Origin: an uncultured Deinococcales bacterium
GTDB taxonomy: Bacteria > Deinococcota > Deinococci > Deinococcales > JAAFIG01
Length of the DNA: 39,512 bases
NCBI GenBank assembly: GCA_964244895.1
Contig: CAXTKV010000010.1
Span: 12,053-51,564 of the forward strand
Direction of reading: 5' to 3'
Below the pieces are notes generated by a model. The model was not told where the DNA came from and did no database searches. It saw nothing but the letters and a program-made list of their open reading frames with translations. This document shows positions 1 through 39,512 of the stretch, piece after piece. The translations under genes and the position numbers were made by a program. Position 1 is the stretch's first letter, and every line of letters begins with the position of its first letter.

Positions 1-601
1 AGTGCAGTTTCGAGACCACGCACGAACCGTCGGGGCGCACGTCCAGCACGCGCAAGCGCTCGCCGCGACGCACGCGCAGCCCCGCAGTGCGCTCGAGCTG
101 CTCGAGATTGCCGAGCAACTGGCGCACTTGGCCGTCCATCTCGAGCGAGACGATGCCCGCGCCCGTGGCGTCGAAATCCGTTTCGGCTCGCGCTTCGCCC
201 ATCACGGCGCTTTCGAGGGTTCTGGCGGGTCTGGAGGCGAACGCGAACAGGGATTCAAAGTACGGGCGCACCAGCCAGAACTCGAACGCCAACCCGCCCA
301 GCGCGGCCACGACGATGGTCAGCGCCGTCGGCAGCGCGCCATCGACCACCAGCCCGACCGCTCCAAAGCCCAGCGCCAGACTGAAGATCGCGCGAGGCGA
401 GGCCAGCATCAGCATCTTCTGAGCGACGCCGCTCTGGTGCGCGCCGTGCGCACCGCGATGCAGCGCGCGGCTCGAGTTCGTGTGACCCGAATGACCGCGT
501 CCCGAATGCGCGTGGCCCGAGGTGTGCCCACCGTGCGAGACGCCCAACAACGCCATACCGACCAAGCCGACCAGCCCGAGCATCATCGCCGTGAGGAACA
601 T
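1..601 (-). CDS. NfeD-like membrane protein (His/Gly-rich loop, TM helices, C-terminal OB-fold-like region); 3' end at or just beyond the window edge
   Basis: Not in the ORF track because it has no stop in the window. Manual translation from ATG 601: MFLTAMMLGLVGLVGMALLGVSHGGHTSGHAHSG...SPRAIFSLALGFGAVG...GEARAETDFDATGAGIVSLEMDGQVRQLLG...RRGERLRVLDVRPDGSCVVSKLH. GGAGG upstream. Layout resembles NfeD/flotillin-partner proteins. Confidence 0.65.
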   Translation of the reverse strand, partial: MFLTAMMLGLVGLVGMALLGVSHGGHTSGHAHSGRGHSGHTNSSRALHRGAHGAHQSGVAQKMLMLASPRAIFSLALGFGAVGLVVDGALPTALTIVVAALGGLAFEFWLVRPYFESLFAFASRPARTLESAVMGEARAETDFDATGAGIVSLEMDGQVRQLLGNLEQLERTAGLRVRRGERLRVLDVRPDGSCVVSKLH

Positions 602-635
602 GGTGTCGCGAGCCTCCCGACTCGCTTCACTCCAT

Positions 636-662
636 TACGCGGCGTTTTTCAAAAAGGTTTCC
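636..662 (-). promoter_or_regulatory. putative ECF (SigW-like) sigma promoter GAAACC-N16-CGTA
   Basis: Minus strand reads GGAAACCtttttgaaaaacgccgCGTAatgg upstream of the NfeD-like gene; similar to the SigW-type TGAAAC-N16-CGTA consensus. Confidence 0.5.
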
Positions 663-797
663 ACTCAGTGCGCACAAAACCCGATTTCTCGAGACATTCT
701 CCGAATCCGTTCAGAAGCGAAAACGTGCAGGATTTGGCTGTCAGTTCTATCTTTTAGGGTGTGTTGACCGCATTTTATAAAGCGGAGATAAAACCGC

Positions 798-856
798 AAA
801 GACCGTCCAGTACGCATTCCTTGCGACTCGAGAAAACGCGTGCAGCGCGGTGTTCT
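798..856. repeat. dispersed palindromic repeat family A, copy 1 (degenerate)
   Basis: aaagaccgtccagtacgc ... ctcgag ... gcgtgcagcgcggtgttct. Confidence 0.7.
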
Positions 857-863
857 CTGAGGG

Positions 864-1808
<945 letters not shown>

Positions 1809-1856
1809 GTTTGTAAAGTACCGCGAAAAACCGACGGACGAGCGCCATTTCCGCCA

Positions 1857-1915
1857 GGACGCCGTCCGGGACGGCGTTCTTGGGATCTCGAGGAGCGTCG
1901 TCCGGGACGGTGTTT
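1857..1915. repeat. repeat family A, copy 2 (two palindromic units around CTCGAG)
   Basis: ggacgccgtccgggacggcgttct-tgggatctcgagg-agcgtcgtccgggacggtgttt. Confidence 0.8.
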
Positions 1916-1926
1916 ACGAACAGTTC

Positions 1927-1954
1927 GGCCCGAGATTTCAGGCCCGAGATTTCA
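1927..1954. repeat. 14-bp tandem duplication
   Basis: ggcccgagatttca x2; the second copy contains the stop codon of the neighbouring membrane-protein gene. Confidence 0.8.
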
Positions 1955-2458
1955 GGTTCTGGGCGCGCCCAAAAGCGCGCCGAAGGCGTACAGCACGACC
2001 AGCGCCAGGATCGGCACGGCCAGCACCACGCGCCACGCCTGGGCTCGCCCGACGAGTTCATCCACGCCGACCCAGACGAAGTACAGGCTCATGCCCAAGG
2101 CCACCAGCATCACCACCGGCCCCAGGATGGGTACGAAGAATCCGAGCGTGCCGAAGATCAGCAATCCGTACAGCACGGGCGTCAGGCTGTAACCGACGAT
2201 TTCCGGGGCGCGCACGTCGTTGCTGAATCCGGCCACCAACCGCACCAACGCCACCAGCACGATCACCGACACCAGCCCGAGCGAGACCTGGCGCACGAAC
2301 CACGCGCCCTTGTCCTGAAAATCGTAGAACATCACGGGGATCAGGCAACCGAGCAGCACCACGATCACGGACACGCGGATCGGGCCGAACAGGTTCTGTT
2401 CGCGGTCGCGCAGGTCGCGAAAAAAAGCCCTGGGTTTCAGCAGGTCTTCGGGAGGCAT
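1952..2458 (-). CDS. multi-pass membrane protein, possibly Yip1-like
   Basis: 4-5 hydrophobic segments; N-terminal KPRAFFRDL resembles Yip1 family starts. ATG 2458 is preceded by TAGACT-N6 (leaderless). Confidence 0.7.
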   Translation of the reverse strand: MPPEDLLKPRAFFRDLRDREQNLFGPIRVSVIVVLLGCLIPVMFYDFQDKGAWFVRQVSLGLVSVIVLVALVRLVAGFSNDVRAPEIVGYSLTPVLYGLLIFGTLGFFVPILGPVVMLVALGMSLYFVWVGVDELVGRAQAWRVVLAVPILALVVLYAFGALLGAPRT

Positions 2459-2520
2459 CAAATCAGTCTACCTACCCGCAAAGCGACACAACGCGCGGCG
2501 CGAGACAATTGGCGCACCAC

Positions 2521-2568
2521 GAACACCGTCCCAGACGCATTCTGTCGGTGCCATCCGGGACGGTGTTT
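2521..2568. repeat. repeat family A, copy 3
   Basis: gaacaccgtcccagacgca ... tgccatccgggacggtgttt. Confidence 0.8.
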
Positions 2569-2648
2569 ACGGATCCACGCGCATTGAGCAAAAACTGGGC
2601 TTTGCATCGTCATGGACGCGGGCTGGATCGCTATACTGTCCGCTAAAT

Positions 2649-4100
2649 ATGCGCGCACCCAGAGCATCAGAATCCGTATCGTTCCAACTCAACGGCCACG
2701 AGGTCTACCTCGAGAACGCGCCGTTCGAGACGACCCTGCTGCAATTCATCCGCGCGCAGGGCTTGTGCGGCACCAAAGAGGGTTGCAACGAGGGCGATTG
2801 CGGCGCGTGCACGGTCGCGCTTCTGGAACCCGGCCCGGACGGGCGCAACCGCTACACGGCCATCAACTCGTGCCTGATGCTCGCGCCGATGGCGGCGGGA
2901 CTGGAGGTCTGGACGGCGGAAGGCATTGCCGGGAAAAACCCGCTGGGTCACGAGCTGCATCCCGTCCAGCGCGAGATGGCCGTCCGGGGCGGCTCGCAGT
3001 GCGGCTACTGCACGCCGGGGTTCGTGATGAGTTTATTCGCGGAGTATTACCGCGAGAGCCGAAGCGCGCAGCATGGCGGTTTCGACGAGGGCGCGCTGGT
3101 CGGCAACCTCTGCCGCTGCACGGGCTACCGACCGATCCGCGAGGCCGCCCACGCGCTCGGCGCGCCGGAAAACGATGCCTTCACCGAGCGCGCCAGCAAA
3201 GCCAAACTCGCGCGGCACACGCTGGTCTACGACGGGTTCTACCGACCCAGCACGCTGGATGGCGTCGTCAGCTTGCTGAACGCCATCGATGGCGCGCGGT
3301 TGATCGCGGGCGGTACCGACCTGGCGCTCGAGGCGACGACCGCCTTCAAAGCCCTCGGGCCGGTCATCAGCATCGATGCGATTCCCGAATTGCACGTCGT
3401 GATCGACACGCCGGACTTCATCGAGATCGGGGCCGCCGCGCCTTTGTCCCGGCTCGAGACGGAGTTCAGAGGAATCGTGCCCTTGTTTGATGCGCTCTGG
3501 CCGTGGTTCGCGTCCAGGCAGATTCGCAACCGCGCCACGCTCGGCGGCAACCTGGGCACGGCCAGCCCGATCGGGGATGCGCCCGTCGTGCTGCTGGCCC
3601 TCGAAGCCAGCGTGATCGCGCTCGGGGTTCACGGCGAACGCACCATTCCGGTCGCGGATTTCTTTGAAGGCTACCGCCAGACCGCGCTTCAAAAAGCCGA
3701 GATGATCAAGGCCGTGCGCGTTCCCAAACGCCGCCCGCCCGGAACCGCGAGGCGTTTCGAGGCCGTCTACAAGGTCGCCAAACGCGGTCACGACGATATT
3801 TCCACCGTCATGAGCGCCATGGTGGTTCACCTGGACGACCACAACAACGTCATCCGCGCCCGCCTCGCCTTCGGCGGCGTGGCCGCCATTCCCGAGCGCG
3901 CCCTCGAGACGGAACTGGCGCTGGCGGGCCGCCCGTGGAACCGCGAGACGATCACGGATGCGAAGAAAGTGCTGGCCTCCGAATTCCAGCCGATCTCCGA
4001 TTTTCGCGCCAGCAGCGCGTACCGCGACCGCCTGATCGTCAACCTCCTCGAGAAGTTCTACCTCGAGCATCCCATCGAAGATTTCGAGGTGGTGCTGTGA
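2649..4100 (+). CDS. xdhA: xanthine dehydrogenase small subunit (two [2Fe-2S] clusters + FAD)
   Basis: GTKEGCNEGDCGACTV, AINSC, QCGYCTPGF, GNLCRCTGYRPI, IAGGTDL, FASRQIRNRATLGGN, KVAKR..DDIS, PISDFRAS..YR. Confidence 0.95.
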   Translation: MRAPRASESVSFQLNGHEVYLENAPFETTLLQFIRAQGLCGTKEGCNEGDCGACTVALLEPGPDGRNRYTAINSCLMLAPMAAGLEVWTAEGIAGKNPLGHELHPVQREMAVRGGSQCGYCTPGFVMSLFAEYYRESRSAQHGGFDEGALVGNLCRCTGYRPIREAAHALGAPENDAFTERASKAKLARHTLVYDGFYRPSTLDGVVSLLNAIDGARLIAGGTDLALEATTAFKALGPVISIDAIPELHVVIDTPDFIEIGAAAPLSRLETEFRGIVPLFDALWPWFASRQIRNRATLGGNLGTASPIGDAPVVLLALEASVIALGVHGERTIPVADFFEGYRQTALQKAEMIKAVRVPKRRPPGTARRFEAVYKVAKRGHDDISTVMSAMVVHLDDHNNVIRARLAFGGVAAIPERALETELALAGRPWNRETITDAKKVLASEFQPISDFRASSAYRDRLIVNLLEKFYLEHPIEDFEVVL

Positions 4101-4282
4101 ACCCGCATTCAGCCGCACCGTCCAGCGCAATCTTTTTTGATATCACAAGAACACCGTGCTGGACGGTGTTCTCAGGGGACACGACTTTGGTTTCCCTCCG
4201 TCTCTCGGGGCGCAAAAGAGGTGAGGCTCGAGCCACCTGCCGCGTTTACGCGAAAAGCTCGAAGCTCGAGGTGATGGCGTGA
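4097..4282 (+). CDS. putative 61-aa bridging mini-ORF coupling xdhA to xdhB
   Basis: GTG 4097 overlaps the xdhA TGA (GTGA) and has GAGGTG upstream; no stop until TGA 4280-4282, which overlaps the xdhB GTG. Contains repeat family A. Translation is inferred only. Confidence 0.4.
   Translation: MNPHSAAPSSAIFFDITRTPCWTVFSGDTTLVSLRLSGRKRGEARATCRVYAKSSKLEVMA
4115..4172. repeat. repeat family A, copy 4
   Basis: gcaccgtccagcgcaa ... agaacaccgtgctggacggtgttct (complete palindromic unit at 4148-4172). Confidence 0.85.
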
Positions 4283-6630
4283 AACCCGTCGGTCAGGCCG
4301 TGCCGCACGAGAGCGCGAACGCGCACGTCAGCGGGCAGGCGCGCTACACGGGCGATCTGCCCGAGGCAAAAAACATGCTGATCGCCTGGCCCGTGCAAGC
4401 TCCGCACGCGCGCGCAAAAATCATCAAGCTCGAGACATCGCACGCGATGGAGGTTCCGGGCGTGGTGGCCGTGCTGACCGCCCGAGACGTTCCCGGCGAG
4501 AACAACGTCGGCCCGATCCGGCACGACGAACCCCTGTTCCCCGACGAGATCGAGTACCACGGGCAGGCGGTCTGTTGGGTACTGGCCGAATCCGACGCGG
4601 CGGCGCGGGCCGGAGCCGCGAGGATCAACGTCGAATACGAGGTGCTCGAGCCCGTGCTGAGCATCCAGAACGCCATTTCCGCCAGGAGCTACCACATCGA
4701 CGCGCTGCATTTTTCGCGGGGTAACGCCAGGGGCGCGTTCGAAAAGGCCTACAGCACCCTGGAAGGCAGGTTTGACATCGGCGGGCAGGATCACTTTTAC
4801 CTCGAGACGCACGCCAGCCTGGCGCTTCTGGACGAGGAAGGCCAATTCCTGGTGCATTCCAGCACGCAGCACCCATCCGAGACGCAGGCGGTCGTGGCCC
4901 GCGTGCTGGGCGTGACGCGCAACCGCGTGACCGTCCAGAGCTTGCGCATGGGCGGCGGTTTCGGCGGCAAGGAAACCCAGGCCAACCCGTTTGCCAGCAT
5001 CGCGGCGCTGGGCGTGCAAAAAACCGGGCGTCCGGTGCGCGTGCGGTTGAATCGCCACCAGGACATGCAACTGACCGGCAAGCGCCACCCGTTCCAGGCG
5101 CATTACCGGGTCGGTTTCGACCGGGATGGCGGGCTGGAATCGCTCGAGGTGGAACTCTACGCGGACGGCGGCTGGAGCCTGGACTTATCGGAAGCCGTGC
5201 TGCTGCGCGCCTGCGTTCACGTGGACAACGCGTACTTCATCCCGAACGTGGACGTGATCGGGCGGGTCTGCAAGACCAACAAGACCTCCCACACGGCCTT
5301 CCGGGGCTTCGGCGGGCCGCAGGGCATCTTGGTGATCGAGGAAATCATCGACCGCGTGGCGCGCACGCTGAACTTGCGCCCGGACGAGGTGCGCGAGCGC
5401 AACTTTTACCGCGCCAACCCGGACGGAAGCCTCGGCGATGCCAGCACCACCCACTACGGTCAAGTCATCAGGGACAACCGCATCCACCGCGTCTGGCACG
5501 ACTTGAAAACCAACAGCCACTTTGAAGCCCGCCACCGCGAACTCGAGCACGCCAACCAGCAGCACGCTTACAAACGGCGCGGGTTGGCGATCACGCCCGT
5601 CAAGTTCGGGATCTCGTTCAACACGATCTTCTTGAATCAAGCTGGGGCGCTGGTGCACATTTTTGAAGACGGCAGCGTCCAGGTCAACCACGGCGGCACC
5701 GAGATGGGTCAGGGCTTGCACACCAAAATCCGCCAGATCGCCGCGCAGGCGCTCGGCGTGAAGCTCGAGATGGTGCGGGTCACGCCGACGCGCACGGACA
5801 AGGTTCCGAACACCAGCGCCACCGCCGCGTCATCTGGAACCGACCTGAACGGAGCCGCCGTCAAGAACGCCTGCGAGACGCTGCGAGGACGCCTGGCGAC
5901 CATCGCGGCGCAGATGTTCCCGAATCCCGTCAGCCCGGACGATCTCGAGTTTGCGGACGGTCAAATCGGCATTCTGGGCAGCGACGCCTCCCAACTCGAG
6001 TTTCAGGCCGTGGTGGACGCCGCGTACCACGCTCGGGTCAGCCTCTCCTCCACCGGGTTTTACCGCACGCCAGAAATTCATTTCGACAAGGCCAGAGGCA
6101 AGGGCGCACCCTTCCGCTATTTTTCTTACGGCGCTGCCGTCAGCGAAGTCGAAGTGGACGGCCTGACCGGGGAATGGGCGTTGCGCCGCGTGGACATCCT
6201 GCACGACGTGGGCGATTCGTTGAATCCCTTGATCGACCTGGGGCAAATCGAAGGCGGGTTCGTTCAGGGCATGGGCTGGTTGACCTTCGAGGAACTGCAC
6301 TGGGACGACACGGGGCGCTTGCGCACCTTCGCGCCCAGCACCTACAAGATTCCCACGATGGCGGACGTGCCCGTCGAATTCAACGCGCGCCTCGCGCCCA
6401 GAGACCCGGAACCCGGCGTGGTTTACGGCGGTAAGGCCGTCGGAGAACCCCCGTTGATGCTCGCCATCAGCGTGCGAGAAGCCATCAAGGACGCTATCAG
6501 CGCCTTCGGGCCGAGGGAAGGCGGCCCAATCGAACTCCTCAGTCCCGCCACGCCGGAAGCGATCCTGTGGGCCGTAGAGAGGGTTCAGGCGAAGCTCGAG
6601 ACGAAACAGGACGCGATTCCGGCGGATTGA
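4279..6630 (+). CDS. xdhB: xanthine dehydrogenase molybdopterin-binding subunit
   Basis: GQDHFYLETH, SSTQHPSE, RMGGGFGGKETQ, TAFRGFGGPQG, GGTEMGQGLHTK, PNTSATAASSGTDLNG, GQIEGGFVQGMG, KAVGEPP. GTG start with GAGGTG SD. Confidence 0.96.
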   Translation: MKPVGQAVPHESANAHVSGQARYTGDLPEAKNMLIAWPVQAPHARAKIIKLETSHAMEVPGVVAVLTARDVPGENNVGPIRHDEPLFPDEIEYHGQAVCWVLAESDAAARAGAARINVEYEVLEPVLSIQNAISARSYHIDALHFSRGNARGAFEKAYSTLEGRFDIGGQDHFYLETHASLALLDEEGQFLVHSSTQHPSETQAVVARVLGVTRNRVTVQSLRMGGGFGGKETQANPFASIAALGVQKTGRPVRVRLNRHQDMQLTGKRHPFQAHYRVGFDRDGGLESLEVELYADGGWSLDLSEAVLLRACVHVDNAYFIPNVDVIGRVCKTNKTSHTAFRGFGGPQGILVIEEIIDRVARTLNLRPDEVRERNFYRANPDGSLGDASTTHYGQVIRDNRIHRVWHDLKTNSHFEARHRELEHANQQHAYKRRGLAITPVKFGISFNTIFLNQAGALVHIFEDGSVQVNHGGTEMGQGLHTKIRQIAAQALGVKLEMVRVTPTRTDKVPNTSATAASSGTDLNGAAVKNACETLRGRLATIAAQMFPNPVSPDDLEFADGQIGILGSDASQLEFQAVVDAAYHARVSLSSTGFYRTPEIHFDKARGKGAPFRYFSYGAAVSEVEVDGLTGEWALRRVDILHDVGDSLNPLIDLGQIEGGFVQGMGWLTFEELHWDDTGRLRTFAPSTYKIPTMADVPVEFNARLAPRDPEPGVVYGGKAVGEPPLMLAISVREAIKDAISAFGPREGGPIELLSPATPEAILWAVERVQAKLETKQDAIPAD

Positions 6631-6636
6631 TTCCTG

Positions 6637-6696
6637 AAAACACCGCCCAGCATGCAAATTCTGGCTTCTCGAGGAGCCGCGTCCCAGACGGAGTTT
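6637..6696. repeat. repeat family A, copy 5
   Basis: aaaacaccgcccagcatgc-aaattctggcttctcgagg-..gcgtcccagacggagttt; spacer nearly identical to copy 7. Confidence 0.8.
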
Positions 6697-6723
6697 GCCC
6701 GCGCATGAACTCGAGGTATCACG

Positions 6724-7167
6724 ATGGCGAAGCGCTCGAAGAGCGACGAACATTACGTGCTGAACTTGTGCGACGAACTGCTCGGGCTTCAAGCACAACG
6801 CCAGTATGCACATTTTGATTTCTTGCGCGGCGATGCCGGACATCGCCTGCGCGTAGATGCGTATTACGAGCCGTTCAAGTTGGTGATCGAGTGTTTCGAG
6901 ACGCAGCATTCGAAGCCAACACCGTTCTTCGATAAGCCTGAACGCATGACTGTCAGTGGCGTAACGCGCGGTGTACAACGCCAAATCTACGATCAGAGGC
7001 GGCGCGATCTGCTGCCCCAGAACGGTATTCACTTGATCGAGATCAGTTACGCGGAACTCGAACACCACAAAAGCGGCAAGCTCAAACGGTTGCTCTTAGA
7101 AGATTCACGCATCCTACAAGAAAAACTGGTTCTATGGTTGAATACCCATCCTAAATCGCCCAGTTGA
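6724..7167 (+). CDS. putative Vsr/DUF559-like PD-(D/E)xK nuclease
   Basis: Pattern E..V...C..L, LRVDAYY...KLVIE....QH, YDQRRRDLL..NGIHLIEI resembles Vsr/DUF559-type endonucleases. GAGGT SD. Visibly more AT-rich than its neighbours. Confidence 0.65.
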   Translation: MAKRSKSDEHYVLNLCDELLGLQAQRQYAHFDFLRGDAGHRLRVDAYYEPFKLVIECFETQHSKPTPFFDKPERMTVSGVTRGVQRQIYDQRRRDLLPQNGIHLIEISYAELEHHKSGKLKRLLLEDSRILQEKLVLWLNTHPKSPS

Positions 7168-7174
7168 ATCTTTA

Positions 7175-7222
7175 GAACACCGTCCAGCGCGCATTCCTAA
7201 GCTCGCGTGCTGGACGGTGTTC
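7175..7222. repeat. repeat family A, copy 6 (near-perfect hairpin between convergent genes)
   Basis: gaacaccgtccagcgcgc-N12-gcgtgctggacggtgttc. Confidence 0.9.
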
Positions 7223-7229
7223 CGCTCAA

Positions 7230-7451
7230 TCAGCGTCTATCTTGCGCCGTGCTGAGCGTGTACACGTACCCGACCAGCAACGACATCAACACCAGATACA
7301 CCAACCGCAAGCCGATCAGGTGCGGCCCGCCGAAGCCCACGAAGTAATCGAACGCCAGCGTCGCCAGCACCAATCCCGCCAGGCCGAAACCGACAGCGCT
7401 CTGGTGGCGTTCCACGAAACGGCGCAGCCCAGATTCAGTTGCTCGAGTCAT
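7230..7451 (-). CDS. small 2-TM membrane protein downstream of the rhodopsin
   Basis: 73 aa with two hydrophobic helices; GGAGG SD; ATG lies 12 nt after the rhodopsin stop. Confidence 0.7.
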   Translation of the reverse strand: MTRATESGLRRFVERHQSAVGFGLAGLVLATLAFDYFVGFGGPHLIGLRLVYLVLMSLLVGYVYTLSTAQDRR

Positions 7452-7463
7452 ACGAACCTCCGT

Positions 7464-8315
7464 TCAGTCGCCCGCCGCGATGGTGGCATCGCTGGCCTTG
7501 ATGCCGCCCTCAGCTTTGGTTTTCTCGAGCGCGATGAAGTAGATCAGCGTGCCGAACCCGGCCTTGGCGATCATGTCCGCCAGGCTGTACCCGACCTGCA
7601 CCGCGACCACGCCGCTGGCCGAGAGACCACCGAAGAGAATCGGCAACAGGTAGGCGATCGGGTAGAAGCCCCACGATCCGATCAAGAGCAAGCGCAGGTT
7701 GCGCACCAGCACTTGAACGCGTTCCGGCTGGCGCTCGAGCGATCTGCCGAGTTCGACGAAGAGCGTGTAGACGATGTAGATGAACGGGATCGTGCTGAGC
7801 GTGCCCCACAGCAAGCGCGTGCCCGTGTCCCCGGAGATCTCGCCGGGGTAGCCCAGGACGATCATGGCGAAGGCCGCGATCACCAAACGCCCGATCATGC
7901 CTGCGGCGACGTTGCTGGCGAGCGCGAGAACGGCGACGGTTTCGACCAGCAAAAGCGGTACGGTCAGCACCCAGTCGGCGTAGCGGTAGGCGTCGTTGAA
8001 GGGAACGCCGGTGGCTTTGTAGACGCCGTTGGTCAGGGCGTAGGCCTCGTTCCAGGAGTTGAAGATGCGGAAGTAGTGGTAGCAGGCGACGGCCACGACC
8101 AACGCGGAGACGAGCATGGCTGGTTGGTATTTTACGCCGAGGTTCTGGCGTCCCAAGACGAAAAAGATGAATGCTGCACCCATCGTGGCGATGGTAATGG
8201 AGAACAGTTGGTAAATCAGTCCGAATTGGCCGGGGCTGAGTTCGAGTGGTACGGCGAAAGCGGCGTTGCTGAGTACGATTGCGCTCACGACCAGCGGAAC
8301 AACGAATTTTTTCAT
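7464..8315 (-). CDS. microbial rhodopsin, xanthorhodopsin/Gloeobacter-rhodopsin type, DTE proton pump, with N-terminal signal peptide
   Basis: Helix B YHYFRIFNSW; helix C FNDAYRYADWVLTVPLLLVE (D-T-E); GYPGEI; helix E WGTLSTIPF; WGFYPIAY; helix G DMIAK (Schiff-base Lys). GGGAGG SD. Confidence 0.96.
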   Translation of the reverse strand: MKKFVVPLVVSAIVLSNAAFAVPLELSPGQFGLIYQLFSITIATMGAAFIFFVLGRQNLGVKYQPAMLVSALVVAVACYHYFRIFNSWNEAYALTNGVYKATGVPFNDAYRYADWVLTVPLLLVETVAVLALASNVAAGMIGRLVIAAFAMIVLGYPGEISGDTGTRLLWGTLSTIPFIYIVYTLFVELGRSLERQPERVQVLVRNLRLLLIGSWGFYPIAYLLPILFGGLSASGVVAVQVGYSLADMIAKAGFGTLIYFIALEKTKAEGGIKASDATIAAGD

Positions 8316-8327
8316 AAAGCGCCTCCC

Positions 8328-8409
8328 GTAACACCTTGATAAGAATCAGACGAAAACCTCCGAGCCTCAAACTCGAGGTTCAGTCCGTCTAAATCAGAAA
8401 TGGCGTTAC
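8328..8409 (-). promoter_or_regulatory. long imperfect hairpin directly upstream of the rhodopsin SD
   Basis: Nested pairs on the plus strand: gtaacacc/ggcgttac, tgat/atca, agacg/cgtct, aacctc/gaggtt. Confidence 0.4.
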
Positions 8410-8572
8410 TGGTGAAAGGCTAATCCTCTTTATGGTTTGTTTGTGAGGGACATTGCTACTATCTGATTTGTTTCAGCGCTTCAATTGAATTGTGTCGCGA
8501 AGGACAGATGAGCGGTGTTTTGCCAGCTTTTTGCACGAGCTTTCCGGGCCGATGCTGAATTGCGCGTGCTTC

Positions 8573-8634
8573 GAGAACACCGTTCAGCACGCAAATTCTG
8601 GCTTCTCGAGAAACGCGTCCTGGACGGTGTTCTC
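8573..8634. repeat. repeat family A, copy 7
   Basis: gagaacaccgttcagcacgc-aaattctggcttctcgagaaac-gcgtcctggacggtgttctc. Confidence 0.9.
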
Positions 8635-8681
8635 TCGCGCACGTCCCGTCTCGAATCCATCAACTGCGGTACGCTTGAAGC

Positions 8682-9857
8682 ATGCAACTGACCGTGATCG
8701 TGCTGGATTCCGTGGGCGTGGGCGCGTTGCCGGACGCTGCAAGTTTCGCCGCCAGCCCAGAACACCCGCAGGGTGATGCGGGTTCGCACACCGTCAATCA
8801 CGTGCTGGAGCGTTCAGGTGTGCGGTTGCCGAATCTCGAGGCGTTGGGATTGGGGCACGTTCCAACCGTAACCGCAACCCGCGCGCCGCGCCCGACGGGC
8901 GCGTTCGGTCGGATGCGCGAGCGGTCGTTGGGCAAGGACACCAGCACGGGCCACTGGGAGTTCATGGGCGTGATCCTCGAGCATCCGTTCCAGACGTTCC
9001 ACGATGGTTTCCCGTCCGCCGTGATGGACGCCTTCAGCGCGGCGATCGGTACGGGCTGGTTGTGCAACAAACCGTATTCGGGCACGGACGTGATCCGGGA
9101 TTTCGGCCAGGAGCACCTGAAGACGGGCTTCCCGATCGTGTACACCAGCGCGGATAGCGTCTTTCAGATTGCGGCGCACGTCGATAAAACCCCTCTGGAG
9201 AGGCTGTACGACTGGTGCGAGAAGGCCCGCGCGATCCTTCAGGGCGAATACGCCGTGGCTCGCGTGATCGCGCGTCCGTTCAAGGGCGTTCACCCTTTCG
9301 ATCGCGTGAACGAGGCTCGCAAGGATTTCAGCCTCGAGCCGCCGCGCACCGTGCTGGACGCGTTGATTGATGCGGGCAGGGACGTGATCGGGTTGGGCAA
9401 GATTCCGGATATTTACGCCAACCGGGGCTTCACGAAATCCATTCACACCGACAACAACGCGGACGGCATCAAAAAATTGCTCGAGGTCATGCGCGAGGGT
9501 TTCGACGGGTTGGCGTTCCTGAACCTGGTGGATTTCGACGCGAAGTTCGGGCATCGGCGCGACGTGGCGGGTTACGCCAACGCGCTGGCCGAGTTCGATG
9601 CGGCACTCCCAGAGATTCTCGAGAATGTGCCGGACGATGGTGCGCTCGTGATCGTGTCCGATCACGGCAACGATCCGACCTGGTTTGGGTCGGATCACAC
9701 CCGCGAGCACGCGATGCTGCTCGTCCATCGTCCTGGGCACGAAAACATCGACCTGGGCGAGCGCGAGAGCTTTTCTGATCTGGGCGCGAGCGTGGCGGAA
9801 GCGCTGGGCGCGCGCTGGGACGGCCCCGGAAAGAGCTTCTGGTCGCTGATTCGTTGA
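8682..9857 (+). CDS. deoB: phosphopentomutase
   Basis: [72 protein letters not shown]. Leaderless TACGCT-N6-ATG. Confidence 0.96.
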
Positions 9858-9869
9858 CGGGAATCCAGT

Positions 9870-9918
9870 AGAACACCTTCCCACACGCATATTTTGGTTC
9901 GCGCACCGGACGGTGTCC
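9870..9918. repeat. repeat family A, copy 8 (degenerate)
   Basis: agaacaccttcccacacgc ... gcgcaccggacggtgtcc. Confidence 0.7.
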
Positions 9919-9975
9919 CCGAACATGCTCAAGCATTGCGGGATGCTCGAATGCTTCACCCATAGACGCGTTCTC

Positions 9976-10000
9976 GTAGGCGCGAACCTCGTGTTCGCCC
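9976..10000 (+). repeat. GTAG-type REP sequence
   Basis: GTAG-GCGCGAAC-ctcgt-GTTCGCCC: GTAG tetranucleotide followed by an imperfect palindrome. Confidence 0.75.
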
Positions 10001-10037
10001 CGTCTGGACGGGCGTTCGCAGAAGATCCGTTCTGATT

Positions 10038-10478
10038 TCAGAATCGAATGTCGTAGCGGTAGAACTCGAGATCGCGCCTCCAACCGAGCTTCTCGTAGAG
10101 CGCTTGCGCGGGTAGGTTGTCGGTCGCGGTGCGCAGGTGCAACCCAATCGAGCCGTCTTCTCGCGCCATTTCGGTGGCTTCTCGGATCAGCGCCTCGCCG
10201 ATACCGCGCCCTCGGGCTTCTGGGGTCACGAACAGATCGTTCAGCAACCAGATCGCGCCCATTGCGACGCTGGTGAAATGCTTGTACAGCAGCGTGAAAC
10301 CGACGGCGCTCGCACCGTCCAGCGCGATGAAAACCGTGCATTCATCGCGCTCCAGTCGTTCGCGCAGGTACGCGCGGGCGGCGTCCGGGTTGGGGGCGCG
10401 CTTGTAGAACTGTCGGTAGGCGTCGAAGAGCGGCGCGAGTTGCTCGAGGTTTGACGCGTCTGCGCGGACGATGTTCAT
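10038..10478 (-). CDS. GNAT family N-acetyltransferase
   Basis: LFDAYRQFY, WLLNDLFVTPEARGRGIG (acetyl-CoA motif A), TATDNLPAQALYEKLGW. TAAGCT-N5-ATG. Confidence 0.92.
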   Translation of the reverse strand: MNIVRADASNLEQLAPLFDAYRQFYKRAPNPDAARAYLRERLERDECTVFIALDGASAVGFTLLYKHFTSVAMGAIWLLNDLFVTPEARGRGIGEALIREATEMAREDGSIGLHLRTATDNLPAQALYEKLGWRRDLEFYRYDIRF

Positions 10479-10529
10479 GCTCGAGCTTAACGTCTACGAC
10501 GGCTCGTGCATCCTGATTTCTCGAGATGA

Positions 10530-10559
10530 GAAAGGGGCGCGACGAATCGCGCCCCTTTC
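10530..10559 (-). terminator. intrinsic terminator-like hairpin after the lipoprotein gene
   Basis: Perfect 13-bp stem gaaaggggcgcga/tcgcgcccctttc with a TTCG loop on the minus strand; short U-tract. Confidence 0.7.
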
Positions 10560-10576
10560 GTGCAGTTCGACGCACC

Positions 10577-11647
10577 TCAGGGCGTTCTGACGAGCAACTG
10601 CCCGTTGGCTTTGTTGATCACGCGCACGCTCGAGAAGTTCGTGCCGTCCACGCGTACGGAGACGTACGGGCTGGTCAGGGATTGCGTCAGGATGGCTCCG
10701 GCGGCGGGTTCGCGCAGGTTGACTTCGATGCTCAGCACGTCCCCGTCGAGCTTGACTCCGGCCACGGCGATGCCGTACCCGCCGGTGGGTTTCTGGCCCT
10801 GGAAGATGGTCACGACCCTGGAGCGGTTGAAGTCCACGCTGGGCGGCGTGGGCGCGGGCGATTGGTTACCGCCGACGATGTTCCAGGTTTGCGCGAGGCT
10901 GGCAGCGCTGGCGTCCAGGCGCACGCTGGGTTCGGTGCTCACGTAGGCGCTATTGCCGCCCGAGCCGATGGCGTCGTATTTGAGGGCGCTTCCAGCGGCG
11001 AACACGCCCAGCACGTCGGTCGGCAACCCGACCTGAACGTAGAGCGCGGTGCGGCGGTACTGGCGGGGTTGCGGGTCGAAGCGCAAAGGCTGATCTGGCG
11101 CGGCCTGAAGCGGCAGGAGCGCCACACCGACGGCTCCCTTGCTGGCCAGGTAACCCGCCAACGCGTCCGCTTCGGCGTCGGAGAGCTGGCCCACGCCGCG
11201 CAGCCCGGTGCGGGCTTTGGCGGGCACGCGCAGTTTCATGTCGGCGTTGGTCACGCCGGTCACGTCCAGCCAGTTGCGCCCATCGTAGGCGTAGACGCCT
11301 TCCAGTCCGGCGCGGGTAGTCAACGATAAATCCCCGGAGAACGGGATCGTGGCGAGCGAGAAAACCTCGCGGATCGGGGCGGTCTTGAGTTGCAGCGTGG
11401 GTTTGCCGCCGACGCTGAGCGCGGTCGGGACGGCCAGCGGGCCGACGGCAGGTTTGCTCGAGACTTCGTACTGCGCGCCGTCGATGCTGAGGGTCGCGCC
11501 CTGGCTTTCCGATGATCCGTACAGGATCACGTGGCGTTCACCGAGGCCGTAGAGCAGAATTTCCGAGGTGTCCAGGTTGTTCACTCCCGTCGCGGCGCAC
11601 CCGCCGAGGGTCAGGCCGAGCGCGGTCAGTCCTAGAAATAGTTTCAT
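10577..11647 (-). CDS. lipoprotein with C-terminal PrcB-like domain
   Basis: Lipobox LGGC after a hydrophobic leader; C-terminal GQKPTGGYGIAV...VNLREP...TQSLTSPY typical of PrcB_C. AGGAGG SD. Confidence 0.8.
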   Translation of the reverse strand: MKLFLGLTALGLTLGGCAATGVNNLDTSEILLYGLGERHVILYGSSESQGATLSIDGAQYEVSSKPAVGPLAVPTALSVGGKPTLQLKTAPIREVFSLATIPFSGDLSLTTRAGLEGVYAYDGRNWLDVTGVTNADMKLRVPAKARTGLRGVGQLSDAEADALAGYLASKGAVGVALLPLQAAPDQPLRFDPQPRQYRRTALYVQVGLPTDVLGVFAAGSALKYDAIGSGGNSAYVSTEPSVRLDASAASLAQTWNIVGGNQSPAPTPPSVDFNRSRVVTIFQGQKPTGGYGIAVAGVKLDGDVLSIEVNLREPAAGAILTQSLTSPYVSVRVDGTNFSSVRVINKANGQLLVRTP

Positions 11648-11843
11648 TCAATCCTCCTGAGACGCATCGTATGCGCGAGGCTCGAGTGTGGCGTTAGCAT
11701 CGCGTGAATGAAAGTTTAAGCCTACGGGCTGGGGCAGTAACCCGGAGGGATTCGGGTTCGAGCGTCTGGAGGTATCCGGCTCGGGCGGGCTGGGCGGGCG
11801 GTTGATTGCAGGGTGCGGAGTTCTCAGGCTTTGAGCTTCGAAT

Positions 11844-11898
11844 AGACCGTCCAGCACGGTGCTTTTGCAATTTAATAGATTGTGTCCTGGACGGTTCT
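11844..11898. repeat. repeat family A, copy 9
   Basis: agaccgtccagcacggtgct ... gtgtcctggacggttct. Confidence 0.8.
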
Positions 11899-12003
11899 TT
11901 TTGCTAGACCCTGAGCCGTCTCGAGAAGCAGGGGTGGCGGGTGCGAGCTGCACTTTGGCGCAGGGATGACAGTCGGTTGACGATGGTTTTAAATAATGAA
12001 TCC

Positions 12004-12534
12004 ATGATGGACTCTCGGGACAGGGTGGGCATGGGAAACCACTACATCGTGAAAATTCCGTTTCGGACTTCGGGTCGCATCGAGATCGAGTTTTCACCTG
12101 ATGGCGCCTGGAGGTGGGCCGGGGTCGGGCTCGTCGTCGCGTCCCTGGCTGGCTCGGTCATCATCGCGTCGACCCAGCCGGAGATCGCGCTGCTCAACCC
12201 GGCGACCTGGCTGGTCGGGCTGGTCGGTGCGGGCTTCGGGGTGCTGATCGCTGGAAAGAACAGCACCTGCCTGAGCCTTGATCTCACGAGCAGCAGCGTC
12301 GTGGTCGAGGATCGAGTGTTGGGAATCTGGCCGCGCCGGGTCTCGTACCCGTTCCAGCAAGTCGAAGCCCTGGGGCTGGAACGCGCTCACGACAGCGACG
12401 ACGGGGAGCAGGATCATCTGGTGTTGCGTTTACACTCAAAGCCGCCTGTGAAGATCCTGAACTTGTACGCCACCGCGACGCTCGAGCAGCGAGAGGCTGT
12501 TCGATTGGCGCAAAATCTGCTCGAAGGCGCGTGA
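12004..12534 (+). CDS. hypothetical 2-TM membrane protein with beta-rich soluble C-terminus
   Basis: Two hydrophobic helices followed by a soluble domain. Start uncertain (12004, 12007 or 12031). Confidence 0.6.
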   Translation: MMDSRDRVGMGNHYIVKIPFRTSGRIEIEFSPDGAWRWAGVGLVVASLAGSVIIASTQPEIALLNPATWLVGLVGAGFGVLIAGKNSTCLSLDLTSSSVVVEDRVLGIWPRRVSYPFQQVEALGLERAHDSDDGEQDHLVLRLHSKPPVKILNLYATATLEQREAVRLAQNLLEGA

Positions 12535-12731
12535 ATCGAGGCTTGGGCGGGGGTTTAACGCCCTCCACAAGTCAAAAAATTTGTTCCTGAATGGACTTCT
12601 GGCGACCCAGAACCATTCCTGAGCCGTTTCGGGATTCCCGAGACGATTGTTGTGTTCCCTGGGGCTGTTCTTCAAGATTTCGCGCCGAGATTCATTGTCG
12701 AGCGTGGGGGTTTTCAGGTATTGGGCTCTGA

Positions 12732-12789
12732 GAAGACCGTCCTGAAGGGCGGTTTAGCGATCCGATAAACCGCGTCCTGGACAGTCTTT
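12732..12789. repeat. repeat family A, copy 10
   Basis: gaagaccgtcctgaagggcggttta ... taaaccgcgtcctggacagtcttt. Confidence 0.7.
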
Positions 12790-12972
12790 CTAATTGAAAT
12801 GCCGAAGCGCACCGATGCGCTGGGGCTCGTGCGGGCTCGAGGTCAAACCCTGAAGTGAGTCACTTTTTCTGAAGCTGTGAGGTTTTTGTGAGTGTTTCTT
12901 TGCAGAATGAAAGTCACAAGCGATTCCTCAACCAACCGCAGCATTCCACCCCAACCACAAAAGGAGACAGCC

Positions 12973-13335
12973 ATGCTCGAACCGAAAGCACTGACCATTT
13001 CTGATCGACCCGGCTCAGATCGGACCAACAACCGCAGCCTGACCCTCGAGGGCGAGCTTGGGCTCGAAGCGCTCGACCTGACCGGAGCCAGGCTGCAATG
13101 CGCCGGACGCCTGTTCGTGCTGGTCGCAGGGCGCACCACCAGCTTCGACCCGAACACCCTGGAAGTCACGGGCTTGCTGAACGTGATCTCCAGCGCCAGG
13201 CTGTCCAGTCTGCGCCCACCGGCGACCCTGCGGCTGCGCAACCTGGAACTGGCGATCAACCTGATGCAATCGCGCCAGGCGGAACTGTTGGGCGAACAAT
13301 CGGTGCGCTTCACCGCGCAACTGCGCCGCATCTGA
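12973..13335 (+). CDS. hypothetical protein, paralogue 1
   Basis: AAGGAG SD before ATG 12973; aligns without gaps to the next ORF. Confidence 0.75.
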   Translation: MLEPKALTISDRPGSDRTNNRSLTLEGELGLEALDLTGARLQCAGRLFVLVAGRTTSFDPNTLEVTGLLNVISSARLSSLRPPATLRLRNLELAINLMQSRQAELLGEQSVRFTAQLRRI

Positions 13336-13490
13336 AACCCAGACCCGAGCCCGCTCGTTACGAATCACCCGAAGACCGCTACCAATTGTGCAAGACTGAA
13401 CGCGAAACGGGTCAAAAAGACGAATCGCACCGATTGACTTCTGAAATAATCCACTGTACCGACGTATCATCCAATCCGAAAGGCGCGGCC

Positions 13491-13877
13491 ATGAGTGAGT
13501 TCCGCAAAACCCAGCCCTCCAACCCGACCCGCATCCTGCCTGCCAACCGCACGCAAGAACTGATCGACCTGGCGGGCGGCACCCTCGAGCAGGCGGGGCG
13601 GCGGTTCACCATCACGAGCGGCCAGATCACGCATTTCGACGAGCAGACCAACGAGGCCAGGGGCGAACTGACCCTGAAAACTTCCGCGCGGCTGTCGCTC
13701 TTGGCGGGTCGGATCAAGATCAGCATTCACCAGCTCGAGTTCGAGTTGCAGATGCTCAAAAGCGTCGTCGCTCCCACGCGCGGCGAGGTCAGCATGCGCT
13801 TCATGGCCTGGTTGCGTCCGTCCATCAAGGCCATCAAGCACGACGCGGACGCCCTGCGGGAACTCGTTCAAGGCTAA
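13491..13877 (+). CDS. hypothetical protein, paralogue 2
   Basis: GAAAGG SD before ATG 13491; 35/87 identical residues to paralogue 1 by manual alignment; followed by a terminator. Confidence 0.75.
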   Translation: MSEFRKTQPSNPTRILPANRTQELIDLAGGTLEQAGRRFTITSGQITHFDEQTNEARGELTLKTSARLSLLAGRIKISIHQLEFELQMLKSVVAPTRGEVSMRFMAWLRPSIKAIKHDADALRELVQG

Positions 13878-13889
13878 AGGCCAACATTG

Positions 13890-13925
13890 AAGACCGCCTT
13901 CCGGCACGCGGAGGGCGGTCTTTTT
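13890..13925 (+). terminator. Rho-independent terminator
   Basis: aagaccgccttccg-gcacg-cggagggcggtc-ttttt; lies between convergent genes. Confidence 0.85.
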
Positions 13926-13935
13926 GGTCACGGCT

Positions 13936-14322
13936 TTAACTGGTGGCTTTGATCGCGAAAACCTGATCCAGAATCGTGCTCAAGCGGGCTCGCGTGAACC
14001 CGCGTTTGCCCTCGAGCAAGCCCTGATCCCCGGCGTGCAAGTGCCATTCCTGGTGCGCGCCCATCAGACGCAAGTGAATGGATTTCAAGGGTTCGTGCAG
14101 CGGACTGACGCTCGCCAGGATGATCGGTGTGCCATCCGCCAGGCCGAGCGACACGGCCTGAATCGTGGTCGGCAGCGCGTAATCGCGCTCCATGCGGTAA
14201 ATGTACTTGGTGAAATCGGATTCCTTGTCGAAGCGCAGGTTGTTCTGGCTGGCGTAATCGCTCAACCAGCCCAGCAGTTCGACCCATTGCGTGTAGAGTT
14301 TCGCGTCGTTTGCGTGCGCCAT
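13936..14322 (-). CDS. nqo15: NADH-quinone oxidoreductase subunit 15 (frataxin-like)
   Basis: LY.QWVELL.W...YA....RF.KE.DF..YIYRMER.Y.LPTTI...SL....G.P..LA.VSP.H matches Thermus Nqo15 as I recall it. Confidence 0.9.
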   Translation of the reverse strand: MAHANDAKLYTQWVELLGWLSDYASQNNLRFDKESDFTKYIYRMERDYALPTTIQAVSLGLADGTPIILASVSPLHEPLKSIHLRLMGAHQEWHLHAGDQGLLEGKRGFTRARLSTILDQVFAIKATS

Positions 14323-14404
14323 CGTGGGTGCAATCTAACACCCGCGCCCACCACCGGGGTCTTCTCGAGCGCACGAATGGCCTACAGCGGAACTGACGGC
14401 GCGA

Positions 14405-14468
14405 GAAGACCGTCCTGAGCACAAAAGTGAAATTTCGGGAACACCGTCTAGCACGGTGTTCCCGAAAT
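14405..14468. repeat. repeat family A, copy 11
   Basis: gaagaccgtcctgagcac followed by the perfect-stem hairpin atttcgggaacaccgt-ctagc-acggtgttcccgaaat (14432-14468). Confidence 0.85.
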
Positions 14469-14523
14469 GGCATCCACCAAAAAACCGAGCCGGAATGAAC
14501 CTGACTCGATCCACGAGACCAAT

Positions 14524-14898
14524 TTACTTGCTCGACTGGGCTTTCATCAAGTCGCGCATTTCCTTGAGGTACTGCTCGCTCGGCGGCGGCGGCGTGTTGG
14601 CCGCCATCTGCGCAGCCATCGCGCCGAACGGACGGACGATGAAGAAATACGCGACTGCGCCGATCAGGACGAAATTGATGATTGCGCTGATCAGCACGCC
14701 GAGCGGGAACGGCCCAACGGCGACCGTGTTAAAAGACTTGGCAGGATCGCTGCTGCCGAACAGCAAGGCGATCAATGGATTGACGATGGCCACGAGAAAA
14801 GCATCCACGATCTTGCCAAAGGCCGCCCCGATGATCACGCCGACCGCAAGATCAACAACGTTGCCCTTCAACAAAAAATTCCTGAACCCCTCCAGCAT
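14524..14898 (-). CDS. mscL: large-conductance mechanosensitive channel
   Basis: MLEGFRNFLLKGNVVDLAVGVIIGAAFGKIV...IINF...YFFIVRP...L.EMRDL. GAAGG SD before ATG 14898. Confidence 0.95.
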   Translation of the reverse strand: MLEGFRNFLLKGNVVDLAVGVIIGAAFGKIVDAFLVAIVNPLIALLFGSSDPAKSFNTVAVGPFPLGVLISAIINFVLIGAVAYFFIVRPFGAMAAQMAANTPPPPSEQYLKEMRDLMKAQSSK

Positions 14899-15179
14899 AA
14901 GAACCCCTTCCTTCACCCCAAGAGACGAGAACGAATTGCTCGAAGATTGCAAGCCCAGCTTGAGCGAAATAGCGCTTTCGCTTGATGGCCTCGAGACCAT
15001 GTTGACCCATGACACCCTAAATTGCAAGTGCAATCACTTTTTGATCGCCCGCGTTTGGGACGTCATCGAGGCATCGTGGTCGCGCCCAAGGCAGCTTGCT
15101 GGAAGTTTGTGAAATCAACGTAAATCTATTGTCATCCTGCTTCAGGTCGCCTCAAACAAACCCAAAAGTTGCTTTTGGA

Positions 15180-15764
15180 TCAGCTCGGCTCGAGCCCGAC
15201 CGCGAAGAGTTCACCACCGCGCGCCTCGAGTTGCAGACGCGGCAGGGGTTTGAGCGCCGGACCGGAGACGCTTTTTCCGGCCTGTTCGGGGTCAAAAGCG
15301 CTGTAATGGCAGGCGCAGCCCAACACCGGGTGATTTTCTGGCGGACGGTATTTGTAGGCGATGGCCGCCACTTCCGGGCTGGTGATGTAGGTACAGACGC
15401 ATTGCAGGTGCGTGCAGACCCTGGAAAGCGCCACGAAATGCGCGCCTCCGAGACTGATGCCACCCGGTTGAATCGCAGCCGTGCGGATCAGAATCGCGGG
15501 CGTGCTGGCGGTCGCGCTGCCGATCTTGACCGGGTAATCGAAGCTTCTGGCATCCCAGACGTTTTTCAGATCGCTGGCTCGAGCAACGCGGAAAGGCTGA
15601 CCAGCCCTGAAGCTCGGCGCACCGACGGACGGTTTGCCCAGCAGGATGTTGAAGGAACGCTGCGCAAACCACGCGAAGAACCCGAACGCGCCCGCCACGG
15701 GCACGACCCACCAGAACTCGAGCAGTCTGCGGCGCGTGATGGTGCGGGTTTCGGGTTCACTCAT
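15180..15764 (-). CDS. Rieske [2Fe-2S] protein with Tat-like leader
   Basis: TRRRLL plus TM helix; SRVCTHLQC and CACHYSAFD boxes; GPA..PLPRL. Start set at ATG 15764. Confidence 0.9.
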   Translation of the reverse strand: MSEPETRTITRRRLLEFWWVVPVAGAFGFFAWFAQRSFNILLGKPSVGAPSFRAGQPFRVARASDLKNVWDARSFDYPVKIGSATASTPAILIRTAAIQPGGISLGGAHFVALSRVCTHLQCVCTYITSPEVAAIAYKYRPPENHPVLGCACHYSAFDPEQAGKSVSGPALKPLPRLQLEARGGELFAVGLEPS

Positions 15765-15821
15765 CGGTTCAAAGGATACAGGCTGCGCGAGGCTCGAGAT
15801 ACCAGCGCCCGGATACAACGA

Positions 15822-15870
15822 GAGGACATCGTCCTGGATGGCCTCGGGTCGACACTGTTCAGGACGGTCT
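15822..15870. repeat. repeat family A, copy 12 (degenerate)
   Basis: gaggacatcgtcctggatggcctc ... gacactgttcaggacggtct. Confidence 0.65.
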
Positions 15871-16960
15871 ATTTCAGGTGCGTGACGTAAGACACCAGAT
15901 CCTGAAGCTCTTTGGGACTGAACTTCTTGAAGGCGGGCATCTTGGCGTTCTTTGAACCGTTCTCGATCTGGTTCGCGACGAAGGCACGGTCTTTGGCGTT
16001 GGTGGAGGTTCTGAGGTTCGGCCCGACCAAGCCTGGCGCGTTCGCGCCGTGGCAACTGGCGCAATTCTGGGCGAAGAGTTGCTCGCCGGGATCGGTCGTG
16101 CCGAGTTGCTTGCGGGCGGCGGCGATCAGTTCGGGCACGCGCCCCGCATCTTCGGGTTTGACCAGCGCCATGTAGCTTTCCCAGGCGTCTATCGCGCCTT
16201 TGGCGTCCTGCTGAGAGAACAGCAAATTGCCGATGGTCATGTAGGCTTCCGGGTTCGGCTCGAGCCGGATCGAGGCGCGCAGCAACTCGAGCGCCTGCGC
16301 GTTCTGACCGCTGAAAAAGAGCACCACCCCGTAGCGCCGCACGGCGGTCGCGTTGCGCGGGTCGCGCCGCAGGATCGCACCGTAGGCGGTCGCGGCGCGC
16401 GCGTAATCCTGGAGTTTCCAGGCGGCCTCGCCGTAGTCCAAGAGGGTTTGCGTGCTCGGGCCATCCGGGTTGCTGCGGGCTTCCTGTGTGACTTTGGCCT
16501 CGAGCGCGTTCAGAATCTGTCCCTGGCGGTAGGTTTCGATCTCGCCGGGTCTGAGCGCCAGCATCTGCAACGGCGTCACGGCGAAGGCGTTGGCGGCGAC
16601 TGCCCCGATGCCCGCCACGGCCAGCACCGCCAGCGCGACCGGCCAGACGGGTTTCGAGATCGCGTGTTCAGCCTGGCGCGGCGCGGGTGGTAAGTCCGCG
16701 ATCTTTTCCAGGATCAGGGCGGCGCGCGTCTCGTCTCGCAAGCGCAAACGCTGGTAATCGGCGGCATCGATCAAGCCTTGCTCGCGTTCCATCTCGAGAT
16801 CGCGGATGCGCTTGTAGATCGTGTCGCGCTCTTCCTCAAGTTCCAGGCGTTGGATTTCCGAAACCGATTGCGTCTGGTCGCGCCGCAGTCCTGGACGCAG
16901 CGCGTAAACCGTCAAGCCAACCGCCAGAAGAATGCCCAGGATGATCCATACGCTCAACAT
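15869..16960 (-). CDS. CcmI/CycH-like TPR membrane protein fused to a C-terminal cytochrome c domain
   Basis: TM, coiled segment (IRDLEMEREQGLID..DY), second TM, TPR repeats, then GEQLFAQNCASCHG...GPNL...MPAF (CxxCH plus Met ligand). Start 16960 or 16963. Confidence 0.85.
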   Translation of the reverse strand: MLSVWIILGILLAVGLTVYALRPGLRRDQTQSVSEIQRLELEEERDTIYKRIRDLEMEREQGLIDAADYQRLRLRDETRAALILEKIADLPPAPRQAEHAISKPVWPVALAVLAVAGIGAVAANAFAVTPLQMLALRPGEIETYRQGQILNALEAKVTQEARSNPDGPSTQTLLDYGEAAWKLQDYARAATAYGAILRRDPRNATAVRRYGVVLFFSGQNAQALELLRASIRLEPNPEAYMTIGNLLFSQQDAKGAIDAWESYMALVKPEDAGRVPELIAAARKQLGTTDPGEQLFAQNCASCHGANAPGLVGPNLRTSTNAKDRAFVANQIENGSKNAKMPAFKKFSPKELQDLVSYVTHLK

Positions 16961-16967
16961 CATCACC

Positions 16968-17423
16968 TCAGTTGTCCAATCCGCCCATGTCCGAGCTGCC
17001 CGAGTTGGAATCGCTCGGGTCAGCGCTTTCCAGTCCGCCCATGTCTGAACTGCTCGAGAAATCTGCACCGTTCTCGTCCAGGCCAGCACCATCCGGGCCG
17101 GGCGAGATCGCCGTGGGCGCATCCGGTTGAGGATCGGTGCGTTCCCAGTCGGCGGGGATCGCATTCATCTCTTTTTCAGCGCGGCTCAAGTCATCGTATG
17201 TATCGCTGAACGCGGGATTGCTGTACGAACGAACCGTCCTCTGGTTGGCTCGAGATTTGGGTGCCCGAGGTTCGCCGGGCGCGTCCTGAGACCAGATCGC
17301 GAAGCCCGATTCGCTTTGCTCGGATGGCTGATGATCCGCGAGCCGAGTGATCCACCGACCGAGCGCAAAAATCACGCCCAGAAACGCGAGCGCGAACCCG
17401 GCCATGATCACTCCAACACTCAC
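16968..17423 (-). CDS. single-TM protein with acidic low-complexity tail, between ccmH and the ccmI-like gene
   Basis: GTG 17423 overlaps the ccmH TGA. Hydrophobic N-terminus; D/S/P-rich tail with SSDMGGL twice; stop 7 nt before the next ATG at 16960. Confidence 0.6.
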   Translation of the reverse strand: MSVGVIMAGFALAFLGVIFALGRWITRLADHQPSEQSESGFAIWSQDAPGEPRAPKSRANQRTVRSYSNPAFSDTYDDLSRAEKEMNAIPADWERTDPQPDAPTAISPGPDGAGLDENGADFSSSSDMGGLESADPSDSNSGSSDMGGLDN

Positions 17424-17932
17424 TGGGGTTCTACCTTTCGCTCCTCGAGCTTGCGCGCTTCCAGGTCGCGGCGGACGCGATCCAGGGATTCCGGGCTGGG
17501 GCTGGTGGCAGCCTGAGTCTGACTGGCCCGACGCAAGTACGACCACAAGCCCGCACCACCGATCAGCACCACGAACACCGGCCCCAGCCAGACGATCAAA
17601 TTCACGCCCGATTTGGGCGGCACGAGCAAAATATCCTGCCCGTACTTGGTCACGAAATACGTCTTGATCTGGTCATCCGTGCGTCCCTGACGGATCTGGT
17701 CGCGCAGTTCGTCCATCATGGAACGCGCGAACTCGCTCGGGCTTTCCGCAATGGGTACGCCCCGGCAGACGGGGCAGCGCAACGCCTTGCCGAGTTCCTG
17801 GGTGCGCTGATCGTTCTGCGTCTGCGCGCTCGAGAACGAGAATGCAAACGTCAGCGCGAACGCCAGCACCATCAACGCCAGCACCGTCCTGGACAGCGTT
17901 TCCCGAAACAGCGTCTGGGACGGTGCGTTCAA
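17420..17932 (-). CDS. ccmH: cytochrome c biogenesis protein CcmH
   Basis: LRCPVC, IAESPS, YG.DILL.PP.SG.N..VW.GP. TTG start overlaps the upstream TGA; alternative ATG at 17872. Confidence 0.9.
   Translation of the reverse strand: MNAPSQTLFRETLSRTVLALMVLAFALTFAFSFSSAQTQNDQRTQELGKALRCPVCRGVPIAESPSEFARSMMDELRDQIRQGRTDDQIKTYFVTKYGQDILLVPPKSGVNLIVWLGPVFVVLIGGAGLWSYLRRASQTQAATSPSPESLDRVRRDLEARKLEERKVEPQ
17881..17926. repeat. repeat family A, copy 13 (inside the probable ccmH 5' coding region)
   Basis: gcaccgtcctggacagcgtt-tcccga-aacagcgtctgggacggtgc. Confidence 0.8.
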
Positions 17933-18438
17933 AGGATCGCCTTGATGCCGCGCTCGAGGTCATCTTGCAAGAGCTGCCCCTTGTGCCGCTCGAGAATCTG
18001 CCCGGCGCGGTTGATGAAATACGTTTCCGGCACACCCACCAGCCCGTAAGCCACCGACGCGCGCGATTGATCGTCGTCCAAGAGCATCGGGAAGCCCAGA
18101 CCGTACTGGTCGCGGAATTTTTTGGCATCGGCGGGCTTGTCGTTGTACGCGATCCCCAAAAACATCACGCCTTTGGGGCCGTAGGTCAGCACGGCCTGGC
18201 GCAGCAACGGCGCCTCGTACTTGCAGGGTTCGCACCACGAGGCGAAGAAATTGACGATCACCGGACGGCCTTTGAACTGCGCCAGGTCGATCTTGCCGCC
18301 GTCGATATTTTCCAGCGTAAACGTTGGCGCGACCTGCCCGACGATCGGGTCGTTGCCCTCTCGCGGGCGCAGCAGTCCTACGGCCAGCAGCGCAATCAGC
18401 GCGACGGCAATGACAGGGCCGATAAAGCGTCGAATCAT
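17929..18438 (-). CDS. ccmG: TlpA/CcmG thiol-disulfide oxidoreductase
   Basis: TM anchor, VNFFASWCEPC..EAP, YG..GVPETYFI; located in the ccm operon. Confidence 0.88.
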   Translation of the reverse strand: MIRRFIGPVIAVALIALLAVGLLRPREGNDPIVGQVAPTFTLENIDGGKIDLAQFKGRPVIVNFFASWCEPCKYEAPLLRQAVLTYGPKGVMFLGIAYNDKPADAKKFRDQYGLGFPMLLDDDQSRASVAYGLVGVPETYFINRAGQILERHKGQLLQDDLERGIKAIL

Positions 18439-18460
18439 GGGGTCAGGGTACTCCGTGGGT

Positions 18461-18481
18461 GGTCAGAGGTCAGGGGTCAGA
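18461..18481 (+). repeat. heptamer tandem repeat GGTCAG(A/G) x3
   Basis: ggtcaga ggtcagg ggtcaga; an inverted copy (cctctgacc) lies near 18647. Confidence 0.7.
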
Positions 18482-18539
18482 AGTCCAATGGGCAGAAGGC
18501 GGGGGTCTATCGCGCGGGCCGAGCGCTCGAGGGTTCTGG

Positions 18540-18600
18540 GAAGACCGTCTGAGACGGTGTTTTCTGAACTTCACGAATAGCGTTCTGCACGGTGTTTTCT
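18540..18600. repeat. repeat family A, copy 14
   Basis: gaagaccgtctgagacggtgtttt ... gaatagcgttctgcacggtgttttct, then CTCGAG. Confidence 0.8.
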
Positions 18601-18656
18601 CGAGAGAAGGCAGGGCGTTAGGCCGCACGAGACGCCTCCGGCTTCCCCTCTGACCG

Positions 18657-20639
18657 CTAATCGCTGGCTGCCGCGCTCGAGGGTGCGCGTTTGGAAACGC
18701 GAGATTCCAGAACTACGGCGGGAATCAGCGTCAACGCTGCACCGATCACGACGATCAGCCCACCGAACCAGATCCACGACACCAACGGCGAGTTGATGAA
18801 CTTGATGACGGCGTTCTGCTTGTCGTCGGCCTGCACCAGCACGGTGTAGAAGTCGCCCAGCAGGGTGTACTGGATGGCGGGCGTGGCGACCGCCTCGCGC
18901 TGGTTGCCGTAGTAGTTCAATCGCGGGTAGTGTTCACCGCCGTCCAACGTCAGGTGGGCCGCGACGATCTCGCGTTGGGGTTCTTTGGTGCCGACCATGC
19001 CGAGGTAACGCACGTCGTGACCCTGCACGCGCTGGGTCTGGCCGGGCTTGAATGAAAGCTGCTGTTCGGACTTGTACGCGCCGCTGAAGCTGATGCCCAA
19101 CGCGATCACCACGATCCCCAGATGCGAAATGTACGCGCCGTAGCGTCTGGGGAACGCGTTCAGCAGATCGCCCAGCGCCACCAGGCTCGAGAATGCGCCT
19201 TTCTTGCCGGTCTCGCGCGCCCGGATGCGGGCCGCCCTGGAGGTCAGCGTCCACAGCACGGACACATTGAACGCGGCGATCATCGAGGTCGCCGCAACCG
19301 TCCAGACGCGCACGCCGAGCACCACCGCGACCGCAGCCGCGATCACCGCCAGGATCAGCGGCCAGCGCAGCGTGTCCCGCAGGGCCTGACCCTCGATGCG
19401 CCGCCACGTCAGGGCTGGCCCCAAGCCCATCAGCGCGATGATCGCCAGCCCGAGCGGTTCGCCGACTTGGTTGAAGAAGGGCGCGCCGACCGATGATTTC
19501 GCGCCCGATACAGCCTGAACGAAGACCGGAAAAAGCGTGCCCAGCACGACCGTGAACGCGAAGCTCGAGAACAAGAGGTTCCCCGCCAGGAAAGCGCCCT
19601 CGCGCGAGACGGGGCTGTCCAGCGCGTGATCGTCGCGGATGAGCGGCAAACGCCAGTACGCGATCCCCAGCGAACCCAGCAGCACGGCGGACAGGAACAC
19701 CAAAAACACCGGGCCGATGGGGCCGGACGCGAAGGCGTGAACGGATTCCACGATGCCGGAACGCGTTAAAAACGTGCCCAACAGCGTGCTGGAAAAGGCC
19801 GCGATGATCAACCCGATGTTCCAGCCCTTGAGGATTCGCCTGCGCTCCTGAATCTGAAGGCTGTGAATGTACGCGGTCGCCAGGAACCACGGCACGATGC
19901 TGGCGTTCTCGACGGGATCCCAGGCCCAGTAGCCGCCCCAGCCCAGCACCTCGTAGCTCCACCAGCCGCCCGCGATCACCGCCGCCGACAGGAATCCCCA
20001 GGCCACGATGCTCCACCGGCGCGTCTGCGCCAGCCAGGCCTCGCCCAACCGACCCGTCAAGAGCGCAGCGATGGCGTACGCAAAGGGAACCGTCAAGCCG
20101 ACGAAACCCAGGTACATCAACAAGGGGTGAACCGCCATCATCCAGTGGTTCTGCAATAAAGCGTTCGGGCCGTTGCCGTCCTCTGGCGGGACGGGCACGC
20201 CGATGAATGGGCTGCCGACGCTGGCGTTGATCATCAAGAAGACCATCAGCACCGCGTAGAGCGTCGCCAGCGCGTAAGGCCGGAGCGCGTCGTCCCTGGC
20301 GACCCGCGAAACGACGAAGGTGTACATGGAAAGAATCCAGGCCCACAAGAGGATGCTGCCCTCCAGCGCGCCCCACAAGCTCACGAACTTGACCCACGTC
20401 GGCGACGTGCTGGCCGAGTGGTTGGCGACGTAGCGGAAGCTCGTGTCGTTGGTCAGGAGTGCGACCAGCAACACGATCATGGACAGGCTCGAGAAGGCGA
20501 ACACCGGCAGGGCCGCGCGTCGTCCAATCTCTGCGAAGCGCGCGTCCCGCCTAGAGCCGCCCAAGCCGCTCGTGACCAGACCCCAGACGCAGAACACCAG
20601 CGCAATCAGAATCGCGTACTCGCCCAGGTTGGCGTTCAC
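18657..20639 (-). CDS. ccmF: heme lyase CcmF
   Basis: WGALEGSILLW, N.LLQN..M..HP, WWSYEVLGWGGYWAWDPVENAS..PW, GTFLTRSG...SVHAFA, AHLG-like SHLG. Confidence 0.97.
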   Translation of the reverse strand: MNANLGEYAILIALVFCVWGLVTSGLGGSRRDARFAEIGRRAALPVFAFSSLSMIVLLVALLTNDTSFRYVANHSASTSPTWVKFVSLWGALEGSILLWAWILSMYTFVVSRVARDDALRPYALATLYAVLMVFLMINASVGSPFIGVPVPPEDGNGPNALLQNHWMMAVHPLLMYLGFVGLTVPFAYAIAALLTGRLGEAWLAQTRRWSIVAWGFLSAAVIAGGWWSYEVLGWGGYWAWDPVENASIVPWFLATAYIHSLQIQERRRILKGWNIGLIIAAFSSTLLGTFLTRSGIVESVHAFASGPIGPVFLVFLSAVLLGSLGIAYWRLPLIRDDHALDSPVSREGAFLAGNLLFSSFAFTVVLGTLFPVFVQAVSGAKSSVGAPFFNQVGEPLGLAIIALMGLGPALTWRRIEGQALRDTLRWPLILAVIAAAVAVVLGVRVWTVAATSMIAAFNVSVLWTLTSRAARIRARETGKKGAFSSLVALGDLLNAFPRRYGAYISHLGIVVIALGISFSGAYKSEQQLSFKPGQTQRVQGHDVRYLGMVGTKEPQREIVAAHLTLDGGEHYPRLNYYGNQREAVATPAIQYTLLGDFYTVLVQADDKQNAVIKFINSPLVSWIWFGGLIVVIGAALTLIPAVVLESRVSKRAPSSAAASD

Positions 20640-20899
20640 GACGACCCCCAGGCTCGAGCAATCTCGAGCCCTCCCCTATGTGGGTTGGTGTACAGCGACC
20701 CTTCCGTCTCTCGCATCCCAAAAGCTGATGTTCGAGCCACCTCCCCTACCTGATGGCAGAGGAAGACAAATGTCAGAACACCGTCTGGCACACGAATCAA
20801 AGAATACGTGCTGGAGCGCGAGTAGCCCGTGAGGTGATGTCTGTTGATCAAGAACGGTCTTCCTCTGACCTCTGACCTCTGACTTCTGACCGCTTTCAT
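20636..20899 (-). CDS. putative 87-aa bridging mini-ORF coupling ccmE to ccmF
   Basis: ATG 20899 overlaps the ccmE TGA (ATGA); its TGA 20636-20638 overlaps the ccmF GTG. Made of heptamer and family A repeats; no recognisable domain. Confidence 0.4.
   Translation of the reverse strand: MKAVRSQRSEVRGRPFLINRHHLTGYSRSSTYSLIRVPDGVLTFVFLCHQVGEVARTSAFGMRETEGSLYTNPHRGGLEIARAWGSS
20775..20815. repeat. repeat family A, copy 15 (right arm decayed)
   Basis: agaacaccgtctggcacacg ... cgtgctgga. Confidence 0.65.
20864..20891 (-). repeat. heptamer tandem repeat TCTGAC(C/T) x4 (GGTCAGA on the minus strand)
   Basis: tctgacc tctgacc tctgact tctgacc. Confidence 0.8.
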
Positions 20900-21369
20900 C
20901 TGGCGTCCTGGATGGCTTTCTGGTAGTCATAACCGGACTGGCCGGGCTTGGGCGCGCTGTACTCTTCACTGTGCTTGACCAGCAGTTGCGTGCCCTCGAA
21001 CACGGCGCTCTGGCCGGAACCCTGGAACTTGCCTTCGACGGTCACACCCATGCCCTCTTTGAACAAGTCCGGCGGCGTGCCGCTGTGCTTGACGGGGAAT
21101 TTGACGGTTCCGTCAGAAATCACGAACGAGAGTTCCAGGTTGGTGCGATCGAACTTGACGGAACCGGGTTCGACCACGCCGCCCAATCGCACGGTGCGGC
21201 CCGCGTACTTGGCTTCGTCCTGGAGGTACTCGGATGGGGTGATGAAAAACGTCAGGTTCTGCTGGATGCTCGAGGTGAAGATGTAAACGATGGCGGCGAC
21301 GATCACCAGACCGCCGACGAGGTACTTGATCGCACCCCTGGATCGCGGGCTTGAACTCACGTTCGTCAT
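20896..21369 (-). CDS. ccmE: heme chaperone CcmE
   Basis: FFITPSE, VRLGG.V..GS, PDLFKEG.GV..EG, LLVKHSEEY (HxxxY). ATG overlaps the ccmD stop. Confidence 0.95.
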   Translation of the reverse strand: MTNVSSSPRSRGAIKYLVGGLVIVAAIVYIFTSSIQQNLTFFITPSEYLQDEAKYAGRTVRLGGVVEPGSVKFDRTNLELSFVISDGTVKFPVKHSGTPPDLFKEGMGVTVEGKFQGSGQSAVFEGTQLLVKHSEEYSAPKPGQSGYDYQKAIQDAR

Positions 21370-21506
21370 TCGTTGTCCTTGAGTTTGCGCGCCAGCCGCC
21401 ACAAATACGTCAGGTACCCGCCGAAAATCACGGTGGCGGCGGCGTACACGATCCACACGAAGCTGTCCCAGCGGTGAATATCGGACGGTGGCAAGCCATT
21501 TTGCAT
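21366..21506 (-). CDS. ccmD: heme exporter protein CcmD (46 aa, below the ORF-track cut-off)
   Basis: MQNGLPPSDIHRWDSFVWIVYAAATVIFGGYLTYLWRLARKLKDNE: FVWxxY, one TM, basic tail. TGATG overlap with ccmC and ATGA overlap with ccmE. Confidence 0.85.
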   Translation of the reverse strand: MQNGLPPSDIHRWDSFVWIVYAAATVIFGGYLTYLWRLARKLKDNE

Positions 21507-22279
21507 CAGCGCACCGCCTGGGTTCTGGTCTGGGTTGGCGCGGGGTTGTGAGCGTTCAGTTCCATCTCGAGTTCGCGTTCCTCAGATTCAAATTGCACGC
21601 GAGCGATCTGGGCGCGCAGGCGAAGCATGTAGAAAAACAACAGCGTCACCCCGGCGAACATCACGAAAAACGCGGCCTGAAGTCCGGGGTTGCCGCTCAA
21701 ATAGGAATGCTTTTCGGCGATGCTGAAGGTCGGCGTCTGGTGCAGGGTGCGCCACCAGTAGACGCTCATGTAGTTGATCGGCACACCGACGGACGCGACC
21801 ACGCCGATCACCGCGCAAACCCTGGCGCGGCGGGCCGGGTCATCTATCAAGCCGCGCACCATCAAGTACCCGATGTACACGGCGAACATCAGCGCGGTCG
21901 TGGTCAGGCGCGCATCCCACGTCCAGAACGTGCCCCAGGTCGGGCGGCCCCACAGCGCGCCGGAAAAAAGCGTGAAGGCGATAAACACCAGCCCGATCTC
22001 GACGCTGGAAAACGCGACCCGATCCCAGTGGTTGCGGCGCGTGATCAGGTACGCCAGGCTGCTGGCCGCCGTCACGAAGAACGCCAGGTACGCGATCCAG
22101 GCGGATTGCGCGTGGATCGGCAGGATGCGCGACAGGTAGCCTTGCAGCACATCCGGCGGCGCGAGGAAGGTCAGCACCACCCCGACCGCGATCAGCGCGG
22201 CGCTCAAGTAGCCCAGAACGGGCGTGATCCAGCGCGCGTCGAAAAGTGCGGTGGCGCGTCCAGTGGGGTTTTGAATCAT
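21506..22279 (-). CDS. ccmC: heme exporter CcmC
   Basis: IH...AW, SGALWGRPTWGTFWTWDARLTT (WWD domain), SVYWWRTLHQ. GGAGG SD. Confidence 0.96.
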   Translation of the reverse strand: MIQNPTGRATALFDARWITPVLGYLSAALIAVGVVLTFLAPPDVLQGYLSRILPIHAQSAWIAYLAFFVTAASSLAYLITRRNHWDRVAFSSVEIGLVFIAFTLFSGALWGRPTWGTFWTWDARLTTTALMFAVYIGYLMVRGLIDDPARRARVCAVIGVVASVGVPINYMSVYWWRTLHQTPTFSIAEKHSYLSGNPGLQAAFFVMFAGVTLLFFYMLRLRAQIARVQFESEERELEMELNAHNPAPTQTRTQAVR

Positions 22280-22413
22280 CGGAGCCTCCGGGATGTTCGT
22301 GGTCGCGTCAAAATCTGGGGGAACTCGAGCAGAATAGCTCAGGGATTGGGGCCATTCTCGGTCAATTGGGTGAACTGAATGTTACGACTTGTGTTGCGGG
22401 TTCGATTCGGGGC

Positions 22414-23148
22414 TCAGTTCTCGACCGCGAACGGAAACGCCAGGGTACACACCACCAGATAAATCGCGTCGAAGCCCACCAGCAATCTTAGCCACGCGGC
22501 CACGTCCAATGAAGGGCCATCCGTCACGATCAAGCCCGTGGCCTTGATCGTGGCCAGCACGACCGGTACGACGATCGGGAAGATCAGCACCGGCAGCATC
22601 GATTCTCGGGCGCGCAAGTTGACCGTGATGGCCGAATGAAAGACCGTGATGATCGAAAACCCGAGCGCACCCAGCACCAGCGTTCCGGCGAATTCCAGGT
22701 AGCGCCCGTGCAGATCCAGCCCGAAGATCAGCATCACCAGCGGCGCGATCAGCGTAGTCAGGGTCAGCATCAGCACGAAGTTACCCAACAATTTGCCCAG
22801 GTACACGACCTCGTGCGGCACGGGGTACAGCAAAAGCGCCTCGAGCGCCCCGTCTTCGGCTTCGGCGGCAAAGGCGCGCCCTGCCGCGAGCACGCTGGCG
22901 AACGCGATGGCAATCCACAGCACGCCCGGCGCGACCGATTGTCCCACGATCCGCCTGTCCGGGTCGGAGAACGCCAACCCCATGATCAGCACCACGATCC
23001 CCGCAAAAAACAGGGTCGCCGTCAGCACGTCCCTGGCGCGTCCCTCGATGCGCCAGTCCTTGCGCGCAATCGTCCAGACGGCGTTCAGGGCGTTGGCGCG
23101 CCGGCTCGGGGTGGCTCGGGTTTCGGATTGCCCTCGCTCGAGCCTCAC
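22414..23148 (-). CDS. ccmB: heme exporter CcmB
   Basis: IARKDWRIE.R, APGVLW, F..EAEDGALE.L, YLGK, RES.LP.L.FP..VP. Confidence 0.93.
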   Translation of the reverse strand: MRLERGQSETRATPSRRANALNAVWTIARKDWRIEGRARDVLTATLFFAGIVVLIMGLAFSDPDRRIVGQSVAPGVLWIAIAFASVLAAGRAFAAEAEDGALEALLLYPVPHEVVYLGKLLGNFVLMLTLTTLIAPLVMLIFGLDLHGRYLEFAGTLVLGALGFSIITVFHSAITVNLRARESMLPVLIFPIVVPVVLATIKATGLIVTDGPSLDVAAWLRLLVGFDAIYLVVCTLAFPFAVEN

Positions 23149-23222
23149 GTGAGAACACCGTCCAGCACAACGTTTATGAATTTGCGTCCCGGACGGTGTT
23201 CCAGGGCCATCAACGTCTTCAC
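23145..23222 (-). CDS. putative 25-aa bridging mini-ORF coupling ccmA to ccmB
   Basis: GTG 23222 overlaps the ccmA TGA; reads MKTLMALEHRPGRKFINVVLDGVLT; its TGA 23145-23147 overlaps the ccmB GTG. Confidence 0.4.
   Translation of the reverse strand: MKTLMALEHRPGRKFINVVLDGVLT
23151..23201. repeat. repeat family A, copy 16
   Basis: gagaacaccgtccagcacaa ... ttgcgtcccggacggtgttc. Confidence 0.88.
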
Positions 23223-23887
23223 GACGCCATCCCTGCGAAGCTCGAGGGCGTAGGGACAGTCAGCAAGCCATCTTCCAAAGTGACTTCCAACGTGGCGAGC
23301 TGCGCGGTGCGCTCGGGTTCGTGGCTGGAGACGATCAAGGTGGTTCCTTTTGCCCGCTCAGCCCGCAAGATCTCTTCGACCAGGTTCTTCCCAGCCGGGT
23401 CGAGCGCCGCGAAGGGCTCGTCCAACAAGACCAGTTCCGGCTCCAGCAGCAGGACTTTCGCCAGCGCCAGGCGTTTTCGCATTCCGCTGGAGTATCCGCG
23501 CACGCGCGTCCTGACGCCGCCCAGACCCACGCGCTCGAGCGCCACCTCGAGCCCGGTTCGGGGCAGGCTGCGACCGTGCATTGAAAGGCTGAACTCCAGA
23601 TTTTCCAGACCGTCCAGGTCGGGGTACAAACCCAGCGCGTGCGAGACGATCAGGGTGCGCGAACGGATGGATTCGCGTTCCTTCAAGGGCAGGCCCAGCA
23701 CCGTACCGCCGCCCCGCGTGGGGGTCAGCGCCGTAGAAATAATTCGCAGTAAGGTGGTTTTACCCGCGCCGTTCGCGCCGTACAACGCCAGCACCTGCCC
23801 GCGTTCGAGCCGCAAACTCGCGCCGCGCAGCACGTAAGACCGCCCGTACCGATGGACGAGTCCGGCGAGTTCGAGCGCGAGCGTCAT
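23219..23887 (-). CDS. ccmA: heme ABC exporter ATPase CcmA
   Basis: Walker A GANGAGKT, signature YSSGMRKRL, Walker B LLDEP, H-loop SSH. TAGACT-N6-ATG. Confidence 0.93.
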   Translation of the reverse strand: MTLALELAGLVHRYGRSYVLRGASLRLERGQVLALYGANGAGKTTLLRIISTALTPTRGGGTVLGLPLKERESIRSRTLIVSHALGLYPDLDGLENLEFSLSMHGRSLPRTGLEVALERVGLGGVRTRVRGYSSGMRKRLALAKVLLLEPELVLLDEPFAALDPAGKNLVEEILRAERAKGTTLIVSSHEPERTAQLATLEVTLEDGLLTVPTPSSFAGMAS

Positions 23888-23932
23888 CGGGTCAGTCTAC
23901 AGCGCGCCCGTTCGCCCCCTCGAGAGTCAAAT

Positions 23933-24254
23933 GCACCGTTCCAGACGAGAGAAGCACAGGGCAGCTCAAGATTCGAGGGTTCCTGAGGCGCAAATCTCGA
24001 GCCGAGCATCGAATCCCGTAAGGGTGGGTCTGCGATCCACCCTCGCCCAGGACGTACTCGACGATTTCGCGTCCCGGCGAGGGCGAAGCCTGCTTCGCTC
24101 CTACAAAAATAGGAATCGGGATTCTCGAGAACACCGTCCAGGACGCATCTCGAGACCACCATTCCAGACGAGAGGGCGAAGCATGCTTCACCCCTACGGA
24201 ACACCATCCTGCGCGCAGATTCTCGATGGGCGAGAACATTGTCCAGAACGATCT
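23933..24254. repeat. mosaic (BIME/REPIN-like) cluster of three GTAG-type REPs and several family A arms (copy 17)
   Basis: REPs at 24018-24042 (+, GTAAGGGTGGGTCtgcGATCCACCC), 24081-24104 (-, GTAGGAGCGAAGCAGGCTTCGCCC) and 24174-24197 (-, GTAGGGGTGAAGCATGCTTCGCCC). Family A arms near 23934, 24127, 24157, 24199 and 24232. Confidence 0.85.
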
Positions 24255-25031
24255 TTACTTGAGGTTGTTCTCGAAGTTCTGCAACCAGGCGGGCGTCAAA
24301 CCCTGCAACTGCGCGTTCAGCACCGTGAACTGATCGGTCAAGAGCAGCACGCCGACCGCGATCAGCACGACGCCGCTGATCTTCTCCACCAGGTTAACCC
24401 AGCGCGCCACGCGGCGAAATCCGGCGCTGATGCGGTCCCACGCCAGAGCCGCCAGTAGGAACGGAACCGCCAGCCCAGCCGCGTACACGGCCAGCAAGCC
24501 CACGCCCGTGCCGATATTCGCGCTCGAGGCCGCGATGCCCAGAATCGTGCCCAGGATCGGGCCGATGCACGGCGTCCAGCCCGCCGCGAAGGCCGCCCCC
24601 AACGCCACCAGCCCGAAGCGGCTGGCGTTGCCCAGGTCGGTGCGGTACTCGCGGTTCAGGAACGGAATGCGTTCCTTGACCAGCAAGATCGCGCCAAACA
24701 CCAGGATCAGCGCCCCGCCGATCTGCGCCAGCAGGGTCTTATTGGCCAGCAGCACCGATCCCAGCGCGCTCGCGCCTGCACCGAAGCTGATGAACACCAG
24801 GCTGAACCCCAGGATGAACAACAAAGCCCCACCGACGGGTTTCTGGCCGGTTCCGCCGCCCAGCACGGCCAGGTAACTGGGCACGAGCGGCAGCACGCAG
24901 GGCGACAAAAAAGACAGCACGCCCGCCAGGAACGCGGCCAGCACGCCGACGCCGGGCGTACCCGCGCTTTGCGCCAGGGCGGTGCTCGAGAGCGCGAAGG
25001 TCAGGACAATCAGGGGGACGCGGAGCTTCAT
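24255..25031 (-). CDS. ccdA: cytochrome c biogenesis thiol-disulfide transporter CcdA
   Basis: AFLAG.LSFLSPCVLPLVP and GWTPCIGPILG; YAAGLAVPFL. Confidence 0.93.
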   Translation of the reverse strand: MKLRVPLIVLTFALSSTALAQSAGTPGVGVLAAFLAGVLSFLSPCVLPLVPSYLAVLGGGTGQKPVGGALLFILGFSLVFISFGAGASALGSVLLANKTLLAQIGGALILVFGAILLVKERIPFLNREYRTDLGNASRFGLVALGAAFAAGWTPCIGPILGTILGIAASSANIGTGVGLLAVYAAGLAVPFLLAALAWDRISAGFRRVARWVNLVEKISGVVLIAVGVLLLTDQFTVLNAQLQGLTPAWLQNFENNLK

Positions 25032-25040
25032 TGATTGAGT

Positions 25041-25556
25041 TTACGGGCGCGAGCCCAAAAGGTTCAGCGACTTTCGCACCTGTTCGACGCTCAGCGCACC
25101 CTCGAGCGCGTCGCGGATGCGGTCGTCGGCGTCCACCAGCACGGTCGTGGGGTACGAGCGCAATTTCAGGTTTCTGGAAAGTTGCAGGGCTTTCGGGCCG
25201 TCCAGGACGCGCAATCGGTCTTTGGGGATGGTTCCGGGAGCGGAAATGCCGACGTTGCCCGCCTCGACGGGGTTGACAGCGATCACGCCGACGCCGGATT
25301 CGCGCAGGGACGCCCAGTGGCGTTCCATTTCTTGGGGTTCCAGGCACGAACGCGTGTAGAACGCGATAAAGTATGCGCCCGCCAAGTCCTGGCGCGTTTC
25401 GGGTGGGACGGGTTCACCCAGCGGAACCCTGGCCAGCGTGATGCTCGAGGCGAGCGCGATGGCGCACAGCGCTCGAGCCACAAGCCCGAAATTTGACGAG
25501 AACACTGTCCTGGACGGCGTTCTCAAGATACGTGGCGGATGGTGCTCTTGGTTCAC
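25041..25556 (-). CDS. exported thioredoxin-fold (redoxin-like) protein with a single active-site Cys
   Basis: FIAFYTRSCLEP where CxxC is expected, VIAVN, YPTTVLVD..DRIR...G. GTG start overlaps the PBP TGA. Confidence 0.65.
   Translation of the reverse strand: MNQEHHPPRILRTPSRTVFSSNFGLVARALCAIALASSITLARVPLGEPVPPETRQDLAGAYFIAFYTRSCLEPQEMERHWASLRESGVGVIAVNPVEAGNVGISAPGTIPKDRLRVLDGPKALQLSRNLKLRSYPTTVLVDADDRIRDALEGALSVEQVRKSLNLLGSRP
25498..25524. repeat. repeat family A, copy 18 (single palindromic unit in probable coding N-terminus)
   Basis: gagaacactgtcctggacggcgttctc; reads RTPSRTVFS in the redoxin frame. Confidence 0.8.
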
Positions 25557-28009
25557 GGGTTGGCGGGCGGCGGCTCAGGGGTGAACGGCACGACCGGATC
25601 GGGCGGGGGTTCCGCGACGGGCGGAGGCGGCGCGACCACGGGTGGCGGCGCGACCACGGGCGGAGGGGGCGGCGGCGGTGGCGGCAGCACGTAATTCGGA
25701 TCGTAGAACCGCAGGTCGCTGACCTTGATGGATTGCAATTGCACACATCCCGGCGAGGTGCTGGCATCAGCCAAGGGGTTGACGCTGGCCTGGTTGCGGC
25801 GGCAGGTGTTCAACGCGACGGTCACACGGGATTCGTCCGGCGGCGGAGGCCCGTCCACGGCGGGCCGGGTGCGCGGAGCCTGAGCGATGCCGTCGTTCGG
25901 GATGCTGGGATTGCCCGCGCTGCTGACGGGGCCAGGGCGCGTGTTGTACGCCATTCTGACGCCCTGCACGCCACGGTAGCCGATGTTGGACGGTTCGCTG
26001 TACGCACCGGGCGGCTTGCCCTCGATGGCTCGAGCCACGAAGTCGTGCCAGACGGGCGGGTTGTACGTGCCGGAAAAAACGTTGCGTCCGTACATCGGCT
26101 TGTTGTCGTCGCGCCCAATCCAGACGGCTGCCGTCATGCGCGGGGTCGTGCCGACGAACCACATGTCCACCGGGCCGGAGGACGTTCCGGTCTTGCCGCC
26201 GACCTCGATGCCCGGAATCTTGGCGGCCAGCGCGTACTGACCGCTGATGGCGGCGGGGTCGTTGACCACACCCTTGATCATGTCGAGCGCCACGTAAGCG
26301 GTCTGCGGACTCCAGACGCGGCGGCGGATCAGCGTGTCGTCGCTGCTGGCGTCGTACAGCACGCGCCCCGTCGCGTCCTCTATCCGAGAAATGTAGCGCG
26401 GTTGCATCCAGATGCCACCGTTGACGAAGCTCGCGTAGGCGGACGCCATCAACAGCGGGTTGGCATCGATGCCGCCGATGAAGCTCGAGTACGGCAGCTC
26501 GTCGGGCACGGTGAAGCCCAGCAAGCGCAACTTGTCGCGGAATCGGGCGCGTCCGACGCGGTCATCCAGGCCCAGGTTGATGGTCGGCAGGTTCAAGGAG
26601 TGATCCAATGAGTAGCGCAGCGTGACGGGTGCGTTCTTGACGGCGTCCGGCCCATCGAAGTTCTTCGGACACCAGGTATCGCGCCGCCCGAAGCAATCCG
26701 TGCCCGGAATCCGCAGGCGGATCGGGGCATCCATGAAGGTTTCCCACTGGTTGATGCCCTGGTCTATGGCGGTCGCGTACAGCAGGGGTTTGACGCTCGA
26801 GCCCGGCGAGCGCTTGAACTGGCTCGAGGTGGTGCGGTTGTACTCGTCCTGACCGGACAAGTCGTTGCCGCCGACCATCGCCAGAATCTCGCCGTTCAAC
26901 GGGTCAACCGCGACGATGGCGATGTTGGCCTGGTACGGCACGCGGGCGCGCTGGGAGGCGATCTCGGCGGCCTGCTGGGCCTTGGTGTCCAGCGTCGTGT
27001 AGACCTTCAATCCGCCGCCGGAATAGACTTGGTTGTCCGGGAAGCGCGATTTCAGGATCTTGCGAATCTCGAACATGAAATGCGAGGCGAACTCGGTGCG
27101 GATCTCCTCGACGCGGTTCATCTTGGGGTTGGTCAGTTTGGCTTTGGTGACGTTGCCCTTGGCGTCGTAATTGACCTGCCAGCCGTTGGGCTGGACTTTC
27201 TCGAGCCAGGTCGCGCGGCCCTGATCCGCCGTGATCCACTCGTCCTCGACCATGCGATCCAGCCGGACTTTCATGCCCTCGCGCACGCGCTTGAAGGTGC
27301 CCGTGTCGTCGCGGTTCTTGCCCAGGTTGCCGATGGAAAAATCGTTCGGGGCGGGCAGCAGGGACGCCAGGTAAAGGCTTTCGGCGACGGTCAGTTCCAG
27401 CGGATCCTTGCCGAAGTACGCTTGCGCCGCCGCCCGGATGCCCTTGAGGTTGCCGCCCCAGAAGGCCACGTTCAAGTAGGCAGTCAGGATTTCTTCTTTG
27501 GTGAAGTAGCGCTCCACCTGCACGGACAGCATGATTTCTTTGATTTTGCGTTCCGGCGCGCGCTTTCTGGAGTTGACCAGCTCCTTGGGCAGGATCGTGG
27601 ATCGCACCAGTTGCTGCGTGATCGTGCTGCCGCCCTGGCGATTGTCGCGAAAGAAGGTTTCCAGGATGCTTCGCCCGACCGCGACGGGCTCGAAGCCGTA
27701 GTGCTTGAAGAAATCCCGGTCTTCGCTGGCGACCACCGCAGCCACGGTCAAGGGCGAGATTTCCGTCAGCTTGGCGGGTCGCCGGTCGAAGCGTTCGCCG
27801 CCGACCGTCGGGGCCAGCACGCCGATCAGCGCGCCGTCTCTGGCGTAGACGCGGGTCGTACCCTCGAGTTGCAACTGGTCGAGCTGACGGTAATCGGGCA
27901 AGTCCAGGTACCAGTGAACCAGGAACGTGCCCAGCACAGCCACGGCTGACACGATGCCCGCCAGCGCGAGCGCGCCCAGCAGCCGGGATAGGCGAACGAC
28001 GAAGCTCAC
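25553..28009 (-). CDS. class A penicillin-binding protein (transglycosylase/transpeptidase) with Pro-rich tail
   Basis: TG motifs EDRDF..H.G, GGSTITQQL, RKIKE, KEEIL..YLN. TP motifs SSVK, SLN, KTG. Confidence 0.95.
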   Translation of the reverse strand: MSFVVRLSRLLGALALAGIVSAVAVLGTFLVHWYLDLPDYRQLDQLQLEGTTRVYARDGALIGVLAPTVGGERFDRRPAKLTEISPLTVAAVVASEDRDFFKHYGFEPVAVGRSILETFFRDNRQGGSTITQQLVRSTILPKELVNSRKRAPERKIKEIMLSVQVERYFTKEEILTAYLNVAFWGGNLKGIRAAAQAYFGKDPLELTVAESLYLASLLPAPNDFSIGNLGKNRDDTGTFKRVREGMKVRLDRMVEDEWITADQGRATWLEKVQPNGWQVNYDAKGNVTKAKLTNPKMNRVEEIRTEFASHFMFEIRKILKSRFPDNQVYSGGGLKVYTTLDTKAQQAAEIASQRARVPYQANIAIVAVDPLNGEILAMVGGNDLSGQDEYNRTTSSQFKRSPGSSVKPLLYATAIDQGINQWETFMDAPIRLRIPGTDCFGRRDTWCPKNFDGPDAVKNAPVTLRYSLDHSLNLPTINLGLDDRVGRARFRDKLRLLGFTVPDELPYSSFIGGIDANPLLMASAYASFVNGGIWMQPRYISRIEDATGRVLYDASSDDTLIRRRVWSPQTAYVALDMIKGVVNDPAAISGQYALAAKIPGIEVGGKTGTSSGPVDMWFVGTTPRMTAAVWIGRDDNKPMYGRNVFSGTYNPPVWHDFVARAIEGKPPGAYSEPSNIGYRGVQGVRMAYNTRPGPVSSAGNPSIPNDGIAQAPRTRPAVDGPPPPDESRVTVALNTCRRNQASVNPLADASTSPGCVQLQSIKVSDLRFYDPNYVLPPPPPPPPPVVAPPPVVAPPPPVAEPPPDPVVPFTPEPPPANP

Positions 28010-28356
28010 GCTTCACGCACCGATTTCTTTTGATCCCACACGCGTTCAGGATACCCGAGCGCCCACCTTTGAGCGTGAGCGCGATTCTCATATCGTGATG
28101 CTTCTCGTCCCGCTCGCCGAAGGACGAACCATCTCGAGCCTTCTCGACTGCACCCGATCCTGCGGAGCGGCAAAAAACACCGTCCAGCACGCATGTCCCA
28201 AGAGCTTGTCGACGAGGTCTCGAGCGATGTTCGCGAAGCCCGCGAAGGCGAAAGGTGAAAGCAGAAAAAAGCTGAAATGAACACCGCTGGGACGAGCGGC
28301 CCATCGAAGCGCTCGACCCTCACTTTGTCCTTTTCCCTTTCAGCTTTTACCTTCAC
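28006..28356 (-). CDS. putative 116-aa bridging ORF (second link of the regulator-to-PBP chain)
   Basis: GTG 28356 overlaps TGA 28353-28355; its TGA 28006-28008 overlaps the PBP GTG. Repeat-rich, no recognisable domain. Confidence 0.3.
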   Translation of the reverse strand: MKVKAEREKDKVRVERFDGPLVPAVFISAFFCFHLSPSRASRTSLETSSTSSWDMRAGRCFLPLRRIGCSREGSRWFVLRRAGREASRYENRAHAQRWALGYPERVWDQKKSVREA

Positions 28357-28377
28357 CGACACGTCCTGGACGGTGTC
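28174..28377. repeat. repeat family A, copy 19: widely spaced arms enclosing inverted degenerate heptamer tracts
   Basis: aaaacaccgtccagcacgca (28174-28193) and gacacgtcctggacggtgtc (28358-28377); gaaaggt/gaaagca tract at about 28244-28277 faces a ctttcag/cttttac tract at about 28323-28357. Confidence 0.75.
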
Positions 28378-28394
28378 GTCAACGCACCCGTCAC
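28353..28394 (-). CDS. putative 13-aa bridging mini-ORF (first link)
   Basis: GTG 28394 overlaps the regulator TGA; reads MTGALTTPSRTCR, mostly from the repeat arm. Confidence 0.3.
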   Translation of the reverse strand: MTGALTTPSRTCR

Positions 28395-28825
28395 TCGAGG
28401 AGCGTGTCGGTGACCTTGATTTCGCCCGCCTCGAGGATCGCGGCGCGGCTCTGCTCGAGCAAATCCTGGACGGTCTTGCGGAAATTCTTGCCCGTCAAGG
28501 GCTTGTTGACGAATAGATCCACCTTGACGCTCAGCGCTTCGTCGCGCGTGCGCTGATCCTGCATGGCGGTCAGGATCACCACCGGCGTGTGCTGGAAACG
28601 CCGGATGCGCTTGACGCGGCTGCACACCTCGATGCCGGACAAGAAAGGCATGTTGACATCCAGCACCAGCAAGTCCGGCGTGTTGTCCTTGAGGTACGCC
28701 AGCGCTTCCTTGCCGTCACTGACGGTCACGACGGTGTGGCCGTCCGATCCCAGAACCATTTCTAGGAGGTTCCTGACGGCGGGCTCGTCGTCCGCGACGA
28801 GGATCGTGGCGGGTTGTGTCTGCAT
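28391..28825 (-). CDS. single-domain CheY-like response regulator
   Basis: ILVADDE, PDLLVLDVNMP..SG, VILTA, KP. TATAGT-N7-ATG supports a start at 28825. Confidence 0.92.
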   Translation of the reverse strand: MQTQPATILVADDEPAVRNLLEMVLGSDGHTVVTVSDGKEALAYLKDNTPDLLVLDVNMPFLSGIEVCSRVKRIRRFQHTPVVILTAMQDQRTRDEALSVKVDLFVNKPLTGKNFRKTVQDLLEQSRAAILEAGEIKVTDTLLE

Positions 28826-28896
28826 GGGGTTCACTATACGGTTTCGGTCGGCGTGGTTCGTTCCGGGGATGACAATACCGACGCTGAAATCACCTC

Positions 28897-28922
28897 GAGA
28901 ACTCCATCCCGGACGGTCTTTT
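28897..28922. repeat. repeat family A, copy 20 (single degenerate unit)
   Basis: gagaactccatcccggacggtctttt, overlapping a CTCGAG at its left end. Confidence 0.6.
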
Positions 28923-30632
28923 TTAATCAGCAGCTTGCCTGGTCTCGAGCCCGGCCTTTTCTTCTTCCAGGAGTTGACGGCGCAAGATCTTGCCGACCAG
29001 CGTTTTGGGCAATTCCGCGCGGAATTCGACCAGCCTTGGGGCTTTGTAGGCCGCCAGCTTCAGTCGGGCAAAGGCGATGATCTCGGCTTCCGTGGCGGTT
29101 TCGCCATCCTTTAAAACGATGAATGCCTTGACCGTCTCGCCCCGGTACGCGTCCGGGACGCCCAGAACCACGGCTTCCCTAACTTTCGGGTGTTCATAAA
29201 GAACTTCCTCGACCTCGCGCGGGTAGACGTTGTAACCGGAGGCGTCGATCATGTCTTTCTTGCGATCCACGATTGAAAAGTAGCCGTCCGAGTCCATGCG
29301 CGCCATGTCGCCGGTCAGCAACCAGCGTCCGGGCGTCCGACCACCATCCAGGGCGTTGACGATGCACTTGTCGGTCTCGTCGGGTCGCTGCCAGTAGCCC
29401 AGCATGACGTTCGGTCCGCGAATCGCCAGTTCCCCGATCTCGCCCGCTGGGACGGTGTCGTGGTTTGCATCAACCACGCGCGCATTCACGCCCGGCAGCG
29501 GCAGTCCGATGCTGCCCGCGCGCCGTTCGCCGCGCAGCGGGTTGGTGTGCGTGATCGGGGCGGTTTCGGTCAAACCGTAACCCTCGACCAGCACCGCGCC
29601 GGAGCGTTCCTCGAAGGTTCTGGACACTTCGGTCGGCAAGGACGCCGCACCCGAGATGCAGACGCGGATGCTCGAGAGGTCGTACTTTTTCGCGTCCGGG
29701 TGGTTGTTGATGGCCACATACATGGTCGGCACGCCGGGAAAGGTGGTGGGTTTGTGCTTCTGAATCGCCTCGAGTACGTCTTTGGTGTTCCAGCGCGGCA
29801 GCAAGACCATCGTGGCGGCCATCTTGACGGCCCAGTTCATGCCGACCGTCATGCCGTAAACGTGAAAAAACGGGATCGCGCCGAGCACGGTCTCCTGACC
29901 GTCCTTCGCGTCCACGTTCCAGGCGGCGGCCATGGCCACATTGGACATCAGGTTGCGGTGGGACAGCATCGCGCCTTTGGGCGTGCCGGTCGTGCCGCCC
30001 GTGTACTGCAAGAGCGCCAGGTCGTCGGGTTGAATGTCGACGCTGGACGGCGTGGCCGGGTATTTGTCCAGCAGGTGCTTGAAGAAAAAAATGTGCGATT
30101 CGGGTTTGACCGTGACCCATGACCCGTCGCGGCGCGCCTTGATCGGGTACAGCAGGTTTTTTGGGAACGGCAGGAATTCCTGCAAGCCCGTGACGATCAC
30201 GCGTTTGACCGACACGTTCCCGGCGATCTCGCGGTAGCGCGGGAAGAATAAATTGAGCATCACCAGCGTTTGTGCGCCCGAATCCTTCAATTGGTGCTCG
30301 AGTTCTCGGGCCACGTACAACGGGCTGGTATTGACCACGACCGCCCCGATCAGGCTCGCGCCGTAGAACGCGATCACGAACTGCGGGCAGTTCGGCAGCA
30401 TCACGGCCACCCGGTCGCCCTTCTTGACGCCCATCTGTTGGAGGGCCGTACCGAACTTTCGGGCCGCCGTCCAGAGTTCTTGGTAGGTCATTTCAAAACC
30501 CACGAATTCGATGGCGGTGCGCGTCGGATAGCGTTTGGCCGCACCCTCGAGCAGCGCGGGTACGCCAGATTCCGGGTAGATCAGTTCCTTGGGCACACCT
30601 GCGTCGTAGCGCTGAAGCCAGGGTCGTTCCAT
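28923..30632 (-). CDS. fadD: long-chain fatty acid-CoA ligase
   Basis: LQYTGGTTGTPKGAML.H.N, PFFHVYG, EGYGLTE, TGD, IVDRKKDMI..SG.NVYPREVEE, LPKT.VGKILRR. AGGAAGG SD before ATG 30632. Confidence 0.94.
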   Translation of the reverse strand: MERPWLQRYDAGVPKELIYPESGVPALLEGAAKRYPTRTAIEFVGFEMTYQELWTAARKFGTALQQMGVKKGDRVAVMLPNCPQFVIAFYGASLIGAVVVNTSPLYVARELEHQLKDSGAQTLVMLNLFFPRYREIAGNVSVKRVIVTGLQEFLPFPKNLLYPIKARRDGSWVTVKPESHIFFFKHLLDKYPATPSSVDIQPDDLALLQYTGGTTGTPKGAMLSHRNLMSNVAMAAAWNVDAKDGQETVLGAIPFFHVYGMTVGMNWAVKMAATMVLLPRWNTKDVLEAIQKHKPTTFPGVPTMYVAINNHPDAKKYDLSSIRVCISGAASLPTEVSRTFEERSGAVLVEGYGLTETAPITHTNPLRGERRAGSIGLPLPGVNARVVDANHDTVPAGEIGELAIRGPNVMLGYWQRPDETDKCIVNALDGGRTPGRWLLTGDMARMDSDGYFSIVDRKKDMIDASGYNVYPREVEEVLYEHPKVREAVVLGVPDAYRGETVKAFIVLKDGETATEAEIIAFARLKLAAYKAPRLVEFRAELPKTLVGKILRRQLLEEEKAGLETRQAAD

Positions 30633-30937
30633 GGGTGCATCCTTCCTGACCGTGAGAGACGGCTTTGAGATGGCCTTCTTGGGCTGAGTCAAAGTTTGAA
30701 CCCAGCGTAGCGGGATTGGGCTATGGGTTCAACTCGATTTTGCACGATTTGTCTTCATACCCGATAAAAGATATCTGCGCCGAAAGAACGTCCTGGACGG
30801 CTCTGAAAGCAAAAGTATTTCGCTCAGCAGACCATTCTCTCGCGTTTCAGAGCGGCTCGAGCCGTGCCTCCGAAGCTCGAGTTCAGGATGCTCGCGCACG
30901 CTGCTCGAGAAACGCGCCGCCACGAAATGAATGCCTG

Positions 30938-30986
30938 AAAACACCGTCCAGGACGCACTATTTATATTGCGTCCCAGACGATGTGT
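30938..30986. repeat. repeat family A, copy 21 (plus a lone arm near 30787-30803)
   Basis: aaaacaccgtccaggacgca ... tgcgtcccagacgatgtgt. Confidence 0.8.
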
Positions 30987-31094
30987 CCGAGTCAAATCAA
31001 ACGTCGGTCTTTCGCACCCAGAAACGCGCAGGGCCAGAAACGCACCGGGATGCAGGCGCTGGTCAAGTACCTGGCGCGAGAGACCGGATCGACC

Positions 31095-31157
31095 GCGCGC
31101 GAGACGCGACCAGTTGCGCGCGAGACGCGACCAGTTGCGCGCGACATTCGACCAGGA
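31095..31157. repeat. 21-bp tandem repeat, two exact copies plus one degenerate
   Basis: gcgcgcgagacgcgaccagtt x2, then gcgcgcgacattcgaccagga. Confidence 0.85.
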
Positions 31158-31247
31158 CTTGAGGGCGACACTCCGTAGCCTGAGATTCGCACACTGAAGA
31201 ACGAGGGTTCAGCCATCGCTCCAATTTTGTCCCAACAGGAGGAACGC

Positions 31248-32396
31248 ATGAAACATCTGACACCCATCATCGCCCCGATGCTGCTCGGACTCGCGACCAT
31301 CGCGCTGGCGCAGGCCGCCTACAGCGTGATCATCAACGGCAAACCAGCCAAGCTCGAGACCATCGAAAAAAATGGGAAAGTCTTCGTGGACGCCGCCGCG
31401 CTCGGGCAGGCCCTCGGCGCCAAGGTCAGCGTGGACAAGGCCAGGAAGACCGTCAGCTTCACCAGCCCAGCCTCGAGTGCACCCAGCACCGACGTGGCCG
31501 GAACCGCCCAGGTCGCGGGCGGCGTCGGCGAGATCGGCAAGACGTACACGGTTCAGGGCAACAATTCCTTGATCAACGTCACCATCAACAAACTGGCCTA
31601 CAGTGCCGGACATTTCATCGTAGGCGACGACGATTACGCCAACTACGACGCCAAGTACCTGGTGGTCTACGCGACCGTGCAGAACCCGCTCAAAGACGGT
31701 GATACCGAGGCAGGACAGGTCTTCTGGCAGATTGTGACCTCCGCCAACGAGACCGTTCAGGGCGAGGGCTGGTACGACCTCAAGACGCGCCAGGGCGCGG
31801 GCAGACTGAAACCCGGCCAGAAGCTCGAGGTCTTCACGTACGTCCGCATCGACAACAAGGTCAGCGTGCCGAAACTGATCATCCAGAGCGGCGATAAGGT
31901 CTGGCGCTACGACATGACGGGCAAGATCGCGCCGCTCGATGTTTACGCCGATCCCGCCAGCAAGGACGGCAGCGTGGCTCTTTCCACGGTTCCGGCCAAG
32001 CTCGGCGCGATGTACCCGGCTTACCGCTCGGATTTCCGCACGGACAAGATCGAATTGAGCACCAAACCCGTGGGCGGCGTGGACGTGCCAGAGGGCGGTT
32101 CGCTGGTGGTCGCGACCTTCACGATCCAGGGTGCGGGGCCGGATCGGTTGGACAACCTCAACCCCGTCTTCAAACTCTTCGATACCGACGATCAACAGAT
32201 CGACTCGAGCGCCGTGCTGCGCGCCGACCGCGACGCGAACTTCGAGCTTTCGATCCCGCAAGGCCGGGCGTTCTCGGGTCGCGCCATCTTCGCGCTCGAG
32301 CGCGACCGAAAACCGGCCAGGCTCCAGATGGCGCACGGCCCCGGCAACTCGAGCTTCAGCCGCACCCTCGAGTACGATGTTTCCAACCTGAAGTAA
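31248..32396 (+). CDS. secreted protein with N-terminal copper-amine-oxidase-N/stalk-like domain and beta-rich domains
   Basis: AGGAGG SD; signal peptide ending ALA; VIINGK.....IEKNGKVFV....LGQALGAKVSVD....TV pattern. Confidence 0.75.
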   Translation: MKHLTPIIAPMLLGLATIALAQAAYSVIINGKPAKLETIEKNGKVFVDAAALGQALGAKVSVDKARKTVSFTSPASSAPSTDVAGTAQVAGGVGEIGKTYTVQGNNSLINVTINKLAYSAGHFIVGDDDYANYDAKYLVVYATVQNPLKDGDTEAGQVFWQIVTSANETVQGEGWYDLKTRQGAGRLKPGQKLEVFTYVRIDNKVSVPKLIIQSGDKVWRYDMTGKIAPLDVYADPASKDGSVALSTVPAKLGAMYPAYRSDFRTDKIELSTKPVGGVDVPEGGSLVVATFTIQGAGPDRLDNLNPVFKLFDTDDQQIDSSAVLRADRDANFELSIPQGRAFSGRAIFALERDRKPARLQMAHGPGNSSFSRTLEYDVSNLK

Positions 32397-32403
32397 GCGG
32401 GCA

Positions 32404-32451
32404 GCACCGCTCAGGACGCAAATCCATGGACGCGCGCTGAACGGTGTTCTC
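32404..32451. repeat. repeat family A, copy 22
   Basis: gcaccgctcaggacgca ... gcgcgctgaacggtgttctc. Confidence 0.75.
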
Positions 32452-32490
32452 ATGGTCAGGCCGACCCCATCCGACGTACCGGAGGAACGC

Positions 32491-32946
32491 ATGAAGAAAT
32501 GGCTCATCGCACTCGTCCTTTTTATCGGTCTCTCGTCCGGTGCGTCCGCCGTCAGCTTTTCCATCGGCGGCGGCCTGGGCTACAGCTTCTCGAGCGGCGG
32601 CGGCAGCGCCCTGCAGGGCACGGTGCAATTCACCGTCAAGGACTTGCTGTCCTTCGGGCCGCTCGGGTTGGACGTTCGCACCAGCGCCGACGTGTTCCTG
32701 GCGTCGATCACGAGCATCAATCTGAACATCGCACCCTTGTTAACCTTCGTGATTGATCCATTGCGGCTTTACGCCGGGCCGAGCGTCGGGATCAACATCG
32801 TCCCCGGCGGCGGGTTGAGCTTCGGCGCGGTCGCGGGGCTGGAATACCCGATCAGCGCGAACCTGAACGCTTTCGCGGAGGCCAACGCGACCTTCGTGCC
32901 CGCGACTTTCTTCACCGTTCGCGGCGGCGTGAACTTCAGCTTTTAA
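32491..32946 (+). CDS. small outer-membrane beta-barrel protein
   Basis: GGAGG SD; signal peptide ending ASA; alternating beta strands (LYAGPSVG, AGLEYP, AFAEAN); C-terminal GGVNFSF. Confidence 0.8.
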   Translation: MKKWLIALVLFIGLSSGASAVSFSIGGGLGYSFSSGGGSALQGTVQFTVKDLLSFGPLGLDVRTSADVFLASITSINLNIAPLLTFVIDPLRLYAGPSVGINIVPGGGLSFGAVAGLEYPISANLNAFAEANATFVPATFFTVRGGVNFSF

Positions 32947-32965
32947 GGCTCGAACGCCCGAGACG

Positions 32966-33023
32966 GCACCGTCCCGAACGGGCTTTCTTCTCATCGAGAA
33001 AACACCGCCCCAGACGGCATCTC
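32966..33023. repeat. repeat family A, copy 23 (degenerate)
   Basis: gcaccgtcccgaacgggctt ... gaaaacaccgccccagacggcatctc. Confidence 0.7.
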
Positions 33024-33055
33024 TGCGTATGCCCAACTCCATCCAGAGGAACCCC

Positions 33056-35614
33056 ATGCGAAGAATTTTGCCCATCATCGCCCTGTTGCTGACCTGCATC
33101 GCCTTCGCATCGCCGGTCGCGCTGATCATTGACGGCAAGACGTCCACGCTCGAGGGAATCGTTGTCAAGGACGTGCTGTACGTGGCACTGCCGCAGTTCC
33201 TGCAAGCCATCGGTGGCGGGGCGCGCCCGGTCAAGTTCGATCTGAGCGCGCAGACGATCGTGCTGACCAAAGGAGACGGCAAGCTGCAGGTTCCCGTCTC
33301 GATCCAGCTCAAAGACGGGCAGCTGTACGTCGCGGCGCTCGAGGCGGCGCGCGGGCTGGGCTTCAGCGCCAGCCTCAAGGACGCCACCCTGACGCTGACC
33401 GCGCGCGCCACCACGGACACCGCGCCAGCACCGACGACCGGGGCGCTCTACCCGCAGGGCTTCGAGGCCAGCCAGTTCGAATCCGTGGCGCAGGTCTTGA
33501 TCGACGAGTTGGACGGCAACGCGAAGGACAGCCCGAACCTCGAAGCGATCCTGGACGGTTCCGGCGTACCCGTGTACGGCACGACCACCAAGCCCGCCGA
33601 CGCGGACGAACTCGATATTTTCTTGGCGCTGCACCACCCGTTCGCGTCCGCGCTGGAGCTGTTCACCTTGCGAGCCGGGTTCCAACACCGCTTCTTCACC
33701 AGGCTCGAGGATTTCTTTGCGGGTCTCTCAGATCGCGGCGCAACCTCGGGCAGCTCAACCTCGGGCGGCGCGACCTCGAGTGCTGGGGCGATCAGCCCGG
33801 ATCGCGCGCCGGGGCTGGTCGCGGGTTTGTTCGACGGGCCGCCGTCGCGCTCGCAGGTGGTCTTCGCGCTGGTCGGCGCAATCGGGCGCGAGCGCGTCAA
33901 GCGCGGCATCACACTTTCCAGTAAGCGCGACCGCTTCTGGGGCGACGATGCCCTCGACCCGGTGCAACTGCGTTTGCTGGACGCGGTGCTGACCAGCGGC
34001 CCCGGCCCGGAAAGCCGCATCGCAGGCTCGAGCGTCCTACCCGCCGATCTGCGGGACGCGCTGACCCCGGCCTGGATGCAGAACCGCAAACCCGATCTCG
34101 AGCGACGCCCAAACCCGACTGTGGCCTACGGCGCGCAGATGATTCAGATCCCGACGCGCGTGGCGGGCGAGGCGTTGGTCGTGCAGCACATGATGAGCGA
34201 TGTCGCTGACAAGGCCGTCAAACAGAGCGTCAAGGAAGCCTATCCGGGCGCGGCAGAATGGGTGGACAACCAGGTGCAGGACAAGCTCGGTATTCCAATC
34301 GTGCTGCCGATCAGCCCGGAATTATTGGAAGCTACGCTCAAGGGCGACACGTCCCAGATGGCAAAGCTCTGGAGCGGACTGCTCAGAACCGCCGGGATCG
34401 AAACCGTCAAGGAAGGCGGGCGGGTGGCGCTGTGCGGTTCGATCACGCTCTACGGCTACCTGACGAAATTCGAGGCCGACCCCCTGGAGATTCACCACCG
34501 CACCGATGCTGAGGCCGAGGGCAAGAGTTTGAGCAAGCTCAAACTGAGCATCTATTTCAACGAGGATTACCGCAAGAAAGTCTTCAACGACACCGTCCAG
34601 ATCGCATCCAGGCTGGCGGTCAAGAACCCGCCGAAGAACGCTGCCGAACTGCTCGAGCGCCTGGGGTGCCAGGTTCCCGAGCCCGGCCCAGCCAAGGAAA
34701 AAACCGTCGATTGGGAGCTGACCGGCGATCTGGAGCCGCACGCGGAAAGCGGCGTCGTGCAGTTCGCGGACAAGACCACCAACGCCAACGGCGAAGCCAA
34801 AGCCCAACTTCGCGCCATCGACGAGCACACGCCGAAAGCCTTTCGGTTGAGCAAGCAGAGCGCCACCGGCGTGATCTTCGTCAACGTCCGCGACCTGTTG
34901 CCGCACAAGTGGTGGCGCATCGAGGCTGCCGTGCAGTACGGGCAGGATGTTAAGGACGGCAACAGCGCCGGGACGGCCACCAACCGCCTCAAGATCACGT
35001 ACTTCGAGCCGCCAAAATTGACCCTGAAATTTCAATCCACGGTTTCAGCCACCACGAAGGATGGCGCCTTCAAATTCGTGATGGAATCCGAAGTGCCGCT
35101 CGAGGCGAAATTCAGCGGCGATCCGACCGACCCGCGATCCCGGTTCCTGGGCTACGGCGGCGCGGACAGGCTGCGCTACCTCTCGCGCAGCCTGCAAAGC
35201 AAGTGCGCCAAGATCGCCGATGTCGCCGCCGGAATCTTGAACGTCTGGGTGACCTCGGAGAGCTTCGAGAACCCGCAGATCACCGCCGTGCTGAACCCGA
35301 TCCAGAATCCGCCATTGGAAACCTATACGCCGACCAACGCCCCGGACTGTCCGGCGGGACAGCCAGGCCAGGGCGCGGGCTGGCTGAGCCTGTTCCTCGA
35401 GGCGCACAACCTGCAAAGCGAGGTCGGGGCGCTCCAAGGCGGCGCACCGGGCAGCGTGCCCGGCAACGCCCCGCAGTACGGGCTGATCGCCAGAGAGAAC
35501 AAGCAAAACACCAACGTGATGTACCGCAAGACCTACCAGCGCAGCGGCATCAAATTGAACGGTGGCACGATGGATGAGAACACCGAGATCACGCTCGAGG
35601 TGCGCGGAAAATAG
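33056..35614 (+). CDS. large secreted protein of unknown function with N-terminal stalk-like domain
   Basis: GAGGA SD; signal peptide ending AFA; LIIDGK....GIVVKDVLYV.L..F..AIG and KDGQLYV....ARGLG; about 850 aa with GC-biased codons. Confidence 0.8.
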   Translation: MRRILPIIALLLTCIAFASPVALIIDGKTSTLEGIVVKDVLYVALPQFLQAIGGGARPVKFDLSAQTIVLTKGDGKLQVPVSIQLKDGQLYVAALEAARGLGFSASLKDATLTLTARATTDTAPAPTTGALYPQGFEASQFESVAQVLIDELDGNAKDSPNLEAILDGSGVPVYGTTTKPADADELDIFLALHHPFASALELFTLRAGFQHRFFTRLEDFFAGLSDRGATSGSSTSGGATSSAGAISPDRAPGLVAGLFDGPPSRSQVVFALVGAIGRERVKRGITLSSKRDRFWGDDALDPVQLRLLDAVLTSGPGPESRIAGSSVLPADLRDALTPAWMQNRKPDLERRPNPTVAYGAQMIQIPTRVAGEALVVQHMMSDVADKAVKQSVKEAYPGAAEWVDNQVQDKLGIPIVLPISPELLEATLKGDTSQMAKLWSGLLRTAGIETVKEGGRVALCGSITLYGYLTKFEADPLEIHHRTDAEAEGKSLSKLKLSIYFNEDYRKKVFNDTVQIASRLAVKNPPKNAAELLERLGCQVPEPGPAKEKTVDWELTGDLEPHAESGVVQFADKTTNANGEAKAQLRAIDEHTPKAFRLSKQSATGVIFVNVRDLLPHKWWRIEAAVQYGQDVKDGNSAGTATNRLKITYFEPPKLTLKFQSTVSATTKDGAFKFVMESEVPLEAKFSGDPTDPRSRFLGYGGADRLRYLSRSLQSKCAKIADVAAGILNVWVTSESFENPQITAVLNPIQNPPLETYTPTNAPDCPAGQPGQGAGWLSLFLEAHNLQSEVGALQGGAPGSVPGNAPQYGLIARENKQNTNVMYRKTYQRSGIKLNGGTMDENTEITLEVRGK

Positions 35615-35640
35615 CTTCGGGAACCCGAATTCACACCAAA

Positions 35641-35688
35641 GAACACCGTCCAGCACACGATTCTCGAGAATGCGCACTGGACGGTGTT
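35641..35688. repeat. repeat family A, copy 24
   Basis: gaacaccgtccagcacac-gattctcgagaat-gcgcactggacggtgtt. Confidence 0.88.
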
Positions 35689-35742
35689 GTGGAGTCTGTA
35701 CCGACCGAACCCGCCGAGACCGTTTTCGGTTAGGCTCGAAGC

Positions 35743-36513
35743 ATGGATCTCGAACTGAAAGGGAAAGTCGTGCTGATCACGGGCGGGTCTGATGGTCTGG
35801 GTGCGGCCACCGCCCGCAAGCTGGCTGCCGAAGGCGCTCGGGTGGTGATCGGGGCGCGCGGTGCGGACAAGCTTCAGGCCGTGGCCGACGACATCAATGC
35901 TTCCGGTGGCGAGGCTCTGGCGGTCGTGACGGACGTGACCAAATCCGACAATCTCGAGCGTTTCGTCACCGCCTCGCTCGAGCGGTGGGGGCGCGTGGAT
36001 GCGCTGGTGAACAACGCGGGGCGCAGCGCCGCAAAACCCTTCGAGCAGATCGCGGAAGCGGACTGGGCTGAGGATCTGGATCTGAAATTTCACGCCGCCG
36101 TCAGGTTGTCCAGGCTCGTTGTACCGGAGTTGCGCAAGGTCGGCGGCGCGATCATTAACGTGCTGGCCACCGGCGGCAAGACGCCGGGCGCATCTTCGAT
36201 GCCGTCCAGCGTGTCCCGCGCGGCGGGCATGGCCTTGATGAAAGCCATGAGCAAGGACTTGGGCAAGGACAACATCCGCGTCAACGGCGTGCTGATCGGG
36301 TTGGTCGAATCCGATCAGTGGGTTCGGGCGGCTTCCGTCAGGGGTCAGACGCTCGAGCAGGTATACGCGGGCATGGCGGCGCAAATTCCGCTCGGGCGGG
36401 TCGGCAAGGCCGAAGAGTTCGCCGATCTGGTCGCGTTCCTGGTGTCGGCGCGTGCCGCGTTCATCTCGGGTACGGCGATCAATTTCGATGGCGGCATGAG
36501 CGCGGCGGTCTGA
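35743..36513 (+). CDS. short-chain dehydrogenase/reductase with atypical active site
   Basis: TGGSDGLG, LVNNAG, IPLGRVG.AEE; SSVSR where YxxxK is expected. TAGGCT-N6-ATG. Confidence 0.9.
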   Translation: MDLELKGKVVLITGGSDGLGAATARKLAAEGARVVIGARGADKLQAVADDINASGGEALAVVTDVTKSDNLERFVTASLERWGRVDALVNNAGRSAAKPFEQIAEADWAEDLDLKFHAAVRLSRLVVPELRKVGGAIINVLATGGKTPGASSMPSSVSRAAGMALMKAMSKDLGKDNIRVNGVLIGLVESDQWVRAASVRGQTLEQVYAGMAAQIPLGRVGKAEEFADLVAFLVSARAAFISGTAINFDGGMSAAV

Positions 36514-36612
36514 TTCCCGGATGCTCGAGTAGGGCGTTCTCAAATGCGCGATCTCGAGCGAGCACGATTCCTCGAGATCGTGCTGGATACGGGACTCGAG
36601 ATTTGGGCACGA

Positions 36613-36657
36613 AAAACACCGTGCAGCACGTGTTCTGAAATTCGCGTGCTGCACGTT
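36613..36657. repeat. repeat family A, copy 25
   Basis: aaaacaccgtgcagcacg ... cgtgctgcacgtt. Confidence 0.7.
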
Positions 36658-36703
36658 CGCGCCGTCATTCCGTCGTGCCGGAATGAACCTTCTCGAGACA
36701 CCT

Positions 36704-37078
36704 TCAGTTTTTCGCTTCTCGCCCAATTTTCCCCAAATGCGTGTCGCTGAAGCCGGTCGGCAGCTTCAGGCCGTAACCGAGCATCCGATCCCAGGTGATG
36801 TGAAAAAACCAGATCAGGCCGATCAGGACGAGGATGTGCGCGCTTGTGACGACGCCAATCACGATCAGCGCGAGCGGCAACGCGGCGGTGTGAACCAGGT
36901 TGTACGCGCACGCACCGACGCGCGGCCCCGCCAGGTACCCGAGCATGGACAGGTCGGGAACCAGGAACAGCGCGGCGAACAACCACCACGGGCCTTGAAG
37001 GAAGATGTAGGCGAACAGGCTGAAGACCGTGGCGGCGGCGTACTCGAGGCGAATGATCATCGTGGGGTTGATCAGCAT
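36704..37078 (-). CDS. DUF4260-like membrane protein
   Basis: RLE, WWLF..LFL.PDLSMLGYL.GPR.GA..YN..H, HI..DR.LGYGLK...GF.DTHLG. Confidence 0.85.
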   Translation of the reverse strand: MLINPTMIIRLEYAAATVFSLFAYIFLQGPWWLFAALFLVPDLSMLGYLAGPRVGACAYNLVHTAALPLALIVIGVVTSAHILVLIGLIWFFHITWDRMLGYGLKLPTGFSDTHLGKIGREAKN

Positions 37079-37080
37079 CT

Positions 37081-37785
37081 TTACCGCCTCCTGGCGTTCA
37101 GGTTGCGCTCGGCTTCGAGGATCGCGGCGTCCATCTGGGCTTGCGGGTTCTCGAGGGTGTCACCGTGGCCGACGGAGAGCCTGTTGGGGTTCAGGGCGCG
37201 CAGCCGCCTGGCGCTTTCCAGAGCGATTTCTTTATTCCAGGTCGCCCAGGCCGGGAACGGAAAGCGCCATTTGAGCGTGCCTGAGACGGCCAGGCCGCCT
37301 TGAATCTGGAAGGCGTCGCCCGCGATCAGGTTGCCATCGCGCGGGTCGTGGAAGGCGATCTGCCCGATGGCGTGACCCGGCGCGGCGATCACCTCGAGCG
37401 AGCCGACCGTATCGCCGGGAAGCAACAGGCGGGTCGGTCTGGTCTTGCAGGTCATGCCGTTGGGTTTGCCCGTTTCGTCGGGCAGCAGGCTGAGGTCTCC
37501 GGCCAGGATGCGGGCTTCACGGTTTCCGATCAGCACTTCGGCCTCCGGGAGCAGTTCGTGCAGTCTGTCCAGTGAGGCCACGTGGTCGTTGTGGGCGTGG
37601 GTGATGGCGATGCGGCGGATGGGTGCGTTCAGGCTTTTGGCGGCCTCGATGATCTGTCGGGCTTGACCGAGGGCGGTGTCGATCAGGGTCAGGCCGTCCC
37701 GTTCGCGGATCAGGTAGGCGTTGATCGGGAAGGGGAAAGTCTGGGTGAGTTGCGTCAGGTACTGACCGTGGGCGCTGATGTTCAT
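37081..37785 (-). CDS. MBL-fold metallo-hydrolase
   Basis: LTLIDT, ITHAHNDHV (HxHxDH), PGH..G, LIAGDA, VGHG. GAAAGG SD. Confidence 0.92.
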   Translation of the reverse strand: MNISAHGQYLTQLTQTFPFPINAYLIRERDGLTLIDTALGQARQIIEAAKSLNAPIRRIAITHAHNDHVASLDRLHELLPEAEVLIGNREARILAGDLSLLPDETGKPNGMTCKTRPTRLLLPGDTVGSLEVIAAPGHAIGQIAFHDPRDGNLIAGDAFQIQGGLAVSGTLKWRFPFPAWATWNKEIALESARRLRALNPNRLSVGHGDTLENPQAQMDAAILEAERNLNARRR

Positions 37786-37857
37786 GATGCGTTCCTTTCG
37801 TCTGGTGCGATCTTTCTGGCTTCGGGCGATCTAAGACTATGCACGTTAGCCTTGAAT

Positions 37858-37908
37858 GTGAACACTGTACGTCTTGAACTTGAGCCTGTCAAGACGTACA
37901 GTGTTCAC
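37858..37908. promoter_or_regulatory. perfect 20-bp inverted repeat carrying overlapping divergent promoters and probable TetR operators
   Basis: gtgaacactgtacgtcttga-N11-tcaagacgtacagtgttcac. Plus strand TTGAAC(37874)-N17-TACAGT(37897); minus strand TTGACA(37892)-N17-TACAGT(37869). Confidence 0.85.
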
Positions 37909-37910
37909 GT

Positions 37911-38480
37911 ATGCCCTACCCAGCCAAAACCAACCCCGACGCGATCCTCGAGACCGCCATCGAAATTCTCGAACGAGACGGCCCGGACGCCCTTTCCATG
38001 CGCAACCTGGCCGATGCCCTCGAGATCAAAGCCCCCAGCCTGTACCGCCACTACGCCGACAAGGAAGCCCTGGAAATCGCCATCGTCAAATACGGCAACA
38101 CCCTGCTGCAAACCGAATTCGAGCAGGCGACCACCCAGGAATCGGCTTCCCAGGCCGTCCAGGAAGCCTCCAAGGCCTACCTGAACTTCGCCAGAACCCA
38201 CCCCCGGCTCTACAAACTGATGATGGACACGCGCCTGGCCGCGCCCACAGCGGGCACGGGCAAAGCCCTGTGGAACACGGTGCTCAAAGTCATTGGCGAC
38301 GTGACCGGCGAAACGGACGACACACCGGCAGCCGTGGCCCTGTGGGCCTTTCTGCACGGCTTCGCCGAACTCGAGCGTTCGGGTTTGTTCGGCCCGAGCG
38401 GCCCCAAAGGTGGCTTCGAGATCGGGCTGGCAGCGATCATCGAAGGGCTCCCTCGCGCCAGACCGCGCCGATCTCCTTAG
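37911..38480 (+). CDS. TetR/AcrR family regulator (WHG-like C-terminal domain)
   Basis: ILETAIEILERDG..ALSMRNLADALEIKAPSLYRHY.DKE helix-turn-helix; W..LHG. Confidence 0.93.
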   Translation: MPYPAKTNPDAILETAIEILERDGPDALSMRNLADALEIKAPSLYRHYADKEALEIAIVKYGNTLLQTEFEQATTQESASQAVQEASKAYLNFARTHPRLYKLMMDTRLAAPTAGTGKALWNTVLKVIGDVTGETDDTPAAVALWAFLHGFAELERSGLFGPSGPKGGFEIGLAAIIEGLPRARPRRSP

Positions 38481-38490
38481 ACCGCGAACT

Positions 38491-38555
38491 CGAGAACACC
38501 GTCGGGGACGCTATTTCTTGCATACCCAAGGATGCCGTGCCGGACGGTGTTCTCG
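38491..38555. repeat. repeat family A, copy 26
   Basis: cgagaacaccgtcggggacg ... cgtgccggacggtgttctcg. Confidence 0.85.
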
Positions 38556-38624
38556 TCAATACTCGAGAACCCAGAATGCCCCAAACGCACTCGAGGGCCG
38601 CGAGACCTCACGGTAGGATGCCGC

Positions 38625-39512
38625 ATGAAACGATTCCTGGTCTTGATCGCAGCTCTGGCGTGCAGCACGGCACACGCGCAGATCACGCAACCCATCGAGC
38701 GACTGTTCGCCCGACCCGAAATGGCGGGCTTCCGCCAGCAAACCGAAGGCATTTACGCCAGCGGCAACGCGACCATCGCCGTCAAGTTGCGGCGCGGCTT
38801 GCTGGAGCGCACCAACGTGGAACTCTCCAGCGTGGACGGTGCCCGAGCCGGACAGCTTTTCGGAGCCGTCACGGGTTACGGCGACGCGTTCGCCCAGAAC
38901 TTCGCGCAGTACGTGCAGCGCAACGCGCAGGGCATCGCGCGACAACCGAACGGCGTGAGCATCAACGCCGAGGAGTTCAGACTGACCACGCAAATCCGCG
39001 ATGGCAAATTGCGCTTCGACGTGCAACTGAATGAAGTACCCGCGTCAGCCTTCTCGAAAGTCAGGAACGTCGCGGGCAACCCGAACGCACCCGTCGTGAT
39101 CAGGGTTTATTCGGATTTTGAATGCCCGTACTGCGAGCAACTCGACCGCACGCTGATGACCAATTACCGCAAGAACCTGCCCGCCGACGTGCGCCTCGAG
39201 TACCACCACACGCCGCTGGAATCCATCCATCCGCGCGCCCGTCCCGCCGCCGAAGCCAGCGAGTGCGTGGCTGAGCAGGGTCTCTTCTGGGCTTTCCACG
39301 ACGCGCTTTTCATGGATCGGAGCTGGACGAAACTGAACGAGCTCGGGCCGTTTTTTCTGAGCGTGGCCAGCAAGTTGGGCATCGACATGGATCAATTTCG
39401 CGCCTGCGCCTCGAGCCGCAAGTACAAAAACTTGGTTGACGCTGGACTGGCCGAAAGCGCCCGGCTGGGCGTGCAGGGCACACCGACCGTGTTCGTCAAC
39501 GGCTACCGCGTG
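38625..39512 (+). CDS. DsbA-family thiol-disulfide oxidoreductase with N-terminal extra domain; 3' truncated
   Basis: Not in the ORF track (runs off the end). Manual translation: signal MKRFLVLIAALACSTAHA ... GNPNAPVVIRVYSDFECPYC ... HPRARPAAEASEC.AEQG.FW.FHD.LF ... LGVQGTPTVFVNG. TAGGAT-N5-ATG. Confidence 0.9.
   Translation, partial: MKRFLVLIAALACSTAHAQITQPIERLFARPEMAGFRQQTEGIYASGNATIAVKLRRGLLERTNVELSSVDGARAGQLFGAVTGYGDAFAQNFAQYVQRNAQGIARQPNGVSINAEEFRLTTQIRDGKLRFDVQLNEVPASAFSKVRNVAGNPNAPVVIRVYSDFECPYCEQLDRTLMTNYRKNLPADVRLEYHHTPLESIHPRARPAAEASECVAEQGLFWAFHDALFMDRSWTKLNELGPFFLSVASKLGIDMDQFRACASSRKYKNLVDAGLAESARLGVQGTPTVFVNGYRV

Follow-up and report, generated by a model that had tools for sequence, protein, structure and literature searches.

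Why are several gaps between neighbouring genes in this stretch of a Deinococcales genome spanned exactly by short open reading frames that begin on the stop codon of one gene and end on the start codon of the next? The window analysed here is 39,512 nt of contig CAXTKV010000010.1 from an uncultured Deinococcales bacterium (JAAFIG01; genome label G000), and the original prediction was that mini-ORFs at four junctions (xdhA–xdhB, ccmE–ccmF, ccmA–ccmB and regulator–PBP) hand ribosomes from gene to gene. Their coordinates, lengths and NTGA overlaps were all as predicted, and the stop/start overlap seen at the window junctions is that of termination–reinitiation pairs. NTGA overlaps are reported to couple translation, strictly so in 13 of 14 tested pairs (Huber et al. 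2019, PMC6728339), and coupling is described as weakening with an increase in spacing of under 20 nt and as operating through RNA unfolding and/or reinitiation (PMC12548453). Pfam identified the neighbours as XdhA, XdhB, CcmE, CcmF, CcmA, CcmB, a response regulator and a class A penicillin-binding protein (PBP), and homology supports the downstream starts, the N termini of XdhB, CcmF, CcmB and the PBP aligning with those of relatives. The mini-ORFs had been said to lack a recognisable domain; Pfam was blank for three of them and for the 118-aa ORF (28006–28362) that contains the fourth, and the window spacers gave no Rfam match at the gathering score. Family A repeats, claimed for each spacer, were located in all of them, the ccmE–ccmF copy being degenerate. 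The window holds five co-directional gaps of 30–400 nt that follow an ATGA or GTGA stop, comprising three single-step candidate relays, one two-step chain and one in-frame extension.

The repeats concerned are high-copy, short imperfect palindromes that form hairpins in folds, with 1,157 exact and 3,062 one-mismatch family A cores in the genome; they are mainly extragenic, with 468 of 2,930 cores (at most one mismatch) inside called genes and 2,462 outside, though the genome is 82% coding. Genes were called with a codon-usage caller of our own rather than a standard gene finder. It yielded 4,633 genes; of the 3,001 co-directional pairs they form, 358 overlap by NTGA. The test set comprised 1,978 co-directional gaps of 30–400 nt, and a match was a frame from the upstream stop that ends exactly on the downstream start. 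Shuffled spacers, the control originally proposed, were exceeded by repeat gaps as anticipated, but also by non-repeat gaps, and the repeat core is stop-free in all six frames; shuffling is thus an inadequate null, and the telling control is the base preceding the upstream TGA. By that measure, matches spanned 110 of 444 ATGA/GTGA gaps, compared with 55/815 for CTGA/TTGA and 38/719 for TAA/TAG, in line with the predicted genome-wide excess of doubly overlapping ORFs. The counts were ATGA 20/55, GTGA 33/138, TTGA 6/108, CTGA 15/253, TAA 13/256 and TAG 2/90 in repeat gaps, and ATGA 22/84, GTGA 35/167, TTGA 11/131, CTGA 23/323, TAA 18/265 and TAG 5/108 in other gaps (Fisher test, ATGA/GTGA versus CTGA/TTGA: p=5e-12 and p=2e-8, respectively).

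The ATGA/GTGA excess was present in six of six gap-length bins, in pairs whose two genes each score 40 or more (88/343 versus 40/572 for CTGA/TTGA) and under a definition tolerant of start choice (151/444 versus 95/815, p=9e-21). The frame class of the downstream gene, which is independent of the start call, was biased after ATGA/GTGA (55/99/39 in repeat gaps, 68/116/67 in other gaps) and unbiased after CTGA/TTGA (119/114/128 and 154/148/152). An SD preceded the mini-ORF start in 33% of matches; control stops had one in 7–8% of cases and genuinely overlapping starts in 51%. The spanning ORFs as a class are not due to chance. Of 900 co-directional gaps with a repeat, only 53 are ATG/GTG relays, and the effect is not general in the family, since G006, a relative with fewer repeats of which 2 Mb of 5.1 Mb were read, showed no enrichment (18/167 versus 22/283); the 0.69-Mb sample of G003 (3/26 versus 6/53) is too small to discriminate.

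The xdhA–xdhB junction comprises the following features.

2649..4100, plus strand: xdhA, 2Fe-2S and FAD subunit (Pfam Fer2, Fer2_2, FAD_binding_5, CO_deh_flav_C)
4083..4105, plus strand: upstream one of two copies of the stop/start junction, with SD-like GAGGTG, GTGA and the first xdhB bases (alignment)
4097..4282, plus strand: candidate relay mini-ORF X1, 61 aa, GTGA at both ends (sequence; without Pfam match)
4116..4173, plus strand: family A palindromic copies inside X1 (repeat families D1 and D7; hairpin in fold)
4265..4288, plus strand: downstream junction copy (alignment with 4083–4105 and with the junctions of relatives)
4279..6630, plus strand: xdhB, molybdopterin subunit (Pfam; N termini of relatives align from residue 1)

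The xdhA TGA (4098–4100) is overlapped by a GTG at 4097, and the segment around it (4083–4105) aligns with 4265–4288 as well as with the uninterrupted junctions of G011 and G003. Among relatives, xdhA and xdhB form an NTGA overlap at 10 of 11 loci, and both ends of the G000 spacer align to that overlapped junction. What was once the end of xdhA, TGA included (4265–4288), now terminates X1, the xdhB GTG start lying at 4279; X1 ends in LEVMA before its stop, where XdhA of G005 and G002 ends in LEVSA. The summed codon-usage score of X1 is −9.0.

This history extends to other junctions. Relay junctions were direct NTGA overlaps in G006 or G003 in 15 of 27 cases, compared with 7/115 for other gaps and 5/39 for ATGA/GTGA non-matches, which indicates that the spacers are insertions into once-overlapping stop/start junctions; at 8 of the 27, the orthologous junction has a gap but no relay in the relative. 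Mean flank identity was 8.82 of 28 versus 8.11 for shuffled pairings, duplication of the junction being clear at few sites only. The original prediction tied the effect to repeats, and its link with an open frame stands, but the effect belongs to formerly overlapping junctions rather than to repeats as such.

The ccmA–ccmB junction is made up as follows.

22414..23148, minus strand: ccmB (Pfam; N-terminal length equal to that in G005 and G001)
23145..23222, minus strand: candidate relay mini-ORF X3, 25 aa, GTGA at both ends (sequence)
23153..23202, minus strand: complete family A palindrome, two arms and an AT-rich loop, filling X3 (repeat search)
23219..23887, minus strand: ccmA (Pfam ABC_tran)

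The 96-nt palindrome stretch (23135–23230) folds at −38.5 kcal/mol (z = −2.7), and the GTG start of ccmB at 23148, which is not preceded by an SD, falls within the base of the predicted repeat hairpin. A spanning ORF is kept at nine of nine insert-bearing ccmA–ccmB loci, which cover three genera and several insert types of 73–328 nt and, the genomes being related rather than independent, represent perhaps five insertion histories. As predicted, all indels among these relatives (45, 36, 36, 48, 54, 9, 2+1 and net 117 nt) are multiples of 3. The frame stays open at about 13–29% divergence (pairwise identities 0.71–0.89) with no third-position bias, differences per codon position being 15/9/16, 10/15/10, 16/8/14, 20/22/25 and 8/7/8. 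Even substitutions and frame-keeping indels together indicate conservation of the frame but not of the peptide.

The ccmE–ccmF and regulator–PBP junctions, with the in-frame variant beside the latter, have the following features.

18657..20639, minus strand: ccmF (Pfam; N terminus aligned from residue 1–2 with relatives)
20636..20899, minus strand: candidate relay mini-ORF X2, 87 aa, ATGA in and GTGA out (sequence; repeat family D15)
20896..21369, minus strand: ccmE, open frame up to 21456 (Pfam CcmE; our own gene call)
25041..25556, minus strand: in-frame variant ORF, starting on a GTG that overlaps the PBP stop (GTGA at 25553–25556)
25553..28009, minus strand: class A penicillin-binding protein (Pfam Transgly, Transpeptidase; start agrees with relatives)
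28006..28356, minus strand: chain step two, 116 aa, GTGA at both ends (sequence)
28353..28394, minus strand: chain step one, 13 aa, GTGA at both ends, family A half-site (sequence; repeat family D11)
28391..28834, minus strand: response regulator, receiver domain only (Pfam Response_reg)

X2 contains a family A copy with two mismatches to the 11-nt core, alongside further dispersed repeats. Descent of the ccmE–ccmF junction from an overlap is weakly supported: six g4 loci have a 3-nt gap, which does not indicate an ancestral overlap, and the inserts of G002 and G010 are not coupled. The regulator–PBP chain has the predicted geometry, with three GTGA overlaps in all, but its excess over chance is weak, two-step chains occurring in 12 of 334 ATGA/GTGA gaps versus 23 of 1,441 controls (p=0.027); at three of four g4 loci the junction has a TAA end and no relay, and this chain has little support as a relay. 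In the ORF at 25041–25556, a family A copy (25494–25524) falls within the first 25 codons.

We suggest that the window mini-ORFs are members of a class of about 110, the putative translation of which would ferry ribosomes across inserts and melt their hairpins, which is probably why selection kept the class. The genome-wide excess, the indels in multiples of 3 and the frames open despite divergence support the core of the original prediction, that inserts in operons may persist when they keep an open frame from stop to start. An ancestral gene pair would have been coupled through an NTGA overlap, with the SD within the end of the upstream gene, and a family A palindrome or other DNA would then have been inserted at the overlap. 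Sometimes about 20 nt of the junction would have been duplicated, keeping the old start on the upstream stop and also leaving a start with a TGA ahead of the downstream gene. Where the insert was stop-free and 3n+2 in length, ribosomes could begin again at the relic initiation codon, translate through the insert while opening its hairpins, and stop on the start of the downstream gene, where they would reinitiate. Other inserts would have cut downstream expression and vanished, or their relic start would have decayed. The mini-ORF peptides would be by-products.

Translation of the spacer might instead shield operon RNA from Rho-dependent termination or decay, the stop-on-start geometry being incidental. 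Rho is described as loading on untranslated RNA (PMC12548453), its RNA-binding domain occurs in five of five family genomes searched, and most downstream starts have an SD of their own (55% in matches versus 43–47% in other genes), a frequency close to that of ordinary genes, so downstream genes could initiate unaided. Yet this genome (91% complete) gave no match to a Rho domain, and the ccmB start, without SD and buried in a hairpin, fits this reading poorly. In ATGA/GTGA repeat gaps the frame ended exactly on the start in 53 cases and elsewhere within 30 nt in 48, compared with 21 and 45 in CTGA/TTGA repeat gaps, so the enrichment concerns the exact geometry and not coverage alone. We therefore regard the shield as unlikely.

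Somewhat less probable still is that the mini-ORFs are functionless fossils, in which a relic start overlaps the upstream stop, the NTGA pair stems from junction duplication and the frame has yet to decay. Clear duplication at xdh and a few other sites, SD motifs retained at relic starts and a repeat core without stops in every frame would all fit. Neutral decay, however, predicts equal frame classes, against the 55/99/39 observed, and equally open frames, whereas among 131 repeat gaps with an ATGA, GTGA or TTGA stop and the downstream gene in the relay-compatible class the relay frame was open in 87 and the other two in 39 and 49. It also predicts indels of any length, whereas all are multiples of 3 at ccmA–ccmB, where the frames would stay open under random substitution with a probability of 0.08–0.41 per pair.

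That the mini-ORFs are genuine small genes with functional products is very unlikely, although true small genes with coupling on either side are known, two g2 relatives carry a conserved ORF resembling a two-helix membrane protein between ccmE and ccmF, and one match in a gap scored repeat-free (C39) looks protein-like. The mini-ORFs are protein-unlike: their codon usage is non-coding (about −0.2 per codon, equal to control frames, with only 4–6% of matches above 0.1 per codon) and the repeat is read in any register (core forward 14/11/17, reverse 19/6/11, at varying positions in the ORF). The repeat core (at most two mismatches) underlies 82 of 110 matches, 28 having no recognisable core; those of the window have no Pfam match, third-position substitutions are not in excess and the peptides differ among genera. 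Least probable of all is chance, by which stop-poor GC-rich DNA would be spanned because every TGA in the +1 frame supplies the gene frame with a candidate NTG start. This artefact does exist (even in controls the relay frame is somewhat more open than the others, 0.30–0.36 versus 0.18–0.29, controls reach 5–8% and all four window downstream starts are longest-ORF starts), but the CTGA, TTGA, TAA and TAG controls that share it are 4–5 times lower, the same pipeline gave no enrichment in G006, and the ccmA–ccmB loci, ancestral overlaps and 3n indels oppose it. Chance is largely refuted for the class and conceivable for single cases such as the regulator–PBP chain.

Among known systems, family A resembles the REP/BIME elements of proteobacteria, likewise abundant imperfect palindromes that lie largely outside genes and fold into hairpins. 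A profile search of this genome (91% complete) gave no match to the RAYT-type Y1 transposase (PF01797) associated with REP elements, and a limited literature search yielded no paper linking REPs to relay ORFs. Rickettsia palindromic elements are in-frame gene insertions that extend functional proteins; here too repeat DNA is predicted to become translated, but family A is mostly read as a separate cistron, the window having one in-frame case (25041–25556). Mycobacterial interspersed repetitive units (MIRUs), reportedly going back to Supply et al. 1997, carry an ORF in a fixed register and one orientation.

MIRUs are described as repeats at stop/start junctions of co-directional genes, with an ORF within the repeat that is coupled at −4-nt spacing and was proposed to let the insertion persist with expression little affected (PMC12548453). 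The relay concept is thus already published; here it concerns REP-like palindromes in a Deinococcota genome. Compared by description, the two share a repeat between co-directional genes at a stop/start junction and a bridging ORF that overlaps both by 4 nt, but the MIRU itself carries the ORF, whereas here the family A core lies in three registers and both orientations, inserts at relay junctions are heterogeneous in length (52–355 nt), 28 of 110 matches are coreless and the host belongs to another phylum. Overlapping gene pairs (ATGA/TGATG), as described in PMC6728339, have the same 4-nt overlap, found here at both ends of a mini-ORF, the difference being a middle cistron without protein-like features, the sole role of which appears to be bridging an insert. 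Short leader ORFs, including synthetic bicistronic designs, are described as delivering ribosomes to the downstream gene (PMC12548453), and by analogy the mini-ORFs may be disposable frames that matter for being translated rather than for their peptide, their translation driving expression of the following gene in spite of RNA structure; the leader designs lie in 5′ leaders, whereas the relays here would be natural, intra-operon and born of insertion.

The four junction ORFs of the original prediction, which start on an ATG or GTG overlapping the upstream TGA and end in a TGA on the downstream start, are present in the window (contig C10, 12053-51564) exactly as described: one mini-ORF each at xdhA-xdhB, ccmE-ccmF and ccmA-ccmB, and a two-step chain at regulator-PBP. 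Pfam identified the flanking genes as XdhA/XdhB, CcmE/CcmF, CcmA/CcmB and a response regulator adjoining a class A PBP; no Pfam match was found in the junction mini-ORFs, and no Rfam match in the window. At all four junctions the downstream start is the longest-ORF start, and the same four starts are backed by N-termini colinear with those of relatives. The spacers contain copies of family A, a very abundant REP-like palindromic repeat whose 11-nt core occurs in the genome of origin (5.12 Mb, 328 contigs, GC 62.7%) in 1,157 exact copies and in 3,062 at up to one mismatch. A Y1/RAYT transposase was not found in this genome, which is 91% complete, and may lie in the unassembled 9%. A search of sequencing runs listed one holding a 0.09 share of the sampled words and no RNA run. 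Genes were called with a purpose-built codon-usage caller, which is consistent with Pfam across the window and yielded 4,633 genes and 3,001 co-directional neighbour pairs, 358 of them with an NTGA overlap.

The ORF in the ccmD position (21366-21508 (-), 46 aa) has an ATGA overlap with ccmE and a 1-nt overlap with ccmC, forming an ordinary uninterrupted coupled chain beside the interrupted ones. Another, at 23884-24207 (-) and 107 aa long, overlaps the ccmA start at its end (ATGA); the frame from the TAA of the upstream gene is open across all of the 367-nt gap, but that stop carries no start codon.

The expectation that mini-ORFs would outnumber those in shuffled spacers held in itself, the count exceeding dinucleotide shuffles about twofold (59 observed; shuffle mean 28.7; none of 100 shuffles as high), but gaps without the repeat exceeded their shuffles too, making this null too easy. 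For that reason, and because the consensus around the family A core, read from the sequence, is stop-free in all six frames, we replaced the shuffles with stop-context controls. By definition, every TGA in the +1 frame supplies the gene frame with a candidate NTG start, and longest-ORF starts therefore inflate the mini-ORF pattern. A control sharing that artefact was provided by the base preceding the upstream TGA and by the remaining stop codons, and in co-directional gaps of 30-400 nt we counted frames opened at the upstream stop that end exactly on the downstream start.

Table. Matches by upstream stop context, in gaps holding family A (repeat gaps) and in gaps scored without it (other gaps).
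ATGA: repeat gaps 20/55; other gaps 22/84
GTGA: repeat gaps 33/138; other gaps 35/167
TTGA: repeat gaps 6/108; other gaps 11/131
CTGA: repeat gaps 15/253; other gaps 23/323
TAA: repeat gaps 13/256; other gaps 18/265
TAG: repeat gaps 2/90; other gaps 5/108

Matches after ATGA/GTGA were in excess over those after CTGA/TTGA in both repeat gaps (p=5e-12) and other gaps (p=2e-8), and the excess was present in each gap-length bin. It is robust to alternative tests, being found among high-scoring neighbours only (88/343 against 40/572) and when any in-frame start candidate was accepted (151/444 against 95/815). The frame of the downstream gene relative to the upstream gene, which is independent of start calls, is skewed after ATGA/GTGA alone (55/99/39 and 68/116/67) and flat after CTGA/TTGA. 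Many of the other gaps contain degenerate family A repeats, and the core is found at up to two mismatches in 82 of the 110 ATGA/GTGA matches. Two-step chains were mildly enriched, in 12 of 334 ATGA/GTGA gaps against 23 of 1,441 controls. The identical pipeline gave no signal on 2 Mb of the related complete genome G006 (18/167 against 22/283); the pipeline is thus not the source of the signal seen here, and the effect is not family-wide. A replicate on a second relative, G003, sampled 0.69 Mb and was underpowered.

ATGA and GTGA make up 22.4% of stops ahead of co-directional gaps and 14.5% ahead of convergent gaps. An SD motif accompanies the start of 33% of mini-ORF matches, a share lying between the 7-8% of control stops and the 51% of true overlapping starts, and the mini-ORF starts therefore resemble real start sites, past or present; at the downstream starts of the matches, SD is as frequent as in other genes. 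At xdhA-xdhB, an NTGA overlap is found in 10 of 11 loci of relatives, the 178-nt spacer aligns at either end to their undivided junction, and the mini-ORF C-terminus is LEVMA*, where the XdhA of two relatives ends LEVSA* (read from the DNA). When 27 relay junctions were matched in stretches of G006 and G003, 15 were direct overlaps there, the remainder being 2 relay ORFs, 2 short gaps and 8 gaps without a relay; for comparison, direct overlap was found there for 7/115 other gaps and 5/39 ATGA/GTGA non-matches. General target-site duplication was rejected on its weak overall signal (8.82 versus 8.11 identities of 28), clear junction duplication being confined to a few sites.

Among 13 ccmA-ccmB loci of relatives, the genes overlap directly in 5 and are separated by an insert in 8. 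These inserts and that of the window are 73-328 nt long and of several unrelated kinds, and at 9/9 insert-bearing loci an ATG/GTG ORF runs without interruption from the ccmA stop to a TGA that lies on the ccmB start. Indels had been expected in multiples of three, and related inserts indeed differ by 45, 36, 36, 48, 54, 9, 2+1 and a net 117 nt. Substitutions are spread evenly over the three codon positions, and the chance of the frame staying open under random substitution at the observed level is 0.08-0.41 per pair. Conservation at ccmA-ccmB applies to the frame and does not extend to the peptide. The ccmB start in the window lacks an SD and lies in the base of a repeat hairpin, and the 96-nt stretch around it has a predicted fold of -38.5 kcal/mol. 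For fine-scale indels, a CcmB scan of metagenome contigs for closer relatives gave a best identity of 39%, and the genomes searched included no second member of the genus. Unrelated hairpin-rich inserts have hit this junction in at least three genera (relatives' loci L016-L026, genera g4 and g5), which points to an insertion hot spot or unusually strong retention.

Missed real genes were ruled out by codon usage, which in the mini-ORFs equals that of non-coding control frames (about -0.2 per codon). Family A copies lie within them in every register and both orientations, and their lengths vary freely. Hence the mini-ORFs are not ordinary small genes, nor do they stem from a repeat-built frame. 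Neither folding nor binding is expected of their peptides. In-frame absorption of the repeat into the downstream gene proved uncommon: a core lies no more than 400 nt from the downstream start in 34 of the 358 overlapping pairs, and by eye only a handful of these carry N-terminal repeat-coded extensions. One ORF of the window (25041-25556 (-)) has a GTG start overlapping the PBP stop (GTGA) and family A within its first 25 codons. Here the same kind of solution to repeat insertion may have been reached in frame; the gene caller favours an internal start at 25481.

The ccmE-ccmF genes do not overlap in relatives: six g4 loci have a 3-nt gap, and two other relatives carry uncoupled inserts. Between ccmE and ccmF of genus g2 (loci L036 and L037, from genomes G005 and G001) lies an ORF of some 80 aa. 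It is conserved, encodes two hydrophobic helices and is coupled to both neighbours (TGATG in, ATGA out); its product resembles a genuine small membrane protein that has been inserted into the ccm operon. The ccmE-ccmF spacer of the window also holds, at 20814-20885 (-), a second dispersed repeat of tandem TCAGAGG-like units, which recurs in many places in this genome and in 17 family genomes, with dozens of matches over several genera, implying greater age or mobility than family A. Synteny at regulator-PBP is limited, and 3 of 4 g4 loci end in TAA, without a relay.

Translation is coupled by NTGA overlaps (PMC6728339); a review (PMC12548453) reports that an increase in spacing of less than 20 nt already lowers coupling, which it explains by RNA unfolding and/or reinitiation. 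Coupling would be lost on insertion into an NTGA junction unless a bridging ORF re-established a chain of two overlaps. We put at about even the probability that coupled junctions act as a frame filter, through which inserts at stop/start overlaps survive mainly if they are 3n+2 long and stop-free. Alternatively, spacer translation could possibly protect operon RNA from Rho, whose domain was found in all five relatives searched, although the Rho RNA-binding domain was not found in the 91% complete genome studied here and may lie in the unassembled 9%.

A frame filter at junctions would mean that a repeat-rich genome translates at least 100 meaningless peptides purely to keep ribosomes moving. 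If true, the filter would operate as a rule at host level, independent of any single mobile element, and would maintain a reservoir of translated sequence from which new genes could arise. Bridging ORFs would give a simple, testable rule for operon tolerance of repeat invasion, in which translation itself is conserved, leaving the peptide to drift freely. Such a rule would account for the odd hypothetical mini-genes annotated between operon genes in repeat-rich genomes, yield a sequence-only test of coupling-dependent gene pairs (here ccmA-ccmB and xdhA-xdhB) and indicate a source of translated non-genic sequence.

Among the papers listed by a literature search for REP or MITE elements tied to translational coupling, none was relevant. 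The same solution has been described for mycobacterial MIRUs, for which the review's passage on these elements cites Supply et al. 1997 (PMC12548453). Compared with MIRUs as that passage presents them, the repeat studied here is a REP-like palindrome for which no Y1 transposase was found, the host belongs to a different phylum, and the bridging ORF is not carried by the repeat element. Bridging ORFs of this kind would extend a published idea, framed for a single mycobacterial repeat, to a phylum and a repeat type that are both unrelated.
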